From: a virus
Strand: one strand, 5' to 3'
DNA length: 64,000 nucleotides
Virus record (IMG/VR): IMGVR_UViG_3300004463_001172
Coordinates: 32,001 to 96,000 of that record
The notes below the pieces were generated by a model that was not told where the DNA came from, did no database searches, and saw only the letters and a program-made list of their open reading frames with translations. Positions 1 to 64,000 of the stretch are shown in pieces. Within the stretch, counting starts at the first letter, position 1. Every line of letters starts with the position of its first letter. The position numbers were made by a program, and so were the translations under genes.

Positions 1-3000
1 ATGGGCGCACCAGTCGGCTCCACTGTGCCGCCGCTCTGATACCCCCCACTGATGAGGGCTTTCGAGGCTTTGCGATTCATTACGAATGAGCCGGTGGGCA
101 CGCGCAGGGGTACGCTATCGCCATCACCTGAGCCGCCTACCATGAAGCGCGGCCAGGTATCGTTGACCGTGGCGAGTGCGCCCAGTTGATGCCCTGACAA
201 TGGCCCTTTGAATACCAGCTCTCCCGGCTCCGCCATGATGTGCGTCATGCCACCCATGGCAAAACGCTGCATTGGTACCAAATCCTGGGGCTGCATGGCG
301 CGGAGCGGACCGCCCCATTGCAAGCCGGAGACGAGTCCACCGAGCTGTTCCTGTTGATCCGCGCCCCCGCCTGTACTAATGCTGGCCACGACATTCACCG
401 GGAGCGGTAAGGGCTGGACACTGGTGGCTTGCACGGCTGGTGGGGGTTGCGCGGTTAGATTGACAAGTTCGAGATTGGAGAGATAGAGCGCTTGGATTTG
501 GCTTTCGAGGGCCTGCAAGCTGCTGAGCGTGGCTTCCTGAATGGCTTTGATCTGCTCATTCAGAGTTGTCGTATCTTGCGCCTCGGTCAGTTGTTCATTT
601 AGCGCATCCAAGAGCGCTTGCTCGGCTTCCAATTGCGCGAAGAACACGTCCATTTGCGCGGTGAAGCGGGCATTCTCCGCGTCTTCTTGGATTTGCAGCG
701 CATCATATTGTGCCTGGAGCGCGTCATAGGCGACATCAAGCGTTTCTTGCTGGGCTGCCAGCGCTTCCAGTTGGGCGTCAATGCCTTCTTGCTGGAGGTC
801 TAAGGCGTCTTGTTGCAGCGCCACGGCATCGCGTTGGGCATCAATGCCTTGTTGCTGCAAGTCGATCCCTGCACGTTGCGCATCAATGCCTTGCTGTTGG
901 AGGTCGATGCTTTCGCGCTGGGCGTCAATGCCTTGTTGCTGCAGCTCCAGTGCTTCAATTTGGGCGTCAATGCCTTGTTGCTGCAGCTCCAGCGCTGCTA
1001 ATTGCGTGTCAATCCCTTGTTGCTGGAGGTCCAGCGCGGCTTCTTGTGTACTGAGGGAACTTTCCATCGCCGCGAGTTGCGCTTCCTCGGTACTGAGTTG
1101 GTTGGCCGTGAGTTGGAGCTGCTGATCGATCTGCTGTTGCAATTGGATCAGACCATCATTGCCTTCTTTCTGCAGGTCGAGTTGGTTGGTCGATTGCCCC
1201 AGGGCTACGAGTTCGTTGTTCAGTTCCACGAGCTGATTCAGCGTATCGATCTGTTGTTCGCCAGTTTGGCCAGACAATTGGGCTTGCAGCTCCGCGATTC
1301 GACTGCGCAGTGCCCCCGCCGCCACCGCTGGTGCTTGTCCACCTCGCACGAGCCCTTGGACTTGCTGGCTGAGTTGGGTCAAACTCTCGACGGATTGCTG
1401 TAGGCTCTGGACGGAGTCCTGCCGCGCGGCAATTTCATCACGGAGTCCCTGGAGTTCTTCGCGCTGTTGATTGAGCGCGTCTTGTTGCAGCCCAATCGCT
1501 TCGCGCTGTTGATTGAGCGCTTTTTGCTGGAGGTCAATGGCTTTCGTTTGTTGATCTAGGGCTTTCTGTTGGAGGTCAATCACTTTCGTCTGCTGATCCA
1601 GGGCGGTTTGTTGGAGGTCAATGGCTTTCGTCTGCTGATCGAGGGCTTTTTGCTGACCATCAATCGCTTTCGTTTGTTGGTCTAAGGCTTTTTGCTGCAG
1701 GTCGAGGAGTTTCTGCTGATCGTCCACCGCATCACGCGCGGCATCAATGCGTGCTTGCTCCACATCGAGTACTGCTTTCTGCGCATCGAGCAGATCGCGT
1801 TGGGCTTGAATGGCGTCTAGGGCTGCTTCATGGGCTTCTTCGGCGGCGTCTTGCACCTCGGCATAGGCGTCGAGCACGTCTTGCTGCGCATCCACCGCGG
1901 CCTGCGCTGTTTCAATGAATTGGGCATGCTGCTCTTGCAGCAATTGGATTTGCAGCGCCGCATTGGCGATGATGTCCTGCCGCATCACTTCAAAGAGCGG
2001 AATGACCAGCGTCAAGCTATCGCTCAGCCGCAGGATTTCCTCAGCGGTCTCGTCCATGTGCTCTTTCACATCAGCTAACTTATCGGCGGTCGGGGTTAAC
2101 GTCGCGGTGAGGCTATCGATATCCTTCACTAGCGCACTCAGCACCGGGGCCAACTGTTGCGCGGCAATGACGATGCCGGCCAATTCCGGGGTCAAGGCCG
2201 CGACTTCTTGGGGGATGGCGGCCGCGAGTACAATCCCCTTGAAAAAGTTCTCCTGTGGACCGGTGAGGGCTGCTTTGAGGCTATTGGTCAAATCATTGGC
2301 GAAGTTTTGCATAAAGGCGGTGACACGGGTCTTGACCGGACTGAGATTGCGCTCGACATCATCATTGGCGACTTTTTCTAACTCGGCAATCGCCACGTTG
2401 AAGGTTTTGAGCACGTTGACCATGCCTTGGGAGGCTGCGGGGAGGAGCCGAATCTGTGTGTCGAGATCGGCCGTGGTGAGCTGCTGAAAGGCTTCGTTCA
2501 ATGGCGCTAAGAAACTAGAGCCGATTTGAATGGGAATAAAAGCTAGTTGCTCTTTAATGTCCTCCTCTAACCTCTTCGCATTGGCGCTATTCAGCGTGAG
2601 CGCGCCCGCGATGCCTTCTTCCAACGCTTGTTGTGTCGAGCCGAGGAGCGCTTCTGGATCAATAGCGACTTCGTTGATGGCCTTCAGCATGGCGTCAATC
2701 ATCTGATCGACGCCTGTACTGAGTGCATCCGCGGTTTTTGTCGCGACATCATCCCCGAGTTTTTCAGATTCTACGGTCGAGGCTGAACTCGTCCCCTGCC
2801 GAACCAATTGGCCGCTCTCGACGCCGATGCTGGAGCCCTGGAGTTGCCCGACGACCAGGCGTGGTCCCCCAGGTTTGATAAACTGGTCGAGAATCATGCC
2901 AATGGCCGCCAAGACGGCCGCGGCAATCAAGCCATAGCCGGTAAACCCCGTGGTCGTGGCGGTCCCAATGGCGGCTGCCATGAGTCCTGATGCGGACGCG

Positions 3001-6000
3001 GCGGCGAACGCTCCAGCCGCGGATGATGCGGCGTAGGCGGCCTGCGCGGCGCTGTTATTCGCATTGAGCGCGCCATAGATACCGCCCCCGACGGCAGCTA
3101 AGCCACCAGCCACACCCAAAGTAGAGAAGGCTGGACTCGCGGCTGAGCCTGTTGGAATGCCGACGTCGAATGAGAGGGCGGCGGCATCTACGGAGCTTTG
3201 CAATCCTTCGACGCCATAGAGGAGACTCGTCATGGTGTTATCGAGGGAACTGATGGTCGAGCTGAAGCCTCGCAGGAGTGAGGAACTATCGCCATAGAGG
3301 TTATACGCTTGCTTGCCTAAGCTTAAGAGAGTCGAGAGGTCGAAGCCCCCCCCAGCGGCTCCACCTCCCGCTCCTCCGGCCGCCCCCCCTGCGGCCGTGC
3401 CAAAGGCTCCTAAGAATTGTGTGGCCACGGAGATGATAATCGGCCGCAGCACCGCATAGGCGATCATGTCGGCAATGGTTTTGAAGAAAAATTGCTTGAG
3501 GCTGGTGAGCAGGTCTTTGATGCCGGTGATCTGCCCATCGAAGAGATTAAAAAGAAAATCCCCAGCCACATCGGTAGCACGTTCGACAAAGTGCCGTAGC
3601 CCTTCGCTTTCTTCGTTGAGGAGCTGCTGGCGCTCGGTTTGCTGCCGAATCTCTAAGGCTTGTTTGTCTGCGGCAAATCGGTTATCGACCTCTTGGAGTC
3701 GTGTGTATTTCAGTTCTTCATCCGTGACATTCTGCTCGATATCTTTTCTTCGTGCCTCTGCCAGACTTTCCATGCGGCGTATTTGGTTTTCAAAGTCTTT
3801 CTCTTGCAGGGCTTTGAAGCGATTCAAGCCTTCCTGCTTTGTGATGACTTCCCCTTCGACCTGCGCTTGAATCAGGCCCTTTTCTGCATCAATGACTTGC
3901 TGACGTCCCTCTAGCGTCGATTGCAGCGCTTTGACGGCTTGTTCTTCGAGTTTGAGGCGTTTGGCTTGTTCGGCCTCTTGGACTTTTGTACGCTGTGCTT
4001 CCAGCGCTGTTTGTTTTTGGTACAGATCGGTATCGAGTGCTAACTGTTTGGTGTTGGTGCTGGCTTGAGACTCTAAGAGTTGGGCTTGGATCACCGCCCG
4101 TTGGGCCGCAGCTTGCTCCGCAGAAATCAGTCCCGCTTGGACTTGCCGATCAAGACTCGCTTTCTCGGCATTGAGTTCCGCTTCTCGGAGTTTTTGGATT
4201 TGTGGGAGTGCGGCCTGTTGGGCTTCCACGCGCTTTTGCTCAGTCTCTACGGCAATCTCGGCTCGGCGAATCCCCGCCCGTTCATCAATCTGCTGTATCG
4301 CCGCCGCATTCCCTTCCGCGGCGCTGACATGCTGATTTCGCTGCTGTTCGAGCGCGTGGAGTTCCGCTGCTTCGGCATTACTAATCTGCTGCAAGCGCTG
4401 CTGGAGCGCGGATTCTGCCTGTTGGAGCCGTTGTTGCGCCCCTGCTTGTTCGAGTTGCGCGCGGGCTTGTTCAGTTTGTGTGGTAATGCCCAGAGTTTCG
4501 CTTTGCGCTTTGCGTAGCGCTTGGGCCATATTCTTGGCCACGATTTGGGCGCGTTTCTCGGCATCCTCGAGGAGTTTCCCTTGGGCATCGACAAACCCAA
4601 ACTCTTTCAGTTGTTGGGCGCGGCTCACCCCGGCAATCGGTTCGGTTAACACTCGCAGCGCCATACGATATTGCTCGACTTTCCCCTGGAGCTTGGTTAC
4701 GTCAAATGACGACTCAGCTTGGTTAAATTGGGCAATAAAGAGTTTGAGTTCGTTGAGGGAAATCGCGGCAAAATCCTGGATCGGCGCTAAGTCTCCGGCG
4801 ATTTCTCCGACCCCGACGTTGACCTTTGCTTGGGCGGCCTTCTGGACTGAGAGGATGTCTGCGCCCGTGACTGTGCCTTTGAGCCCTTCAAAAATATTGC
4901 TGGGGTTGATGGATTTCAGGGCATTCCAAGCTTTGGTGAGGAGTCCGACCTGCGCTTCCTGCTTGGCCAGTTCTGCGGTGAAATCTTGCGTGCGTTTCAC
5001 ATTATCTTGAAAGGTTTGTCCGGTCTGGTCGGAGGCTTGCCGGAGTTCGGGGAAGCGTTGTTGCAATTCGCGCATGGCCGCTGCTAAAAAACTTGTCTCG
5101 CCGACGGTGCGGTTCGTTTTGGCGGCGACCTCAGTAAAGGCTTTTCCGAGGTCGGCTGTGGTACCTTGTAAGGTGGTAAAGAGCCGCTGCAGCGGGGACA
5201 TCTCTTTGAAGGCTTGGCGCTGGGCTTCGGTACTGCGATCCACGGCGCTGGTATACGCCACATAGCCCCCGACCAGTGTTGCGAGCGCGAGTATAATGAT
5301 CCCAATCGGTCCTGTCGCTAACTTGACGAGTGTTGCACCTAATGCAATGCCCTGTGCATTGATGAGCCCCACCGCCACCGCGCCAGCGCTCGCAATCGCT
5401 GAGAGGGTGACAATCGCGGCGCCCATCGCCACGACGGTACTGATGGCACTTTGCATCGCAGGCGATAAGGCATTCACAGCGATGAGGAGTTCGGTCACCG
5501 CCGAGACGCCCGCGCGAAGCCCTGGTAAAAAGGCGCGACCGAGGGCATTGGCTGCTTCCTCTTGGAAGCGCGCCATGGATAGGAGTTGTTTCCCCGCGTC
5601 ACCCATCGCTGCCGTATAGACCCCAGCGATTCGTGCACCTTGTGTGAGCGTTTGGGTCAGTGCCACTTGCTGTTTTTCAGCGAGCGTGAGGCTCTCTACA
5701 GTTCGGCCTGTTTGCTGCGCAAAACTCCGATAGGCCTGTTCAAGGTTGACTGTCAGCCCATAGGTCCGGAAGATCTCTGGTTGGAGGGTGAGCACGGCAT
5801 GGAGCAAGCCTTGGAGGGCTTCCGAGCTGTTTTGTCCACTAATCGCCGCGGCATCTTGGGCCACGCGGGCGAGCTGCGTGGCTTTCGTGAGATCGAGGTT
5901 GTTTTGGATAAACCGGGTAATGACGGTACTGGCTTCTTGGGTGGTAATCCCCAGGGCTTTGACTTGGGCCACATACTTTTGTGATTCTTGCGTTGAGATG

Positions 6001-6758
6001 CCAGCGGTACGGGCCACTTGTCCCAGGACTGTTCCTAAGACTTCGGTCCGGGCTGCGGTCAGCGTAACTTCTTGAATAAAATTGACGAGCCCCCCGGTCA
6101 CGCGAAACGCCACAAAAAACGCGCTCACCGCAGCGGTCATTTCGCCAAATCCTGCGGTGATGACTTTTTTACTCGTTTCGGCTTCGGCGCGGAACTGCCG
6201 CTCGGCCTCGCCAATGGCGACGAGCGCTTGCTGATATTGCACCCCGGCCTTGTAGGCTTGCTGGAGGGATTGCACGGACTCGGCGCCCGCGCCCGTCAGA
6301 CTGGCGCCGCCGAGATTGGACCCTGACCGTTGTGAGGCCACTTTTTTAGCGGATGCCTCTATAGAGGCTAAGGATTGCGCGTAACTGGTATTGGCGCGAA
6401 TCGCCTCCTGAAGGCTCGCGATGGACTCTCGCTCTGCCCCCGTCATGGCGTTTACTCCCACCACGACTTTTTGGCTCGCACCCTGAACCGTCCCAAGCGT
6501 TTGCGTATATGCGGTGTTCGCTTGCCCAGCTTGCAGCCATACCGTATTGAGTGTTCCCTGGGCTGTCACGGCTTTGATGGTCTGGTCAGCCAGCTGTTGT
6601 AACCCTCGAATCAGTGTCGTATTGCCCGTACTCGTTTTCGCTTGCAGTGCGGTCATGTCGGCTGAGATCTTCGCAAATGCCTGTACTAAGGCTTCCGGAA
6701 TGCGCTTGATCTCATCCAAGCGGTTCACACTGATATTGACCGAGAGTTCAATGGCCAA
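1..6758 (-). CDS. Tape measure protein, at least 2252 aa, 3' end beyond the window edge
   Basis: Absent from the ORF track. Hand translation from TTG at 6758 gives MAIELSVNISVNRLDEIKRIPEALVQAF..., an Ala/Gln-rich helical sequence with a TMP-like core (AQVKALGITTQEAS...LARVAQDAAAISGQNSSEAL), hydrophobic stretches and C-terminal FAMGG / GDGDSVPLRVPTGSFVMN / YQSGG motifs. Start and end read in the same frame; interior spot-checked only. Lies directly after the tail chaperones. Confidence 0.92.
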   Translation of the reverse strand, partial: MAIELSVNISVNRLDEIKRIPEALVQAFAKISADMTALQAKTSTGNTTLIRGLQQLADQTIKAVTAQGTLNTVWLQAGQANTAYTQTLGTVQGASQKVVVGVNAMTGAERESIASLQEAIRANTSYAQSLASIEASAKKVASQRSGSNLGGASLTGAGAESVQSLQQAYKAGVQYQQALVAIGEAERQFRAEAETSKKVITAGFGEMTAAVSAFFVAFRVTGGLVNFIQEVTLTAARTEVLGTVLGQVARTAGISTQESQKYVAQVKALGITTQEASTVITRFIQNNLDLTKATQLARVAQDAAAISGQNSSEALQGLLHAVLTLQPEIFRTYGLTVNLEQAYRSFAQQTGRTVESLTLAEKQQVALTQTLTQGARIAGVYTAAMGDAGKQLLSMARFQEEAANALGRAFLPGLRAGVSAVTELLIAVNALSPAMQSAISTVVAMGAAIVTLSAIASAGAVAVGLINAQGIALGATLVKLATGPIGIIILALATLVGGYVAYTSAVDRSTEAQRQAFKEMSPLQRLFTTLQGTTADLGKAFTEVAAKTNRTVGETSFLAAAMRELQQRFPELRQASDQTGQTFQDNVKRTQDFTAELAKQEAQVGLLTKAWNALKSINPSNIFEGLKGTVTGADILSVQKAAQAKVNVGVGEIAGDLAPIQDFAAISLNELKLFIAQFNQAESSFDVTKLQGKVEQYRMALRVLTEPIAGVSRAQQLKEFGFVDAQGKLLEDAEKRAQIVAKNMAQALRKAQSETLGITTQTEQARAQLEQAGAQQRLQQAESALQQRLQQISNAEAAELHALEQQRNQHVSAAEGNAAAIQQIDERAGIRRAEIAVETEQKRVEAQQAALPQIQKLREAELNAEKASLDRQVQAGLISAEQAAAQRAVIQAQLLESQASTNTKQLALDTDLYQKQTALEAQRTKVQEAEQAKRLKLEEQAVKALQSTLEGRQQVIDAEKGLIQAQVEGEVITKQEGLNRFKALQEKDFENQIRRMESLAEARRKDIEQNVTDEELKYTRLQEVDNRFAADKQALEIRQQTERQQLLNEESEGLRHFVERATDVAGDFLFNLFDGQITGIKDLLTSLKQFFFKTIADMIAYAVLRPIIISVATQFLGAFGTAAGGAAGGAGGGAAGGGFDLSTLLSLGKQAYNLYGDSSSLLRGFSSTISSLDNTMTSLLYGVEGLQSSVDAAALSFDVGIPTGSAASPAFSTLGVAGGLAAVGGGIYGALNANNSAAQAAYAASSAAGAFAAASASGLMAAAIGTATTTGFTGYGLIAAAVLAAIGMILDQFIKPGGPRLVVGQLQGSSIGVESGQLVRQGTSSASTVESEKLGDDVATKTADALSTGVDQMIDAMLKAINEVAIDPEALLGSTQQALEEGIAGALTLNSANAKRLEEDIKEQLAFIPIQIGSSFLAPLNEAFQQLTTADLDTQIRLLPAASQGMVNVLKTFNVAIAELEKVANDDVERNLSPVKTRVTAFMQNFANDLTNSLKAALTGPQENFFKGIVLAAAIPQEVAALTPELAGIVIAAQQLAPVLSALVKDIDSLTATLTPTADKLADVKEHMDETAEEILRLSDSLTLVIPLFEVMRQDIIANAALQIQLLQEQHAQFIETAQAAVDAQQDVLDAYAEVQDAAEEAHEAALDAIQAQRDLLDAQKAVLDVEQARIDAARDAVDDQQKLLDLQQKALDQQTKAIDGQQKALDQQTKAIDLQQTALDQQTKVIDLQQKALDQQTKAIDLQQKALNQQREAIGLQQDALNQQREELQGLRDEIAARQDSVQSLQQSVESLTQLSQQVQGLVRGGQAPAVAAGALRSRIAELQAQLSGQTGEQQIDTLNQLVELNNELVALGQSTNQLDLQKEGNDGLIQLQQQIDQQLQLTANQLSTEEAQLAAMESSLSTQEAALDLQQQGIDTQLAALELQQQGIDAQIEALELQQQGIDAQRESIDLQQQGIDAQRAGIDLQQQGIDAQRDAVALQQDALDLQQEGIDAQLEALAAQQETLDVAYDALQAQYDALQIQEDAENARFTAQMDVFFAQLEAEQALLDALNEQLTEAQDTTTLNEQIKAIQEATLSSLQALESQIQALYLSNLELVNLTAQPPPAVQATSVQPLPLPVNVVASISTGGGADQQEQLGGLVSGLQWGGPLRAMQPQDLVPMQRFAMGGMTHIMAEPGELVFKGPLSGHQLGALATVNDTWPRFMVGGSGDGDSVPLRVPTGSFVMNRKASKALISGGYQSGGTVEPTGAP
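745..1050 (-). repeat. 42-bp / 14-aa coding tandem repeat in the TMP (ALELQQQGIDAQRE-like)
   Basis: Recurring tcaatgccttgttgctg units about every 42 bp. Confidence 0.85.
1462..1720 (-). repeat. 42-bp / 14-aa coding tandem repeat in the TMP (AIDLQQKALDQQTK, about 6 copies)
   Basis: Translation reads DLQQKALDQQTKAIDGQQKALDQQTKAIDLQQTALDQQTKVIDLQQKALDQQTKAIDLQQKALNQQRE. Confidence 0.9.
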
Positions 6759-6764
6759 GAGGTC

Positions 6765-7199
6765 TTATCCCTCTGACAGGCTCGGGTTTTTCACGACCTT
6801 TAACTTTTCCGGCTGGAGTGAGTCCTTATGCTCTCGCTCAAGCTTGGCCCATTGGCCGATGCGCTCATAGATCGCCCGTTGCTTCCAGCGATCAGTGACG
6901 CCAACTAAGCGTAAGAGAAACCCCCAATCAATGGGGTGATCTGGGATGGGGTGCAAGGATGCGAGATGCATCACTTCTCGCGCCAGCATGGACACCTCAC
7001 CGCTCTGTTGTAAGAGGAGATTAGGACAGGCCTCACAGGGGAAGTTGAACACGTCTGGGTGCTGCGCGGCCTCGGCCCGGCAATTCTCACAATTCAGCCA
7101 CGGCATGTCGAGCCGTCGTTTCACCCACGCCTCGAAAGCTCTCTTGCTCCTGAATCTGCCGCTGCGCCTCGTCATTGGCCAGATCGATCGCCATATCAA
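6765..7199 (-). CDS. Second tail assembly chaperone frame (gpT-like), probably reached by frameshift
   Basis: Overlaps the end of the upstream chaperone in the +1 frame, has CxxC...CxxC, and sits immediately before the TMP. Confidence 0.65.
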   Translation of the reverse strand: MIWRSIWPMTRRSGRFRSKRAFEAWVKRRLDMPWLNCENCRAEAAQHPDVFNFPCEACPNLLLQQSGEVSMLAREVMHLASLHPIPDHPIDWGFLLRLVGVTDRWKQRAIYERIGQWAKLEREHKDSLQPEKLKVVKNPSLSEG

Positions 7200-7512
7200 C
7201 GATCCAATTCGCCCGCTTCCCTGAGAGGCCAGCCAGTTTCAGCTTGTTTTCCAGGTTGCATGGCACCGGTTGCCCATTGGCCGTCACTCCTTCCCATGCT
7301 TCGAGGAGATAGTCATAGAGCAGTTCCCGGTGCCGCTCCTCGTCAGCTTTCTCGACTTCTTGCCCCGCGCGATCTCGCACCTTCCGTGTCGTGAGCTTCG
7401 TAAAATGGCGGATTTTGTCGGGGGTCAGCGGTTTGATGCAATACTTTTCCCCCTCCCCCCAGGGATATTCAATCCATGTCCCTTCCTCGGTACGTCCCAG
7501 ATCGAATGGCAT
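7087..7512 (-). CDS. Tail assembly chaperone (gpG-like)
   Basis: GGAGG RBS before MPFDLG; motif LLEAWEGVT...PVPCNLENK; lies between tail tube and TMP. Confidence 0.8.
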   Translation of the reverse strand: MPFDLGRTEEGTWIEYPWGEGEKYCIKPLTPDKIRHFTKLTTRKVRDRAGQEVEKADEERHRELLYDYLLEAWEGVTANGQPVPCNLENKLKLAGLSGKRANWIVDMAIDLANDEAQRQIQEQESFRGVGETTARHAVAEL

Positions 7513-7542
7513 ATAACCTCCATATCTATTGGATACCAATAA

Positions 7543-8604
7543 CTAAAATGGACTCGTAGCTATATTATTTACGAGCCGAATGGCATATCCGCCACCCCCG
7601 ACAAACGCTGGGAAGCCTGTTGGTACAGATGAGGTACTTTTCCCAGTAATCGTCGTTTCCACAGGAATGGCCGCTGGCCCGGCAATGGCCGCTGAAGCAG
7701 TTTGCACAAACGCATTTGGAAAGTAGACGTCTAGCCTATACCGCTGACTGGTACCGGGAATCGTCGGCCCGATGGCCCGGAGCCACATTTTCAGCGCCAC
7801 ATTGTTCTGAGCAGATTCGAAGAAGAAGTTCCCTGGAGTGCCGGCGGGCGCGGTCGCATAGCGAGGAAACGTCAAACGCATGGTCGCTTGTGGCGCCCCG
7901 TCGATGATGGGCTCAATCATCTGATCTGAATTATTCATCACCCAATGCTGGGATAACGGACGGTCTGAGGTGAGTTCGGCAGACGATGGTTGATACGAAT
8001 CCGCGATAAACGAGGGGGCTCCCGTCCCTCTCGCTTGGATCGCCATTTTCATTTCGCGCCACAGCACATGCAGTCCTTCCGTGCGGAAGGTGGCCGCCGT
8101 AAGGCTCGTATTCCGTTGACCGGTGGTTTTTGAATCCGTTCCAAACCCACGGGTTTGAATTTCCGTCGGGCGTCCCGCTTGCATCGTGACGGTATACCCC
8201 GAGAGTTTGGCGCTGGGAATTTCGTGGATGCTGACGCCTTTATTCACGGCGAGGGTGGCCATGACGCCGGTAATGTCGGCAGTATAGGTGTATTTATGGG
8301 CGTAGACGCCGGTGGCAATCGCAGAGACTTGCGCAGCGCCTAAGACTTGTGCGAGGACGTATTCAAAGCCGAGATAGCGGAGGTAAGCACGGAAGGCGAC
8401 ATTGACCATGCGATTGCCGTAGATGGGATTTCCCGGCCATGAGCGAGAAACGGAAGCATCATCGATAAATTCTGGGATGGCGACGCCGAAATCCTCAGAG
8501 AGATACTCGATTCCGGCGAGCGGTTTGTTACAAAGAGTCGCAACCCCCCACTGGGTTGCCCGAGCCAACGCCATCTTGGAACCAATACCTGCACCTCTTG
8601 CCAT
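7543..8604 (-). CDS. Major tail (tube) protein
   Basis: 353 aa, beta-rich and T/S/G/A-rich; canonical position between tail terminator and chaperones. Confidence 0.8.
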   Translation of the reverse strand: MARGAGIGSKMALARATQWGVATLCNKPLAGIEYLSEDFGVAIPEFIDDASVSRSWPGNPIYGNRMVNVAFRAYLRYLGFEYVLAQVLGAAQVSAIATGVYAHKYTYTADITGVMATLAVNKGVSIHEIPSAKLSGYTVTMQAGRPTEIQTRGFGTDSKTTGQRNTSLTAATFRTEGLHVLWREMKMAIQARGTGAPSFIADSYQPSSAELTSDRPLSQHWVMNNSDQMIEPIIDGAPQATMRLTFPRYATAPAGTPGNFFFESAQNNVALKMWLRAIGPTIPGTSQRYRLDVYFPNAFVQTASAAIAGPAAIPVETTITGKSTSSVPTGFPAFVGGGGYAIRLVNNIATSPF

Positions 8605-8674
8605 AGCGTGACTCCCTTATTGACGCGTCCCGAAGCATACTTCCTACTGACACGTTGCTATGGTGAACGGCCGG

Positions 8675-8703
8675 TTGACATTCCTCGCATTGTTGTCTAC
8701 AAT
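8675..8703 (+). promoter_or_regulatory. Sigma70-type promoter TTGACA-17-TACAAT, likely leaderless transcript
   Basis: ATG at 8710 lies 6 nt after the -10 box; imperfect inverted repeat 8647-8660 / 8703-8716 brackets the promoter. Confidence 0.75.
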
Positions 8704-8709
8704 AGCGAT

Positions 8710-8892
8710 ATGTCAGCGATACAAAAGCCCTCCAAGAAACTCACGAGTTTCCGATTCAATCCAGATGCTGATGCGTTGTTGGACGCCTTAGCGCAGGATA
8801 TGAACTTACCGCGAGTGTACGTCGTGGAGTTACTCATTAAAGATCGGGCGAAGCGCCGAGGATTATGTCTTCCACCAAAGGAATCACCGTAA
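8710..8892 (+). CDS. Ribbon-helix-helix (CopG-like) DNA-binding protein
   Basis: KKLTSFRFNPDADALLDALAQDMNLPRVYVVELLIK fits the RHH pattern. Confidence 0.7.
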   Translation: MSAIQKPSKKLTSFRFNPDADALLDALAQDMNLPRVYVVELLIKDRAKRRGLCLPPKESP

Positions 8893-9641
8893 TGTCGATT
8901 ATGCGGTTGCCTGTGGAACAGCGATTTTGGTCTAAAGTGAATAAAGAAACCTGTGTCGGTGATGCTTGTGGGTGCCATCAAGGTATCGATCACTGTTGGC
9001 CATGGACCGCTGGTCTGGCTCAAAACGGTTATGGGAAGTTCAAAGTCTGGGTTGACGATCATTGGACTCATGAACTTGCCCATCGAACTTCTTATCGCTT
9101 GACGCATGGGTCTATTCCTGAAGGTCTTTGGGTCTGTCATGCTTGTGATTACAAACCATGCTGTCGTCCATTACATCTTTGGCCTGGCACGGTCGCTGAT
9201 AATACCCGCGATGCCTACAACAAGGGCCGTCTTGATATGGAGGCATTATGGGCTCGTGGCTGTACTCCAGAAGTCTGGGCTCAAATCTCTGGAGAGAAAC
9301 ATTACAACGCGAAGTTGACTGAACCGCAGGTCAGAGAAATTATTGCTCTGACAGGCACTATGAGATGTCGTGATATTGCTGACCGGTATTCTGTCAGCGC
9401 TGCAACTGTGTGCTATATCCAAACCGGAAAGAAATGGAAGCATCTTACTGGCCTCGACCCATTAAATCCTCGAAGAAATCGAGGTACTCCTAAAAAACTC
9501 ACCACCGCTCAGGCGCTCGAAATCATCAAGCTTAAAGGTGTTATGACCTGTAAAGCTGTTGGTGTACGATATGGTGTCAGCCCTTCGACTGTTGCAAATA
9601 TTCAAACTGGAAAAGATTGGAAACATCTCCACGCATCCTAA
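8892..9641 (+). CDS. HNH homing endonuclease with two C-terminal HTH repeats
   Basis: RFWSKV, CWPWT, GYG, AHRTSY, VCHACDYKPCCRPLHL..GT..DN; duplicated KLT..Q..EII...Y.VS..TV..IQTGK.WKHL; antisense to the tail operon. Confidence 0.9.
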   Translation: MSIMRLPVEQRFWSKVNKETCVGDACGCHQGIDHCWPWTAGLAQNGYGKFKVWVDDHWTHELAHRTSYRLTHGSIPEGLWVCHACDYKPCCRPLHLWPGTVADNTRDAYNKGRLDMEALWARGCTPEVWAQISGEKHYNAKLTEPQVREIIALTGTMRCRDIADRYSVSAATVCYIQTGKKWKHLTGLDPLNPRRNRGTPKKLTTAQALEIIKLKGVMTCKAVGVRYGVSPSTVANIQTGKDWKHLHAS

Positions 9642-10165
9642 TCCGCCAGCCCCTCTGGCGTCTCCTGCACTCCTAAATTCAGTTGGCACCAATGGACGAG
9701 CTTGGAATGAAGGTTCCGATGCTCGATGTTTTCGACTTGTATCCCCCCGCGTGCCCCGAGCAGTTCTGATGTCGCGGCGAGTGCTCCCATATACGGTGCT
9801 GTGCTTTCTACGATGCTGTCGATCCCGAGCCCCCACATGGTACGACTCCGGAAACGGTTGGCCACGCGCTCAACTAACGCCTGAAATGTGCGCTCCGTGG
9901 CATCTGAATCCATCAGTCCATAAGCGCCATAAATGGCAATGGTATGCGTCCGCCAGACCTGTCCTGTGGTCAGCCAGCGCTCTTCCGTATTGAGCCGGGT
10001 GATTTGCCAGAGATTGACGACATTCCCCGACACCCCCAGCGTTTCAAAGTTGGCGTCACTGATCGCCCACCGTAGGTAGTTATGGACCTGCCCAATCCCC
10101 GTGACCCCGCGCACAGCCGTGGCGACTGCGCTGATAATCATCTGGAGCCGTGTCTCAGACGCCAT
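9638..10165 (-). CDS. Tail terminator / tail completion protein
   Basis: MASETRL...GIGQVHNYLRW; position between neck gene and tail tube. Confidence 0.65.
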   Translation of the reverse strand: MASETRLQMIISAVATAVRGVTGIGQVHNYLRWAISDANFETLGVSGNVVNLWQITRLNTEERWLTTGQVWRTHTIAIYGAYGLMDSDATERTFQALVERVANRFRSRTMWGLGIDSIVESTAPYMGALAATSELLGARGGIQVENIEHRNLHSKLVHWCQLNLGVQETPEGLAD

Positions 10166-10424
10166 GTAACGTTCCTGGCAGCGGTGGATGATCAAACTGG
10201 TTCAACATATCCATCCCACGAAGCCACGCTTTATCGATCGTACCTTGGCAGTCTCGTTGAATGGCTTGAGAATCGGTATCTAACGACACCGCATCGGCAT
10301 TGATGTCATTAATAAACTTCTGGTTGGCTAAACAATTGAGCAAGTGTTCAAAAAACTCTCGCGGCACGGCGATAAGGCCTTCAATTGTTCCGGTCCCAAA
10401 CTCACTATTGTTCAATGGCTCCAT
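10155..10424 (-). CDS. Small hypothetical protein (moron between neck and terminator genes)
   Basis: GAGG RBS before MEPLNNSEF; overlaps the start of the downstream gene. Confidence 0.55.
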   Translation of the reverse strand: MEPLNNSEFGTGTIEGLIAVPREFFEHLLNCLANQKFINDINADAVSLDTDSQAIQRDCQGTIDKAWLRGMDMLNQFDHPPLPGTLHGV

Positions 10425-10434
10425 GACGCCTCTC

Positions 10435-10926
10435 TCACCGATCACTCAACGTTTGCTCGACACGTCGCACCGCCGCTTCAATGAAGCGTGGTCCGACGCG
10501 CTCGGCCATTTCGAGCCCCCGGGTAAACATAAAATGCCCATAGCCGCCGCGTTTACTAATGGCTCGTGCTACTAAGAAGGCGATGCGCATCATGGCCTTT
10601 CCACTGACGCCGAACGTGCGATGCACCCATGATTCAATCGGTGCGCGGGGTGGCCAGTGTGGACGGCTGCCATACTCGACCGGCTCCGCATAGGCGAGCG
10701 GTGAGCCGAGAAGTCCAGTAATCTTCGGCCATTGATCCACGACGCGGCCATACACGCTTGCCCGGAGAATGCCTTGATCCACCGGCGTATACTTCACCAC
10801 CTCGGCTTCGGCCGCCGCCATGGTCAATTCCATTCCAGCAATTAGCGCGGGTTTCAGCTCTTCATCGAAGTGGTACAGCAGCCGCTCGGTCTGCCGATCG
10901 ATCTGAATCGTCACGCTTTGCGTCAT
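10435..10926 (-). CDS. HK97 gp10-family neck/tail completion protein
   Basis: TPVDQGILRASV, YAEPVEYGSRPHWPP, ARAISKRG...MF. Confidence 0.85.
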   Translation of the reverse strand: MTQSVTIQIDRQTERLLYHFDEELKPALIAGMELTMAAAEAEVVKYTPVDQGILRASVYGRVVDQWPKITGLLGSPLAYAEPVEYGSRPHWPPRAPIESWVHRTFGVSGKAMMRIAFLVARAISKRGGYGHFMFTRGLEMAERVGPRFIEAAVRRVEQTLSDR

Positions 10927-10938
10927 GCCGTCGCCCCA

Positions 10939-11312
10939 ATAGGAATCTCTGCCAGCAGGCGCTCTAACTCGGTCTGCGGGAGTGGCAGAATCTGAGTTGC
11001 CATAGGCAGGTCTGGTGACCATTCCTGGACGTTCCTACTCGAAATGTTGTATACTACGTCGTACCTCGAAAAGGGGCTGTGCCCGGTATCAAGAGCATGA
11101 GACATGTGGTGCGGGCACGACCGGAGCTGCCCAGAGCGGATCAACACCGCCATGTATGGCTATCGGCTCAGCGTTAAACGAAGGCGTCGCTACACGCCAA
11201 CCTTTTCGGGGTATCCTCCTATAGAAATCTCTGCTAATAGGCGTTCAAGTTCTGCCTGTGGTAACGGCAGGATCTGTGTTGCCATGGGCAAGTCTGGCGA
11301 CAATTCCTGCAC
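10939..11312 (-). repeat. Diverged ~92-bp direct repeat (10939-11030 and 11221-11312) encoding the glycosyltransferase C-terminus twice
   Basis: VQELSPDLPMATQILPLPQAELERLLAEISI versus VQEWSPDLPMATQILPLPQTELERLLAEIPI. Confidence 0.9.
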
Positions 11313-12491
11313 ACTACCGCTTGCCTGATCATCAGGGCCATTGACTTCGGCCTGCTGTCGCATCTCCGCCACTTGCGCTTCGAGTACCCGACAGGCCGTT
11401 TCAATCTCCGGTGAGGGTCGCCACTGATAAGCCCGTTGCGCATGCACAAAGGCTTTCTCGGGCATCCCTAGCCGGTCATAGAGTAGGGTTAAGCGCCAAT
11501 GCGGCCAGTAGGTATAGATCGGGCCTTGCAGAAAGAGGCTCGAGACCGGCGGCGGCATCTCCCCGGCGATACTGTACCAATGCAGCGCTTCCCCGAGACG
11601 GCCATCGGCTAAGGCACAATCGCCCAGGTGGGCATAGGCTTCGGCCCGCTGCCATTGGCCGGGCTCGCGTAAGGCTTGCCAGACATACTCTTGCGCGTGT
11701 GGAATATCGCCCGCGAGGCACCGGAGGAGCGAGAGATGAATCAAGGCTTGATAGCGCTCCTCTGGCCAGGTCGAGCGTTCAAGGTAGGCGAGATAGGCGG
11801 CTTCGGCGCCGGCGAAATCACCGCTGTCCTGTAATGTATTTCCCTTATAAAACAATGGTCTAGCGTCATTTATGTTGGCATCAGCGGCAGCGGTTAAATT
11901 GGGGATATTCATATCGATCCGCTGTTGCTCACGGAAGGCTCTTTTACGGGGCTTCTGTCGATGATGGACGATGAGTGTATGTACCAGGAGTTGCTTGTCG
12001 GCTGGACATTGCAGGACGTTATGGGAAGCTCCTTCATAACGAATCTTCGGGTCATTCTTGATGAGAAACGCGCGAGGATAAAACATCGCGGGAATCCCAA
12101 ATTCGCACTCGTCCAAATAGACGACACTGTTCACGAGCGCGAACGGTTCATGGGGCTGATCTAGCCAACTTTGGACGATACTTCGGCTTCGAACGTCGAG
12201 AACGTCGTCTCCATCAAGGCTGATAGCCCAGGTCGCATCAGGGAAATGGTCGAGTGCAATGTCTAAAACCGTGTTCCGAGCGAAGGCAAACGAGTTTTCC
12301 CACTGAAAGTAGAAGTAGTAACCGGGTTGGTCTTTGAGGAAATCTCTCACAAGAGTTTCGGTGTTATCCGTGGTGGCGAGGTCAAAGCCAATGCAGTAAT
12401 AGTCAAATAACCCCCACACGCTCGTTAGCGCACGGATAATATTTTCCGATTCGTCGCGTAAGATCATACAGAGCGTTGATTTTACTGGCAT
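11190..12491 (-). CDS. GT2-type glycosyltransferase with C-terminal TPRs
   Basis: LCMILRDE, TTDNT, WENSFAFARN, LDGDD, followed by TPR-like helices; RBS GAGGA before MPVK. Confidence 0.88.
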   Translation of the reverse strand: MPVKSTLCMILRDESENIIRALTSVWGLFDYYCIGFDLATTDNTETLVRDFLKDQPGYYFYFQWENSFAFARNTVLDIALDHFPDATWAISLDGDDVLDVRSRSIVQSWLDQPHEPFALVNSVVYLDECEFGIPAMFYPRAFLIKNDPKIRYEGASHNVLQCPADKQLLVHTLIVHHRQKPRKRAFREQQRIDMNIPNLTAAADANINDARPLFYKGNTLQDSGDFAGAEAAYLAYLERSTWPEERYQALIHLSLLRCLAGDIPHAQEYVWQALREPGQWQRAEAYAHLGDCALADGRLGEALHWYSIAGEMPPPVSSLFLQGPIYTYWPHWRLTLLYDRLGMPEKAFVHAQRAYQWRPSPEIETACRVLEAQVAEMRQQAEVNGPDDQASGSVQELSPDLPMATQILPLPQAELERLLAEISIGGYPEKVGV

Positions 12492-12524
12492 TATTTCCTC
12501 TATTAATCGTTCCCGTCTAAGCCC

Positions 12525-12570
12525 AAAAAGAAAGCGCCGTTCCCCTTGTACAAGGAAGGGCGCTTTCTTA
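12525..12570 (-). terminator. Intrinsic terminator-like hairpin, possibly bidirectional
   Basis: AAGAAAGCGCC...GGCGCTTTCTT stem followed by a U tract on the minus strand. Confidence 0.65.
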
Positions 12571-12650
12571 TGGCTTTCACCCGAGCAGCTCATGACTTCT
12601 GCTCGTTGGGCGCGTCAAATGTCTTACGTCGTTAACTAGGAGAAAGCATC

Positions 12651-13064
12651 ATGTACATACCGAGTGGCGTAGCGATTGAAGATAAGATTGTTGCTCATCT
12701 CTCCTCATTTCGTCAGGAGGTTCAGCTACTCTTCCCCTACGATCTAAGCATTCGTTGTTGTGACCGGATGATTCCGACGAATCATATGTGTGATGAGCGT
12801 TTCCGGTCGATTGAATTAATCGGCCCCCATCAGGTCGCGTATGCCTGGCACGTAATCCCCTATCCACGCCGACCTCGTATCCTCGCTATCCAGTTTTCTA
12901 CGGCGCTGATTGTACATACCGAACTATGGATCACATTAGCGGACCCACGACTCCTCTCCCAGACCCGTGACCTGTTACATCGTCTCCAAGAGATGCTCCA
13001 CATCACAGATGGTAATGATTATGCTCTCCAGTGTCTCTTTCCTGATCCTGCGCTCAACGTGTAA
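12651..13064 (+). CDS. Hypothetical protein, antisense moron
   Basis: AGGAG RBS; fills the gap between minus-strand genes. Confidence 0.6.
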   Translation: MYIPSGVAIEDKIVAHLSSFRQEVQLLFPYDLSIRCCDRMIPTNHMCDERFRSIELIGPHQVAYAWHVIPYPRRPRILAIQFSTALIVHTELWITLADPRLLSQTRDLLHRLQEMLHITDGNDYALQCLFPDPALNV

Positions 13065-13078
13065 ATAACTTTAAGACC

Positions 13079-13315
13079 CTAACACCACATGTCTTCAGGG
13101 GCTGGCGCTTCATGCGCTTCAAAACTCACCCCGACAACAAATTCTTGTGTAGTGCGGTTCCAGGCCGTGGTATGCACGTGCCACCGCGTCTGCTGACAGA
13201 CAATCCGTGCGCCCGGCATATAGGTCTCGTAGAGGGCTAAGCGCTCTTCTGCCGCAAACTCTTGGGTTTCAATCGTGTGACCATTGTCGCGGTTGCGGAT
13301 TGTGAGGTGTGCCAT
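13079..13315 (-). CDS. Hypothetical protein
   Basis: 78-aa ORF with AGGA RBS right after the radical SAM gene. Confidence 0.55.
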   Translation of the reverse strand: MAHLTIRNRDNGHTIETQEFAAEERLALYETYMPGARIVCQQTRWHVHTTAWNRTTQEFVVGVSFEAHEAPAPEDMWC

Positions 13316-13325
13316 CGCATCCTAC

Positions 13326-14435
13326 TTAGACAAAGTTCACGTGGGCCGGCGCCGGGTGAATAGCGTCAACAATCGCCCGATTCTTTTGATTGAACTGGCA
13401 GACCTGACAACTCGTGGCCTTGAAGTCGCCATAGGCGGCGTGTTTTTGCTCGGAATGAAACCAGTCGATGAAGCGCTGGTGCGTAAGGTCGCCGACTTCG
13501 CCATGCTTGGTATAGGCGGTTGAGCAGCACCTATAAATTCGTAAATCTCCACCGATATACATATTGAATTGCTGATACCCGCAGAACTCGTAATCGGGGG
13601 CATGTTGCTGGAGGTCGCGAATCCGGTCGCCAAACATATTCACGAGACGAAAGGTATCATCCTGCAGTGTCATGGCCTTCTCAATCGCTTCGCCAATCAC
13701 GGCAATCATCTCGCCATAGTACGCATCTCCCGCCTGGCTAAACATGGCCGAGAGCCGCACATTATGCGCGCCAGCGTCCTTCATCTGCCGTACTCCGTCG
13801 CACAACTCAGCCCAGTTTTCCAGCGTAATCACGTACCCACAGCCCAGGAGACAGGGACTGTGCGCCAAGTCAATTTGGGTTCGGATCGCCATCACATGGC
13901 GCAAGGCCGTGCTAAAGTATCGTGGGTTGACCTGGCGGATGGCGGCATAGGTCTCGGGGCTTCCCGCATCAATCGAGACGCGAATCCACGCCATTGCGGC
14001 ATAGACCGATTCCCAACCTGGTCGTAAGACCACCCCATTGGTCACAAGCGCTGTTTCCATCCCTAACCGCTGTGCGTTGGTAAAGAGGTGTAAGTGGTCC
14101 GGATGGACGGTCGGCTCCCCACCACCCGTAAATTGGATCGCCTTGACACCCAGTGTGGCGCAATCCTGAAGAATTTCGAGGGCCTTAACCGTCGGAATCA
14201 TCCGGTTCGGATTGACATTGAGCTGGCCATGTTCATAGACGCCAAACTGTTCCGAGGATAGGCCATCTGGACGCCTGTACGCACAGAAACGGCAGCTTTG
14301 CTGGCAAAAATCGCTCAAAATTATTTGACATTGCGTCGGAATGATTTGTTGTCCTTGACGTAATTCAGCAATCTTCTCTATATGCCATAACGCTTTCTCG
14401 CTTGAATAGGCTTGATCGGATCGAGAAATACTCAT
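13326..14435 (-). CDS. Radical SAM / SPASM-twitch domain protein
   Basis: CQQSCRFC, FTGGGEP, LVTNG, RVSIDAG, and C-terminal C...IYRCC...G...CQVC. Confidence 0.92.
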   Translation of the reverse strand: MSISRSDQAYSSEKALWHIEKIAELRQGQQIIPTQCQIILSDFCQQSCRFCAYRRPDGLSSEQFGVYEHGQLNVNPNRMIPTVKALEILQDCATLGVKAIQFTGGGEPTVHPDHLHLFTNAQRLGMETALVTNGVVLRPGWESVYAAMAWIRVSIDAGSPETYAAIRQVNPRYFSTALRHVMAIRTQIDLAHSPCLLGCGYVITLENWAELCDGVRQMKDAGAHNVRLSAMFSQAGDAYYGEMIAVIGEAIEKAMTLQDDTFRLVNMFGDRIRDLQQHAPDYEFCGYQQFNMYIGGDLRIYRCCSTAYTKHGEVGDLTHQRFIDWFHSEQKHAAYGDFKATSCQVCQFNQKNRAIVDAIHPAPAHVNFV

Positions 14436-14448
14436 CTATCCCTCAAAG

Positions 14449-14518
14449 AGGCTAGTCAAGCGGAGCGGTGCTTAGCTGAGTCAAGCCAAGTCGAGCAAAG
14501 CCCAGCATAGCAAAGGAT
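14449..14518. repeat. Pentamer-period array, 14 units, AGY-NN on the plus strand
   Basis: aggct agtca agcgg agcgg tgctt agctg agtca agcca agtcg agcaa agccc agcat agcaa aggat. Confidence 0.85.
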
Positions 14519-14521
14519 ATT

Positions 14522-14560
14522 ACGTATAGGCTGGCAATCGGTATTTGCTAGCCTATACGT
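14522..14560. terminator. Long hairpin abutting the pentamer array
   Basis: ACGTATAGGCTGGCAA...TTGCTAGCCTATACGT inverted repeat. Confidence 0.6.
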
Positions 14561-14561
14561 T

Positions 14562-15143
14562 TCATGTCCTAGTCCAAATAGCATAAAAAGCACCAAACGG
14601 CTCTACCTTTCGCCCATGGTCATCGGTATCATGATATTTTTCACAGCAAAGACATACCCACTTATCACCATTAAAATCATTTGGCTCCCAGCCACTTAGA
14701 TGATTTTGCCAGTGACCTCCGCCCATACCCCACGCATCTGGACGACCATCATAATTCTGTTCATGAAACCCTAATGGTGTAAACACACAAATTTGTTGTC
14801 GTGCCAGGCGTTCGGCTTCACGGAGTAACCGTCGACCCTCGGGTTTCTCTAAATGCTCAATCACATCACCTGCCACGACCGTATCCACCGACTGATCGGG
14901 AAAGATCCGCATCACCTGATCCCATGTTCCATGTAACAACACATGATGTGGGACATCGGGGCAGGCCTCGCGCAGCCGAGCAATATACGGCGCATACGGC
15001 TCAATGCCGATATGGAGTTGACAGCGCACCAGCTGCTGGGGGCGAATGCCAATGCCCACATCAAGCACTACTGGCGCTGGCCGCAACTGCGCTTGCGCCG
15101 CATCTACCAATGCATCTGCCGAATACCAGGTTATGGCCGACAT
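14562..15143 (-). CDS. Class I SAM-dependent methyltransferase
   Basis: VLDVGIGIRPQ motif I; SVDTVVAGDVIEHL; FTPLG. Confidence 0.85.
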   Translation of the reverse strand: MSAITWYSADALVDAAQAQLRPAPVVLDVGIGIRPQQLVRCQLHIGIEPYAPYIARLREACPDVPHHVLLHGTWDQVMRIFPDQSVDTVVAGDVIEHLEKPEGRRLLREAERLARQQICVFTPLGFHEQNYDGRPDAWGMGGGHWQNHLSGWEPNDFNGDKWVCLCCEKYHDTDDHGRKVEPFGAFYAIWTRT

Positions 15144-15730
15144 CTACCTTTCTCTAGATCCACCAGGCACACATGCATCGGGCGGTCCTGCCGTGCGCCG
15201 AGGCGTGAGGTGAGCCCGGTTAGCAACGGCTCTTTGCGTTCACAGGTGGCCCCGAGCCAATCTTCTAAGACCGGAATACTGACCGATGGCCCATACAGCC
15301 GCTCGACATCACACGTGATCATCAGTCGGCCGCCCGGTTCGACTTGCGCCCACAGATGGTTCAACACGGTCGGATGCCATGCGGGTGGAATCTCTTCCAG
15401 GTAACTAATGGCGAGTACCATCGCAAAGGCTTGGTGAAAGGGCTGACGGATGTCATGCTGACGAAAGTTGGGCATCACTGAAAAGGTTGGCGTGGCCTGA
15501 CTATCGCTATGCAGCACTTGCGGTACGAGAGCTTCGATGGCCTCAGCAAAGGGGCGCTGAAAGGCTTCAAAGCCACACCCGGTATTATGGAGGCTGTGAG
15601 GCTTCACCGCTTCAATGACCGCGAGTGCGTAGGGCCACTCATAGGCCCGTGACCAATCCTGCCACTGTGGGTCAAAGAGGTCATCTGAGCGAAGTAATCG
15701 AAAGGCGTGAATCATGGCATCAGTCGGCAT
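15131..15730 (-). CDS. Methyltransferase-like protein
   Basis: WSRAYEWPY, HNTGCG, ISYLEE, PGGRLMITCD. Confidence 0.7.
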   Translation of the reverse strand: MPTDAMIHAFRLLRSDDLFDPQWQDWSRAYEWPYALAVIEAVKPHSLHNTGCGFEAFQRPFAEAIEALVPQVLHSDSQATPTFSVMPNFRQHDIRQPFHQAFAMVLAISYLEEIPPAWHPTVLNHLWAQVEPGGRLMITCDVERLYGPSVSIPVLEDWLGATCERKEPLLTGLTSRLGARQDRPMHVCLVDLEKGRCRP

Positions 15731-16551
15731 TAATCTTCATAGCTCCCCAGCGGTAATTGGCCCCAGCTCTGGTGGTTGCGTACTACATCTTCCGGACGGC
15801 CGTCATAGGTCGCCCCCGCATGGGGCCATGTGCCCGATTTCGTCCAGAGTGGACAGGGACATCCGCGATAACACAGCGGATCGTGTTGGTCGTGGTATTG
15901 ATGGGCTCCCCAGATATCAGGCGCATTGATGGCATAGACACCTTGGGTCTGTAATCTGACCCACGCATCCTCGTCCTCTGGCCAGGGCTCCGTGTAGCTT
16001 TCATCATATCCGCCAATCTCTAGCAGGCGCTGTTTGTGAATCGCAGCGAGCATCGGCACATGCCAGTAGCTGGAATGATGAAAGGGCGAGACAAATAACT
16101 CCTCAATCCGCGAAAAATCCTGCGTCCAGGGAATATGATCCAGGAGCGCTTCCGTCATTGGTGAATGCACCCGGTAGCAATTGGCGAAGATATACGCCTG
16201 CACGTCTGCATCCGCGAGATAACTGGCAAACAGTTCCAAGGCATTCGGCGCGGCCATGACATCAGCCCCCTGAAAGACGAGGATTTCCGCCTGGGCTCGC
16301 TGAATCCCCACGTTCCAGGCTAATGCTGGGTTGCAGTAATAGGGTCGATGGAGATAGATATAGCGCAGCGGGAAGGCATCTGACTTTCGGGCCTCATCCA
16401 CCACACGCTTGGTGTCATCGGTCGAGCCGTCATCGATCACGATGGCCTCAAAACGGCTGTGTGCGTAGGTCTGCACGCTCAGTGACAAGAGATTCCGTCG
16501 TAGGTGCGCCGCCCGATTAAAGCTTGGAATAATGACGGAAAAGTCCGGCAT
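15730..16551 (-). CDS. GT2 family glycosyltransferase
   Basis: SVIIPSFNR, IDDGSTDD, AWNVGI, IGGYDESY...ED. Confidence 0.92.
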   Translation of the reverse strand: MPDFSVIIPSFNRAAHLRRNLLSLSVQTYAHSRFEAIVIDDGSTDDTKRVVDEARKSDAFPLRYIYLHRPYYCNPALAWNVGIQRAQAEILVFQGADVMAAPNALELFASYLADADVQAYIFANCYRVHSPMTEALLDHIPWTQDFSRIEELFVSPFHHSSYWHVPMLAAIHKQRLLEIGGYDESYTEPWPEDEDAWVRLQTQGVYAINAPDIWGAHQYHDQHDPLCYRGCPCPLWTKSGTWPHAGATYDGRPEDVVRNHQSWGQLPLGSYED

Positions 16552-16988
16552 TACGTTGCGTCCTCCCCCTCTGCTTCCGTCGGTGGCTCCGGGATCGGCA
16601 GGGTCATCGGGTCTGCACTATACTGCGCCTGGCGGGAGCGAAAGAGATTACCGACGACGTTTAATTCATCGGTTACTTGATCGGCCTGGGCTTTAACTTG
16701 CTCTCGGTTCGTCTCAAGCCATTCCTGGATTTCCTGCTGCACCAGCTCCGACGGTTCCACCAGCATCTCTGGGTAGCCATCGGCTTCCAGCGCGTCATAG
16801 GCTTGCACCATCGTATCCATTAGGGCTAAGCGCGTGCGATGGCGGCCGATCTGCGCATTCACTGTGGCCTTGGCCTCATCGCTGATATTCATGGTTAAGA
16901 GGCGTTGCAAGCCATTGAGCTGGGCCAGCATCTGCGCCCGGTCCTGCTCGACGTGCTCATAATTACGTGGGTGGCGCTCCTGCTCCAT
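16551..16988 (-). CDS. Acidic coiled-coil hypothetical protein
   Basis: GGAGGAG RBS; stop overlaps the GT2 start. Confidence 0.7.
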   Translation of the reverse strand: MEQERHPRNYEHVEQDRAQMLAQLNGLQRLLTMNISDEAKATVNAQIGRHRTRLALMDTMVQAYDALEADGYPEMLVEPSELVQQEIQEWLETNREQVKAQADQVTDELNVVGNLFRSRQAQYSADPMTLPIPEPPTEAEGEDAT

Positions 16989-17005
16989 CGTGCACTCCTC
17001 CCGGG

Positions 17006-17326
17006 CTAGGTTCGTCGAATGGTGACTAAGGCGCGTTCGCCGATAATGCGTGCCGTATCCTCGCCATACGCGGCTTTGATCCGGCTCAACTCGGCAATCA
17101 CCATGTTGAGCGCTGCGGCCACATCAGCATCCCGGTCAGGGGGTTCTGGCGCGGCTGGGGCGTCTGGTGTCTCAACCGGCCAATCGAGAGTATCTGTGCT
17201 GAGCGTGGCATCAGGCATGGGTTCCCCATGGCCTACGGCGTGAATCGTGGCGAGGTCTGGTGTCACGCCTTCTGACACCTCTGGTTCATCGCCTTTACTG
17301 CGGTCGCGTGATCCGGGGTCTCTCAT
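17006..17326 (-). CDS. Acidic, Pro-rich hypothetical protein
   Basis: GGAGG RBS; ATGA overlap with the radical SAM stop. Confidence 0.65.
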   Translation of the reverse strand: MRDPGSRDRSKGDEPEVSEGVTPDLATIHAVGHGEPMPDATLSTDTLDWPVETPDAPAAPEPPDRDADVAAALNMVIAELSRIKAAYGEDTARIIGERALVTIRRT

Positions 17327-18654
17327 GAATTCACCTCCGTTAAGGTGTTTGGACATTGTACCGATGGCTGCTTTGTGGCATAAAACGCTTCAATCCAGGC
17401 GAGGAGTTCATCGCGGAGGACCAACGTCTCATCGGTCCACCACGGCAACCTCTGATCGCCGCCTTTCCCTTGTACTCCGTTATGGTACAACTGCTCGTAG
17501 TGCGGTACCCAGCCGAGGTCAATAGCACGCTGGTAGATGGGCGTGCCTGGCAGTGGGATGAGGGTAGAAATCTGTGCGGAATCGGGCTGGGCGTCTTCAA
17601 TCCAGCGCCTCGTGGCTTCCATACTCTGCCGATCATCCCCTTCCATGCCAAAGATGAGATAGGCTTTCACGGCAATGCCCACGTCATGGCAGGCCTGCAC
17701 CGCTTTGGTATTCAGCTCAACCGTATTTTTGCTAATGGCGTCGAGGATCCGCTGGTCTCCGCTTTCAAACCCGAACGAAATGCAATCAATTCCCGCCCGT
17801 TTCATCTCAGGTAACAGATCATAGTGCAACACATTCGCTCGCATGTTGACTCGGAAATGATATGACTCTTTAGCCAACACACGGCAAAACTCTTCCACCC
17901 ACGACCGCTTCAAACCCCAGAGATCATCAACCGCGACAAACCGTTTCAATCCATAGGTACATTCCAGGTCTTGTAGTTCTTCAACCACCAAGCGTACAGA
18001 CCGCACGCGAAGCTTCCGGGCCGCGTCCCCCAATGTCCTGACGCAATATGCGCAATTGAACGGACAGCCTCTTGAGCATAACAGTGTGCTACTGAAGCCG
18101 TTTCCAACTGTCAAATTACTGCAATAACTACTGAGATCCACTAAATCTCTGGCCGGCAGCGGTAACACATCAAGGTTCTGCGGTGCCGACGCATGGAACA
18201 CCCCAGGCGACCCGCCTTCCTGAATCCAGCGCGGGAGCACATGATCGGCTTCCCCGACAAACACGGCGTCAAAGCCATCCTGCAGGCATTCATGCGGTAG
18301 TGCACTGGCATGGGGCCCACCAATAATGATTCTCCAATGTGGATTCTTCCATTTAAGAGCTGTCTGAACGTTGATAGCACTGGAATATTGGGCCGAGGTA
18401 CAGGTCAAACCAAATACTGTATTATCTGGCTGCTCTTCAATCCATGCTGGCAACCTGAGATAGCCTTGTCGGACAAAAGCGTCTGGCATGACCCCGAACT
18501 GTCGTGCGAGAAAGTCATCCCCTGTCATATCCCAGAATGCCACATCTCCACCAGAGGCCCGGACTTCCGCCGCGAGCATGAGTAGCCCTAATGGCGGTGC
18601 TCCCTTATCTGAGACCAAGAACGGCGAACATGGGTTAATAAAAATGATGCGCAA
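17323..18654 (-). CDS. Cobalamin-binding (class B-like) radical SAM protein
   Basis: PPLGLLMLAA, IIGGPHAS, VGEAD, LPARDL, SRGCPFNCAYC, GFESG, PLPGTPIY. Confidence 0.93.
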   Translation of the reverse strand: MRIIFINPCSPFLVSDKGAPPLGLLMLAAEVRASGGDVAFWDMTGDDFLARQFGVMPDAFVRQGYLRLPAWIEEQPDNTVFGLTCTSAQYSSAINVQTALKWKNPHWRIIIGGPHASALPHECLQDGFDAVFVGEADHVLPRWIQEGGSPGVFHASAPQNLDVLPLPARDLVDLSSYCSNLTVGNGFSSTLLCSRGCPFNCAYCVRTLGDAARKLRVRSVRLVVEELQDLECTYGLKRFVAVDDLWGLKRSWVEEFCRVLAKESYHFRVNMRANVLHYDLLPEMKRAGIDCISFGFESGDQRILDAISKNTVELNTKAVQACHDVGIAVKAYLIFGMEGDDRQSMEATRRWIEDAQPDSAQISTLIPLPGTPIYQRAIDLGWVPHYEQLYHNGVQGKGGDQRLPWWTDETLVLRDELLAWIEAFYATKQPSVQCPNTLTEVNS

Positions 18655-18674
18655 TGCTTCTTATCCTCGTTTAG

Positions 18675-19589
18675 TCATGCCAGCGCCTTCGCCACGACGT
18701 CGAGGAACGTGGCACATTGGGTTTGGTACTGGTACTGTTGATGCACCAGTCGATACCCTGTATCCGCGAAGTCCTGATATGCATCTGCCGCCAGTCCCAG
18801 AATCGTTTCCATCTGTGTGGCCAAGGCTTCCGGTGTCTCCCCATACGCGACCCCTCGCCCGATGGGGAAGAGTTCCGGCATGCTAATCGGTTCACTCACC
18901 ACCGGCACGCCACACCCCAAGGCTTCGTACAAGCGGGTCTCGGTATTTGGGCTGCTGGAATAGTGGCAATTGAGCACCACCCGACAGCGGTTGAGGTACT
19001 GCACGAGCGCCGCCCCATAACACCGATCAGCAATCGCATCGGGCCAGGCCCACCGAAACCCGCGTGGCAGGCAGGCGAGTGTATCTTGAATCCACTGAAT
19101 CCGCCGCGCGCTGGCATAGCCATACACACCGATATCGATCTCCTTCTCGACCGCGAGTCGCCGATGAACGGTGGCATCGACCCCACTACTCGGACACCAG
19201 GCCACCCGGCGCGCGCCTAATGCTGTCACCGTGGACAGACAGCAGGAGCAATGGTGCACAACGAGATCAAACGCTGCGGCATTGCGGCTTAGCGCATTGG
19301 CTTTGGCGAGCACCACTTCATCCATTGTTGGCCACTCCGGCGACATGACCTCGGCGTGCCAACAAATCGTGGGGGCTCCCGTGGTCTTGCGGAGGTGCTG
19401 AATCGCCACACGGCTCAAGCCATACCCTTGTGATATGACATTCAGGTCTGCCGGTGGCAGTCCAGTGAGGTCTTCATCACGCATATTGGCAAAGGTGACC
19501 TGATGCCCCAAGGTCTCGAAGCCCCGGTGCATCATGGACTCACAGCCCCACGCAAGATTTGCTGCTTTGCCAATCAGGTTGATCTTCAT
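18675..19589 (-). CDS. GT-B glycosyltransferase, CgeB / Glyco_trans_1_2-like
   Basis: YLNRCRVVLN, TRLYEALGCGVPVVSE. Confidence 0.85.
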   Translation of the reverse strand: MKINLIGKAANLAWGCESMMHRGFETLGHQVTFANMRDEDLTGLPPADLNVISQGYGLSRVAIQHLRKTTGAPTICWHAEVMSPEWPTMDEVVLAKANALSRNAAAFDLVVHHCSCCLSTVTALGARRVAWCPSSGVDATVHRRLAVEKEIDIGVYGYASARRIQWIQDTLACLPRGFRWAWPDAIADRCYGAALVQYLNRCRVVLNCHYSSSPNTETRLYEALGCGVPVVSEPISMPELFPIGRGVAYGETPEALATQMETILGLAADAYQDFADTGYRLVHQQYQYQTQCATFLDVVAKALA

Positions 19590-19762
19590 TTCACTCTCTG
19601 TGCCCGTTTGAGCGCAGGCGTTCGCTGGAGTGCTTCAGCCAAATATTCTGCAACAGGATAAAGATCATCTGAATGCAGCAGATAAATTATCTCTGTGTCT
19701 TCATACGCGGGACGTTTATACGCCGGTAAGCAGAGCTTGAGCCATTCATAGAGTGAGTTCAC
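19586..19762 (-). CDS. Small hypothetical protein between two glycosyltransferases
   Basis: GTG-started VNSLYEWLKLCLP...QRVK fills the gap, with ATGA coupling to the next gene. Confidence 0.45.
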   Translation of the reverse strand: MNSLYEWLKLCLPAYKRPAYEDTEIIYLLHSDDLYPVAEYLAEALQRTPALKRAQRVK

Positions 19763-19769
19763 TAAGTCT

Positions 19770-20876
19770 CTATCCAAGTCCAATCCTCTCCAACCCTGTT
19801 GCGAGCCGCTGGGTAAAGCCCTGCCAGTGGAAGTGCGAGGTGGCTCGTCTGAGCGCCTGCAGGGCTTTCTCATGCACGATGTCATCACACGTGGCCTGGG
19901 CTTCTTGCATGGTCTTCCAAAGGATTTCCGGCCGAATGATCGCTTGCTGGTAACAACTGCCATCCGGGTGTGGCTTGGAACCCTCTGGGTCAATCATCCA
20001 CCCGCAGGACGAATCCACCCACTCATTCATCGGTGCAGCATTGAGGGTGATCACGGGTCGGCCATTGACGAGCGCCTCAATAAGGCTCAACCCTAAACCT
20101 TCCATTTTACTCGGCTGTACCACGACACGCCCTAATCCATAGACCCCTCGCGGCGGTGGATAATCCCCTGATTCCCAGACGATATGTGGTGGGAGGGGCT
20201 GCTCCCAGCCAATGATCTTCACCGCCACCTCTTGGGGGAGTTGGCAATGGATCAACACTTCAGGCGGATTCCCCTCCAGCGGTTGACAGGCCAGCGCCGC
20301 GAGCAGCGTATCCAACCCTTTCCTGGCGTCGATGCCAATCCACCCTTGCGAACTGACAAAATCAAACCGCCGGTCCAGGGTCAGCGTTGAGGCCTCGACC
20401 AAGTGCTCATCCGGCACGCCCCAGCCGATATAGTGTGTCTGGGCCTCCTTCCCCCACTCTTGTAAGAGGGTGTACGCTCGTGCCGTGACACAGAGGAGCA
20501 GGTCATTAAAGCGTAGATAGGGCTTCTGGGGGAAGCTCAGGTAATTATCGATTTGTTGAACCGTTTTGATCCCAGCCTTTTGCAACGTCATAGGGAGCTC
20601 GGCTTGCAGCTCTTCGACAAACACCACCGCCTCAAGTCGGTGAAAACTGGCCCATTGCAAGAGCGCCAACGGTGGAATGACCGCATCGGGATAGTCCGTG
20701 CGGTTCGGCCAGTCCCATTCCCCAGTGGTTTCCCGCATGGGCTGCCCGTAAATCATCCCCTGCCGCACAAACATGAAACACTCGTGATGGAGGTCGACAC
20801 AGGCCCGACGTAGTGTCTGGGTAACATAGGGAACCCCACGCGCAAATGAGGTCGTGACAAATCCAAGCCTCGCCAT
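19770..20876 (-). CDS. GT4 family glycosyltransferase
   Basis: RKGLD, PSKMEGLGLSLIEALVNGRPVI (EX7E motif). Confidence 0.92.
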   Translation of the reverse strand: MARLGFVTTSFARGVPYVTQTLRRACVDLHHECFMFVRQGMIYGQPMRETTGEWDWPNRTDYPDAVIPPLALLQWASFHRLEAVVFVEELQAELPMTLQKAGIKTVQQIDNYLSFPQKPYLRFNDLLLCVTARAYTLLQEWGKEAQTHYIGWGVPDEHLVEASTLTLDRRFDFVSSQGWIGIDARKGLDTLLAALACQPLEGNPPEVLIHCQLPQEVAVKIIGWEQPLPPHIVWESGDYPPPRGVYGLGRVVVQPSKMEGLGLSLIEALVNGRPVITLNAAPMNEWVDSSCGWMIDPEGSKPHPDGSCYQQAIIRPEILWKTMQEAQATCDDIVHEKALQALRRATSHFHWQGFTQRLATGLERIGLG

Positions 20877-21209
20877 TTACCAGCGCCTCCGGGTCCAGGG
20901 GTGTGTTTCTTTGAGTCTGTGTATCTCTGCGAGCGCTCGAAAGGGGCAGATATCTGATACCGTATCAGCTGCGATCTGGGCTCCTATGGTATGGACATGC
21001 TGTACTGGCTGTTCATATGTCACTGTATTTCTATTGAAATCATAAGTGGCCGTAATCGGTGGCGGCTCAAGACAGAGATCAAACCCATGTGCAATGTAGA
21101 TCTCTTCATAACAGAGATATTGATCGATGCTATACGGGTGGCCGTAGGGTCGGAGTGAGAGTGTCGCAGATTTCATCACGGGCGCCATTTACCAGCGCCT
21201 CCGGGTCCA
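20871..21209. repeat. Exact 27-bp direct repeat (20871-20897 and 21183-21209) flanking a 103-aa ORF
   Basis: cgccatttaccagcgcctccgggtcca occurs twice. Confidence 0.95.
20877..21188 (-). CDS. Hypothetical protein, moron flanked by direct repeats
   Basis: Ends in HPWTRRRW like the upstream gene; more AT-rich than its neighbours. Confidence 0.6.
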   Translation of the reverse strand: MAPVMKSATLSLRPYGHPYSIDQYLCYEEIYIAHGFDLCLEPPPITATYDFNRNTVTYEQPVQHVHTIGAQIAADTVSDICPFRALAEIHRLKETHPWTRRRW

Positions 21210-21905
21210 TGGATGTAAAAGAAAGCGTTCACCCCACTGATAGGTTTGGCTCGGCACATCGGCGAACACGCCCGCCGCGATCACATCAGCGCCTTGGTCT
21301 TCAGGGCCTAACCCGATCATGAGTCGGTAGCGGCTCCGGTATTCCTTCGCCAGTTCTCGATAGTCGCGCGCTTTACTGGGGGCACTCTGCGAGTCAATGC
21401 TAATCATCGGGTCGCCAGATTGGGTGAAGTAGCCGGCCAGCGCGAGACAGGCATAGGACGCGCCCAGCGTAGCCACGGCCCGATAGATGGGATCTGCAAT
21501 CGTGCCTGTCGTTTCACTAACGACATGTGGTACAGTCCATTCCAGGTTCAGCCGTTGGCTCGTGGCAATGCTGCCGCCTAAGTAGCGAATCTGATAGGTG
21601 GTACTGCTGGTCGGACTACTGATCAGGAGCCAGTCTTCGGCCTCTAAGTAGTGCGGGATGTCTGCTCCGACCGGGTATTCGATCTGGCGCACGCTGGAGA
21701 ACTCATCCACCCAGCCGGTCGGTGTCCCCAGGACGGCGGTGCCACTCCCGGCTAAGGACCGTCGCCGGGTGAGGGGAAACAATCGGCTATGCTCCGCGAC
21801 GGCATTCTGGATGGCTTCTTGACGGGCCTCAATGGTCAGCTTCTGTGCGCTATCCTGAATTAAGGCCGCGAGCACGACTTCATAATCACTGAGGACCTTG
21901 GCCAT
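21189..21905 (-). CDS. Head-tail adaptor/connector protein
   Basis: AVAEHSR..P, IEYPVG, ACLALAGYF, ISIDS; position after the capsid and decoration genes. Confidence 0.7.
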   Translation of the reverse strand: MAKVLSDYEVVLAALIQDSAQKLTIEARQEAIQNAVAEHSRLFPLTRRRSLAGSGTAVLGTPTGWVDEFSSVRQIEYPVGADIPHYLEAEDWLLISSPTSSTTYQIRYLGGSIATSQRLNLEWTVPHVVSETTGTIADPIYRAVATLGASYACLALAGYFTQSGDPMISIDSQSAPSKARDYRELAKEYRSRYRLMIGLGPEDQGADVIAAGVFADVPSQTYQWGERFLLHPWTRRRW

Positions 21906-22261
21906 CAGTAACTACCCTTCCCAACAAAATAGGCGGAAAAATTCAGGTTCGGACTACTCCCAGCCAAGGTATAATTTAGGCGCCCCCATTTACCAAAAGG
22001 GGGTAACGTCAAGACGGCGAGCCCGGTTGCCGTGAGCGCCGCCATGCTTTTGAGGGTCAGGAACGCCCCGCCCGTGCCATAGGTGGCATTGGGGGACCAT
22101 TGCCAGCGCGGCGTCACGGATGCCCCCGTGCCAGATTTGCCCCGCACATAGATCCAGAGTTGTGCTTGGATGTACTCACCCACCGCGATATTCGCGCTGT
22201 TGCCAGAACTCGTGCGCGTGGCTTGACTCAACAGTGGAATACTATCGGCGCGTGAGGACAT
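21905..22261 (-). CDS. Small beta-rich virion protein (putative decoration), S/T/G-rich
   Basis: Similar to 22242-22652 (SP, G..R.NY, F...VGK.Y); position in the head module. Confidence 0.6.
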   Translation of the reverse strand: MSSRADSIPLLSQATRTSSGNSANIAVGEYIQAQLWIYVRGKSGTGASVTPRWQWSPNATYGTGGAFLTLKSMAALTATGLAVLTLPPFGKWGRLNYTLAGSSPNLNFSAYFVGKGSY

Positions 22262-22652
22262 CCCCAGGGTTCTCCGGTCCTACGATATAGGATTTACCCA
22301 CCCATTCCATCCCAAAGGAAAGGCTCCCCTGAATGCGATAGGATACGCGCAGGAACGCCCCGAGATGACTGACGGGGATGCGATAAAATCCGATGTCGGT
22401 CAATGGCACTCCGACGACATGCTCGGCCCACCGCTGCACATCAGGGCTCACTTCCACGATGGGCCAGAGACAGGCGCCCTCGGGCCCGACCCCGTAGACA
22501 TCGAGAAACACGAGTCCTTCCGCCCAGGTGGTGACGTTGCGAGGGCTCGTGCAGCCATCCACTTGGCGCCACGCGAGATCGAGGAGGGTCACTCGTTCAC
22601 AGTGACCCTCCAGTCTCGGAGAGTGTCTGCGCAGCCGCCCCGGCCGATACAT
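22242..22652 (-). CDS. Small beta-rich virion protein, paralog of 21905-22261
   Basis: EVSPD...LGAFLRVSYRI...WVGKSY. Confidence 0.6.
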   Translation of the reverse strand: MYRPGRLRRHSPRLEGHCERVTLLDLAWRQVDGCTSPRNVTTWAEGLVFLDVYGVGPEGACLWPIVEVSPDVQRWAEHVVGVPLTDIGFYRIPVSHLGAFLRVSYRIQGSLSFGMEWVGKSYIVGPENPGDVLTRR

Positions 22653-22655
22653 GCG

Positions 22656-23096
22656 CTAGAGCGTCCAGCCGTGCTGATACATGGCGGCGAACGTCAACCC
22701 AGCGGGGAGACCCGTGGCGAGCCCTGCCGCACTCGTCATCACCCCCACGGTCCACCATGCATTAGCCGGCGCCGTCATGACGCCTGACAGCGTGTAGGCT
22801 TTGGCCTTAGTCGCCCCCGCAGGACAGGTCGCGGCCCCTTTGACGCTGCCATTGACCCAGACGCGCAGGCGCGGGGCATTGAGGGCGCCACCGGCTGTCG
22901 CGGCGTAATGCCGCAGCTGCAAGAGCCGCGATGGCTTCGCCACAAAGAATTTAAGAGCGCGCTCGGTCGCCGTTTGTGCGGCCAGCACCCCAGGTAAAGC
23001 GTTATAGACTTGAAACACATGCGAGGGGGCCCCGGTCGCCCCGGCGGCCATCCCAGGATACCCCGCTACGATTGGCCCAGAGAGATGTGTTGCCAT
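22656..23096 (-). CDS. Putative capsid decoration protein
   Basis: MATHLSGP start; shares KP, RLRVWVN..KG and Y.HG with 23111-23494. Confidence 0.6.
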   Translation of the reverse strand: MATHLSGPIVAGYPGMAAGATGAPSHVFQVYNALPGVLAAQTATERALKFFVAKPSRLLQLRHYAATAGGALNAPRLRVWVNGSVKGAATCPAGATKAKAYTLSGVMTAPANAWWTVGVMTSAAGLATGLPAGLTFAAMYQHGWTL

Positions 23097-23110
23097 CGCG
23101 CCTCCTCCCC

Positions 23111-23494
23111 CTAAGCCTTAAAGCCATGATGATACCGATATTGAAAACGAATCCCCGCCCCTGCGGTGCCAGGGGCTGACGCCACCGACAGCCCTAGCAC
23201 GGAGTTAGCCGGGCCAGTAATGGCAAAGCGATTACCGACGCTGACCGCCCCACCCGCCCCAGGGGTCATGGTAATTTGCCCGGTGCCTTTGCGCACATCG
23301 TTCACCCAGACGCGCAGGCGTGCGGTCTGACCGGCTGGATACGTGGTCGCGCCATAGACCGCCACGCCTACGAGCGTAAAGGGCTTAAACATCAAGATCC
23401 GGGTCGTCGGTTGCTGCACCGTACTGGCCGCCGCCATCGTGGCTAGCGTGCCCCAGGTATCGGCGGTGCGAATCCCTGCAATGTCTTCAAACAT
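23111..23494 (-). CDS. Putative capsid decoration protein
   Basis: AGGAG RBS; paralog of 22656-23096; first sense gene after the capsid. Confidence 0.6.
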   Translation of the reverse strand: MFEDIAGIRTADTWGTLATMAAASTVQQPTTRILMFKPFTLVGVAVYGATTYPAGQTARLRVWVNDVRKGTGQITMTPGAGGAVSVGNRFAITGPANSVLGLSVASAPGTAGAGIRFQYRYHHGFKA

Positions 23495-23559
23495 CGAGTC
23501 TCCTTTTCACGCCGGTTCTTTGTCCTGTCTGCCCGTAGCGTGAAGGATTGTGACTTGCC

Positions 23560-23588
23560 TTGACATTAGCAAATCTTTTAGGTATACT
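23560..23588 (+). promoter_or_regulatory. Sigma70-type promoter TTGACA-17-TATACT
   Basis: Near-consensus boxes upstream of a three-gene antisense cassette. Confidence 0.75.
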
Positions 23589-23628
23589 TATAACATCAAC
23601 TACTAAACTCACCATTCTGAGAGGGGTC

Positions 23629-23886
23629 ATGATGGAAACGAACTTCGACGTCACACGTGATGCCCGCCTACATCAGGCGGCTGATGCCCTGCTCAGTGCC
23701 GCTATGGCGTACTGGCAGGAATACCGACGGGTCACCGGTGGTGCCGCCGTCATTTGGGTATCCGATACGGATGGACGCTTGGTCATTCTCACCCGCGGGG
23801 AATACCGTGAAACGCTCTTCCGCAACATCGACGCACTCAAGCAGGACACCCAATTCCTCAAACCCTTTGAGGAGCCTACGTCATAA
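23629..23886 (+). CDS. Hypothetical protein
   Basis: GAGGGG RBS; TAATG coupling to the next gene. Confidence 0.65.
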   Translation: MMETNFDVTRDARLHQAADALLSAAMAYWQEYRRVTGGAAVIWVSDTDGRLVILTRGEYRETLFRNIDALKQDTQFLKPFEEPTS

Positions 23887-24380
23887 TGGCAGCCAACTGG
23901 AGCGATGACACGAATCAGAAACGGAGTAAAGCCCTCAAAGGCCGTAAGCAGACGCCGAAGCATATTATGGCCCGTGTAGCAGCTCGGAAGGCCAAAGGTC
24001 CATGGTTTCCGAAGAAGATGAGTCCTCCATCGAGTGCCGATACCCCACCACGCACGGTGTGTGATATAGGATTTTATCGAGGACATCCCACGATCACGTT
24101 TAAAGAAGAGCAAGAATCTGAAGAGTACCCAGTGAAATGGCGTTACGCTGATACGTTGGAGCAGACGCCCCAAGATGGCGAGGGGATCGAGCGGCCCTGT
24201 ATTGCCTGTCATCGCCGGGCAGCAATTGATGGTCCTGATCCATGTCTGGGATGGATTCCAGAGGTGACCTTTGCCTGTTGTGGGCATGGGAATGTAAGCC
24301 AAGCGTATGTCGTGTTTGACGCCGGTCATTGCCTCAGAGGACCAGAGGCAGTCGCTTTCTTTGAAACGCTGCACGAATAA
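23886..24380 (+). CDS. Hypothetical protein with NUMOD3-like N-terminus and Cys-rich C-terminus
   Basis: KRSKALKGRKQTPKHI; PCIAC...DPCLG.IP.V..ACCGHG. Confidence 0.65.
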   Translation: MAANWSDDTNQKRSKALKGRKQTPKHIMARVAARKAKGPWFPKKMSPPSSADTPPRTVCDIGFYRGHPTITFKEEQESEEYPVKWRYADTLEQTPQDGEGIERPCIACHRRAAIDGPDPCLGWIPEVTFACCGHGNVSQAYVVFDAGHCLRGPEAVAFFETLHE

Positions 24381-24389
24381 GGGAGCCCC

Positions 24390-25427
24390 ATGGCCAAACG
24401 AGTCTTTACCGACGAATGGCGTCGCAAGATTAGCGAGGCGGCGAAGGCCAGAGCGCAGACGCCCGAAGGGAAAGCCTTGCTGAGCCGGATGAGCAAGGGC
24501 AAGAGTCCCTTGGCTGAGACACGGCAGAAGATTAGTGACGCTGGGAAGGGTCGTGTGCAATCGGAGGAAACCAAGGCCAAGCGTGTGGCGTCGAGACAGG
24601 GGTATTCGCATTCGGAGGAGACCAAGCGTAAGATTAGTACGGCGAATAGTGGCAAAGTTCGAACCGACGAAACGCGGCAGAAGTTGAGTGCTGCGGGTAA
24701 GGGACGTCCGCATACGCTGGAGCATATTGCCGCTCAGGTCAACGCCAGAAAAACCAATGGTCCGTGGTTTAAAATCGATGACATCGGTGAGCGTATTAGT
24801 CATGGCAAGAAAGCTGCATTTGATGCTTTGAGCGAACCAGCAAAAGAGATGATCCGCGCCCATGCGAGAACTATCGGTAAAGCTCGACAAGTCTGGTCTG
24901 ATATCAACTGCGAGGTTTGTCATGCTGTTGTGCCTGGGCATTTGAAGCGCTTGCGCTTTTGCTCTGATGAGTGTAAAGCCCTCGGCTTGTCGGGTGCTGG
25001 TGCGCCGAATTGGCAAGGTGGGAAGACGGACGAAAGTACGAAACAACGCCATAGCTTTGAAGCAGGTATGTGGCGTTACCTCGTCTTGCACCGAGACGAG
25101 CTGCAATGTCAAATATGTGGGACTCGTGAAAATTTGCATGCACACCATATCAAATCGTGGAGTCAGTATCCCGATCTTCGCTTTGATCTAGAAAACGGGA
25201 TAACCCTCTGCATCGACTGTCATGAAACCACGCATGGCCGAAGCCTCAATGGTAAAAATACAGGCACGTATCAAGTACAATGTCAGTGTGCCTGGTGTGA
25301 TACGGTGTTCCCTCGTGAAAAGAACCGCGTCCGGGACTTGAACTATTGTGACCGGGTCTGCTCTGCACAACATATGCGTGTGAAAGCCCTACTTAAGCAT
25401 TATGGGAGGGCCAAGGCACTCGCTTGA
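24390..25427 (+). CDS. NUMOD3-repeat HNH homing endonuclease
   Basis: Repeated (S)EETKRKIS..KG; PNWQGG; RDELQCQICG..LHAHHIK...NGITLCIDCH. Confidence 0.9.
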   Translation: MAKRVFTDEWRRKISEAAKARAQTPEGKALLSRMSKGKSPLAETRQKISDAGKGRVQSEETKAKRVASRQGYSHSEETKRKISTANSGKVRTDETRQKLSAAGKGRPHTLEHIAAQVNARKTNGPWFKIDDIGERISHGKKAAFDALSEPAKEMIRAHARTIGKARQVWSDINCEVCHAVVPGHLKRLRFCSDECKALGLSGAGAPNWQGGKTDESTKQRHSFEAGMWRYLVLHRDELQCQICGTRENLHAHHIKSWSQYPDLRFDLENGITLCIDCHETTHGRSLNGKNTGTYQVQCQCAWCDTVFPREKNRVRDLNYCDRVCSAQHMRVKALLKHYGRAKALA

Positions 25428-25445
25428 CCCACCCATATTATTAGA

Positions 25446-27314
25446 CTATATAGTGAGAGAAGAAGCAGAAGTTGATGCAACAAATCCACGATAGTCTAAT
25501 ATTGATAAACCCCATATGTGCCGTATTTTATACGTTATTTTATCTGCGTCCATCATTGCAGATCCACTGACGTTCTCTTGATCGCTCACAAAGATTTCCG
25601 GGTCTTCGTTACCTCTGAAGAATCCGACTTCAAACGTGGGCACGTCCCGAGGGTCAGCAATGAGGTACCATCGGTTTCCGTTCGTCCAATAGGGGATTTG
25701 GACCGGTACCATGCCGAACCGTTGAAACAGGTTGGCATCGTTATCTGTGGTAAATGGCTCTCCCCGTGTGGTTTCAGTAAGCTTCCCTGCCGCTCTCCAG
25801 AGCTGCCGAGGATGAATCAGGAAGCGTGGGGTTAAGCCTAAGAGTTCCACGCTATTGCCATAGGCGGTTTGTCCACCCAAGAGCTGAATCGCGGCGTCGA
25901 GACCATCCGCATTCAGCGGGTTATTGACCGCCAAGTTCGCATGTCCTGTGGTAAATACAGAGGTCGTATCTCCGTCAAACGCCAGGGCAATATTCTGATC
26001 CAACATATCGAAGAACCCACGGAATAAGGTTTGTGCTGCCGCACGGCCTAGACGCTGAGGAATCCGACGAATGACTTGGATGTCGTCGTTCGCCATGGCT
26101 TCCATGGTGATGGTCTCTAGCCCACCACGTTTGACCAGCCGATAGGTGGACTCCTCATCATCAGGCGTCGGCAGTGGTGTGTAGCTGATCCCTTCAGGCA
26201 CGACGGGTAGTACCCCATAGCCCCCGAAGCGGAGCCGGCGTTGCAGCCGGAAATCATTGATGGTACTAATTTCCGAGGTGAGCTGGCGCCATAGCTGCAA
26301 TTCAGGAATGCGATACTCGGCGAGGACACGCCTGGTAATACTGTCCCCCATCATCTGCGCCCAGGTCGTGGTCGAGATCGCTTCTGTTAAGCGGCCATCC
26401 GCCTGTGCTCCATAGCGGCCATGAGAATCGTACTTGCCGCCTTCAATGGGCACCTGCATTTCGCGCATGACTCGTAGCGGATCCCACCGCTTGCCCATCA
26501 TGCGCTCATAGGCTTCTTGGAGCGACCGGAAGCGCTTGACCGCACTTCCATCCTTACCCTTTTGATCTTCACCTGCCCAGAAGCCGTCAAAGGCAGTACA
26601 GAGCTTATCGAACTCGCTCTCGATGATCTTTGCCCGCAGCCGCTCTTGCCCGGGGAGGTAGACTTCCCCATCGCCATTGGTGCCGAGGGGGCCAATCACG
26701 TCCCAGTAATCGTTGATCGCTTCTTCCAAGGCGGCTTCGCTAAAGACCTGCCCCTTGAATTGTTTCTCTAGCTTTTGCTGCGCCTTGGGAGGCAAGCCCG
26801 AGTCCATCAGCTTTTCCTTCAGCATGACGGTACACTCCGCGAGCTTGACCCGATGCTCCCAGCGCTCTTCAATCGCTTCAATGGCGGTTTGGCGGGTTTT
26901 ATTGGTTTGGGAAAGCTGTAAGTCTGCCACGGCTTCCGCCTCATCTTGTGTGGCACAATTGGCAATCAAGTTGCCTTCCTGCAAGACAATCCAGCGATCC
27001 TGGCGGGGTTTCACTTCGATACCGGCTTGCAAGCGGCTGAGATTCGGCGCGACGTCGTCTTCGCTGCGCTTGGCGGGTAGGGTTTCAGGCTTGGCCGATT
27101 CCTTGAGAGACTTCTCGGCTTCGGCAATGGCATCTTCGAGTTTGTCGAGATCAAAGGCTACGTCTTTGAAGGCCTTTTTGAGGGCTCGTTGGGTATCGAG
27201 CGGCAGGCTACTTTCGCGGAGCCGTTCGCTCATCAGCATCTGAGCGCGGAGCGCGTCTTGCTCGGTTTTCATCTGCTGCAACAGCTCTAAGACATTGGTA
27301 TCCGTTCCTGGCAT
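25446..27314 (-). CDS. Major capsid protein (Mu gpT-like, HK97 fold) with N-terminal scaffold-like region
   Basis: DFRLQRRLRFGGYG.LP.V.EG..Y, KRGGLETITMEAMANDD, RIPQRLGRAAAQTL, WYLIADP, YKIRHIWG...DYRG. Confidence 0.92.
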   Translation of the reverse strand: MPGTDTNVLELLQQMKTEQDALRAQMLMSERLRESSLPLDTQRALKKAFKDVAFDLDKLEDAIAEAEKSLKESAKPETLPAKRSEDDVAPNLSRLQAGIEVKPRQDRWIVLQEGNLIANCATQDEAEAVADLQLSQTNKTRQTAIEAIEERWEHRVKLAECTVMLKEKLMDSGLPPKAQQKLEKQFKGQVFSEAALEEAINDYWDVIGPLGTNGDGEVYLPGQERLRAKIIESEFDKLCTAFDGFWAGEDQKGKDGSAVKRFRSLQEAYERMMGKRWDPLRVMREMQVPIEGGKYDSHGRYGAQADGRLTEAISTTTWAQMMGDSITRRVLAEYRIPELQLWRQLTSEISTINDFRLQRRLRFGGYGVLPVVPEGISYTPLPTPDDEESTYRLVKRGGLETITMEAMANDDIQVIRRIPQRLGRAAAQTLFRGFFDMLDQNIALAFDGDTTSVFTTGHANLAVNNPLNADGLDAAIQLLGGQTAYGNSVELLGLTPRFLIHPRQLWRAAGKLTETTRGEPFTTDNDANLFQRFGMVPVQIPYWTNGNRWYLIADPRDVPTFEVGFFRGNEDPEIFVSDQENVSGSAMMDADKITYKIRHIWGLSILDYRGFVASTSASSLTI

Positions 27315-27381
27315 GTACGGCGATCCTCATGCATCGAGGACTGGTCAGCGACTGACAATGTGGCGCTCCGCTGACGAGCGC

Positions 27382-27418
27382 AGGGTAAAGAAAGGGGAGG
27401 GGCCTCTCCCTCTTCCCT
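27382..27418 (-). terminator. Terminator-like hairpin between protease and capsid genes
   Basis: GGGAGAGGCCCCTCCCC followed by TTTCTTT on the minus strand. Confidence 0.5.
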
Positions 27419-27480
27419 AGTCACTACTTATGGATGTCTTCTCTTCCATTCTATGCCGTCCATGCTATAATCTTAGATAG

Positions 27481-27550
27481 CCAATGAGATGAGCTGCGGC
27501 ATGATGGCACAAACTGAGACATCTCATGATGAGACCTTACAAGCTAAGAC
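27481..27550. repeat. Degenerate pentamer-period array, 14 units, mostly GAY-NN on the plus strand
   Basis: ccaat gagat gagct gcggc atgat ggcac aaact gagac atctc atgat gagac cttac aagct aagac; preceded by extended -10 TGCTATAAT at 27463-27471. Confidence 0.65.
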
Positions 27551-29046
27551 CTGTTACCTTCTGGGATCACCGCGAGAATCCTGCTGGAGACGGCTCGTTT
27601 CTCCGCTGTGGTACCTGGAAGGTCATCGAGTGCTTCCTTGATCGTCATCTCAACTGTCATCCGCCGTAAATCTCTTCGTAGCCCTTCAATGAGTGCCATC
27701 TGTGTTTGCTCAGCTTCCCGCTCACGTTCAGCCTGGGCAATCGCTACACTTGCGACGATTCGTAGGAACTGTCCACCAGCTGCGGCGTGGGTTACGAGAT
27801 CGACACTATTGACCTGACGAATGGCATCGACATGCAAGACTTGCTTTCCACCCGATTCTGTATGATGGGCGTCCCCAGATGAATCAATACTCAGCCCGTA
27901 AGGGAAGACGTACCCTTTCTCCGCTAGGTAGCGTAAATTGTTGCGAAGCCAATCGGCGGAAGGTAAGAGCCGTAATGTCCCCACGAGTCGAGAGCCCTCA
28001 ATCATTGGTTGGGTGAGCACACCAATCAGGTCACGGCTATAACCTTTTGGATTGACACGATACTCTTCATCACTCAGATGATCAAAGACCGGCTTTCCCT
28101 TTAAAGTCCGGTCATACGCATAACAGCGTGCTCCTTCAAACAATGGCGCCGCTTTCCGCAGCACATCGAGTGAATACAGCCGATCATTCTTCGATATGCC
28201 TGCTTCGATAATCGCCACTTTCCACTCGCGGCCATCTGCACCAGACTCTTGCAGAATCGTCATCGTTTCATGGAGCGCTAACGGTTCGCCGTCGATATAG
28301 GATTCTGTAATACTGACCGTCTCGGCTGGCTCTCCATGATACCCTTGCAACATTTGCTGTTGCGGGTCATTTGCTTGGGCTTCTTCAGCTTGTTTCTGCT
28401 GTTCGGCCTGAATCTCTTTGGGTGACTGCCCGCGTAACCGCTTCAGAATATCTAAGACCGTATCAAACTCTTGATAATCCGAATCTTTATGGCGTTGTCC
28501 GGCCTCTTGAAGCGCATCCTCGACCTTTATGGCTTCGATCGCTTCTTGTATCGTATCGTACCGTACCGATTCCTCCATCTCCTGTGCCGCACCAATCTTT
28601 GGCACCAAGCGATTAATCAGGCTCGTCAAGGCATCACGCTCGCCCGAGGTCATTTCTAATTCCCGGCGTCCCAGGAGGTTCAGTGCTGAGTAAATGGCTT
28701 CCTTGTAGCACTCTTCATGGTGCTGCCTGACAGGTTCAGGCATGTCATACTGTTCGGTGAGCGGAACAGGATCTACCGCTGTCAGTGCCGCGACTGTTGC
28801 ATCCACCCATGCTTGCGCCGCCGCATCTAAGATCACATCTGGCTCGGACTCTTTGATCCGGTGCCACTTTCCCTCTTTGTCTTGTTCGTAGAGCTTCTTC
28901 ACGGCGGCGAATGCCACCGCAAATTGTCGAGACTCATCATCATACGACTTCGCCGCACTGTTAAAGGCCGCCATAAAAATACGCTTAGCATGCGCTGGCA
29001 TATCCTTTGTGCTGGCAGGAAGCTCTTTGACGCTTTTATAAGGCAT
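27544..29046 (-). CDS. Prohead protease with N-terminal ChaB domain
   Basis: MPYKSVKELP...P.HAKRIFMAAFNSA...AFAAVKKLY...GKW (ChaB); IIEAGISKN..YS, DH, GLSID, VDLVTHAAAGG (protease). Confidence 0.85.
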   Translation of the reverse strand: MPYKSVKELPASTKDMPAHAKRIFMAAFNSAAKSYDDESRQFAVAFAAVKKLYEQDKEGKWHRIKESEPDVILDAAAQAWVDATVAALTAVDPVPLTEQYDMPEPVRQHHEECYKEAIYSALNLLGRRELEMTSGERDALTSLINRLVPKIGAAQEMEESVRYDTIQEAIEAIKVEDALQEAGQRHKDSDYQEFDTVLDILKRLRGQSPKEIQAEQQKQAEEAQANDPQQQMLQGYHGEPAETVSITESYIDGEPLALHETMTILQESGADGREWKVAIIEAGISKNDRLYSLDVLRKAAPLFEGARCYAYDRTLKGKPVFDHLSDEEYRVNPKGYSRDLIGVLTQPMIEGSRLVGTLRLLPSADWLRNNLRYLAEKGYVFPYGLSIDSSGDAHHTESGGKQVLHVDAIRQVNSVDLVTHAAAGGQFLRIVASVAIAQAEREREAEQTQMALIEGLRRDLRRMTVEMTIKEALDDLPGTTAEKRAVSSRILAVIPEGNRS

Positions 29047-29049
29047 ACG

Positions 29050-29178
29050 CTATGCCTCCACTTCTTCTTTCTCATCGTCGTCGGGCTTCTCGGCGGGTGT
29101 TTGCTCGGTATGCTCGACGTGATGCTCTTCATGATGCGTTTCGTGGGTTTCTTCCTGGGGATATTCGTGCTCAGGCAT
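29050..29178 (-). CDS. 42-aa His/Glu-rich peptide
   Basis: TAAGGAGG RBS; MPEHEYPQEETHETHHEEHHVEHTEQTPAEKPDDDEKEEVEA; not in the ORF track. Confidence 0.7.
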   Translation of the reverse strand: MPEHEYPQEETHETHHEEHHVEHTEQTPAEKPDDDEKEEVEA

Positions 29179-29204
29179 GAGCGGCCTCCTTACAGGCTAG
29201 ACAT

Positions 29205-29262
29205 AAAAAAAGGGGCGATGCGTCCTGATAACTCAGGAAAACATCGCCCCTCGGTTCTTCCG
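29205..29262 (-). terminator. Leader: small CGGAAGAACCG hairpin plus strong intrinsic terminator ahead of the head operon
   Basis: AGGGGCGATG...CATCGCCCCT stem followed by a T tract. Confidence 0.75.
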
Positions 29263-29275
29263 TTAGGCGTGAAAG

Positions 29276-29455
29276 CTAATCGAATTTAATCGTTTGGGTC
29301 ACTTCCTCGACAAATGCCGGCAGTCCATCCCGAACCACCAGCCGCTGAATCGTGCCGAACCGGAGCTGCCGCACTAGTGCTAAGAGCTTCTGCTCCGCGG
29401 GATGCAGCCCCAAGACTTGCAATTCTAGCGGAATCTCGATTGGACACGGCTTCAG
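29276..29455 (-). CDS. Small YezD/DUF2292-like protein
   Basis: Hand translation ...LHPAEQKLLALVRQLRFGTIQRLVVRDGLPAFVEEVTQTIKFD; putative CTG start after AAGGGG, start uncertain. Confidence 0.65.
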   Translation of the reverse strand: MKPCPIEIPLELQVLGLHPAEQKLLALVRQLRFGTIQRLVVRDGLPAFVEEVTQTIKFD

Positions 29456-29520
29456 TGGATATCCCCTTTAGTAAAGAGGTATAACCGTTAATTTGTCAAG
29501 GAGTATTTTCAACAATACTC

Positions 29521-30444
29521 TTATGCTGCCTGAGAATGATCGATCTCGTCCTCTAAGGGAATCGGCAACCCTGATACGACAGGGAACCGTTCTGCGTTCG
29601 AAGCCGGCCAGCGTATCTGCCTCACATTTTCACCACAGAAATACGCATTCCACCCTTTGATCACCAACGCCCAGAGATATTTGGGCGGTAATTTTGCTGT
29701 AGCATTTGCATTATCTTGCAACCGTTCCCGCAGCGCATAAATGGCATTACCTTTTTGGAGATTTTCACCTGAGATCAGAAACTCGAAAAACTCATCTGCA
29801 AGTTCGGCATCGGCACGCTTAAACAAGTAATACAGAAAGGCTGCATGCGACGGTTGCAGAAGATGTTTTTTGGAGACAGCATACCCAATTCGAATACTCT
29901 CGTGGATGCTAGGATTCCCCCGTAAGCACTCAAATAACTGCGGGATACTCCCTCGCTGAAAGATATCTGGCCATGTGCCTTGCTTAAATGCCCATAAGAG
30001 CTTTGTCGCCGCTCCAGTTGGGCTTGCGTTATTATATCCCTGGATTGCAATTGCGTCGGCGAATGTCCGACTCTTCCCTGAATCAGCAATCAACCGAGCT
30101 TCAGATGGATAGCCACGCCCGACGAGCATTTCTACTTCAATACCAGGCTGCAACTTATCCGCTTCAGAGACAGCATTAAGGCGATGGAATCCATCAATCA
30201 ACTCTTCCTTCCCAGCGTCATCGAATGAGAACTTAATGATCGATTCATAGGGTACCCACGGCCCCTCCACCATCATTTCCGCTAGGCGTCTAACCCGTGC
30301 TTTCTCTAAATATCGATTCTTTCCTCCAGAGGTTAGATACTTTTGTGCAGTGGCTGCATTGATACGCTCTAGCTGTAGGTTTTGCAGGTTTTGTAACGCT
30401 TCTTGCGCATCGATTACTTTAGGCATATCTTTACCCTCACGCAA
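29521..30444 (-). CDS. ParB/Srx-like N-terminal domain protein
   Basis: NR....V..LA..M..G.W, LIDGFHRLNA, DSGKSRT..D; lower GC than flanks. Confidence 0.75.
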   Translation of the reverse strand: MREGKDMPKVIDAQEALQNLQNLQLERINAATAQKYLTSGGKNRYLEKARVRRLAEMMVEGPWVPYESIIKFSFDDAGKEELIDGFHRLNAVSEADKLQPGIEVEMLVGRGYPSEARLIADSGKSRTFADAIAIQGYNNASPTGAATKLLWAFKQGTWPDIFQRGSIPQLFECLRGNPSIHESIRIGYAVSKKHLLQPSHAAFLYYLFKRADAELADEFFEFLISGENLQKGNAIYALRERLQDNANATAKLPPKYLWALVIKGWNAYFCGENVRQIRWPASNAERFPVVSGLPIPLEDEIDHSQAA

Positions 30445-30474
30445 CGAGTTTAACCCTTGAGCCCACTGAATGTG

Positions 30475-31101
30475 CTAGCATTCAATGGGCTCTCTTATTT
30501 TAGGGACTTCCTCTTCTAGGCTCATTAAGAACCCAAGGGTTGTTTCAAGTCTTGTATGCCCCATTTCCCTCTGTAATAGACGGAGTACTCTCAGCATAAA
30601 TTTGAGGTCCATGCCCTCCTTTCTCGCCAGCCGAATGGCTCGCGTTTTCAGTAGAGACATTGGCACCACGCGCCCAGATAACCCAGAAGCCTTCGCTGCA
30701 CTTGATACAATCTGCCATATCTGAGTTCGGCTTATAGGTGCCGAAAACCGGCCTTTACGGCTACCCGCCATAAACGTCTTTGGGCCAAACCCTGCACCAA
30801 CCCGTTTCCGTAACTCCGTAATCCATGTATGTGTTACAAGTATTCCATCCGGTGATAGTGTGACAAAAGGCTGCATGAGCCCATCAGTATTTATGACGTC
30901 TCCAACCTGAATTTTGGCTACCTCGCTATTCCGATATCCCAATTCCAGCATCACATGAATAATCCATTGATCTCGCCGCCAATATTCAGAAGACTTTACG
31001 CTTGAGAGAACTGACTTAACCTCTAGACGTGTAAGGCTTTTAGCTGGACCAGGAAGGTTCTTCATGACATTTAGTTTCCTCCTATGTGTGATATAGGGCA
31101 A
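30475..31101 (-). CDS. Tyrosine recombinase-like protein with degenerate active site
   Basis: LGYRNSEV...GDV, ISRTQIWQIV..AA..SGL, PMSLLKT (normally HxLRKT), MGH...TTLGFL (normally Y). Confidence 0.75.
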   Translation of the reverse strand: MPYITHRRKLNVMKNLPGPAKSLTRLEVKSVLSSVKSSEYWRRDQWIIHVMLELGYRNSEVAKIQVGDVINTDGLMQPFVTLSPDGILVTHTWITELRKRVGAGFGPKTFMAGSRKGRFSAPISRTQIWQIVSSAAKASGLSGRVVPMSLLKTRAIRLARKEGMDLKFMLRVLRLLQREMGHTRLETTLGFLMSLEEEVPKIREPIEC

Positions 31102-31173
31102 CTAGTTATATTCACAGCAAACCAGTAGAATAACCGTAATCTCATGCGCGTTGTACCGCACACTCACTGGCCT

Positions 31174-32887
31174 TTATCGCCCCTCACGTCGATAAGCCTG
31201 CTCTCGCCGCCACGCGGCTTCCATTTGCCGAAAGAGGGGTTGCGATACTAAGACATAGTCACCGACGGGCGTCCCAATGACACTGCTGGCATCCATCACC
31301 TCGACAAAGATCGGCCAGCCGAATTGCTGCGGGGGGTCCAAGAGGACTTGCGTGCGCTCGCTCGCGGCGGCCACGACCGTCAGGCGCCGCAGCCATAAGG
31401 GCTCCCCATCCAACTGAATGCTTGTGCGGGTTCCATAATTGCCAATCTGGATCCGGATGCATCCCTCAGCCATTATTCCCTCGGTCATGACGTAAAGAGT
31501 GTGTCGAGATCACCTTCCCCCAACCGGCTCAGATCTGGATTATATGCCACCAACCGGTTCCATTCGGGTCCTGGGCGTACAGCATCGGCTTTCATCAGGA
31601 GCCGTAAGTCTTCCTTCGCGTCTGGTCCCAATGGCGGTCCTATCGGGCGTACCTCCTCCCAGCGTGGCCCTACCTGAAGGATGCCTACCGCCAGGCAGTA
31701 ATGAAGGAGGAGCATCCCCTGATATGGAATATGGGGTATCGGCGTCTTCCACGTCGGATTCATCGCCACTCCTCTGCATAGTGCATAGAGCCTAGCCCTT
31801 CACATGCATCTCGCGTCAGGCGTCTTGGTGAGCGTGCAGGCCTTCTGGAGCTGATTCACGATCCGCAACAGGAACGTCACATCTTCCGCATAACATTGTG
31901 GCCAATTGCCATCGTCCGCTAACGCTCGTGCCTGAATCGCTAAGGCCTTTATCTCAGTTAAGCGCTGTACTTTATCCTTCAAACGGCCTATGACTAATGG
32001 CTGCATAATACGTTTTCCTGCGGAGGTCATCCCATTATTCCGAGCCATCGTCCACGTCCTCTTCATCCCGGACATAGCCAAGTGCATTAAACTCGTCATC
32101 AGATTCTCTACTATGTGGGCAGTGGGTGTGTGCCGGTCACTCCCACCGTGACCCCTTCCCGCGAGCCATCTTCGCTTGCCCCTAACGCCTTGACCAGAAC
32201 GGTGATTAGTCCCTCTCCCGGCTGAGGGAGCGCCTCAAGGTTCTGGGGATCATCTGGTGCATAGCGCCGCGGCTGGGAATCAATGGTGATGTCTACATAG
32301 ACACCAGTTCTCCATCGTGTGATCATATAGACATGGCCTACATAGCCATTGACCGTGACCTCACACCCTTCACGAAGGTCCTGAAGCCATCTCGAGGTTG
32401 GCTTGAACGCCAACTGAAGGCTTCCTGCAATCATGTGACTCATTCTAGGTTCTCTTCATACCGGATATACCCGAGTGCATTAAACTCGTCAGCCGTTAGT
32501 GTCCGGCGGACACTATTATAGACTGGCGGTTCGGTCGATAGTATGAGTTGTCCAACTGACGCATCCGTCGGGCCACTGATCCATGTGATCCGCATGGGGC
32601 GATAGGGTGGCTTGGGCAGGCAATAAAGGTCACTGGTGCCTTGGCCAGATAGCCATCGTTGTAAGATCTCATCATAGCTCACGGGAGTCATGATAGGCTC
32701 CTTTGCACTAACGCCCACTGTTCTGGTGTGAGGTCGGTCTCATCAACATAGAAGACTAATTCCCACCCTAGCGTCTCCCCAGGTGTCTGTTCGAGGCACA
32801 ATCGACCTGGGACCGTCCACGTCGGCCCAACTGCAGGCGTATGGAAGGTCACCAAGGCTTCAGGGTCACGGATCACGAATCGATGGA
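31174..32887 (-). other. Run of about six small hypothetical genes between MuF and head genes
   Basis: Closely packed or coupled ORFs 31174-31488, 31485-31769, 31800-32099, 32111-32443, 32440-32718, 32688-32936. Confidence 0.55.
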
Positions 32888-32901
32888 GCATTCGATCCCC
32901 C

Positions 32902-33354
32902 TCAGAACGGCACATCATAAGGTGCGATCTCAACACTCAGCCGCCCATGATCCATCTCAGTGGTTTCCTCCCAGGCCCGTTTTAAGCGACGATAGGGCGA
33001 TAACTGACACCAGTCACAATGACAGGAATCCGCGCTTTCCTGCTCGGTATCCCCGTCATTTTTTGCCACTATTCCTGCCGCTGTTGATATCGTACAGGCC
33101 TTGGCTGGAGCCGGTTCAGACTGGAATATCGCGGAAAAGTTCGCGGAATGATGTGATGGGGATGCCTCCGCGTTATGTTCCGCGATATTCCGCGTTATTT
33201 TCCGCGATATTTTCCGCGATTGATGGGTCGTTAAATGCCGGTGGAGCGCATCGGCCGAGACCTGATACCGCTGCGCAATCTCTTTCGCAGTACCGCGTGC
33301 CCGCTCCATCGTAGCTCGATTCGGATGTCGACAAATGGAGCATGGGCGTCCCAT
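32902..33354 (-). CDS. CxxC-H Zn-binding HTH protein
   Basis: MGRPCSICRHPNR...IAQRYQVSADALHRHLTTH; short 12-bp repeats near 33180-33220. Confidence 0.6.
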   Translation of the reverse strand: MGRPCSICRHPNRATMERARGTAKEIAQRYQVSADALHRHLTTHQSRKISRKITRNIAEHNAEASPSHHSANFSAIFQSEPAPAKACTISTAAGIVAKNDGDTEQESADSCHCDWCQLSPYRRLKRAWEETTEMDHGRLSVEIAPYDVPF

Positions 33355-33633
33355 CCCGTTCCCTCTCTCACACCCGCTAGGTGACCCGATCTCGGGTGAC
33401 CCTGGCTCTTGGTATGTCCCAAGGCCTAATCGTGTCACCTGGCGTCTCTATGACCATATACTCTACGTCATTCCCGATGCATACTTTGCGCGTGTGCGCT
33501 ATTCATACATAGCGCTATTGCGCAAAGTATGCATTCTCTCTGGGTATCTGACACCCACACCATCTCTCTAACATATTGTTCATAGAGAGAATAATCGACT
33601 ATTTCCCATAATATGTATTCTGTTACGTCGTCC

Positions 33634-34545
33634 TTACTCCCCGTCGAGGGCCGGTCGCAAGGATTCGACATCCACGACGCTTCGGCATCGACAGCTAATG
33701 GCGAGTGCGGCCGGTAATCTAGGATCGTGAGGCCCCTTCGCTTGATAGGTCGCTCCATCCGTATCCTGCAAGGTAAAGTCGCCCGTCAGCACCGGACGTT
33801 GGGCTAACAACGCCGGTCGGCGGTGTGCCGGTCTCACCCGCGCATCGCCCGCATTGAGCCATTGCTTGCGCGGGGTGAGTTCCGGAAAGACCTGAGAGGC
33901 TCGCTGCTGTAGTTGCTCCTGTCGGCTCTGGGTGGCCAAGCTGAACGACCGATTGAGTTCCGTGCGGGTTATCACCTCCGCACGTGTGGCGATAGACCCG
34001 AAGCGTCCCGCCGCATCAGCTTGGGTCCGCAGCACCTCGGCCACCTCACGCTGGATCTGAAACGGGGTTCGCCCGCCAAGTGTCCCTAATTGTAGTTCGG
34101 TTGAAATTTTTCGGATGGCATCAGCACTCATGTTCGTAATAAGCTCTGCTTGATACCCCTGAAGAATACTGACGAGCCTTGGTTCAATGCTCGGAATCGC
34201 CGCCATGATATCTAAACCAACAGCCACGAGCGGCTGATCAACACTTGTCAGACCGAAGTCCCACATGTGGCGTGATTGCTCATCAAAATAACGATGGTAC
34301 GTGCGGGAAAATTCGGCCATAGTTTCTTCAACTGATCGTTGTAGTCGTGGCAGGAATTGGGCAAGATAGCTGCTTTCATCAACTTCACTGATGGCATCGA
34401 TAATCCGCCGCCTCGCATCGGCCAATAGTTGTAAAACTCGTTTAACGGATGCCTCTTCAAGGTTATCAACCTCCTTAAGCAGCGCTGCCAATGTATCAGC
34501 ATAACGCTGCTCAGGAGATTGAGCCGCAAGTAAGCGGTTAGTCAA
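33634..34545 (-). CDS. Minor head morphogenesis protein (MuF / SPP1 gp7 family)
   Basis: RAEVITRTELNR, KQW...D.RVRP.H, PHDPRLPA...ISCRC; follows the portal. Confidence 0.9.
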   Translation of the reverse strand: MTNRLLAAQSPEQRYADTLAALLKEVDNLEEASVKRVLQLLADARRRIIDAISEVDESSYLAQFLPRLQRSVEETMAEFSRTYHRYFDEQSRHMWDFGLTSVDQPLVAVGLDIMAAIPSIEPRLVSILQGYQAELITNMSADAIRKISTELQLGTLGGRTPFQIQREVAEVLRTQADAAGRFGSIATRAEVITRTELNRSFSLATQSRQEQLQQRASQVFPELTPRKQWLNAGDARVRPAHRRPALLAQRPVLTGDFTLQDTDGATYQAKGPHDPRLPAALAISCRCRSVVDVESLRPALDGE

Positions 34546-34550
34546 AGTAA

Positions 34551-34630
34551 AACCCCTAGCTCACCTCACCATAACTAACCATACCCCACCCCAACTAACC
34601 CAACCTCGCCAAAGCCGACCGCACCAACCC
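34551..34630 (-). repeat. Pentamer-period array, 16 units, GGT-NN on the minus strand
   Basis: gggtt ggtgc ggtcg gcttt ggcga ggttg ggtta gttgg ggtgg ggtat ggtta gttat ggtga ggtga gctag gggtt. Confidence 0.88.
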
Positions 34631-34786
34631 TCACCGGATTTTCTGTCGTTCCGCTTTTTCTCGTATCGATAACTCAATAATAGCCGTCATTGAGATACCA
34701 TTTGCTTCAGCTAACGCTTTTAAGAGCCGTTGCGCTTCAGCACTCAAACGGAACGTCATGGGCTTAGATTCACCAGTCTCAGCCAT
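34631..34786 (-). CDS. Ribbon-helix-helix DNA-binding protein
   Basis: SKPMTFRLSAEAQRLLKALAEANGISMTAIIELSIREKA; similar to 8710-8892. Confidence 0.75.
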   Translation of the reverse strand: MAETGESKPMTFRLSAEAQRLLKALAEANGISMTAIIELSIREKAERQKIR

Positions 34787-34792
34787 ACCAAT

Positions 34793-34822
34793 ATTATACA
34801 TACTGAGACTGTACAACGTCAA
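34793..34822 (-). promoter_or_regulatory. Promoter TTGACG-18-TATAAT, likely leaderless
   Basis: ATG 6 nt after the -10; inverted repeat CAGTCTCAG (34774-34782) / CTGAGACTG (34803-34811). Confidence 0.7.
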
Positions 34823-34861
34823 TACAATTCTTGCGGTGTCAAGGCTTCACGGATCAGCAGC

Positions 34862-36388
34862 CTACCGGCTATAGCGCTGTTCCCGTTCGGTGACGTCTCG
34901 CCCCAGCACTCCTCCTGGCCGCTGTCGTGACGCGGCCGCCAAGCCCCGCGCCTGGTCTAGCTGGAGTGGTGTCTGGGGCTCCGGTAATATTTCTGGTTTA
35001 GGAGCCTCGGGAATCGTCTGGGCCTCCTCGGGGAGTCCTTCGGGTAAGGGCGGTAGCTCAATCCCCAGTTCCGCCGCCACGCGCCGGGCCAGACTGGCCG
35101 CCTCCGCTTTCGTAAAGTAGTGCTGTTGCTCCCCGACCAGCACCGCCGCCGTTACATCTTTGAGCGTCGTCGCCGCTTGCGCGAGGTCTGGCGTACTAAC
35201 TTCCGAGGCTTCAACCGTAATCTGCTTGGCCTCGTTATTCAGTGTTTTGGGCAGACGTCCGGCCAGTATGGCTTGATCCCGCACAAACTCCAAGATCGAT
35301 TGCATCATTGCCTTCACTTCTTTTTGGCGCTTACTGAGGGACTTTAGAATGGGCAGGGATTGGGAGTCGAGGGTGGATCGATTCGTATCGGCTCCAGAAA
35401 ATACCCATGCCTCTGGGAACCCATTGGAAATCATGGTTTGCATCCGCATCGTGCGGGCTTGCTCGCTGATATCCGTGGCATGGAGGTCAGGCGCAATCGC
35501 TTGCCAGTGCACATTCTGGTTATGGGCGCGCATGCTACTGCCCCGAGGAATCGAGTTGCGCGCGAGCCAGGCTTTGATCTGGTCTTCGCTCATATTATCA
35601 AGCGTCACATCCCAGAGCATATCCGTATAGTAAGTAGCGCGTTCGGCCTGTCCGAACAAGAACCGGTCGTAGAGGTCGAGCCAATCAAAGCTACAGAGGA
35701 GGTCCGAGCGCCCCCGGGCCGCATTGCTCAGGTTATTAATCGCAAAGAAGAAGGTTCCGACCGGCCGCTCGTCACTGACCCCTCGCGTGCCGATGAGCAA
35801 GCCGTGCGTGGGCGAGCGCTCTTGCTCATCCACATGAATAATAGGGATGGGTGGGGGCTCAAGGCCTTGGCGTGATTTGAGGTGCACGGCGGTGAGGATT
35901 TCGGCGTTATTCGGGTCTATCGCCACATGCTTGACATTGGCAGGGTCGATATAGCCCAGCCGTACCCGGCCATCCGATGCCCGGACAAAGGCCGGCCAGA
36001 TACTTTCCCCAAAGATAAAGAGCTGCCGCACTCGCTTGAATTGCTTGATCGGCCAGGCGTTGATGGGGTCATGCCAGAACTCGTCCAAAACCTCCTGGAG
36101 CGCGTCATTCCCGGCTTTATAGGTAAAGCCTTCGCCGACGACAAAATCCACTAAGATTTCGATCATCCGGTGCGCGAGGGGGTTGCTATCATACTGCCAG
36201 GCCGCAATCTCGAACATGCGGTCTTGCTCAAGAGGCTCTAAGCTGCGGTCCCCTTGGCTGGTGAGGCTCCGGTACGCCCGTGCGGGATTAAAGTTATCGC
36301 CCGCCCAATCTGGATCAGGTCCCAGCAGTGGCCCCGCTTCGGTCAGCCGCACGCCTTGGGACGTGAGCCACGTCTGCATCCAACTCAT
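34862..36388 (-). CDS. Portal protein
   Basis: NPLAHRMIEILVDFVVGEG, FGE, RGRSDL; 508 aa between terminase and MuF. Confidence 0.88.
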   Translation of the reverse strand: MSWMQTWLTSQGVRLTEAGPLLGPDPDWAGDNFNPARAYRSLTSQGDRSLEPLEQDRMFEIAAWQYDSNPLAHRMIEILVDFVVGEGFTYKAGNDALQEVLDEFWHDPINAWPIKQFKRVRQLFIFGESIWPAFVRASDGRVRLGYIDPANVKHVAIDPNNAEILTAVHLKSRQGLEPPPIPIIHVDEQERSPTHGLLIGTRGVSDERPVGTFFFAINNLSNAARGRSDLLCSFDWLDLYDRFLFGQAERATYYTDMLWDVTLDNMSEDQIKAWLARNSIPRGSSMRAHNQNVHWQAIAPDLHATDISEQARTMRMQTMISNGFPEAWVFSGADTNRSTLDSQSLPILKSLSKRQKEVKAMMQSILEFVRDQAILAGRLPKTLNNEAKQITVEASEVSTPDLAQAATTLKDVTAAVLVGEQQHYFTKAEAASLARRVAAELGIELPPLPEGLPEEAQTIPEAPKPEILPEPQTPLQLDQARGLAAASRQRPGGVLGRDVTEREQRYSR

Positions 36389-36738
36389 GCTTTACTCCGA
36401 CTTCCCGGCGCAAGGCCGAAGAGAGGTTGTGGGACTTCTTGGGTATAGATCCCATGTTCCTGTTGCGCACTGAGATCCTGCCCCATGATGGCCTTGAGCC
36501 AGGCATACCCATCTGCGGTGATTTGTGACAGATTGCCTTGTGCGTCCGCGCGGTGCCAATCCTCCCAAGTACTGAGCTGGCGGAGACATTCGGCTTCATC
36601 GAACACCTCACGCCAGCGCCCACCCCAAAAGACGGGATCATAGAGCCCATAGCGTGGGGGCTCATCAGGGACAGAGACCAGATCGGTATACTCAGCATGG
36701 AGGCGCTCCCGGCCCTTCCGGTCCTTCAGCGTGTGCAT
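36385..36738 (-). CDS. Hypothetical protein
   Basis: ATGA coupling to the portal gene; start uncertain. Confidence 0.55.
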   Translation of the reverse strand: MHTLKDRKGRERLHAEYTDLVSVPDEPPRYGLYDPVFWGGRWREVFDEAECLRQLSTWEDWHRADAQGNLSQITADGYAWLKAIMGQDLSAQQEHGIYTQEVPQPLFGLAPGSRSKA

Positions 36739-36761
36739 CGTCACCCGTCGAGCATAAATAA

Positions 36762-37001
36762 TCAGAGGATGACCCTCCAAGCGATCCGCAGTACTGTTAA
36801 AGCCCCAGCAAGCGCTACGACCAGGACCAATGCAACTGAGACGCCAACCCCATGCCAAAATAAGCATTTAACGACCCATGGCGCCTGATCTTGCTTCTGA
36901 ATATCCCTAATATGGATCATGGTCCAAAAAGAGAACCCTGCCAATCCTGCATAAGCGAGCATGCCGAGGCAGAGCGCGAATTGCACGGGAAACGTCATCA
37001 C
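36762..37001 (-). CDS. Small two-TM membrane protein
   Basis: Two hydrophobic segments; coupled to the terminase stop. Confidence 0.55.
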   Translation of the reverse strand: MMTFPVQFALCLGMLAYAGLAGFSFWTMIHIRDIQKQDQAPWVVKCLFWHGVGVSVALVLVVALAGALTVLRIAWRVIL

Positions 37002-38575
37002 ATCCCTCGACGGAAGAAACTGCGCCCTCGGTTGATCTCTGGCTCAGGGCGCGGTTGTGAGGTCTGCGCTTCACGCCAGATGCGCTGCATCTCGTCAGGG
37101 CTCACATCCTGGGCCGGGCCGCCATCTTCCGTGAGCGCTAAAAACCCATGCCACGCACCTTCGATTTGATCATCATGGCCGCCGGGGAAGCCATCCGCCT
37201 CAGTTAACCAGGCCGCATTCCATGCCCCGGCGACTAATCGCACATTGCCCGCCTCGGCTTGGGACGCAAAGGGCCTCGCGGTGGTTTCTTTGTTGATCGT
37301 TTGTGGCCGCATCACAACCGTATACCCGGCGAGTTGACGGACGTGATATTCCACCTCCATTTTTCCCGCTTGGCCAGGGTCTTTGAGCAACACAATCCGA
37401 ACATCATGGCCGTCTTGTGCGGCCGTATGGTGAATCATCGCCTCAACGCCAGACGAGGAGACGCGATCCCGCTGGACATCGGCCACATAGATATAGCCGG
37501 CGGGGTCCCGGCCTACGAGCACGCCCGCCGTGTAATCCGGGTCTGGATTCTGTGGGCTGGGCTCCGTCCCCGCCCGATCCCAGACCCGCACCCACTGGCA
37601 ATCGGCTGGCGCGGCTGGAACAACATCAAACCAATGTCGCTTAAAAAATTGTCCAGCAGTGGGCCGCGCTTTCCAGTTCCCATAACGGAGGCGCTCCCGG
37701 AGATACCCCACTTGAAGCATCAGGTTGGATTCATAGTGTGGGTCGCGCTCGCGCCCCACCGGGTTATCTTCGAGCGTGCCAGGGATAAACGCGACAGACT
37801 TAGGAAAGATGCCCGGTCCATACGTTTCATAGAGCTCCGTATCGGTGTTTGCCCAGGCGAAGTCATCATTGGGCGTGCGAATAAACCACCGCGTGCAGCC
37901 CGCCCGTGCCGCAATGGGAAACCCCTCCGCATCAATCCACCATGATAAAAATGTGGCCAACCATGAATCCGGATCAGGGTTGCACGTCGCCCGACAATAC
38001 GGGCGCACGCCACAGGTGGACCGATTGCGGCCAAGCATATAAAAGAATTGACTACTCGAAAACTCTTCGAGCTGATCAAAACAGAGGAGACAAATCTGTG
38101 AACCATAGTAGGCAAACTCATCGCCCGCGTGCTGCAGATGGGCAAAGTTGACGGACGCGCCCTGCGGAAAGGTCCAATTCATTTTTGAAGGTACCGCGCC
38201 CAGCGGCCGATACAGCTTTTGGCTCTCATCCCACATACCGCCTTCGACGGTAATCCGTGAGTACGTTCGGCGGAAAATCGTCGCACCAAAATCGCGGTTC
38301 GCAATATGGTGGAGCGGTTCAAGTAAGAGCGCAAAGGTCTTGCCAGCGTAGGCCGCCCCGCCAAAGATGACAATGTCCGCCGTCTCGTGGAGTACCTGGA
38401 CTTGCTTCGGTTGTGGCGTAATCCCTAAGCGCTGCAGGCTCTCCGATAAACTATCGAGCGGTAGCGCTGCTCGATCCGGCTCTGGCGGCACCAACTGCTC
38501 AGAAAATCTCTGCCGCCAGCGATCCATCACCGACAGCTTGCGCGCCACCCCAGGCCCCAGGCTATTCATACCCAT
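36998..38575 (-). CDS. terL: Terminase large subunit
   Basis: FGGAAYAGKT Walker A, LLCFDQLEE Walker B, ATCNP motif III, WDRAG and HDDQIE nuclease motifs. Confidence 0.95.
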   Translation of the reverse strand: MGMNSLGPGVARKLSVMDRWRQRFSEQLVPPEPDRAALPLDSLSESLQRLGITPQPKQVQVLHETADIVIFGGAAYAGKTFALLLEPLHHIANRDFGATIFRRTYSRITVEGGMWDESQKLYRPLGAVPSKMNWTFPQGASVNFAHLQHAGDEFAYYGSQICLLCFDQLEEFSSSQFFYMLGRNRSTCGVRPYCRATCNPDPDSWLATFLSWWIDAEGFPIAARAGCTRWFIRTPNDDFAWANTDTELYETYGPGIFPKSVAFIPGTLEDNPVGRERDPHYESNLMLQVGYLRERLRYGNWKARPTAGQFFKRHWFDVVPAAPADCQWVRVWDRAGTEPSPQNPDPDYTAGVLVGRDPAGYIYVADVQRDRVSSSGVEAMIHHTAAQDGHDVRIVLLKDPGQAGKMEVEYHVRQLAGYTVVMRPQTINKETTARPFASQAEAGNVRLVAGAWNAAWLTEADGFPGGHDDQIEGAWHGFLALTEDGGPAQDVSPDEMQRIWREAQTSQPRPEPEINRGRSFFRRGM

Positions 38576-39230
38576 TCTGTCCCTGCCGCATCAGCACCGT
38601 CCCTTGCATATCCGCGGCAATCGCCGCTAAGACTTTTCGGTCGGTCACATGGCGCTGAATAATCTGAACCGTCTGTGTCAGCAGGAGCATGGCTTGATCC
38701 ATATTCAGCACTTCATGGGCTTGCGTGAGCCGGCGATTCTCACTATCACAGAGCTTGCGCCGCAGCTCAAATTGCTTACTGAGCTCATCCCAGGCGGCAT
38801 AGTCATTGGCGCCTTGACTGACGTAGCGCTCGGCCTGCGACAACGCGATCATCATCCCATCAATGTTCTTGCGAGATTCTTCCATCCGCATCTTCGCAAA
38901 GGCCTCTTGAGCCTGGCGCCAGAGGCTCCCGGCTTCCCCGGCATCCACACGCTTGAGCAAATCGATAATGCGGGCATCGGTCGCCGCAATCGCATCGCGG
39001 AGTTCGAGGAGGGTCTCATCCTTGAGCGACGCTTCCGCATCAGCAGCCATGCGCGAGGGAAGAAATTTAGAATATTTCCCGGTGCGGAAATGGGGCGAGC
39101 CTGGCCCTATCGGTGATTTACCACCATGGATATAACAGACTTCACGGCCTCGTGAGGCGCGGCGTTGACAGGGTTGCTGAGAGCGTTTCGATTTCGCCTT
39201 ACACTGCATCTCGGCTATCCATAAGGTCAC
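38562..39230 (-). CDS. Terminase small subunit-like protein with HGG Zn-finger
   Basis: CKAKSKRSQQPC...CYIHGGKS...TGKYSK; directly upstream of terL. Confidence 0.75.
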   Translation of the reverse strand: MTLWIAEMQCKAKSKRSQQPCQRRASRGREVCYIHGGKSPIGPGSPHFRTGKYSKFLPSRMAADAEASLKDETLLELRDAIAATDARIIDLLKRVDAGEAGSLWRQAQEAFAKMRMEESRKNIDGMMIALSQAERYVSQGANDYAAWDELSKQFELRRKLCDSENRRLTQAHEVLNMDQAMLLLTQTVQIIQRHVTDRKVLAAIAADMQGTVLMRQGQNGYE

Positions 39231-39250
39231 TAAAAACCAAGAGGTTATAT

Positions 39251-39625
39251 CTAACGCTTCGGTACAAGCGTCATCCCATAGTCATTGATCCCGCGAGGAA
39301 TCTCCAACCCTGGCTTACGAATGAGTTGGTTATGCTTGAAAGGTCGATAATCCACTTGATGCAGCCAGCGCTGCCATTTCCTCGTAATCTTCACGACGTC
39401 AGGATGTTGCTGTTGCAGAGAACGCGCCATTTCGAGTCGGCCATCAAAGTCAAGTGTTTTGCGATACAGTTCATCAGTATTCCCACCACGGATCGTCATA
39501 GTTGGTAGTTTTGCTGCTAAAAACGCATTAAACAAGATAGTGCAGTAGCCATCTTTGAGAAACCGTAGCGACAAATCCGTATCTTCGTTATACCGTCCTC
39601 TCCAGCGATACGTAACTGTGTTACT
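39251..39625 (-). pseudogene. C-terminal fragment of a TET-associated (TAGT/GREB1-like) glycosyltransferase
   Basis: RWRGRYNEDTDLSLRFLKDGYCTILFNAFL..K..T....GGNTDELY...SL..QHPD; N-terminal half missing. Confidence 0.75.
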
Positions 39626-39722
39626 GTTGAATTTGCGGATGCACACGAATGTTCATCGGGTGCGCGAGGAAATCCTTCGCGGGCAGGACATCATGCTTTA
39701 CGATGCGATTTTCCCAGGCCAT
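39621..39722 (-). pseudogene. N-terminal 33 codons of a ParB-like protein
   Basis: GGAGG RBS, MAWENRIVKHDVLPAKDFLAHPMNIRVHPQIQQ then stop. Confidence 0.6.
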
Positions 39723-39877
39723 CCAACCTCCGCCAATAACGTGGTTCCCATCGCCCCAAGATCCTCCATCGCATGGTTATTATTACATAAATGACAGAGC
39801 GAATCCGCCACGTCAAGTCCGACCACACGCCAGCAGCGGAGCCGCCAACTCTTTTTTCAGAGACGTGTCATATTTAC

Positions 39878-39906
39878 TTGACAAATTTGCTATCATGAGA
39901 TACATT
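39878..39906 (+). promoter_or_regulatory. Promoter TTGACA-17-TACATT
   Basis: Near-consensus boxes at the strand switch. Confidence 0.7.
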
Positions 39907-39949
39907 ATAACTATCAGATACAGGGTCATCACACGAGAGAGGAGCGCAC

Positions 39950-40354
39950 ATGGCCGCACGAGGGTTAGGCAGTAAGTACCAGGGCTCGAAGTGGATCACT
40001 CGCGAGCGGCGATTAGGTATTTATCTGCGAGATGGGCTGGCATGTGCGTACTGCGGTCAGGGGTTGGAAGATGGCATCCTACTGACGCTGGATCACCTTG
40101 TCCCTCATATTGCTGGGGGTAGCAACGACTCCGCGAACTTAGTGACAGCCTGCAGAACGTGCAATAGCGCCCGCGCCGAGCGCCCGATTGAAGAGTTTGC
40201 CGCACGAGTCGCCGGATACCTGAATCATGGCATCACGGCTGAATCGATCGTGAAACACATTACCACCACGACGCAACGCCCCGTTGATCTTGCTGCGGCC
40301 AAGGCGCTCATTGCGGCTCGCGGGAGCTTTCGCAACGCCTTATACGGAGCGTAA
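39950..40354 (+). CDS. HNH endonuclease
   Basis: IYLRDGLACAYCG, LTLDHLVP..GGSND..NLVTACRTCNS. Confidence 0.9.
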   Translation: MAARGLGSKYQGSKWITRERRLGIYLRDGLACAYCGQGLEDGILLTLDHLVPHIAGGSNDSANLVTACRTCNSARAERPIEEFAARVAGYLNHGITAESIVKHITTTTQRPVDLAAAKALIAARGSFRNALYGA

Positions 40355-40358
40355 TCCG

Positions 40359-40838
40359 ATGGACCCGTCGCAGACGCACCCATGGCTGGCCTTGCGACTA
40401 CAAGGCTGGACCTATCGACAAATCGGCAACAAATTTGGTGTAAGCGGTCAAGCCGTCCATCAGGTTCTCACTCCCCCACCACCGATTCGAGCCGTTGTCG
40501 CGCAGCGGGCGCACGAACGCTGTGACGTCTGTCGTGTGGACCTCGGCCTGACCGGTGAGGTGCATCATCCCAGTGGCGATGATCCCCACCATTGGCAAGA
40601 TCTCGACCAGCTTCAATACCTCTGTAGGAACCATCACTGGGAAGCCCACGGATTGTGCCTCCCCAGTCGCCAACCTCCTAAAGGGCTCCTGCTTCGGTTA
40701 TCTCCAGCATTGATGGCTCGCCTGAAACGCGCTTCGACCGCTCATCACCAATCCCTCCAAGCCATCGGGATACAAGCGCTAGAAGCCTGGCTCGCCAGGC
40801 AAGAACCCCCACCGAAGTACCAGCCGGGTGAATCTTGA
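40359..40838 (+). CDS. HTH + HNH-like + RHH-like mosaic protein
   Basis: GWTYRQIGNKFGVSGQAV; CDVC...VHH...LCRNHH; LLLRLSPALMARLK. Confidence 0.65.
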   Translation: MDPSQTHPWLALRLQGWTYRQIGNKFGVSGQAVHQVLTPPPPIRAVVAQRAHERCDVCRVDLGLTGEVHHPSGDDPHHWQDLDQLQYLCRNHHWEAHGLCLPSRQPPKGLLLRLSPALMARLKRASTAHHQSLQAIGIQALEAWLARQEPPPKYQPGES

Positions 40839-40930
40839 CAGATATGATTGCAACGATCCTTACGCACCGTTTAGAAAAACTCTCTCAGGCATATATGGGC
40901 GAGAAATCTTTTGACGACTCACCCATAAAC

Positions 40931-40971
40931 ATAAAATAAGCCTTGACTAAAACATAACTTTAGAATATATT
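40931..40971 (+). promoter_or_regulatory. Early-type promoter ATAAAATAAGCC-TTGACT-17-TATATT
   Basis: 17 bp identical to 43871-43887. Confidence 0.8.
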
Positions 40972-41484
40972 AACTAGTGACAACAGAGAGAGGAGAACCC
41001 CACACGAATAGGAGCGCACACATAGAGATGATACCATTACCACCACCTGATCAAATTGCTCAACGCCACCACGGCAGCCAAGATCGATCGCTCACACGTC
41101 AAGAGCTTCACCCCAGGCCTCATTATACGCGGACCGTCTGTGGTCTCGTTGTGCTGACCATGGAGTTATTAGCGCCCTATGTCGCCAGTCAACCAAATTG
41201 TAAAATCTGCTATCCCAAATGATTAAAGGAATACAGTCCATAGCCTCAGAGACATCACCATGAAAGACAAAGGCCTTACCAGTGTTCCTGCACTAGTAAG
41301 GCCTCATACGCTCATAGGCTGTGGTACCCAGACGTTAGAAGCGTCCGGTCTCCTCGAATCACCACATTTTCTCATCATCCGCTCGCTTCGTGATACCTTT
41401 GCGACCTGTCGGTGTGGTGCCTGGGAACTCACCCGACCGACAGGAAGCCTTTCATCACCACATCTCCACGAAAGGAGCTACCCG

Positions 41485-43832
41485 ATGCCCACAGTGAAAG
41501 AACTCGCCTTGGGAATTGACCCCAATGGTGAATGGGACTTTTTTTACATGGCCGATTCGCCAGCATCCGCGCTGTATTACGCTGGCCCGTCCGCCTGTGA
41601 GCCAGAGCAGGAGCGCTACTGTGAGGCCTGCCGCCGTGTCCGTGAAGATGGCTGGCCCTACATCACAGAGTCTAAGCAGGAATATGTCATTATCAGGGAA
41701 GATGAGGAAGCCTGGCACACTGCCGTAGAGGCCATGCTCCACCGCATGGCCGAAGAGGACGCTGAATAACACAAAAGGCCTGCCGAGACCGAGCATCTCG
41801 ACAGGCCCATCCGACACCCAAGCACGATAGCAGGAGTCTACCATATGCGCGCCTCCACAGGCAATGGTTCAGTGACGTTACTCTGCTCTGGGTCACTTGG
41901 TCAACGCTTTGCTGATCGACTAGGCCCTGCACTCGCCGCCAATGGCGTCACCTATCGCTCAGACTATACCGACGATCTCACGCCGTCGCTCACCATTCAA
42001 CAACACACGTACAAGGAATGGCGCCGGATTAAGCGATTGGTTCGGGAAATCCGCGCCACGTTAGACTACGTGCGCTGCCGCTGTGGTCACACGAAGCCGG
42101 AACATCCTCGCATCCCACGGGGGACCCATCCACTTTATAAGTGCATCGAGTCATGTACCTGCAACGGTTACCGCGAAGCATACAACACTCCAGAGGAAAA
42201 TTAACCATGCCCATCTCTCTCCGTGCGCTCAATCGCACCTATGCCCGATATAAGGCATCTTGGCCCAGCAGTGTCCCTACTCGTTTTGTCGCTGTCACCG
42301 ATCCGTCTACTGTTCAACGCATGCTCGCGTCTACGATGTCTTGTTGCTGGGGCGCTGGCCAGACCATTGATGACACGGGCTGGGTTCAACTCTGTAGTCC
42401 TAGTCCCAGTCACAAGCATGATCCTCGTATAATCTTCGTCTGTCGGCAGCATTTACTGCCAAACAAAGACTAGGCTACTGATCGTAACGAGACTCTCTCG
42501 TCTTAATCGGTGGCAACTTAACGGAGAAACAACATTGAACGAGCACGTAAGTTTTCAAAAAGAACTGACAGCACTCATTAATAAGCACAGCTTAGAAAAC
42601 GGCTCGAACACGCCGGATTTTCTTCTGGCTGGATACCTTCATGAATGTCTCCTCGCATTTAACTCCGCCACCCGCACGCGAGAGGATTGGTATGGTCGTA
42701 CATATGATTCACCAGCATCCACACCCGCTGGATCATCACTCGAACACATACCTTTCAACCAGAGTCAATCCATCGTGGTGAGTTGGGATTACCGCGAGCA
42801 ACCCAATTGGATCGATATTCAGGCAGCACTACGGGCGTTTGACCACCCACAGATAACCACAGTTGAACATACAGGAGATGACCAAATCGCCGTGATTATC
42901 AGCAATCGACTGTTTACCCAAGAGGAAGCCGCCGCACGATATTCCCTCGAATAAGGAGCCCCCATGGACGAGCAGATTAAAGATCAATGGATTCAAGCCT
43001 TACGCTCTGGAGTCTATCACCAAACGACCAAGACCCTCAAAGATGCGGCCGGATTTTGTTGTCTCGGGGTCCTGTGTGAGCTCCATCGCCAGATGACAGG
43101 CCGTGGTCGCTGGGATACCAACGGAGACTATATTGCAAACGGCGAGCGAAGCGACGGCGGATTACCCATCCCCGTTGTGCAGTGGGCCGGTGTCAGTAGT
43201 AAAAACCCCCTCTTATGGACCAGCCCAGGCCGCTGGGAAACCGCCGCCGCCTTAAATGACCAGGGCATGTCCTTCCTAGACATCGCGTCGTGTATTGAGG
43301 CTGAGCCTCACGTCTGAGAGCCCAACGCCCCATAGCCCTAGTTGCCCCCAGGAGCCACGATCACCTGGGGGCCTGACCCGTTCCCTTGGAGGTGTCTCAA
43401 TGCCCACACCCCTTGAGGTCGTCGTCAGCGCCGCCAAGAACGTGGCGTTGACGGCCGATATGGTGGCAAATGGCTATGCCCTCATGGCGGCCCTGGAAGC
43501 GGACCTCGAAGCGCTTGAAGAGGCGCTCGCGGCCTGGCGCCAAGCGACCGCCCTGGACGACACGACCCGTTCGCGTCCATAACCTTCTCGCGTCCGTGAA
43601 AGGAGTGGTACATATGGTGTTAGTCACTCGCACCAGACGACTCTTGCTGGCTCGTGGGTGGATGCACGACCCCTATACTACCCATTATCGCATCACCAAG
43701 CGCCAAGCCCGGGGGCTTACCGTCCAAGATATCCCTCGTGGCGTGTCCCTGCATATCGACACCCCGGAGGATACCGATTGCCCGCATTGCTCGACACACA
43801 TCCACCCCGTGCTTACTGGACTCATGTCTTGA
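41485..43832 (+). other. Operon of small orphan early genes
   Basis: ORFs with RBS at 41485-41769, 41845-42204, 42207-42473, 42535-42954, 42964-43317, 43400-43582, 43614-43832. Confidence 0.65.
42964..43317 (+). CDS. Conserved phage hypothetical protein
   Basis: W..ALRSG.Y.Q....L....CCLGVLCE...LND.G.SF..IA..IE pattern; AAGGAG RBS. Confidence 0.7.
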   Translation: MDEQIKDQWIQALRSGVYHQTTKTLKDAAGFCCLGVLCELHRQMTGRGRWDTNGDYIANGERSDGGLPIPVVQWAGVSSKNPLLWTSPGRWETAAALNDQGMSFLDIASCIEAEPHV

Positions 43833-43870
43833 TCGGTCGCGTCCATCACCTGCTCGCGTCCCTCATTAAT

Positions 43871-43911
43871 ATAAAATAAGCCTTGACATATACATCATCA
43901 TGGTATATATT
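43871..43911 (+). promoter_or_regulatory. Early-type promoter TTGACA-17-TATATT
   Basis: Homologous to the 40931 and 45116 promoters. Confidence 0.8.
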
Positions 43912-44137
43912 AAACACCGTGAAATACACAGACAATAACTCATAAATAATGAAGATCACCACCCATGAGAACACTATCGAAACGTGTACATCGGTGCCCA
44001 ACTCAGGCGTGTTGCCGATGTGAGGGGCACCAAGGCAATCATTGGTGCTCCGTCTGTAACTCTCAAGATTTATCAGGCAAAGCCTACGAGGCACACGAAT
44101 GTTATCAAGCCCCCGATGCTCAATAATGAGGTGTCAT

Positions 44138-44635
44138 ATGCCACTAATTCACCACAAGGCCACCAACCTCCCCCAGAGGCTGGTGCGGCTCCTGGAATTT
44201 TTGAAGGATACCAAGCGGACCACGGAAGAGATTCGCGTCCATGGGGGGCCAACAGGAAAACCATATAAAAATGCCCACACCGCCAAGAATGTGTGTTATG
44301 ACGCGGCTAAGCTGGGCTTCAACCTCCACCATGATCTCACCAGTGATCAGTGGTGGATTAACTCAGATGACCTCCCCAAGGACCTGAACACCCTGGGTGT
44401 CCGCCAGCCTCGGCTTTTTAAACCCACGGCGCAGATCAGAAAGCTGCGAAAGCTGCTCATGGTCAGGCCTCGTTCGGCGGAAGAAATCGCCGAGGTGCTC
44501 GGGTATTACCAAGTGTCCTCAGCACGGGACTTGTGCTACCGAGCCCGGCGGCCGCCATATAACTTGCCGCTCGTCCGTGACGCCAACACCAAGCTCTGGA
44601 CCATCGACCAGGAGAAGGGGACAAACCATGACTAA
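44138..44635 (+). CDS. Putative DNA-binding protein with two winged-helix-like repeats
   Basis: RLLEFLKDTKRTTEEI...AKNVCYDAAK.GFNL..D...W and KLRKLLMVRPRSAEEI...ARDLCYRARR..YNL...D...W. Confidence 0.55.
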   Translation: MPLIHHKATNLPQRLVRLLEFLKDTKRTTEEIRVHGGPTGKPYKNAHTAKNVCYDAAKLGFNLHHDLTSDQWWINSDDLPKDLNTLGVRQPRLFKPTAQIRKLRKLLMVRPRSAEEIAEVLGYYQVSSARDLCYRARRPPYNLPLVRDANTKLWTIDQEKGTNHD

Positions 44636-45115
44636 AGCCGAAGCCATCCGACAAGTCACTGCCCTCAATATCCCTTTTATAAATCTGGTCGATGGCCAAT
44701 GTAGCCCAGAGGCCACCCGGCGATCGATGTCCGAGGATCATTTTGCCTGTATGACCCCTCGCTGCGGCGGAGAACTACTGGTCGTCTCCACCGATGCCCG
44801 CACGATCGACACCTTCGGCAGTGGGACTTTCACGTGCCCATGATGCACCTCAGCGCCCGTGCTGCTGCGCGGCTTGGTGTCCCCTTCGGCACACCCGTCC
44901 CGCATTTGGAACCAGCATCCATGTGGGATGTCATGCAGCAACGCCGTCATGGTGATGCCGTAATCGCCCTCATCGGGGATGATCGTGGCTATGCCCCCGA
45001 CTGGGAATATTTCATTGCTGTGGCCTGGGCACCTCAAGCAATTACCACAGAATATGGCGATCCGCATCATGTCCCAGGACTGTATTGAAAACACCAAAAA
45101 AACATAATATATACC

Positions 45116-45144
45116 TTTACAAAAACACAGTTATGGTATATATT
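45116..45144 (+). promoter_or_regulatory. Early-type promoter TTTACA-17-TATATT
   Basis: Shares ATGGTATATATTAAA with the 43871 promoter. Confidence 0.7.
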
Positions 45145-45960
45145 AAATATCAATGAATCACATCAATAACTACAACAAGGAGAACACATCATGGTACCCA
45201 TCGACATTCCAGAACAGAGCGGCTTGAGATGGTTAAAAACCGCTCAAGATTTTCAGGTGTTAAAAGGAATCACCTTCGCTGCCATGTCGCCTGACGCGGA
45301 AACGGCCCGCGTCCTCGGCAGCTCGGCTCAACTTATTCCTGATTCCATGGCCGTCAGTGTTGTCGCCTACGGCCACTATTGGTCCAGGGAAGCAAGGCCC
45401 TGGATTGATAAGGGCCAGGGCATCCGTGCCGACTTCTGGCGCGGGAAACGTCTCGAAGGCTAACCCTAATCGCACCCAACAAGGAGCATCATGAAAATCT
45501 ACTCAGAGTTTTTAAGAGGGTATCTCTCGCCTCTCACCAAAGCCGAGAAAAGGCGTGTCCGCCAAGCCGCGCAGCACATGGCGCGCGAGGGGAGAATCTT
45601 GGCGCACGCTAACCCGAGGGGCTTTTCCCCAGTCTATCCATCAGGCCCAGGGTTCAAATATACGATTAAGGCATATTACCCTGCCGAAGCTGACGAGGCA
45701 GGAGGCTATCAGGCCGCCGCGCCTGATCTCAGGTATGTCAAGTGCTGGGAGTTCATCACGGTCGATGAACTCTACTGCCGCGCCCCCGGTGCCGACATCT
45801 TCGCGGCTGCAAAGGCCGGCGAGGTCTATCGGGAGGAGTAACCCTAAGTGTGCGAGAGGGCTCCGGCCCTCTACCTGAAATAACAGGCCTGGCACGGTGC
45901 CAGGGAGGCATAGGGGTTTAGCACCCATCACCGCCAATGGGGCGGTAGAGGAGAGACATC

Positions 45961-46953
45961 ATGACCGGCCATCCCACCCGCACATTAACGTGTGCCATTA
46001 CCTTCCATTTAAGCCAGTTTGGGCAGAAACACGCACTCGCCAATGGCTTCGATGCCAGCACCCCACAAACCCGTACCGTGGAGATCACTACGGACGATCT
46101 CCCATGGGTTGAGGTGTCCGCTGACGGCTCCCTCGCTGCCATGCTATTTACCTATCGTCCTGATACGTGGGGCCAACTCCTCCGTGACCCTCTCGCTCTC
46201 GACGCCTACCCTTCAGATGAGACATTACTCGACCTCTGCCGGGCCATGGCGGCCGACAAGGCTGCTATCAAAGCCTCGATTAAGGCGGACGCTGCCGCCA
46301 AAGCTGAGCAACAAGCGGCGGAGCAGCGAGCGCTCCAAGCCAAACGGTCTGCCGTGGCCGCTGCGTTCTTCGCCAACCCCGCTGCCAGAGGCTCCTTTGC
46401 CATTGGCGGCAACGTCTGGATTGAGGATGGCACAGACACGAGGCTGGAATTTCCCCAAACCGATGAAGTCTATCAAGAAGCCGCTCGCCGCCAAGCGGCC
46501 GACGAAGAGGCTGCCCGGCAACGTGAGGCCCTCCGACAAGAAGAGATTGCAAAGTTTCTCGATGAGTATGCTGACACCAATGTTTTGGCTAGGTACCGAG
46601 CGGGCGTCCTTGACGCGAAGGAACTCATCGAAACGGTGTCAGACGTTATCTTCCAGGTGCTCGATTCAGGGTATCCCCACTATCGCCGCCTGACGCCAGA
46701 AGACGTATTACATGACGAGGCGTGCTATACCGCTGCCGAACCCACCTTTCACCGGAGCCCCCCATCCACCCTTACGGCGGCGCAGTGGGAGCGGCTGCAA
46801 GTCATCACGGCGCTCACGCCCCAAGGGGCCAGCGTTGAATACCGGCGGCATGTTGGCCTCTGTAAAGCCTGTGGTGCCACCGTGGAGCGGTTCGGGGTCT
46901 TTATCAAACTGGAGTGGAATGGCCTGACGCTTCGGCGTGAGTACGAAGGTTAA
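45961..46953 (+). CDS. Hypothetical protein, 330 aa, with Ala/Glu-rich coiled coil
   Basis: GAGGAG RBS; longest ORF in the block. Confidence 0.75.
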   Translation: MTGHPTRTLTCAITFHLSQFGQKHALANGFDASTPQTRTVEITTDDLPWVEVSADGSLAAMLFTYRPDTWGQLLRDPLALDAYPSDETLLDLCRAMAADKAAIKASIKADAAAKAEQQAAEQRALQAKRSAVAAAFFANPAARGSFAIGGNVWIEDGTDTRLEFPQTDEVYQEAARRQAADEEAARQREALRQEEIAKFLDEYADTNVLARYRAGVLDAKELIETVSDVIFQVLDSGYPHYRRLTPEDVLHDEACYTAAEPTFHRSPPSTLTAAQWERLQVITALTPQGASVEYRRHVGLCKACGATVERFGVFIKLEWNGLTLRREYEG

Positions 46954-48724
46954 CTAATGCGCCCAAGCCTGCCGAAACAGGCTTGGGTTCTCGCATCCTG
47001 GAGTCACCCACGCGGCTGGAGCCGCAGAAAGGTCTCACATGCGCACCGGCAATCTTCGCAACTGGCGGCCCCTCACCATTTGTGTTCAGCTCACCACGGC
47101 CGCTCAAGGAAATCTCGCAACGAATGCCGCCGGGGAAACGTATCTCGCATCGTTTCTCGGCTGGCATCGCGGCACGAAAATCGTGGCCGATGGGCCAACG
47201 GAGGCTGCCGCGATCAGGCGTCTCGGCCAACTCACTGAGATCCCCTCAGCTTCCCTCGCCACGTGCCCCATACTCCACGACGAGCCCTAACCTCTTTCCC
47301 TCGTGCCCATCCATCAGCCCTGCGAGGCTGTGGGTGGGCCATCGACCCCCGTGGCGCGAAGTGGGATGCTCTAGCAATCCCCGCAGCGCCTAGAAAGGCC
47401 AAATCGATGACGCCTAACAAGGCTTGCTCAGTGGTTCCCCCGATCGGCACGGCTAAGAGCGCCATCACCGAGATCATTGCTCAGCTCCGGGCGCATCCCC
47501 CCGCGCCCTCTCCGGTAGACGATACCGTTACGCTCTACGTCGGCCCAGGGTCCAGCCAGCTCACACCAAAGCAGGCTGATCTCGTGGCCGCGTATCAATA
47601 TTGTCGCTATCACCTTAGTGATGGTGTGACCTGGGCCGTCGTACTCCCGTCCAGTCGCCTCCCAGAGATTCAGGCGGCCGGTTCCTCAAACCCTTCGCAT
47701 CCCTGACAGGAGTGCATCATGAATACTGCTCAACGCCCTGACCCTTTACGAATCCGCCGTGCTTTCTACCAGGGCTACCATGACGGCCGCTTCTGGAGAG
47801 CCCAAGGCTGCCGATTCGATGCGCACGACCTGCGCATCTGCCCCTATTCGACGTTTATGCCGGGTGTGCAGTGTCGCGTGGCCTGGAAACTCGGCTATGA
47901 GCAGGCGTATCAACTCGGCCGCAACTCATGGTCGCTCCGGCGGCTCTATGCTATCTAACCTCGTCGCATCCTTGAAAGGATCGAGTCATGAAACTCCAGC
48001 TCCCCTCACCACGTCGGAAGCGAAAGCCAGCAAAGACTGCACCACAACAGGCCCAGGCGCTGCTCCGCTTGGCCTTTGGCCCACGACCGCCGAGACGCGG
48101 TTTCCGGGCAAACCCTTCGCGTCCATAAGAGGAGAGTCATGACTACTTCGCCAGCAGAACCTTTGGATGATCTGTACTGTTTTTCCCTGTACTGTGAAGG
48201 GCACGGTGTCACGAAATCCAAGCCCTTCGCCACGATTCGGCCCTCAGCTGAGGAGGCCACGGCACAAGCCTTCCGCGTGTGGCTTGAGGAATTCCCCCAA
48301 GCCGCGGGCTGGTGTAACCATCAAGTTGCGCTATTACTCATTCCCCGTGACCGAATTCTCCAACTCGTACAGTCATGGTCTGTGACCCCCTCGCACCTGT
48401 GAAAGAGTCGTATGGCCGGGCAGAAATATCTTCCTAGTGTCTGCTATAACTCGCGTCCTTGCTGTCGGGTGTGGTAGCTCTCTAATACAGTACGAAGGGG
48501 TTCCTGACTTGCGAGCGGCGTGTGTTCGAGGTGAGCAATGCAGGGGGCCAACTGGGCGAGATCAAGTGAGGTCACGAGGTGCAGGACTTGCGCCAGCACG
48601 CCAGGAGGCCACGGCGCCCCCTGGCGAATCCTCCGATTCCATGGGTTGTCGGTCGATGTAAGTCATGAGGAATAAAGCGTTTAATATTCTTCGCAGTGAG
48701 AAATGACGGTAGGTTGTCGGTCGA

Positions 48725-49087
48725 CTACTGATCTAACGGATAATGCTCATGAGCCCACTCCACCAATCCCGCAATGGCGCTCGCGTCCAATTGCAGGGCG
48801 ATCACCACCAGCCGCCGCAATACTGGGTTGCGCAGTTCCGGCTCAATGCGTCCCGCGGCTGCCAGCAACTCCGTGCGCTCTTCCGGCGTACACCCAATGC
48901 CCGTGGCAAAGGCTTCGATCTGGGCGCGACTGGGCAGGCTCTCCGTGGCGCCCGTTTCGATCTTGGAGATATACGCGGTGTCGCGGTGGATGGCGCGGCA
49001 GAAGGCTCGCTGGCTCAGGCCATGGGTCTGCCGGATACGTCGTAGGGTGGTGCCAAAGGGCTCGACGACAGGCTCGTGTGTCGTCAT
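48725..49087 (-). CDS. XRE-family HTH regulator
   Basis: FGTTLRRIRQTHGLSQR...YISKIETG. Confidence 0.88.
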   Translation of the reverse strand: MTTHEPVVEPFGTTLRRIRQTHGLSQRAFCRAIHRDTAYISKIETGATESLPSRAQIEAFATGIGCTPEERTELLAAAGRIEPELRNPVLRRLVVIALQLDASAIAGLVEWAHEHYPLDQ

Positions 49088-49533
49088 GTGCTCGCGTCCT
49101 CCACTGATCCAACGCCTCGGAGCATGCCCCAGCCCTCGCGTCCAAAGACCTCAATACCCTCAGAGTCCATCGACGGCCCCTCGGGGTATTGCTGCTCATA
49201 GGCTGCGACCTGCCGCATGAGTCGTTGCAGCTTCGCTTGGCAGGTGATCATGTCCGCATGCAGATACCATCTCTCTACCCACCGTTGGTGCGTTTCTTCC
49301 CAGTCCTCATCTGTCATAGTTCTCTCGCGTCCTCAACCATCAAGGCTCGTTCCAGTGCCTGTTGCTTCTGCCGCAACCCGCCGTCAGGATCTCCGTCAAT
49401 CTGGTCCCAATACGGGCGCTTCGCGTTCTCATCCTCAAGATCGGCAAAATATTGCTTGATCTCTGCCAGTAACACGACCCTCCTAGCCCTCAGTGCCTGC
49501 CGTGCTTCATCCATCGTGAGCCCCTCGTCCTAC

Positions 49534-49959
49534 TTACTGATAATGTGCCCGCTGGCAAAACGTCGCCAACAGTAAGGCATCTGCAATGGTATGGGTAATT
49601 TTGAGATAGGGATACAGTTCCTGCGCCCGTCGTTTGGTGATATTCTTGTCACCCTTGGTGAGACAGCCCAAGCCGCGTTGCCAGACGCCCGGTGGCACCA
49701 TCTCAAAAGGAATATCGCAGGCATGGAGTGCCATCCGCAGGCCATGATAACTACCAGAAAACCCCCACACGCTGACCACCCCTTGCTTCGGCATCGGCCC
49801 CACTTTTTCCAAGATCGCCCGACACGGCTGCACACTCAGTTCGCGGAGCAAGTCCAAAATATCGCGTTCCGTCCCAGGCATCGCCCAGGCCTGCGCTTTC
49901 CCATCCTGAATGCGGGCGATGCCCCCAGATTGACCAGGATCGATGCCAAGAAAGACCAC
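49534..49959 (-). CDS. RuvC-like Holliday junction resolvase
   Basis: LGIDPGQSGGIA, ILEKV, P..WQ, ADALLLA. Confidence 0.82.
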   Translation of the reverse strand: MVFLGIDPGQSGGIARIQDGKAQAWAMPGTERDILDLLRELSVQPCRAILEKVGPMPKQGVVSVWGFSGSYHGLRMALHACDIPFEMVPPGVWQRGLGCLTKGDKNITKRRAQELYPYLKITHTIADALLLATFCQRAHYQ

Positions 49960-49988
49960 AGCTCACCCCTCCTCGCGCCCACCGCTTC

Positions 49989-50744
49989 TTAGGCTGTCGG
50001 AAATGCTTTCAACGCCCATAGGTCGTCAGGTAGGCGCCCCTGCTGACCGGGATAGCGCCCCCTGTCTTGCTTCACAAAGAGTTGGCACCCAGCCCCCTGT
50101 GCTTGTGTCACAATGCTTTGTACCCAGGCGATTTCCATTGGTCGCGCCTTGGCTCCTGTTTCTCCGCCGATAATGACGAGGTCGATGCCTCGTACATCCA
50201 TCTCCCCTAAATCTTCGAGTAATGGCTCACAAGAGAGAAATCGTTTAGCGACCCTGGACTGCTTCAGCAGGTCAATGCGTCCCATCGTGGCTCGGTTCTC
50301 CACCGTGACCCCGACGAAAAGGTTATTCGGTGCTGGAACTCGAAATGGATGGAAATAGTCTGGAAGGCGCTCGGCTCGCTTCGTCAGCGTCATCACTCGA
50401 TGCCGTGGGTTGAGTGTCGCCGCTAGGAGTATCATATCAATCCATTGATCTGGCACTCGCTCATGCCAGATATCTGTCATACTACCGAGAAAAATTGTGG
50501 CGGGTCCCCGATGCGTGCGGAGTTTCTGCAACTCTGGCTCATAGAGTTCCCAGGTCACGACATCTTCGCTGGCGCGGTTGTAGGGGAGCCTTGTCCCCAG
50601 CCGGAGATTCAATTCCTCGGCATAACATGCAGTGCACCCATCACTAATTCGCGTGCAAACCCACCCACGTTTCCCTGTCTCGTGGTGTCTTCCGATAATT
50701 GGATTCGCTGTATGTGAACACCAGCCGATGTTCGTCTTCTGCAT
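49989..50744 (-). CDS. Phage Gp37/Gp68 (DUF5131) family protein
   Basis: TNIGW..T.NP, CTRISDGCTACYAE, SMTDIWHE, LTKR, FLSCEPLL, IIGGETG..ARP. Confidence 0.92.
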   Translation of the reverse strand: MQKTNIGWCSHTANPIIGRHHETGKRGWVCTRISDGCTACYAEELNLRLGTRLPYNRASEDVVTWELYEPELQKLRTHRGPATIFLGSMTDIWHERVPDQWIDMILLAATLNPRHRVMTLTKRAERLPDYFHPFRVPAPNNLFVGVTVENRATMGRIDLLKQSRVAKRFLSCEPLLEDLGEMDVRGIDLVIIGGETGAKARPMEIAWVQSIVTQAQGAGCQLFVKQDRGRYPGQQGRLPDDLWALKAFPTA

Positions 50745-50756
50745 GAGGCTCCTCAC

Positions 50757-51095
50757 CTAGAATGGCACGCCAGCATCCAAAAAGGTCTCCACCGGGACGC
50801 CAAACTTTTCGAAAAAGGTTTTCGCTAAGTTCCACCGGTGCTCCATGCCTGCGATCGACCGTTCTAGGTCACGCTTTTTCGATTCAAGGGTATAGATCTC
50901 TTTGCGCAGCCCTTCATGGTACGGCACCACGCGCAATTGGCTCTCCACAAATACTTGTAAAGCTGCTAACGCCGCTTCTGGGGTCTCTCCCACGTCCACC
51001 TGGGCCACCCCACCGATCTGTTCATTCTCGTAATTCCCGAATGATTGGAGCCGTGTGTACGTCACCGACGTGATATGCATAGTTACCCCCTCCAT
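50757..51095 (-). CDS. Hypothetical protein
   Basis: VTYTRLQSFGNYENEQIG; ends DAGVPF. Confidence 0.65.
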   Translation of the reverse strand: MEGVTMHITSVTYTRLQSFGNYENEQIGGVAQVDVGETPEAALAALQVFVESQLRVVPYHEGLRKEIYTLESKKRDLERSIAGMEHRWNLAKTFFEKFGVPVETFLDAGVPF

Positions 51096-51597
51096 CGTGT
51101 CCAGTCCCCCGCCCTAGCTCGCCAATCACCAGGGCGGGGGCACGCTCTCTACGATAGCCACTGACTACTCGCTTACACCCTGCGCAGCATTCCGCTGCTC
51201 ATCTGGGTCCAATGCCACCTCCCTTCTCTGAGTCTGCTTATTCATTAAAATCTTCATCGGCGTGGAGTTATGGTGTCATGCGCTCCGCTTCCGCTGATAA
51301 CTGCTCGATCAACGCCTTGATCTGTTGTTCTACCGCCACGGCCCGGCGTTCATCAAATTCCCCCAACATCTCCCCACTGGCGAGCCCTTGCTGAATGGCC
51401 TGGATGGCCAACCAATAGGCACATTGTTTGGCATGCTCTTGTTGCACGGCCTCACACCTCCCCTCCCTGCGTCGGTCGATTCGGTACTGGTTTGGGTTCC
51501 CACCAGCCCTGTTTCGGAAAGGGCCAGCGCTCCCGCATGCGCACGCGCCTGGCCTCCCGAGCGGCTTTCACGGTATTCTGTGGCTTCGCGGTCGAGG

Positions 51598-52737
51598 TCA
51601 TCCAGCCACCTCTACCGCCTTCTCCGTTTTCGGTAGGCGTCCTTCGAGCCGCATCTTCACCATGTCATAGGTCTGGAGCGACACTCCGGCTGGATAATGA
51701 TCGAGCAGATCTTGGACATCCACCTCAGCATCCGTGCCTACGCGCTTCGCTAATCGCCTCAAGGCGGCAATTTGTTCAGGTGTGGCATAACCCGTTCGTG
51801 TCGTGGCGGCGGCTGTCCCTGTGCTCACCGCTGGTTCTTGCTCCTGCTGACGAGGTTCCCCCGTCGTGGCCGGGTCAATCAACTCGTCAATCTCCGGCAT
51901 CAGCTCTTCTCCGGTCTCCAGCGCTCCTGGTGTTTCGACCCACTGCATGTACGTCTTGTAACCTTCCTGAAGGTCAGCGAGTGATTTCCCTTTCAGCTCC
52001 GCATTGCGCGTAATCTGAAAGGCGCTTTTATAGGCCTCCATCTGCCGTGTTTTGGCATCACCCTTCGGCAGGGCCAACACTTCCGCCCATTTCGCCTGAA
52101 TCGTGTTTATCAAGCTATTCCATCTGGCGGTCTCCGGCGGGGTCATTTCCGGACGCTTCGGTTCCTCTTTGAGCTCCTCCTCGTGATTTGCTTCCTTCAA
52201 GACACTCCCCAGTAATGGCGTGCCGAGGCGTGGATCCCGGTCCTCTTCCCCAACAATCCCCTTCGCCACTGTCGGAATCGCCTCGACTTCGGTTTCGTCC
52301 AACATTCCTAATCCACAAATTGATAAGGTCGTGCGGTTTTTCCCTTTCGTAATAGCTTTCAGCACCGCATTCCCTAGCGCCTCACCCTTGAGGTTGCCCA
52401 CAATGGCAAATCCGTAATCTTCATCCTCACGTCCCAGCCGATCCTTCCCCCGGACATGTACCATCACGAGTTCTCGTTCAAACTTGGGTTCGTCGACCCA
52501 GAGCGACACGCCGTTCAGCTTCCGTAACTGCTCAGAGCACCCTTTCAGGGCATAGAGTTGTAGTTTGCCATTTAAGGCCAGCCATCGAAACGGCTGTGTC
52601 AGTGGATTCAATCCAAGGCTCCGACATTTCTCTTGGTAAAACCACTCTTTATCGTCTTCATTTACCGCTGTGAAATCTCCAAATGCCAGGGCATGAGCGA
52701 CAGCTTTAGGCATTTGCACAGTCATTCGCTCGTCCAT
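51598..52737 (-). CDS. Putative single-strand annealing / recombination protein (RecT/Bet-like)
   Basis: C.SLGLNPLTQPF..L.LNGKL.LYA...EQLRK, NAVLKA.TK...R..LSICGLG.LDETEVE. Confidence 0.6.
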   Translation of the reverse strand: MDERMTVQMPKAVAHALAFGDFTAVNEDDKEWFYQEKCRSLGLNPLTQPFRWLALNGKLQLYALKGCSEQLRKLNGVSLWVDEPKFERELVMVHVRGKDRLGREDEDYGFAIVGNLKGEALGNAVLKAITKGKNRTTLSICGLGMLDETEVEAIPTVAKGIVGEEDRDPRLGTPLLGSVLKEANHEEELKEEPKRPEMTPPETARWNSLINTIQAKWAEVLALPKGDAKTRQMEAYKSAFQITRNAELKGKSLADLQEGYKTYMQWVETPGALETGEELMPEIDELIDPATTGEPRQQEQEPAVSTGTAAATTRTGYATPEQIAALRRLAKRVGTDAEVDVQDLLDHYPAGVSLQTYDMVKMRLEGRLPKTEKAVEVAG

Positions 52738-52740
52738 CCC

Positions 52741-55133
52741 CTACACCTCCCCGATCGAGGCATCATAGGCGCGCAACACCTGCGCTAACTGCTCCCAATT
52801 CGTCAGGTACTCTTCCGGTATCACCTGTGCCGGGAAGAGCCCCACACTGACGGCTACCCGCATGGCCGCCTGCATCCGAGCCGTATCCACCCGCTCCCCA
52901 GGCAAATCTCCTGCACCCTGGAGCCGCGCCCGCCGCTCCGCATCGAGCACGCCCCAGACCTTATCGCGCTCCTCGGGCGTCAACCCCCCAACCACCGGCC
53001 ACTGAGCACCGTTATACGTGAGCCGCAGCCGCATCTCGCCAGGCTCCGGGCCATAGGGCGCTTCAATCGGTTCCAAGATCACCTCGAAGTGCTCCCGGCG
53101 GTGTTGTGATCGCTCTACACGTGACTGCTCATCCATGACTTATGTCCCTTCCGTACGAGCAAGCCCGCCAGCGCATATGTGCCAACACACAAAACTCGTC
53201 ACAGTACACCCAGCCCGTCGTGAGCTGATCAACCATGACGCGCTCGCCATCCCGGTGCACGGTTCCACATCAGGTACAGCGCAGGGCCGGATCTGTGACG
53301 AGCGCCACGAATGGCTGTGTCCTCTCACCCATGGCTTACCCCCACCACACAGCCACCCGAGCCCAGACTGGATCGGGTGGATAGGCCGCGATACACGCCC
53401 CACACAAATGTCCACAGGGATAGACATACTCCTCGGGATCAGGACTCATCTGGGCGGGTATTGGCCCCAGATAAGCCAGCGCCCCCGGATGCAACCACCC
53501 TGTACCAATCATCGGCGCTGTATAGTAGGGCCGTTCGACAATCAGATAGACGCCCTGGCGACTCTTGACCGCCTTAGCATCGATGACCACCAGGAGCCGA
53601 TGCTGGTCGGCCGTGCGGGCATAGTCCCTACACTGAATACAGAGAAAATCGAGCGCGTCATGCTCACACTCACTGCACCACCAGCAGAGATCGCCATCCT
53701 CATCTTCCACCGGATATGCCCGCTCGTCACTGGTGAGGGCTGTCCCACAGCCTTCACACTCCGTCCACGCCACCCGCGCATGTTGGCGGCAGAGCCGGAT
53801 GTCCTCTCGCGGCAAAACGCCCCGGCGTCGACATTGACGCATCCCCTCCTGCGCTTCCACCGCCCACTGGCAGGACGCCAGATCAATCGGTGCCTGCACC
53901 GCGCGCGTCGGTGTATAGAGTTTCAGGGTCTCACCCATGGCCTACCCCCACCAGTTGACAGGCCTGCAAGGCCTCATTGTCAGCCACGAGCTGGAGGTTC
54001 ATGCTCGTGAGCGTCTGGATACGGCGTTGGTAATAAGCAATGAGGCAGTCCCGGCAATAACCCAAGCCGCCCGCCAGGCGACTGGTATAAAAGGGGCAGC
54101 CTCGCGTGTGACACCGTTGCCATTCCATTAGGCGTCCTCCCGTCCTTGGCGAATTTCGCGACGTACATAGCGCATGAAGTGCCGGCAGCAGCTCAACGCT
54201 AAGTCGTGGTCATAGACCACGTAGTAGGCTTCACCGAAGTCCAACCGCCGGCATCCACAATCCACGGGTAGCCGTACAAAGGGCAACCCCGGATAGAATC
54301 GCGCCTGCACCATCGGTCCCTCGGCGTCGAGATAGTCATGGTCGAGAACATCAAGCCCTCGCGTCATGGGACACCTCCTTGGGCAGCCCTGCCATCAGCA
54401 GCTCTCCCAACGGTGACAGCCGGTAAAAATACTCACCGCCGCCATCTTTTAAGCCCACCCATCGCCGTTCGAGGAAGATATGCTCTTCCTCGTCAGTCAC
54501 GGGGTTCTGGAGTGTTTCACGCCATAATTCCAGCAGGGCGCTTGATGTACTCGCAAGCCCCCGTTGCTCAACGACTTCAACCTCTCCAGAGGTGACTTCG
54601 CCATCCCCCAATGCCACCGTCCGCAAGACGCTCCCCAGGCGCCTATCCTGCCGGAACGCCTCACGTAAGATCGACAAGGCGCTCACCCGATTCTCCACCG
54701 CATTTTGGATCGAAAAGAAATCCCCAGGCTCCACGACCTGGCAGAGCTTGCGATAGTAGGTCAGCGCCGTATAGGTTGCATCCTGTTCATGCATCGCCTA
54801 GTCCCCCATCGTAGGATATTGATCCACCGCCGCCATGATGTGCTCGGTAATCCCACGACACACCCGGATCGCATCAGACGGGGGCACCCGCGGCGTGAGC
54901 CCTCGTGCAGACGGCTGCCCTAACTCGTTGTCAATCAAGATATAGAGCGGAGAGTCATCGGCTCTCAGGCTTTGCAGAATCATTTCTAAAATGTCCTGGC
55001 GCGTTGCGGTGGTCTGCCCCACGGCTTCCTCAACCACGTCATCCTCATCTTGCTCGAAATCGATAAGAGCCTGTGCTGATAATCCAATATGACTGTAATT
55101 TCCTATTGGCATGACCCATGTCCTTTGGTACAC
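52741..55133 (-). other. Run of small hypothetical middle genes
   Basis: Coupled ORFs 52741-53136, 53336-53938 (Cys-rich), 53931-54128, 54128-54367, 54351-54794, 54798-55133. Confidence 0.55.
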
Positions 55134-55236
55134 TTTGGATTACGTGTAACTGCGCATGGCTCAATGGCACTACACGGTGGTTGCCCGTCGCAACCCAGAG
55201 GCTCCAGGCTCGCATCCTGGGGCCTCACCTTACCCC

Positions 55237-55755
55237 CTATGACATCCTCCGTAACTGCTGCGCCAAGTAATGAAACTGCCCTGGCGCTCCATCAATGATC
55301 TCCCCATAGACATCAATTACTTCTGTCGCGAGTTTCCCTGCTACCGCTCGGAGACTGGCCACCCCACTATGTGTGCAGAAGACCGCCACATCCGCGTGAA
55401 GCTGGCCCACAAACTCTTCAGCCGCTCCGAACAAGTACGAGACATGCTTTGACTTCACAGCCCAGAAGTGTGCCACAAAGAGTGACGCCCACACGGGATT
55501 GGCTTCAACGCAATACACCCGTGCCGCCACCTCTCCCAGGTGGAGCGACAATAAGCCGATCCCGCCCCCGACGTCGATGACCGTTTTACCCTCGATCCGA
55601 GGCCAGAGATATTTCGTGATTAGCGCGGCGGTCTCGTCATCCATCACCGTCAACCGAGAGGCCGATTCGATCCCATGCTGTGCTGCGTACTGCTGAAACA
55701 GTTCCAACCCTTCTAGTGCGCCCATCTGGTCAGAGAAGCCCTTCAAGTCCATCAC
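55237..55755 (-). CDS. Class I SAM-dependent methyltransferase-like protein
   Basis: GKTVIDVGGGIGLLS, RVYCVEANP. Confidence 0.75.
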   Translation of the reverse strand: MMDLKGFSDQMGALEGLELFQQYAAQHGIESASRLTVMDDETAALITKYLWPRIEGKTVIDVGGGIGLLSLHLGEVAARVYCVEANPVWASLFVAHFWAVKSKHVSYLFGAAEEFVGQLHADVAVFCTHSGVASLRAVAGKLATEVIDVYGEIIDGAPGQFHYLAQQLRRMS

Positions 55756-55770
55756 AACACCTCCAGCTCA

Positions 55771-55996
55771 CTAAAAAGGCACATCATCATCCGATGGTGC
55801 CGATTGGCGCCCCGACGCCCCTGATATGCCAATCCGGTAGAGGCTTACACCACTGTCGAAGGTCACCTCTAACTCCCCCACCATCTCGACTTTCTGAGCT
55901 CCACCCTTTTTGGTTACCGTGACTTGTGACCCTGGGGTGAGTCCACCTTCCACCCGCAAGCCCCAGTCCCCTGATTTCACCGGCCTTCTTCTCCAT
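55771..55996 (-). pseudogene. Small protein with SSB-like acidic tail, apparently frameshifted near its start
   Basis: GGAGG RBS and ATG at 55996 are out of frame with KSGDWGLRV...VTVTKKGG...DDDVPF. Confidence 0.45.
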
Positions 55997-56038
55997 CGCT
56001 CACCTCCCCAATCTATCTACCTAAAATGTAATTCATTA

Positions 56039-56096
56039 TGTTGACATAAATAATATACGTCATGCCCTTGAAAATGTCAACACTTTGGTATACATT
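56039..56096. promoter_or_regulatory. Overlapping divergent promoters with inverted repeat
   Basis: Minus TTGACA-17-TATATT (56080-56052); plus TTGAAA-17-TACATT (56068-56096); TGTTGACA / TGTCAACA inverted repeat. Confidence 0.7.
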
Positions 56097-56129
56097 TATT
56101 TTATGGTGACAACAACGTATACTGGAGGG

Positions 56130-56369
56130 ATGACATTGCACGAACTCTTGCGCACGCATGGGATTCACCGCCCAGCCGATCTAACCACTCGCGTCACAGG
56201 CTTGTCCCGCCAACGAGCTTCCCTACTCTGGACCGGCCGACGGCCGCTGAGCCGCCGCCTGGGGCAGCTCCTCTCGGAGACACTGGGGATTCCCTTTGGA
56301 GACCTCATGGCCGCTGAGTCGAAGCCCCCTCCCACTCCAACGCCCCGCGGACGCCCAAAGAAAACGTAA
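56130..56369 (+). CDS. HTH regulator (Cro/cI-like)
   Basis: GGAGG RBS; MTLHELL...GLSRQRASLLWTGRRPL...LGIP. Confidence 0.75.
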   Translation: MTLHELLRTHGIHRPADLTTRVTGLSRQRASLLWTGRRPLSRRLGQLLSETLGIPFGDLMAAESKPPPTPTPRGRPKKT

Positions 56370-56801
56370 ACCCGTCATCGCCTCTTCGGCCGCCTGCTTC
56401 AGCGTCGGCCACCCATTCTCATCGCAGAGCTGGCACTTGACGCACTAGCTCTCCCAGCGAAATTCCCCACGCCCCTCCCAATCAATCCACACCTCCCCAC
56501 CACAGTTGATATGCTCTAACCCGACGACCTTGTAGCGTCCTGCTCGAATCTTCTCTAGCCTAACCGTTCCCATAACCATCACCCCACCTCATCATCCCAC
56601 CGCGCCCTCGAAGCTGGATAGTCTGGTAACTCCAACGGGTCCATATCTTCTTCGGCCCGCACCCTCGCCAGCACATCATCCAGGTCCCCTGAATGCTCCC
56701 GCTCAGCATGCGCTTTTGTAGACCCTGGCCGTCTCGTCCCATCACTCCGAGTGACCCACCGAGGCCCCCGGTAGTCACACCATCGACATTTGAGCCGTCT
56801 C

Positions 56802-57224
56802 TCACTCGCCATGACTTGTCACCCTCCGGTACGCCTCCATCAAGCACAGGAGAAACGCTGATTCCGTCCCCACCCCTTCCCAGCGCCCGCCATTCACCTT
56901 ATGCCGACAGGTCTCTAGCCACGCAACACCACCCTGCCGACGGATCGCCCGCACCAGGCGCGGATACTGAATCAGCTTCGCCACCAGGACCTCGATCATG
57001 ATTTCTTGCAGCGCTTCAAAGCTCAAGCGCGGCTGCCCCCGCTTCTGCGCCTGATACGCCGCTTCAGCATCTGGGTAAGTCACCCCCCGATACCGCACCG
57101 GATAGCCCTGCTGAAGTCGACCTTTGCGCTGCGCCAGGGCGGTTGGATTCGTCAGCGCCGCCGCTAACCCGTTCCCCTCCTCCGACCCGGAGTAAATATT
57201 CATCCCCACACTCGTGCCTCTCAT
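56802..57224 (-). CDS. NADAR/YbiA-like protein
   Basis: L.N, PV.Y.G..YP..EAAYQAQK, IM.EVL.AK..Q.P.L, W.G.G. Confidence 0.65.
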   Translation of the reverse strand: MRGTSVGMNIYSGSEEGNGLAAALTNPTALAQRKGRLQQGYPVRYRGVTYPDAEAAYQAQKRGQPRLSFEALQEIMIEVLVAKLIQYPRLVRAIRRQGGVAWLETCRHKVNGGRWEGVGTESAFLLCLMEAYRRVTSHGE

Positions 57225-59306
57225 CGTGACTGCTCGATAAACTCTCGGAGGTTCTGGAGGTCTTCTGCCGAGAGGTCATCACCCGGATCGGCTTCCCACC
57301 ACGGCCCATCCCATGCCTCCCGACAATATTCCCTAACCAGCTCCCGTTGCTCAGGGGTTGCACCGCCTGCCAGCCAGGCCCTCACTGCCTCTGACAGCGC
57401 CCCTGATGGTGCACCGGCCCACACCACCGGGGTCTGGTACGGTCGGACATCGATGGCCTGTGACATCACACGTCCCCTCTCGAAGCGACAACGGAGCGAC
57501 CCCGTACCACCTACGCTCACACCACCACTACACAAACCATTTCACCCGACCCGCTCCTCGCTCCCCCCTGGGGCGGGGAGGGCTGAAATGTATGCCTGAC
57601 CCTTGTCCACTGACCGTCCATGGCTCTGACGTCACGCCCCCACCTCGCGCGCAGGGTCTAGTGCCGTCGCGGTTGACGGCACGGCCCTGCTACTGGAAGC
57701 ACTCGCGCCTACATTCTCGACCGTTCGTTCCACCCATAGGAGCGTGCCATCTGCGCTACGGCACATGACTTCGGGATGCCCCTGTGGGAGTGCACACCGG
57801 ATAATCGTCCAGCGCGGCCAGCGAATGGTGTTCGGGCAGGTGGCTTCACTGGTCTGTGATGGCTCAGGCATCTTTTCCCCTATCGTCTTAGCCATCGATA
57901 CGATGGCTGCTCGTGTCCAGCTCATGACGCTTGCCGTGCCTGTGGGTGATGGGCTTCGTAATGCCGCACGCGCCACCCGTCCTCGCGCCAGGTTTGCTGT
58001 GCGCGAGGACGATGATGTGGATTGAGGAGCTGGGCTTTGAACCGGGTCAACGCATTCACCGGTTGCCCTGGGATGCGCTGGAGCTGCTCTTGCAACCAGT
58101 GCAGCAACACGGGGATATCCTGCTCAGGGATGTCAATGGTCTGCGCCATCACGGCCCCTTTCTATGGGTTCCATCAGTAGCGCCCCCTCAAGCGCTCTCC
58201 AAATTTCCCGTAAATCCAGGTCGTGAATGGTCTCCGGAGACACGAGGGTCACTCCCATGGCAGCCTCGATCCCATCGATGGCTTCTTGGCGTGTGCAATA
58301 CCGCATCCCACCCTCTCTTTCTCGTTGTCCTCAAACGCACCAGTTTGCCCCAGGTTATCCGTTCGTGTCCTCATGACTACCAAACATCACCTTTTCTAGC
58401 CGCGTGTCTCCTTGCGGCTGCCAGATGCCTTTGTTTTGATGTACGCCGAACATCCCAAAATTTTGGTGGTTGAACCGGCTGGTGCATCCATTTGTGGAGC
58501 TTGGTGGTGAGGAGCGCGATCTCCTCAGCAGTGAATTCGGCGATCCCACGCACGGCGTGTTGATACGGGAGGGTCGCGAGTAAGGGCTCACGGCTCGTGT
58601 GTTCGATGGTCGCCCCACCCTGGCGAATCTTGGGCGCGTAGGTATGCTCCGGGGTCGGTTGGCTCTGGAGCGCTTCTTGACACGCTTGGCAGAGCCGGTT
58701 GCTGAGGCCCTGCCCGACGAATTTCTTATCGCACCGCAAGCACTCGCGCTTGTAGGCTTTGCCCCGTCGCCTGACCGTTCGCCCCCGCGCATTACCCATG
58801 ATGCCCCTCCCGATGATTCACTTTACTGACAAGGTCTTCCTTCTCCTGCCGGGTCAGGTTCTCGCCAGGTTCTTGGATCGTTCCCCGATAGACTTGGAGG
58901 TTCGGCGGGCGTGTCCAGCGCCGCCGTTCCAGGAGATGCGTGGTGATGACCCACACTACAGCTAATCCAAAAACCACTCCGATCACCACCCACACCAGCA
59001 TGCCCTTCATCGCCGCCTTCCTTCTCGCTGCAGGCCATGCAGCGCTTTGTGGTGAACACATAACTCGTGCCTAACATCCCAGAAACCCTTGTGTAAATGC
59101 GCCGGGTATCCCGACACTGGGTGCACCTCATTTCGCGTCCTTGTTGTAGCCTGCCGCCGCATCGCAGATCGCCACGATGGTGGCTCGCGGGAGGTGCGCG
59201 GCCATCCAGATCAGCACCTCGGCTTGGGCAAAGCTCGTGTCGTGCTCACGGCGAAATGTACGCCAGGCATACTGTTGCTCTGATGTCATCATTGGTGTGC
59301 TCCTTT

Positions 59307-59576
59307 CTATTCGTGCTGCTCATCGGCTTGGCGAAAGAGTACGTCAACCTGCGCACTCATCAGCCCTTCTTCTTGTTCCAATTCCGCACGACGAATGATC
59401 GATCGCATCTCCGTGATCTCTGTGCGTAGAGCTCCGAGATGCTCCTTATGGGCTTTCTTTGCCTCTTCAAATGCGCATACCGCGATATCGACTGCTTCCA
59501 GCAATTTAGCCATCCGATAGGCTGAGGTATTGAGTTCCGCTTGTGAGATTGGGATGAGTTGCATCTGACGGTCCAT
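59307..59576 (-). CDS. Hypothetical coiled-coil protein
   Basis: AAGGAG RBS; 89 aa. Confidence 0.65.
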   Translation of the reverse strand: MDRQMQLIPISQAELNTSAYRMAKLLEAVDIAVCAFEEAKKAHKEHLGALRTEITEMRSIIRRAELEQEEGLMSAQVDVLFRQADEQHE

Positions 59577-59621
59577 TGTTGTCTCTCCTTTCCTGGTAAT
59601 CAGCCCTATACCTAGTGATCG

Positions 59622-61727
59622 TTAGCATGTCTCAAAAAAGTGCTGTACCTCTTTCAGGTCTCCCACGAGTGGTGCTGGCGGTAACCCTTTCAACAGCCAC
59701 GTGCCATAGGATTTGCTTCGTAACCTCGTATCGAGTATGGCCACGACCCCGATATCATCCATGCGCCGCATCAAGCGTCCAAAGGCTTGTTTGAGGGCGA
59801 GTAACGTCGTGGGTAACGCCAAGTCGCTAAACCACGCTTCGCCGACATCCTTGCAGCGGGCCTCCCACAAGGGATCGTCAGGCACGCCAAAGGGGATCCG
59901 GTCGATGATGACGAGTTGGAGCGCTTCTCCGGGGACGTCGACCCCTTCCCAAAAGGTTCGCGTGCCAATGAGCACACCCTCACCGTCGTGCTTGAATTGC
60001 CGTAAGAGTTCTATCGGTGGCGCTTGCCCTTGGACATAGATTGTGTGCGCGCTGGTCTCGTGCAGTCGCTCAGCCACCAACCGGAGCATCCGGTGAGACG
60101 TACAGAGTACAAACGCGCCTCCCCGTTTGATGGCCAATAATGCCTCGGTCTCATCGATGACTCGGGTGTGATAGTGCTCTTGCGCTTCGGTATCATTCCA
60201 CCGGGCTTTGGTAGGATCGAACGCTTCTACATCCCTCGGCACATAGAGCCGCGTCGCCACCCGAAAGGGAAAGGGCGAGGGCAACACCAGTGAAGTGCCA
60301 CCCTCGGCTCCCACCCGATCGCGCCAGTAGGTAAAGGGATCACCGCCCTGATAAGACTGTTTCCCTGTTGCCAGCGTGGCTGAGGTCGCCAGGACAATCC
60401 GCTCATTCCAGAGATACTCTTCTAAGAGCTGACTGACCCGAATCGGCTTGACGTGGAGGGTGACTCCCTGCCGCCCTCGACCTTCGCTGCGCTCGATATA
60501 CCGCACCATTGGTGTCTCAGCCTCGGCGTCTCCCGTCCCGAGCGCGAGATCGATCCACGCGGCGGTGCGTTCGCACAAGTCCGCCAGCTTGCCCCAGCGC
60601 TCCGCATCGATGGCATCCGCTTCATCTGTGCCGGATTTGAGCGATTCCTTGACGGTTTCCATGGTGCGTCCCAGCGTCCTAGTGCTCTGGTAGAGGGCTA
60701 CGCCCGCTTGACTCAAGGCTTCATGGAGAAAGCCTTCGAGGTTGCGCACCTTGGCGTCTTGCATCTCCTCCGTGAGCCGGGCATACCAGGCTTCGGCCTG
60801 TGCGGTGAGGGCTGCCGCTTTAGGCTCCAGCCCGACAATACGGTCAAGGACAATCTCACCAAAGGCGGTGCCGCGCAGGCGTTCACGGGTATGATCGGCG
60901 AGCGCTCCGACTTTGCGTTCGATCACTCGCCAGCGCCCAGCGGTGAGTTCGGCACCAAAGACTTGGGTCGCGGTTTGCTCAAGAGCGTGTGCCTCGTCGA
61001 CGACCACCACCGGATGGGTCGGAAGCAAGCCCACGGATTTCCCAAGGAAGAGGTCGAGGAGGAGCAAGCTGTGATTCACAATGACGATCTGCGCTTGTGC
61101 CGCGTGCTCTTTGGCTTGTTGGCTATAGCACTCGGCTAGGAACGGACATTTACGGCCCAGGCACCCATATCCATCCACGGTCACTTTTTCGCGTAATTCG
61201 TCGCTAATCCCGAAGGGGAGCTGGTCGAGATCGCCATGGGTGCCGTCGGTGCTCAGCCACTCCAGCAACTTGGTATACTCGACGGCGGCACTTTGGGTGA
61301 CAAATAGGTCTTTCTGGCGCTCGTCGGTCTGCACGCGGTGCATGTGCTCTACACACGCATAGTTGCTGCGCCCCTTGAGCACTGCCGCTTTGAGATCGGG
61401 GAAGACGTGCTGCAGTCGGGGGATTTCCTGCTCGGCCAATTGCTGCTGCAGCGCCTTCGTGTGGGTGCTAACAATCGCTTTGGCGCCAGATGCGGCAATC
61501 GCCATGAGATACGCGAGCGCCTTCCCGGTGCCGGTTCCGGCCTCTCCTATGAGGTGTTGCTTGGTGGTGATTGCATCGGCCATGGCTTGCGCAAGCTGTA
61601 CCTGGCCTTCACGGGGTTCATAGCCAGGGATGACGCGGGCTAATAGGCTTGTGGGGGAGAAATAGTCAGCCATGTGAGGCATGGTGAGTGCTGGGGTGGT
61701 GTGGCGTGTCTTGGCTTGTCGTTTCAT
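59622..61727 (-). CDS. dinG: DinG/YoaA-family ATP-dependent DNA helicase
   Basis: REGQ, EAGTGTGKA, LKGRSNYAC, Fe-S cysteines, VNHSLL, VVDEAH, TSATL, FWEGVDVPG, QAFGRLMR. Confidence 0.95.
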   Translation of the reverse strand: MKRQAKTRHTTPALTMPHMADYFSPTSLLARVIPGYEPREGQVQLAQAMADAITTKQHLIGEAGTGTGKALAYLMAIAASGAKAIVSTHTKALQQQLAEQEIPRLQHVFPDLKAAVLKGRSNYACVEHMHRVQTDERQKDLFVTQSAAVEYTKLLEWLSTDGTHGDLDQLPFGISDELREKVTVDGYGCLGRKCPFLAECYSQQAKEHAAQAQIVIVNHSLLLLDLFLGKSVGLLPTHPVVVVDEAHALEQTATQVFGAELTAGRWRVIERKVGALADHTRERLRGTAFGEIVLDRIVGLEPKAAALTAQAEAWYARLTEEMQDAKVRNLEGFLHEALSQAGVALYQSTRTLGRTMETVKESLKSGTDEADAIDAERWGKLADLCERTAAWIDLALGTGDAEAETPMVRYIERSEGRGRQGVTLHVKPIRVSQLLEEYLWNERIVLATSATLATGKQSYQGGDPFTYWRDRVGAEGGTSLVLPSPFPFRVATRLYVPRDVEAFDPTKARWNDTEAQEHYHTRVIDETEALLAIKRGGAFVLCTSHRMLRLVAERLHETSAHTIYVQGQAPPIELLRQFKHDGEGVLIGTRTFWEGVDVPGEALQLVIIDRIPFGVPDDPLWEARCKDVGEAWFSDLALPTTLLALKQAFGRLMRRMDDIGVVAILDTRLRSKSYGTWLLKGLPPAPLVGDLKEVQHFFETC

Positions 61728-62512
61728 CCGCGTCCTTTCGCAAACTGGGTGAGTAATTCGAGGCTCGGAAACCCGTCAATCTGTTCTTCCGTCAGCCGCT
61801 GCCGTTTTCGGACCCAGACCGCATTTTCGGCGTCATAGTGATAGCCCCCGGCCCGGACGATTTCCCGACGAGCTTTGTGATTGTCCATCCAACTACGATC
61901 CTCGGTGACTTTGCCGTTGAGGAAGACACTAGGATTCACGCCAGGCCCCGTGGCGGTGGCTTCAAAGACTTTGGCACGTAGGGGAACGGCGTCAGCATCG
62001 GTGATCGCCTGCTCTTCTGGGGTGATGGGGATATCTTCCATCAGCTGCGGGAGCACTCCTCGCAAAAAGGCTCGTCCGCTTGGTGTCGCTTCTTCGAGGA
62101 TCTCGTGTTTTTCTGCTGGTGTGACTCGATTGGCTCGATGTTTTTCATCGGACCATTCGGCTTGCCAGGCAGGCTTATGACGCGGACAGTAATAGCTATG
62201 CTCACTGATCAGGCCCGCCGGCGGCCAGGCTAACAATCCTTCACAACCCTGATGTTGGCAGGGGAGATAGCGTTGGATATCTGTGGATTCCAAGTGCTGC
62301 GCTAGGGCTTTAATCTCGGCTGCCGTCGGCATGATTTGTCGGCGGCCATCATCGCCCAGGATGCGCAGCATCGCCTTACTGACCGCTTCGAAACTATACG
62401 TTTTCAGCACCCGGTAGTAGGCGTGAACCAGCACCTCGCTAAAGGGCCTGCTGTAAATGGCGCACACCTCTTCGAGCATCTGGGCGAGTTTGGGTTGTTC
62501 CTGGAGATTCAT
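61724..62512 (-). CDS. Replication-associated protein following the initiator (loader/inhibitor-like N-terminus)
   Basis: Y..VL..YS.EAV..A...MPTAAEI; ATGA coupling to the initiator. Confidence 0.55.
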   Translation of the reverse strand: MNLQEQPKLAQMLEEVCAIYSRPFSEVLVHAYYRVLKTYSFEAVSKAMLRILGDDGRRQIMPTAAEIKALAQHLESTDIQRYLPCQHQGCEGLLAWPPAGLISEHSYYCPRHKPAWQAEWSDEKHRANRVTPAEKHEILEEATPSGRAFLRGVLPQLMEDIPITPEEQAITDADAVPLRAKVFEATATGPGVNPSVFLNGKVTEDRSWMDNHKARREIVRAGGYHYDAENAVWVRKRQRLTEEQIDGFPSLELLTQFAKGRG

Positions 62513-63543
62513 GGGTTCTCCCACTCGACATAGGGCCTTGCGGTGGATTCCGTGTCGTCTTTCCACTCGCCCGATACGACTAAGACATAGTTGGCCGTGC
62601 CTTTCGTGTGATGTTGGCTCAGCAGCCAGGGCAGGCTTGCTTTAAAGCGTCTTTTCCCTGGGGGAGGCTGGCATTCCCCCCGGAGGAACTGTGATTCCTG
62701 AAAGCCGAGTCTGACGCGATCCCAATACCCTTTTGAACTTTTGGCCTGTATGGCTTTATTGGCTTTTGCGATGAACTTGTCATCGGCATCGTCCAGCGCA
62801 AACGGCCGTCCCCCGAGTGGCACAATCTGCTCGTTCCACCACAAGACAAATTTTGCTGCCGGCGTATCGATGCTGATGGGTTCCCCCAACGGGGGAACTA
62901 AAGGGGGAGATCCTTGGTTTTTGTTTTTCTTTCTTTCTTTATCTTTATTTTGTTGGTTCACTTTCTGAACCATTTCCGGTTCACTTTCTAAACCATTCTT
63001 TAATGGTTCACTTTCTAAACCATTTCCTTCTTGTGCCTTGAGTTTCTTGGCTTCTCGTCGTATTTGGTTCACTTTCTGAACCATTAATCTTTTTTGGTTT
63101 AGATACTGAACCATTTCATCCCTAGCCGTTTCAGGGTTTTCGAGACAATGGTTTAGTTTGTAAACCATTTCACAATGGCGATTCAGTCGGTAGAGTCCTG
63201 TGCCCCCACGCCCTGGATGTGTTTTCCCGGCCGCAGCATCGAGCCGTTGGATAATGCCCGTGGCTTGATGAAAGGCTAATGCCTCTGTCAGCTTGGCCCG
63301 GCTGACCCCGCATCCAAAGTTTAGTAGACGTCCATCCTGGGAGACTTTTCCGCCAATGAATTGCGAGAAACTGATATAGTCCTGCTCTTTCTCGTTTCCC
63401 TCTTTATCGCGATAGCCGAATGTACTTCGGAGCACGTAGAGCAAGACCTTTTCTTCGGATTCGCGCAGCAATGGAATGATGTAGTCGATGAGTTTGTTGG
63501 GAAGCTGCGTAAAGTTCGGAAAGAGGTCTTGTTCAGATGACAT
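62509..63543 (-). CDS. Phage replication initiator (O-like / replisome organiser)
   Basis: NFTQLPN.L.D, EKVLLYVLR.TFGY, D.IS.SQF, internal iterons, C-terminal F.ASL.WL. Confidence 0.85.
   Translation of the reverse strand: MSSEQDLFPNFTQLPNKLIDYIIPLLRESEEKVLLYVLRSTFGYRDKEGNEKEQDYISFSQFIGGKVSQDGRLLNFGCGVSRAKLTEALAFHQATGIIQRLDAAAGKTHPGRGGTGLYRLNRHCEMVYKLNHCLENPETARDEMVQYLNQKRLMVQKVNQIRREAKKLKAQEGNGLESEPLKNGLESEPEMVQKVNQQNKDKERKKNKNQGSPPLVPPLGEPISIDTPAAKFVLWWNEQIVPLGGRPFALDDADDKFIAKANKAIQAKSSKGYWDRVRLGFQESQFLRGECQPPPGKRRFKASLPWLLSQHHTKGTANYVLVVSGEWKDDTESTARPYVEWENP
62954..63169. repeat. Six iteron-like palindromic repeats, probable origin of replication
   Basis: (T)GGTTYA-N5-TRAACCATT at about 62954, 62978, 63004, 63065, 63095 and 63149, next to an AT-rich tract. 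Confidence 0.85.
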
Positions 63544-63856
63544 GGTTGTTCCAACCTATGTTTCGAACTTACCAAGGAATATGACTGGATCGGTCTGTTC
63601 GTCCAGCCATGTCAGCCATCGGGTGGGTGATCGGTTCATGTATGGACGACACGGTAATTCCAACTCATTCGAGGGCATCCACGATGTCAGGATCGTTTTG
63701 GTCATCTCTTGACGACTGCTCTCCCCTGTGATATAGTTATATCCGTCATACGAGATACACTATACGTCATGAATTGATCGTTGTAAAGATATATCTTCGG
63801 GTTACTTGAAAGAAAAATCTTGCAGGAGATGACTCGTGGCCCTTATTATTTCGTGC

Positions 63857-64000
63857 ATGACCTTACGTGACCTCCTCCAAGAAAAAGCTGGCGTCCAATC
63901 GAGTCAGGAACTGGCCAAGAAACTTGGGCTCTCTCGCCAACAGGCGTCCGGGTTATGGCGCGGCCGCGACCCCTTGGGTTTACGGTTGATGCGTCAGATC
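63857..64000 (+). CDS. HTH regulator (partial), paralog of 56130-56369
   Basis: MTLRDLLQEKAGVQSSQELAKKLGLSRQQASGLWRGRDPLGLRLMRQI. Confidence 0.75.
   Translation, partial: MTLRDLLQEKAGVQSSQELAKKLGLSRQQASGLWRGRDPLGLRLMRQI

Follow-up and report, generated by a model that had tools for sequence, protein, structure and literature searches.

Cassettes for O-glycosylation of virion proteins have been described in the actinobacteriophages Che8, Corndog/Cluster O and Myrna (Freeman et al. 2023, as cited in PMC11600133 and PMC12619734), and other phage glycosyltransferases are reported to hypermodify DNA (Pyle et al.; bioRxiv 10.1101/2023.12.21.572611). Phage cassettes that combine glycosyltransferase and radical SAM genes have also been described, and their authors saw in them genes for modifying host LPS or for 'antibiotic synthesis' (PMC7029224, PMC12801897). 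We found a block of enzyme genes, ~10 kb at 11190-20876 on the minus strand, between the head-tail joining genes of an uncultured long-tailed phage. Positions are those of the window, the whole 64,000-nucleotide stretch of DNA that was analysed, and all features given below are on the minus strand. The block most likely serves to attach an unusual, modified glycan to a protein, which is probably part of the virion.

From its upstream end, the block contains genes for a GT4 glycosyltransferase, a Glyco_trans_1_2 (CgeB-type) glycosyltransferase, a radical SAM enzyme with a B12-binding domain, two small acidic ORFs, a GT2 glycosyltransferase, one probable and one clear methyltransferase, a Cys-rich radical SAM enzyme, a 78-aa ORF, and a GT2 glycosyltransferase with a TPR domain (GT2-TPR). 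The enzyme content listed in the initial annotation was borne out, with Pfam support for six genes, and the genes are co-oriented as had been stated, every one on the minus strand. That list was incomplete; it overlooked the 78-aa ORF (13079-13315) and a 103-aa cassette (20877-21188). The genes had also been called largely translationally coupled. This holds for part of the block: adjacent genes overlap or abut at five junctions and are 10-20 nt apart at four, but intervals of 126, 180 and 587 nt separate them at three more. The 126-nt gap, after the clear methyltransferase gene (MT1), has a folding energy of -44.5 kcal/mol (z -3.9), with a stable hairpin just past the MT1 stop codon (14522..14560). 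The 587-nt gap contains an intrinsic-terminator-like hairpin and U-run ~40 nt ahead of the GT2-TPR start (12520..12569). Its 17-bp stem (12528-12569) is followed by UUUCUUUUU (fold z -3.6), and the segment is 81% conserved in the kin locus L189. This strong terminator-like hairpin splits the block ahead of the GT2-TPR gene and counts against the reading preferred below.

The flanking genes had been annotated as a head-tail adaptor and a neck gene. The downstream gene (10435..10926) is indeed Neck1/tail-completion (phrog_5, 1.7e-8; 81% identity in L189), but the upstream 'adaptor', p238 (21189..21905), had no match in Pfam, PHROG or PDB sequences. Synteny in kin marks p238 as a core structural gene. 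In 11 kin contigs that have no cluster, the homologues of p238 and Neck1 are neighbours, with p238 immediately upstream; in L109, L108, L113, L019 and L110, p238 is beside or within the enzyme cluster. Because p238 and Neck1 are adjacent in the cluster-less kin, the block is an insertion. At its downstream end, an alignment revealed a leftover second copy of the 3' end of the GT2-TPR gene (10923..11040) that retains the ancestral ATGA stop/start overlap with Neck1. In L189 there is no duplicate and the GT2-TPR stop itself overlaps the Neck1 start. At the upstream end, the 103-aa ORF (p103, 20877..21188) is a single-gene cassette between 34-nt direct repeats (20871-20904 and 21183-21216; family D1, 94% identity, spacing 312 nt), and HPWTRRRW is the C-terminal end of both flanking proteins at these repeats. 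The close kin L109 lacks p103, and p238 there abuts GT4.

Synteny showed that the enzymes recur at the p238/Neck1 junction in kin. Five other contig groups retain them there at 35-89% identity, in varying composition; the recurring genes are those for the B12 radical SAM, GT4, Glyco_trans_1_2, GT2 and GT2-TPR proteins (L109, L106, L189, L108, L113, L019 and L110). Values of dN/dS in the cluster are ~0.05-0.16, similar to those of the structural genes, and no relative of the B12 radical SAM above 34% identity was found in 185,579 species-representative genomes. These comparisons support the view that the block is a phage-maintained unit of the head-tail joining region and not a random host fragment. 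The junction is also an insertion hot-spot, with HNH endonucleases nearby and the 103-aa cassette, and kin carry peptidases and a nucleotidase there. Because it takes such unrelated cargo, position alone is weak evidence and no proof of a role in the virion.

Three glycosyltransferases are readily assigned. GT4 (19770..20876; GT-B type; PF13692 3.6e-7, PF00534 1.3e-6) shares 80% identity with its L109 counterpart and 35-41% with those of L108, L113 and L019. For Glyco_trans_1_2 (18675..19589; PF13524 3.7e-15), the figures are 76% for L109 and 38-48% for the same three loci. Neither had a tblastn match among 50,697 GenBank phage records. GT2 (15730..16551; GT-A type; PF00535 2.6e-22) had only generic partial matches in that search, is 47-83% identical in L106, L189, L113, L019, L110 and L111, and scores under the cut-offs of NCBIfam EpsD and MftF. 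The remark that the combination of enzymes was unfamiliar is upheld, with no close counterpart among the GenBank phages.

GT2-TPR (11190..12491) probably starts at the ATG at 12491 rather than at 12593, and matches phrog_13126 over its full length. TPR models scored only below threshold. The GT2 domain stands through PF00535 matches of its homologues, an invariant DGDD and the fold. The AF2 model (pLDDT 76.6) matched the peptide S-glycosyltransferases ThuS and SunS with a Foldseek E of 5e-16 and VIA Z scores of 23.5, 21.8 and 21.8; the next match, to a TPR-only protein, had a Z of 17.3. SunS and ThuS were the only matches covering both domains, 4-6 Z above those to TPR or GT-A alone. The suggestion that GT2-TPR is of the protein-glycosylating type therefore holds at the level of architecture. 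In sequence, it scored 18.5 bits against SunS TIGR04195 (cut-off 350).

The B12-domain radical SAM (17323..18654; PF02310 48.4 bits, PF04055 64.9 bits) has an invariant CxxxCxxC motif (C197/C201/C204). Its nearest solved sequence is the sugar diol-dehydratase AprD4 (E 2e-19). Matches to NCBIfam HpnJ, ApyD and AprD4 were all under the cut-offs, with HpnJ and ApyD outscoring AprD4. Some 20 kin share 49% identity or more with it, after which identity falls to 36%. A methylase role for this enzyme would be conjectural; its nearest solved relative is a dehydratase.

The second radical SAM (13326..14435; PF04055 6.2e-12) had been called a SPASM enzyme. It has no PF13186 match, but five C-terminal Cys are invariant, and we therefore call it twitch/SPASM-like; C44/C48/C51 are invariant as well. 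Its only PDB sequence matches were BlsE (6e-9) and MoaA, and the best folds for its AF2 model (pLDDT 85.8) were SuiB, DesII and BlsE. Its fold neighbours are a mixture of sugar enzymes and enzymes that modify peptides (SuiB, SkfB), a point against the preferred reading. It has 49% identity or more to over 120 clusters. The family is present in 54 IMG/VR loci, where the 140 neighbouring ORFs include 25 GT2s and a large number of methyltransferases, alongside genes for portal, gp6-like connector and head-completion proteins.

The initial annotation had two methyltransferases. MT1 (14562..15143) is a class I SAM methyltransferase by PF08241 (1.1e-6). There is a weak match to the oligosaccharide methyltransferase MftM, and homologues of MT1 adjoin the twitch radical SAM in 12 of 54 viral loci. 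MT2 (15131..15730; 77% identity in L189) had no Pfam, NCBIfam or PHROG match and is probably a divergent class I SAM methyltransferase on the basis of protein-language-model look-alikes alone: in an Atlas feature search a viral SAM-MTase cluster scored 0.96, and the top ten matches all belonged to the Methyltransf_11 clan. The two small ORFs are acidic, as described (D+E 22 and 27 vs K+R 12 and 12), and both are kept in L106. The first, p116 (17006..17356), has a Pro/Asp/Thr-rich middle and a helix-like C-terminal segment; it is 55% identical at the same position in L106 (dN/dS ~0.16). The helical protein p145 (16551..16988) is 70% identical in L106, and its Atlas model is a low-confidence helical hairpin. 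Neither had a family match in profile searches. The 78-aa ORF, p78 (13079..13315), ends in Trp-Cys, an end shared with its 69% identical homologue in L189, and had no homologue beside the radical SAM in the other 53 loci.

Based on the gene content, the conservation, the insertion site, the folds and the absence of membrane components, we infer a cytoplasmic pathway for protein glycosylation and glycan tailoring that most likely acts on virion proteins, and give this reading as a whole an even chance. That it is a glycan pathway, as originally read, is supported by its kin. In larger kin clusters there are also genes for an SDR epimerase/dehydratase, a UDP-GlcNAc 2-epimerase and more methyltransferases. 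The closest cluster in a cellular genome (L114) is a NeuB/NeuA nonulosonic-acid locus; besides NeuB it encodes a 2-epimerase, a UDP-sugar dehydrogenase, a CMP-transferase, GT2s and radical SAMs of both types. The kinship of the radical SAMs to AprD4 and BlsE points the same way. No cluster protein has a membrane segment (hydrophobic 19-mer maximum at most 1.32), and the cluster has no flippase, polymerase or priming transferase, suggesting that the pathway is soluble.

In the following scheme acceptor, sugar, linkage and order of steps are predicted, as is the late expression of the original reading. The block would be transcribed together with the head-tail joining genes, and host nucleotide sugars would supply the pathway. 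GT2-TPR would use its TPR domain to bind the acceptor, a folded protein or a peptide, and put the first sugar on Ser, Thr or Cys. GT4, Glyco_trans_1_2 and GT2 would extend the chain, and the two methyltransferases would O-methylate it. Both radical SAMs may then alter sugars by radical chemistry (deoxygenation/dehydration, decarboxylation, epimerisation or C-methylation), the B12-domain enzyme in the manner of AprD4/HpnJ and the twitch enzyme in that of BlsE/DesII.

It is possible that the cluster instead acts during infection or lysogeny to alter a surface glycan of the host (O-antigen, capsule, S-layer or flagellin glycan), which would block superinfection or keep progeny off debris. The record is classed as a provirus, GT2 weakly matches GtrB-like O-antigen conversion PHROGs (category 'moron'), the nearest cellular cluster is a locus of the surface-glycan type, and the pelagimyophage and cyanomyophage cassettes have been read as host-surface modification (PMC7029224, PMC12801897). 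We consider this unlikely: the membrane protein, flippase, polymerase and priming transferase are missing, GT2-TPR resembles peptide glycosyltransferases and not polysaccharide GT2s, and the block is co-oriented inside the head-tail joining genes, ancestrally stop/start-coupled to Neck1 and away from the integrase-like gene and prophage ends. Soluble glycosyltransferases could, however, act on host lipid-linked intermediates. A glycosylated peptide or small protein outside the virion (glycocin, RiPP or mycofactocin-like) seems to us quite improbable. Here p78, with its WC end, or the acidic p116 or p145 would be the substrate of the radical SAMs and the SunS-like enzyme. The GT2-TPR architecture fits, SunS itself being encoded by the SPbeta prophage, and conserved small ORFs adjoin both radical SAMs, one of which has SuiB and SkfB as fold neighbours. 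But the weak NCBIfam resemblances to MftC, MftF and MftM of the mycofactocin system and to RiPP maturases are all far under the cut-offs, and there is no leader-type peptide, exporter, peptidase, thiol-disulfide oxidoreductase or membrane protein. In addition, p78 is confined to the closest kin, the 53 other loci have no consistent small ORF after the radical SAM, the L113 and L019 versions lack p116 and p145, and kin clusters gain nucleotide-sugar enzymes rather than peptide-processing ones.

Two further targets fit the locus poorly. That the enzymes glycosylate and edit phage bases to evade restriction is very improbable, even though DNA hypermodification by phage glycosyltransferases has been reported and one kin cluster has an NT5C-like nucleotidase. 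The block is in the structural operon and not the replication module, the TPR-bearing SunS-like enzyme points to a protein partner, and neither a thymidylate-synthase-type hydroxymethylase nor a C5-cytosine methylase was found in the 109-kb record. A TET/JBP search gave no match, and its control likewise gave no signal. A free glycosylated small molecule (aminoglycoside- or nucleoside-like), made in infection against competitors or the host, is suggested by the nearest solved relatives of the radical SAMs, which belong to antibiotic sugar pathways (AprD4, apramycin; BlsE, blasticidin S). The low identity to both, the NCBIfam scores under cut-offs, and the lack of a cyclitol synthase, aminotransferase, exporter or resistance gene make it hardly probable at all, and it accounts neither for the TPR glycosyltransferase nor for the conserved coupling to Neck1.

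Glycosylation of virion proteins remains our preferred reading, and parts of it have counterparts elsewhere. SunS and ThuS (PDB 7MSN, 7MSP, 7MSK) share with GT2-TPR a GT-A domain carrying a DxD at the N-terminus and TPR-like helices at the C-terminus, at 14-16% identity. Unlike the glycocin systems, the phage cluster lacks genes for a glycocin precursor, an exporter and disulfide formation; the GT2-TPR gene lies in a phage structural operon, and its product has a conserved extra C-terminal tail, LPMATxILPLPxAELERLL. AprD4 (6FD2), BlsE (7VOB) and DesII (8HZV), the nearest solved relatives of the radical SAMs by sequence and top folds, are sugar or sugar-nucleotide enzymes; the homology is distant, with NCBIfam equivalog scores far under the cut-offs, and the substrates and reactions here are predicted. 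Glycosyltransferase, radical SAM and methyltransferase genes also occur together in structural or fibre modules of the GenBank podovirus MW202801.1 (gene order MCP-rSAM-GT-MT-GT), the pelagimyophage 'host recognition cluster' (PMC7029224) and S-SCSM2R ORF302-310 (PMC12801897). All are uncharacterised; the cluster described here is larger, is at the neck junction and has the SunS-like enzyme. The actinobacteriophage cassettes, as far as the sources cited above describe them, likewise have phage glycosyltransferases and an O-methyltransferase co-oriented with virion structural genes, and their product, glycosylated virion proteins, is also the one proposed here. There is no sequence kinship (GT4, Glyco_trans_1_2 and GT2 against the GenBank phages), and the host of this phage is probably not an actinobacterium. 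Glycosylated mycobacteriophage proteins have C-terminal glycosylation tails, whereas the capsid and tube proteins of this phage have no long Ser/Thr-rich ones, a point against the preferred reading. Relative to those cassettes as described, the cluster has in addition two radical SAMs, the SunS-like GT2-TPR and small acidic ORFs. Phage-encoded virion glycosylation is already known from actinobacteriophages; here it would involve a SunS-like GT2-TPR together with two radical SAMs in a neck-side cluster.

We found that the cluster at 11190-20876 (minus strand) is a conserved insertion between p238, a core structural gene (21189-21905), and Neck1, the tail-completion gene (10435-10926; phrog_5), both also on the minus strand. 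In 11 related IMG/VR contigs (capsid ~35% identical), the p238 homolog ends ~15 nt before the Neck1 homolog, and none of the cluster enzymes is present at p238/Neck1. In the window, the distance from p238 to Neck1 is 10.3 kb. Three close relatives (contigs L109, L106, and L189) cover the whole block in the same gene order at 55-93% identity. Two more distantly related groundwater contigs (L108 and L113; capsid 53%) have a larger version of the cluster at the same junction, and in a third lineage (L019 and L110) the enzymes are distributed on both sides of p238. Pairwise dN/dS of the cluster genes was 0.05-0.16, similar to neighboring structural genes, values that are rough because dS was saturated. 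The 10-kb block had no megablast match in GenBank phages.

A 103-aa gene is flanked by a 34-nt direct repeat (20871-20904 and 21183-21216) that spans the stop/start junction, and both proteins neighboring this gene end in HPWTRRRW. Since the gene is absent from L109, it is a single-gene cassette gained by junction recombination. At the right edge of the cluster, ~110 nt (11190-11300) from the 3' end of the gene for GT2-TPR, the last glycosyltransferase of the cluster, is duplicated 267 nt downstream, at 10923-11040. This duplication is a recombination footprint; the downstream copy retains the ancestral ATGA overlap with Neck1, as in L189, where the GT2-TPR stop overlaps the start of Neck1. 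The cassette and the duplicated 3' end are missing from all three close relatives.

Pfam bore out the gene content proposed in the initial annotation for a GT4-type glycosyltransferase, a Glyco_trans_1_2 glycosyltransferase, a B12-binding radical SAM enzyme, a GT2, one methyltransferase, and a second radical SAM enzyme, each where it had been placed. Of the two methyltransferases proposed, Pfam confirmed MT1 (14562-15143). MT2 (15131-15730) had no HMM match; its protein-language-model features group it with class I SAM methyltransferases, many of which are viral. As had been noted, both small ORFs are acidic; they are also conserved. Two elements had been missed: the 103-aa cassette and a 78-aa ORF (p78) after the second radical SAM gene. 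Four glycosyltransferases and one or two methyltransferases lie between p238 and Neck1, on the minus strand like the capsid, tube, and tape-measure genes. Most gene junctions in the cluster are tight, apart from three gaps (126, 180, and 587 nt). The 126-nt gap (14436-14561, minus strand), between MT1 and the second radical SAM gene (twitch rSAM, 13326-14435), contains a stable 16-bp hairpin (z -3.9). The 587-nt gap contains a 17-bp hairpin (12528-12569) and then a U-run, 40 nt before the start of GT2-TPR. The gap between p78 and GT2-TPR is not conserved with L189 outside the hairpin segment, and a 137-aa plus-strand ORF within it matched no family.

The source record, a 109-kb IMG/VR provirus of which the window is bases 32001-96000, looks phage-like along its whole length, and its minus strand holds all structural genes. 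These are the large terminase (36998-38575), a ChaB plus protease/scaffold protein (27544-29046), the capsid protein with a long N-terminal extension (25446-27314; PF25209), a run of small unannotated head/connector proteins (21189-23494), Neck1, the presumed tail tube (7543-8604), the tail assembly chaperone (7087-7539), and the tape measure (3-6758, running past the left edge of the window). The length of the tape measure (>2250 aa) implies an unusually long tail. The best named capsid match, to Microcystis phage Mae-JY22 (32%), is no evidence on the host. Two plus-strand HNH homing endonuclease genes break up the operon, one after the capsid gene (24390-25427; NUMOD3 + HNH) and one before the tube gene (8865-9641; HNH_3 + HTH). 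Each has a promoter-like near-consensus site upstream (23560-23588 and 8675-8703, respectively), and both insertions are absent from L109 and L189. We rejected a 491-aa minus-strand ORF (23673-25148) as spurious; it lies opposite the genuine HNH/NUMOD3 gene. A 208-aa tyrosine-recombinase-like ORF (30475-31101, minus strand; PF00589, 1.7e-7; phrog_216) is placed amid the head genes and not at a prophage end. Directly after the capsid gene are tandem paralogous small proteins (22656-23096 and 23111-23494) with a common LRVWVN motif. Their composition is high in Ala, Gly, and Thr, with nearly no acidic residues, and they may be decoration proteins and candidate glycan acceptors.

The B12-domain enzyme has a class B architecture: an N-terminal B12-binding domain (PF02310, 48.4 bits; cut-off 32.1) precedes a radical SAM core (PF04055, 64.9 bits) whose CxxxCxxC cysteines, C197, C201, and C204, are invariant. 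It has roughly 20 homologs. Its sole solved sequence relative is AprD4 (E 2e-19), a diol dehydratase, and the HpnJ, ApyD, and PhpK models all scored under their cut-offs. The suggestion that this enzyme is a C-methylase is not established. The only solved sequence relatives of the twitch rSAM are BlsE and MoaA. With regard to a possible auxiliary Fe-S domain (SPASM/twitch) behind its radical SAM core, it scored 41.7 bits against N_Twi_rSAM (cut-off 170), and an alignment of 27 sequences showed five invariant Cys near the C-terminus. PF13186 did not match the enzyme in the window and is present in two of its homologs. An AF2 model (pLDDT 85.8) matched SuiB and SkfB, which act on peptides, and also DesII and BlsE, which act on sugars, so the fold does not decide between the two. 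The best NCBIfam models for the radical SAM enzymes (HpnJ, ApyD, tungsten-cofactor maturase, viperin, and BlsE) were all far under cut-off, and neither enzyme has a PHROG family.

The larger clusters of the relatives carry an added SDR epimerase/dehydratase, a UDP-GlcNAc 2-epimerase, further methyltransferases, and a second B12-domain radical SAM enzyme, which in L113 (14642-17188) is interrupted by an intein (PF14890). Just one cellular contig (L114, a Deltaproteobacteria MAG) had distant homologs of both radical SAM enzymes alongside GT2 genes. It encodes NeuB, a 2-epimerase, a UDP-sugar dehydrogenase, and a CMP-sugar cytidylyltransferase, and is a nonulosonic-acid glycan locus. As judged from sequence, the chemistry of the cluster is predicted to be sugar chemistry.

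Relatives of the twitch rSAM are widespread, with more than 120 database clusters at no less than 49% identity and members in 54 IMG/VR loci. We counted 140 co-directional neighbors in 47 non-redundant loci. GT2 genes made up 25 of the 140, many others encoded methyltransferases, and five were further radical SAM genes, four of them with B12 domains. A few MptE/Maf-like, epimerase, TylF, and GT8 genes were present, as were portal, gp6-like connector, and head-completion genes. The gene order in GenBank MW202801.1 is MCP-rSAM-GT-dioxygenase-MT-deacetylase-GT. Single-protein scans of viral contigs with the B12-domain enzyme and with p238 gave no match; the related contigs were recovered by alignment-based scans. 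Where similar cassettes occur in published genomes, they have been assigned to host LPS modification or to antibiotic synthesis with no experimental support.

The structure predicted for GT2-TPR bears on the acceptor. In Pfam, only TPR repeats matched, under threshold; all ten homologs carry PF00535, and the DGDD motif is invariant. An AF2 model (pLDDT 76.6) matched the glycocin peptide S-glycosyltransferases ThuS and SunS over both domains (Foldseek E 5e-16). Comparison with 7MSP, 7MSK, and 7MSN gave VIA-align Z scores of 23.5, 21.8, and 21.8 for residues 1-385, the best with an rmsd of 2.7 over 274 residues, and the next structural matches were TPR-only (Z at most 17.3) or GT-A-only. GT2-TPR has the SunS-type architecture of a GT-A domain with DxD and a C-terminal TPR-like domain, and by score it is not a member of the SunS family TIGR04195 (18.5 bits; cut-off 350). 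The family is tiny (ten relatives, 51-84% identity), and those with recovered DNA (L189 and L113) belong to this phage group. There is also a conserved C-terminal tail behind a disordered linker. Based on these models, the acceptor of the glycan is probably a protein. The C-terminal residues are ASTSASSLTI in the capsid protein and NNIATSPF in the tube; neither protein has a long Ser/Thr-rich C-terminal extension, nor a difference that tracks the presence of the cluster, and other sites are possible on sequence alone.

We give roughly even chances to the cluster being a virion-linked protein-glycosylation and glycan-tailoring pathway. The initial annotation holds, with corrections, as to gene content, and its virion-tailoring interpretation is partly supported. 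The alternatives differ mainly in the acceptor. Remodeling of the host envelope seems unlikely to us. Soluble glycosyltransferases could act on host lipid-linked intermediates, but the location of the cluster and its SunS-like enzyme argue against this, as does the absence of membrane parts: hydrophobic segments in the cluster proteins reach a KD19 of at most 1.32, short of transmembrane grade, and the cluster contains neither a flippase nor a polymerase nor a priming transferase. The best relative of the B12-domain enzyme among 185,579 prokaryote species genomes is 34% identical. Thus, the best homologs were not found in a host LPS/EPS locus acquired as one block; such an origin is what the initial annotation had named as evidence against its proposal. 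A glycocin or RiPP-like product would fit the SunS fold and the small ORFs, but is improbable, as the small ORFs are not retained in every lineage and the cluster lacks a precursor-type peptide, exporter, and processing genes (no cluster ORF had a Pfam or NCBIfam match to a glycocin precursor, ABC exporter/peptidase, or thiol-disulfide oxidoreductase). We also rejected p78 as a RiPP precursor; it is found only in the closest relatives, and no small ORF recurs after the radical SAM gene elsewhere.

Hypermodification of DNA is very improbable, as no entry enzyme that would form 5-hydroxymethylpyrimidines was found in the 109-kb record. PF00303 (ThyA-like hydroxymethylase) and PF00145 (C5-methyltransferase) had no match there, with positive controls; PF12851 (TET/JBP) also had none, but its control was silent. 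The idea that the cluster makes a free small molecule comes solely from distant similarity to AprD4 and BlsE, and we give it almost no credence. Returning to virion glycosylation, a more specific version is possible, and we put it forward tentatively. The cluster would be one form of a widespread phage glyco-module that has a twitch rSAM at its core, accompanied by GT2 and methyltransferase enzymes; in the window, an AprD4/HpnJ-like B12-domain radical SAM enzyme and a SunS-like GT2-TPR are added to these. Its product would be a methylated oligosaccharide, edited by radical SAM chemistry (deoxy or C-branched) and attached through an S- or O-linkage to a virion neck or head protein. If so, neither radical-SAM sugar chemistry nor SunS-type protein glycosylation would have a known precedent in the assembly of virus particles.

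The cluster and the relatives found in soil, in groundwater, and on many IMG/VR contigs suggest that environmental phages have far richer glycan-tailoring kits, among them two radical SAM families outside the PHROGs and a protein glycosyltransferase resembling SunS. Should a virion protein be the acceptor, the cluster offers a testable route to new sugar chemistry, helps explain how phages change the surface properties of their particles (such as adsorption, stability, and escape from recognition by hosts or predators), and gives a new reading of the many auxiliary genes that are annotated as 'LPS-related' or 'antibiotic' in phage structural modules. Being compact and soluble, the pathway is also a candidate toolbox for glyco-engineering.

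We compared the cluster to known systems. There were no Gtr-type O-antigen conversion parts (membrane GtrA, GtrB, and serotype-specific GtrC) in the cluster, which has no membrane segment; the only link to Gtr was weak N-terminal similarity of the GT2 to GtrB PHROGs. The cluster is similar to the cassettes of the actinobacteriophages Che8 and Corndog, in which phage genes for glycosyltransferases and an O-methyltransferase lie inside or beside the virion structural operon and share its orientation. Sequence homology to the characterized mycobacteriophage glycosyltransferases was not found: in tblastn against 50,697 phage records, the GT4 and Glyco_trans_1_2 enzymes had no match, and the GT2 had only generic partial matches (at most 34% identity). 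To our knowledge, mycobacteriophages are the only phages in which virion glycosylation by phage-encoded enzymes has been demonstrated so far; there, it protects the particles against antibodies. Read as virion glycosylation of the actinobacteriophage kind, the cluster would extend it by radical SAM chemistry and a transferase of the SunS type.

What the first reader, a model, noticed from the sequence alone, without database searches (positions are those of the whole stretch)
14449..34630. Three dispersed 5-nt-period arrays (conserved triplet + variable dinucleotide): candidate guide-RNA system
Seen: three intergenic tracts (14449-14518, 27481-27550, 34551-34630), each 14-16 pentamers long. 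Three positions are constrained (AGY, GAY or GGT) and two are free. The free dinucleotides differ between units and between arrays, so these are not slippage microsatellites. Each array adjoins an expression signal (promoter, hairpin or RHH gene). Inference: they are small RNAs in which the triplet is a protein-binding scaffold and the NN pairs spell a gapped target. From memory (verify), this resembles the GGY/NN guide architecture reported for viral RAMP/Cas7-like VIPR systems. Here the arrays are scattered through the morphogenesis operon, use different triplets, and I see no RAMP-like gene in the window, so the effector is elsewhere, lost or a different protein.
Basis: partly seen in the sequence, partly recalled or inferred. 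Interest (0 to 1): 0.88.

Follow-up and report, generated by a model that had tools for sequence, protein, structure and literature searches.

The report
Scattered VIPR guide RNAs in a provirus
Two of the three five-letter-repeat tracts are real; one is a stand-alone guide RNA of the provirus's own CRISPR-like VIPR system that spells a conserved stretch of rival phages' vipr genes but not its own, a kind of weapon already described in 2026 preprints.

Summary
Arrays 1 (14449-14518) and 3 (34556-34635) are real. They are the two strongest period-5 signals in the window, above every shuffle. Array 2 (27481-27550) is borderline and not guide-like.

The same 109-kb provirus does carry one 32 kb upstream of the window. 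It is a 189-aa Vipr (E=3e-25, full length, to the solved SUSP1 Vipr), followed by two canonical YNNGG vrRNAs.

Array 3 has 16 GGY-NN units on the minus strand. It sits in an AT-rich promoter-RHH-array cassette that a close relative lacks between its portal and MuF genes. Read by the published 1-nt-skip rule, it matches vipr genes of other VIPR loci in frame at codons ~46-62. The best match is 27/32 and 19 loci hit the same site, against a null maximum of 23. Its own vipr scores 18/32. It is therefore a solo anti-vipr guide.

Array 1 has 14 AGY-NN units plus a 16-bp hairpin on the plus strand. It is also a lineage-specific insertion. Its scaffold is deviant, and I found no target and no partner protein.

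VIPR and solo vipr-targeting guides are already in print, and this scan has logged VIPR in more than 360 genomes. This is a new member of a known kind with some unusual features.

The parts
34556..34635 (-). Array 3: solo vrRNA guide region with 16 GGY-NN pentamers. The first unit overlaps the RHH stop codon TGA (34633-34631).
   Evidence: Period-5 power 5.77 and 4.90 bits. Units are listed. Its NN under the 1-nt-skip rule match rival vipr genes at 27/32, against a null maximum of 23.
34536..34555 (-). 3' end and tail of array 3 (GGG + GTTTTACTTTGACTAACC). It contains an SD-like GGGG and the TTG (34545) from which the MuF-like ORF now starts.
   Evidence: The 15-nt core GGTTTTACTTTGACT recurs at 13/15 after the array-like tract at contig 104841-104900 and nowhere else in the contig. 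The tail of canonical vrRNA A is similar, GGGTTTTTCTTGCC.
34631..34786 (-). Small ribbon-helix-helix (CopG/Arc-like) gene of 51 aa, probably leaderless. It lies between the cassette promoter and array 3.
   Evidence: Pfam RHH_1 E=1.1e-4 and PHROG Arc-like repressor. Translation.
34793..34822 (-). Cassette promoter TTGACG-N18-TATAAT. Its spacer holds GTACAGTCT, an operator-like word shared with the contig 104.8-kb locus.
   Evidence: Matches 11 of 12 consensus positions. GTACAGT[CT]T occurs only 3 times in the contig, all in these two loci.
34827..34861 (-). Decayed remnant of the original MuF 5' end (…LLIREALTPQELY*), left upstream of the inserted cassette.
   Evidence: Alignment with relatives L005 and L006, where MuF directly follows the portal gene.
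14449..14518 (+). Array 1: 14 AGY-NN pentamers (13 AG, 11 AGY), antisense to the flanking methyltransferase and radical-SAM genes.
   Evidence: Period-5 power 6.12 and 4.75 bits. Units. Absent from 8 relatives of the radical-SAM gene. The only true AG-type array in 713 kb scanned, against 132 GG-type arrays.
14522..14560 (+). Hairpin directly after array 1 (16-bp stem, 7-nt loop) followed by UUU. It is the candidate 3' tail or terminator of the plus-strand RNA.
   Evidence: RNA fold is -52.8 kcal/mol (z=-5.4) on the plus strand and -42 kcal/mol (z=-3.0, interrupted stem) on the minus strand.
14355..14384 (+). Weak promoter-like site TTGACG-N18-TATATG, antisense inside the radical-SAM 5' coding region, about 65 nt upstream of array 1. 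Inferred only.
   Evidence: Read from the sequence. It fails the tool's criterion. The array-less relative L029 has TTGGCG…CGAGGT at this place.
27481..27550 (+). Array 2: borderline 5-nt periodicity downstream of TGCTATAAT. Not shown to belong to the system.
   Evidence: Fourier power 1.56, which is background. Column information 3.43 bits against a shuffle maximum of 3.36. Low-diversity words. No Rfam match and no gapped target.

Best explanation
The window lies in a 109-kb provirus that carries a VIPR system (Viral Interference Programmable Repeat). The system consists of a Vipr RAMP protein and two canonical YNNGG vrRNAs at contig 1-810, which is 32 kb before the window.

Array 3 is a third, stand-alone vrRNA gene placed 66 kb from vipr. 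It belongs to a horizontally acquired cassette (promoter, small RHH repressor gene, 16 GGY-NN units, U-rich tail) that was inserted into the 5' end of the MuF-like head gene.

By analogy with SUSP1, Vipr protomers would polymerise on the RNA, hide each GGY and present the NN pairs. Those pairs bind double-stranded DNA while skipping every third base. Decoded this way, the guide reads codon positions 1-2 of a conserved Vipr motif (E-L-A-R-L-E-W-Y-G-G-x-Y-x-D-E) in other phages' vipr genes. The provirus's own vipr has diverged at those letters. The likely job is therefore to silence the vipr gene of a competing phage or prophage while sparing self.

Array 1 is a second inserted element with the same 3+2 grammar but an AGY scaffold, and it ends in a terminator-like hairpin on the opposite strand. 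It is most likely a variant vrRNA-like small RNA, either a guide or a decoy. Its partner and target are unknown. Array 2 is probably not part of the system.

Shown here: the arrays, the Vipr homology, the two insertions and the gapped in-frame matches. Inferred: transcription, loading onto Vipr and silencing.
For: Vipr: phmmer against PDB finds 36pp_D 'SUSP1 Vipr protein' at E=3e-25, aligned over 8-187 of the query and 6-188 of the chain. The residues that read GGY in SUSP1 (H17, R138, W178, R179, K33) are conserved, and D177 is E here (with paper 10.64898/2026.04.26.720927 section 5).

Canonical arrays: two YNNGG arrays of 22 and 19 units start right after the vipr stop. The same layout appears in most of the 70 related vipr loci.

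Array 3 target: with a 1-nt skip, scores are 27/32 (L075), 26/32 (L078) and 25/32 in three loci. In 19 loci the score is 23 or more. Every inspected hit lies 139-148 nt into its vipr gene. The three I aligned (L075, L078, L031) read in frame, with the skipped base at the wobble position. The unit-permuted null over 547 kb has mean 20.9 and maximum 23 in 300 trials. Skips of 0, 2 and 3 give 21/32, which equals the null.

Self-sparing: the provirus's own vipr scores 18/32, and there is no self-target anywhere on the contig.

Cassette: in relative L005 (portal 81% identical) MuF directly follows the portal gene. The cassette has 45.9% GC against 55-59% in its flanks. Its promoter matches 11 of 12 positions.

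Array 1: the periodicity is as strong as in array 3. It is missing in all 8 relatives. The hairpin is better on the plus strand.
Against: There is no expression or binding data. No perfect target for array 3 exists in what I could search: the best is 84%, and an exact 10-unit core finds nothing in IMG/VR.

Array 3 uses GGT, whereas the provirus's own vipr-adjacent arrays use GG(C/A). It may therefore be loaded by a rival's Vipr rather than its own.

Array 1 has A at the position that SUSP1 Vipr reads as G1 through H17 and D177, and the first VIPR preprint reports that perturbing the GGY motifs abolished silencing. No AG-type array lies next to any of the 70 vipr genes examined. No target was found in the contig, in 84 loci, or in IMG/VR with exact cores. 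No consensus promoter was found.

No relative carries an orthologous array, so the test 'scaffold conserved, NN variable' could not be made.
Confidence: 0.75

Rival explanations
1. Array 3 is a real anti-vipr guide, but it is not used by the provirus's own Vipr. It is made to be loaded by the rival's Vipr, so the rival silences its own vipr gene. This is the 'turn the rival's weapon on itself' logic proposed for VIPR-null phages.
For: Its GGT scaffold differs from the GG(C/A) scaffold of the two arrays next to the provirus's own vipr. It sits in a foreign, AT-rich cassette. The October 2026 preprint proposes this logic for solo guides.
Against: GGT is the canonical GGY that SUSP1 Vipr accepts. 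The provirus's own Vipr keeps the GGY-reading residues. The own vipr also differs at the guide-read letters (18/32), and that difference matters only if self-targeting were a risk.
Confidence: 0.2
2. Array 1 is not a VIPR RNA. It is either a cis element of the methyltransferase/radical-SAM mRNA (minus strand: hairpin followed by RCT-NN repeats) or the binding track of a different oligomeric RNA-binding protein. The second case would resemble TRAP, which binds (G/U)AG triplets spaced by 2-3 nt (my own knowledge of B. subtilis TRAP).
For: It has NAG every 5 nt in 13 of 14 units. The scaffold is not GGY. No VIPR-type target was found. It lies exactly between two co-oriented genes. No consensus promoter exists on the plus strand.
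Against: There is no TRAP (PF02081) on the contig. The provirus has a VIPR system and arrays with the same 3+2 grammar. The hairpin is perfect only as plus-strand RNA and is followed by U's there. A cyanobacterial vipr locus (L017) has YNNTG units with hairpin tails, so non-GG scaffolds do occur in VIPR. The preprint lists YNNNG-type vrRNAs.
Confidence: 0.25
3. Array 1 is a decoy or anti-VIPR RNA. It mimics the vrRNA scaffold and soaks up or poisons a Vipr, its own or a rival's with different scaffold taste, rather than guiding it to a DNA target.
For: The A-for-G change at the G1 position is systematic, not random decay: 13/14 units against about 8% AG units in ordinary arrays. No target was found. 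RNA mimics of guide scaffolds are known for CRISPR (the Racr RNAs, mentioned in the abstract of PMC13687109).
Against: This is pure inference with no data on binding. The absence of a target may only reflect the small sequence space I could search with mismatches.
Confidence: 0.12
4. The arrays are chance or compositional periodicities, or DNA-level repeats such as protein-binding iterons, with no RNA-guide role.
For: Array 2 behaves like this: borderline statistics and repeated or inverted words.
Against: Arrays 1 and 3 exceed all shuffles by a wide margin. Array 3 decodes to a conserved vipr motif only under the published skip rule.
Confidence: 0.04

Closest known systems
Type II VIPR system of Escherichia phage SUSP1 (Vipr + vrRNAs; bioRxiv 10.64898/2026.04.26.720920 and 10.64898/2026.04.26.720927)
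   Same: The Vipr homologue aligns over its full length at E=3e-25 and keeps the GGY-reading residues. vrRNAs are built of YNNGG units directly beside vipr. The 1-nt-skip, wobble-phased match falls in a protein-coding gene of a mobile element. There is no self-target.
   Different: No vap gene is visible, because the provirus record is cut at the vipr start codon. The tails are short and U-rich, with no predicted pseudoknot. The third scaffold base of the provirus's own arrays is C or A, although SUSP1's pocket excludes purines. Further arrays lie 46 and 66 kb away inside the morphogenesis operon.
Solo (orphan) vrRNAs of F5 satellites and of VIPR-null SUSP1-family phages, some aimed at vipr (bioRxiv 10.64898/2026.10.15.759431)
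   Same: It is a stand-alone guide away from any vipr gene. It is predicted to hit vipr coding sequence. The match to self is lower than the match to non-self.
   Different: Here the carrier is VIPR-positive. The guide is not a remnant of a deleted VIPR locus. It rides in a promoter-RHH-guide cassette inserted between the portal and MuF genes. The lineage is environmental and far from Enterobacteriaceae phages.
Alternative vrRNA repeat types (NNNGG, YNNNG, NNNNG) and hammerhead-interspersed arrays reported for other VIPR types (methods and fig. S17-S19 legends of 10.64898/2026.04.26.720920)
   Same: Array 1 (YNNAG) formally fits YNNNG. L017, a cyanobacterial vipr locus, shows YNNTG units with hairpin or CUGAUGAG-containing spacers.
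   Different: In those systems the variant repeats lie next to a Vipr of a matching type. Here the only Vipr on the contig sits next to GG-type arrays.
Phage morons (promoter-gene-terminator units inserted between conserved phage genes; my own knowledge)
   Same: The array 3 cassette has its own promoter and a lower GC content. It sits between two genes that are adjacent in a close relative.
   Different: Its cargo includes a guide-RNA gene, and the insertion replaced the start of the downstream head gene.
TRAP-(G/U)AG RNA recognition in Bacillus (my own knowledge)
   Same: NAG triplets spaced by two free bases, repeated 13-14 times, as in array 1.
   Different: No TRAP gene is present. The setting is a phage, and a VIPR system is present.

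Membership tests
VIPR system (Vipr + vrRNA) | A Vipr protein: a minimal RAMP with RRM core, G-loop and thumb, homologous to described Viprs | tested here: met
   Contig 1-570 (outside the window) matches PDB 36pp_D 'SUSP1 Vipr protein' at E=3e-25 over the full length. The G-loop reads IGCGEWRPKFGRF. It has 71 homologues, and 70 related loci were fetched. There is only one copy on the contig.
VIPR system (Vipr + vrRNA) | vrRNA made of tandem 5-nt units with a conserved GGY and two free bases (4 or more units, typically 9-16) | tested here: met
   Met for array 3, which has 16 units, 11 GGY and 15 GNY, and for the two vipr-adjacent arrays. Not met in the strict sense for array 1, which is AGY in 11 of 14 units and fits only the looser YNNNG class. 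Not met for array 2.
VIPR system (Vipr + vrRNA) | Target recognition by the 1-nt-skip rule (NNxNNx…), with skipped bases on codon wobble positions of mobile-element genes and at least ~80% NN match | tested here: met
   Array 3 scores 27/32 (84%) and 26/32 (81%) in frame on rival vipr genes, against a null maximum of 23. Other skip lengths stay at null level. Arrays 1 and 2 and the vipr-adjacent arrays A and B gave nothing above null in the sequences held.
VIPR system (Vipr + vrRNA) | No self-targeting at 80% NN match or more | tested here: met
   Best self scores are within the shuffled-guide null for all guides. The provirus's own vipr scores 18/32 for array 3.
VIPR system (Vipr + vrRNA) | Conserved 3' tail after the repeat tract (a pseudoknot in the SUSP1 clade) | tested here: inconclusive
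   Array 3, array A and the contig-104.8-kb tract share a U-rich motif GG(G)TTTT(W)YTTTG. No significant structure is predicted. Array 1 instead has a 16-bp hairpin.
VIPR system (Vipr + vrRNA) | Scaffold conserved and NN hypervariable among homologous vrRNAs of related elements | tested here: inconclusive
   Relatives of the flanking genes (L005, L006, L029, L079-L085) lack both arrays altogether. No orthologous array was available for comparison.
VIPR system (Vipr + vrRNA) | ~100-nt small RNAs that co-purify with Vipr and repress transcription | not testable with these tools
   This needs small-RNA sequencing, pull-down and reporter assays.
Solo/orphan vrRNA aimed at vipr (Oct 2026 preprint) | A vrRNA with no adjacent vipr or vap, whose NN code matches vipr of other elements better than any self sequence | tested here: met
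   Array 3 lies 66 kb from vipr. It scores 23-27/32 on non-self vipr in 19 loci and 18/32 on self.
TRAP-type triplet-repeat RNA | A TRAP (TrpBP) oligomer gene together with (G/U)AG repeats | tested here: not met
   PF02081 is not found on the contig, while the control genomes ring. The repeats are NAG, and only 6 of the 13 NAG triplets are GAG or TAG.
CRISPR-Cas | CRISPR repeats with spacers and cas genes (RAMPs of Pfam PF03787 and others) | tested here: not met
   No PF03787 match on the contig. No Rfam family in the window. The tandem-repeat finder shows no CRISPR-like array.

The most novel reading that the evidence does not exclude
Guide-RNA genes of VIPR travel between phages as small self-contained cassettes (promoter, RHH regulator, guide, tail that supplies a new start for the gene behind). 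One provirus also keeps guides with different scaffold 'dialects' (GG-C/A, GGT, AGY). At least the AGY array would be tuned to a Vipr other than its own, either to hijack or to jam a competitor's effector.
Probability: 0.2. Interest if true: 0.65.

Novelty: new member of a known kind. Interest (0 to 1): 0.42.

Why it matters
This gives an environmental, non-enterobacterial example of VIPR warfare between phages. A VIPR-positive provirus carries an extra guide aimed at a conserved stretch of other phages' vipr genes, and its own vipr differs at exactly the letters the guide reads (R to K, W to F, Y to F). That is the signature expected of an arms race with self/non-self discrimination.

The guide sits in a mobile-looking promoter-RHH-guide cassette inside the head-gene operon. 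This suggests how guides spread, and it means that searches restricted to the neighbourhood of vipr will miss them.

The AGY array is a concrete test case for how strict scaffold recognition by Vipr really is.

None of this changes the known picture of VIPR. It extends it.

Tried and rejected
1. D/E correlation. I saw an apparent link between Asp or Glu at the SUSP1 D177 position and non-G scaffolds. It was an artefact of my array caller's register, for example GGA-NN arrays in L048 and staggered arrays in L068. I dropped it.

2. Exact gapped-pattern scans of IMG/VR. I tried a 10-unit core of array 3 and 11- and 9-unit cores of array 1. All gave no hits. These scans allow no mismatch, so they are weak negatives.

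3. Self-targets and targets in held sequence. I scanned the contig and 84 fetched loci for arrays A, B, 1, 2 and the 104.8-kb tract at skips 0-3, and with sliding 11-unit sub-guides. Nothing rose above the shuffled-guide nulls.

4. Relatives. Vipr as a single query in viral contigs found none; an alignment of homologues was needed. The RHH protein found no relative in viral contigs.

5. Host. The only isolate relative of the portal is Microcystis phage Mae-JY22 at 35% identity. No portal relative turned up in 401 sampled cyanobacterial genomes. The host remains unresolved.

6. Other effectors. I found no second Vipr, no CRISPR RAMP and no TRAP on the contig.

7. Rfam. Nothing in the window.

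9. RiPP precursor. An 18-codon ORF lies in the gap before the radical-SAM gene on the minus strand. I considered it and set it aside, because it has no ribosome-binding site and coding would not explain a 5-nt period.

Full report
**1. The observation**

I read the three tracts directly. I then scanned the whole window for 5-nt periodicity.

With a 70-nt Fourier measure, the two highest peaks of the 64-kb window are 14450-14519 (power 6.12) and 34555-34624 (5.77). The background mean is 0.75, and the maximum over 30 Markov shuffles is 4.22. No other period from 3 to 11 reaches these values. A column-information statistic over 14 units gives 4.75 and 4.90 bits, against shuffle maxima with mean 2.56 and maximum 3.36.

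Array 3 reads on the minus strand as 16 units: GGTGA GGGTT GGTGC GGTCG GCTTT GGCGA GGTTG GGTTA GTTGG GGTGG GGTAT GGTTA GTTAT GGTGA GGTGA GCTAG. Array 1 reads on the plus strand as 14 units, 13 of which begin AG and 11 of which are AGY. Each array has 9 different dinucleotides in the free positions.

Tandem Repeats Finder does not see either array, so they are not slippage repeats.

Array 2 is different. Its Fourier power is 1.56 and its purine/pyrimidine-coded power is 1.14, both within background. Only the information statistic (3.43 bits) edges past the highest of 20 shuffles. In its best register, the signal comes from a few recurring and inverted words (ATGAG, GAGAC, TG/CA) rather than from a fixed triplet with free pairs.

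**2. The surroundings**

The window is bases 32001-96000 of a single 109,136-bp IMG/VR provirus record that CheckV estimates as 86% complete. The genes around the arrays are phage morphogenesis genes on the minus strand:

- portal, 34862-36388
- a 51-aa ribbon-helix-helix protein, 34631-34786
- a MuF-like head protein, 33634-34545
- a capsid/protease protein, 25446-27314
- a methyltransferase, 14562-15143
- a radical-SAM enzyme, 13326-14435

**3. The effector**

A scan of the whole contig showed that the strongest pentamer arrays lie outside the window, at contig 571-680 (22 units) and 715-809 (19 units). They are textbook YNNGG, and they start right after the stop codon of a 189-aa ORF at contig 1-570.

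That ORF matches the solved 'SUSP1 Vipr protein' (PDB 36pp_D) at E=3e-25 over its whole length. The structural preprint names the residues that read the GGY motif (H17, R138, W178, R179) and the skip-base contact (K33). All are conserved here, and D177 is Glu.

Pfam has no model for the protein. It has 71 homologues in the large protein collection. Among 70 related loci from genomes and viral contigs, YNNGG arrays beside the gene are the rule.

There is one vipr on the contig. I found no distant paralogue with a profile HMM at full sensitivity, no CRISPR RAMP and no TRAP. The record starts at the vipr ATG, so any vap gene upstream is cut off.

**4. What VIPR is**

This comes from the papers, not from memory. 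VIPR systems were described in 2026 (bioRxiv 10.64898/2026.04.26.720920). A Vipr RAMP protein binds vrRNAs of 9-16 YNNGG units followed by a 3' tail. The NN pairs recognise double-stranded DNA while skipping one base between pairs. In natural targets the skipped base usually falls on the codon wobble position. Targets are competing mobile elements, and the outcome is transcriptional silencing.

The structural paper shows one protomer per repeat and how G1, G2 and Y3 are held. A third preprint (10.64898/2026.10.15.759431) describes solo vrRNAs in satellites and in 346 VIPR-null phages. Some of these are predicted to hit vipr itself, with lower self than non-self scores.

**5. Array 3 is a solo guide against rival vipr genes**

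Under the GGY-NN convention its 16 NN read GA.TT.GC.CG.TT.GA.TG.TA.GG.GG.AT.TA.AT.GA.GA.AG. I scanned 547 kb of fetched loci on both strands with a 1-nt skip.

The best sites are L075:4139 (27/32), L078:4130 (26/32), and L021, L030 and L031 (25/32). In 19 loci the best site in the whole locus scores 23 or more. Every one of the 15 top sites I inspected lies 139-148 nt into its vipr gene.

The null tests are clear. Three hundred unit-permuted guides reach at most 23, and base-permuted guides at most 24. Skips of 0, 2 and 3 give 21/32, which is the null level.

In the three sites I aligned (L075, L078, L031) the pairs fall on codon positions 1-2 and the skipped base on the wobble. The guide spells E-[F/L]-A-R-[F/L]-E-W-Y-G-G-[I/M]-Y-[I/M]-D-E, and the targets read EELARLEW(F/H/Y)(G/A)GLYL…. 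Among homologous proteins, P0020 (…ELARLEWYGGLYL…) fits best.

The provirus's own vipr reads EEMAKIEFFASVYLSDG there and scores 18/32. That is the lowest class in the family. No other place on the contig is a target.

An exact 10-unit core has no hit in IMG/VR, so the true, perfectly matched rival is not in that collection.

**6. Array 3 rides in an inserted cassette**

In L005 and L006 (portal 81% identical) the MuF gene follows the portal gene directly. In the window, about 300 nt are inserted after codon ~17 of MuF. In order, they are:

- a promoter TTGACG-N18-TATAAT matching 11 of 12 positions
- the RHH gene, which starts about where transcription would start
- the array, whose first unit overlaps the RHH stop codon
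- a tail GGGGTTTTACTTTGACTAACC

The old MuF 5' end survives upstream as a decayed remnant whose ATG has become ATA. MuF now starts from the TTG inside the tail, preceded by GGGG. The cassette has 45.9% GC, against 58.6% for the portal gene and 55.4% for MuF.

A second locus outside the window (contig 104841-104900) shares four blocks with the cassette in the same order: TTGACGT, GTACAGTCT, TGGTGAGGT and GGTTTTAYTTTGA. It also has about 12 mostly AG-type pentamers directly after its promoter. It may be a short sister element. Its two GTACAGTYT repeats could equally be operator sites.

**7. Array 1**

It is as periodic as array 3, but its scaffold is AGY and it lies on the strand opposite to its neighbours.

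It is followed at once by a hairpin with a perfect 16-bp stem and UUU. The fold is -52.8 kcal/mol (z=-5.4) as plus-strand RNA. On the minus strand the stem is interrupted and the fold is -42 kcal/mol.

The whole 120-nt element is missing in all eight relatives that carry the radical-SAM gene. In those relatives the upstream gene abuts or overlaps it.

A promoter-like TTGACG-N18-TATATG lies about 65 nt upstream, antisense in the radical-SAM coding region. The array-less relative has TTGGCG…CGAGGT there.

Several points argue against array 1 being an ordinary vrRNA. The A replaces G1, which SUSP1 Vipr reads specifically. In 713 kb of VIPR neighbourhoods there are 132 GG-type arrays of 8 or more units, and apart from array 1 the only AG call (in L048) is a register artefact of GGA-NN units. 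I found no target by any skip rule in the contig, in 84 loci or in IMG/VR with exact cores.

Other points argue for a VIPR link. The grammar is identical and a VIPR system is present on the same element. The first preprint reports YNNNG-type vrRNAs. A cyanobacterial vipr locus (L017) has YNNTG units with hairpin or CUGAUGAG-containing spacers.

I rate 'variant vrRNA-like small RNA (guide or decoy)' at about one half. A non-VIPR RNA or cis element comes in at about one quarter.

**8. Array 2**

It has a good extended -10 (TGCTATAAT, 27463-27471) pointing into it. But it has no robust periodicity, no free dinucleotides, no Rfam match and no gapped target. I do not count it as part of the system.

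**9. Mechanism**

Shown: the arrays, the Vipr homology, the two insertions, and the in-frame gapped match to rival vipr together with the spared self.

Inferred from the SUSP1 work: the cassette promoter drives an RHH-array transcript. The vrRNA part is bound by Vipr protomers, one per unit. The filament invades a rival's vipr gene at codons ~46-62 and blocks its transcription, which disarms the competitor's VIPR.

It is open whether the provirus's own Vipr or the rival's Vipr loads this GGT-type RNA, because the provirus's own vipr-adjacent arrays use GG(C/A).

**10. Novelty**

VIPR, its skip rule, solo guides and vipr-targeting guides are all in print. The notes of this scan list VIPR findings in more than 360 genomes. 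These include an orphan guide against vipr (e1-199284) and a solo guide in a VIPR-positive phage (e1-5727173). First-stage notes on this same genome had already flagged the Vipr gene, the RHH cassette and the AGY array, but nobody had followed them up.

New here:

- the target assignment for array 3, with self-sparing
- a VIPR-positive carrier of an anti-vipr guide
- the promoter-RHH-guide cassette and its insertion history
- a clean AGY array with a hairpin tail

This is a new member of a known kind with some variant features. I rate it of moderate interest.

Noticed in passing
contig 104841-104900 (outside the window; L002:11705-11764), with promoter at L002:11669-11706: This is an array-like tract of about 12 mostly AG-type pentamers right after a TTGACG promoter. 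It ends in a tail that is 13/15 identical to array 3's tail. It lies upstream of an excisionase-type HTH ORF (L002:11773-12048). It contains two GTACAGTYT repeats that also occur in the array 3 cassette promoter, so they may be operators for one regulator.
   Followed up: partly
contig 1-810 (outside the window; L001:1-810): The provirus's own vipr-adjacent arrays use GGC or GGA as scaffold, with A in about a third of units. SUSP1 Vipr is reported to exclude purines at that position. The pocket residues differ here (M72 to N, and the G-loop reads IGCGEW).
   Followed up: no
window 27315-27543 and flanking ORFs 27544-29046 and 25446-27314: One PHROG family (phrog_29592, 893 positions) covers both ORFs in sequence. 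A protease/scaffold-capsid gene that is one piece elsewhere is therefore two ORFs here. They are separated by 229 nt that hold array 2 and a G+C-rich terminator-like hairpin (about 27379-27423).
   Followed up: no
window 11190-20876: A cluster of glycosyltransferase, radical-SAM and methyltransferase genes sits inside the morphogenesis operon. Array 1 fills its only sizeable intergenic gap.
   Followed up: no
L017:6899-7296 (Cyanobacteria bacterium P01_C01_bin.120): This vipr locus has arrays built of YNNTG units. They are separated by hairpins and CUGAUGAG-containing spacers, which fits the hammerhead-interspersed arrays mentioned in the first VIPR preprint.
   Followed up: no
L048:2023-3486 (IMGVR_UViG_3300025902_000113): This vipr locus has arrays that read GGA-NN, with a purine as the third scaffold base, on both sides of the gene.
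   Followed up: no
window 832-1035 and 1464-1703: These are 21/42-nt tandem repeats inside coding sequence (7- or 14-residue protein repeats). They cause strong period-7 signals in the periodicity scans.
   Followed up: no
contig 148-194 (own vipr codons 50-65): The provirus's own Vipr and its closest relative (P0002) read MAKIEFFAS where most of the family reads MARIEWYAS/GG. The changed residues are those whose codons array 3 reads, which is consistent with escape from such guides.
   Followed up: partly
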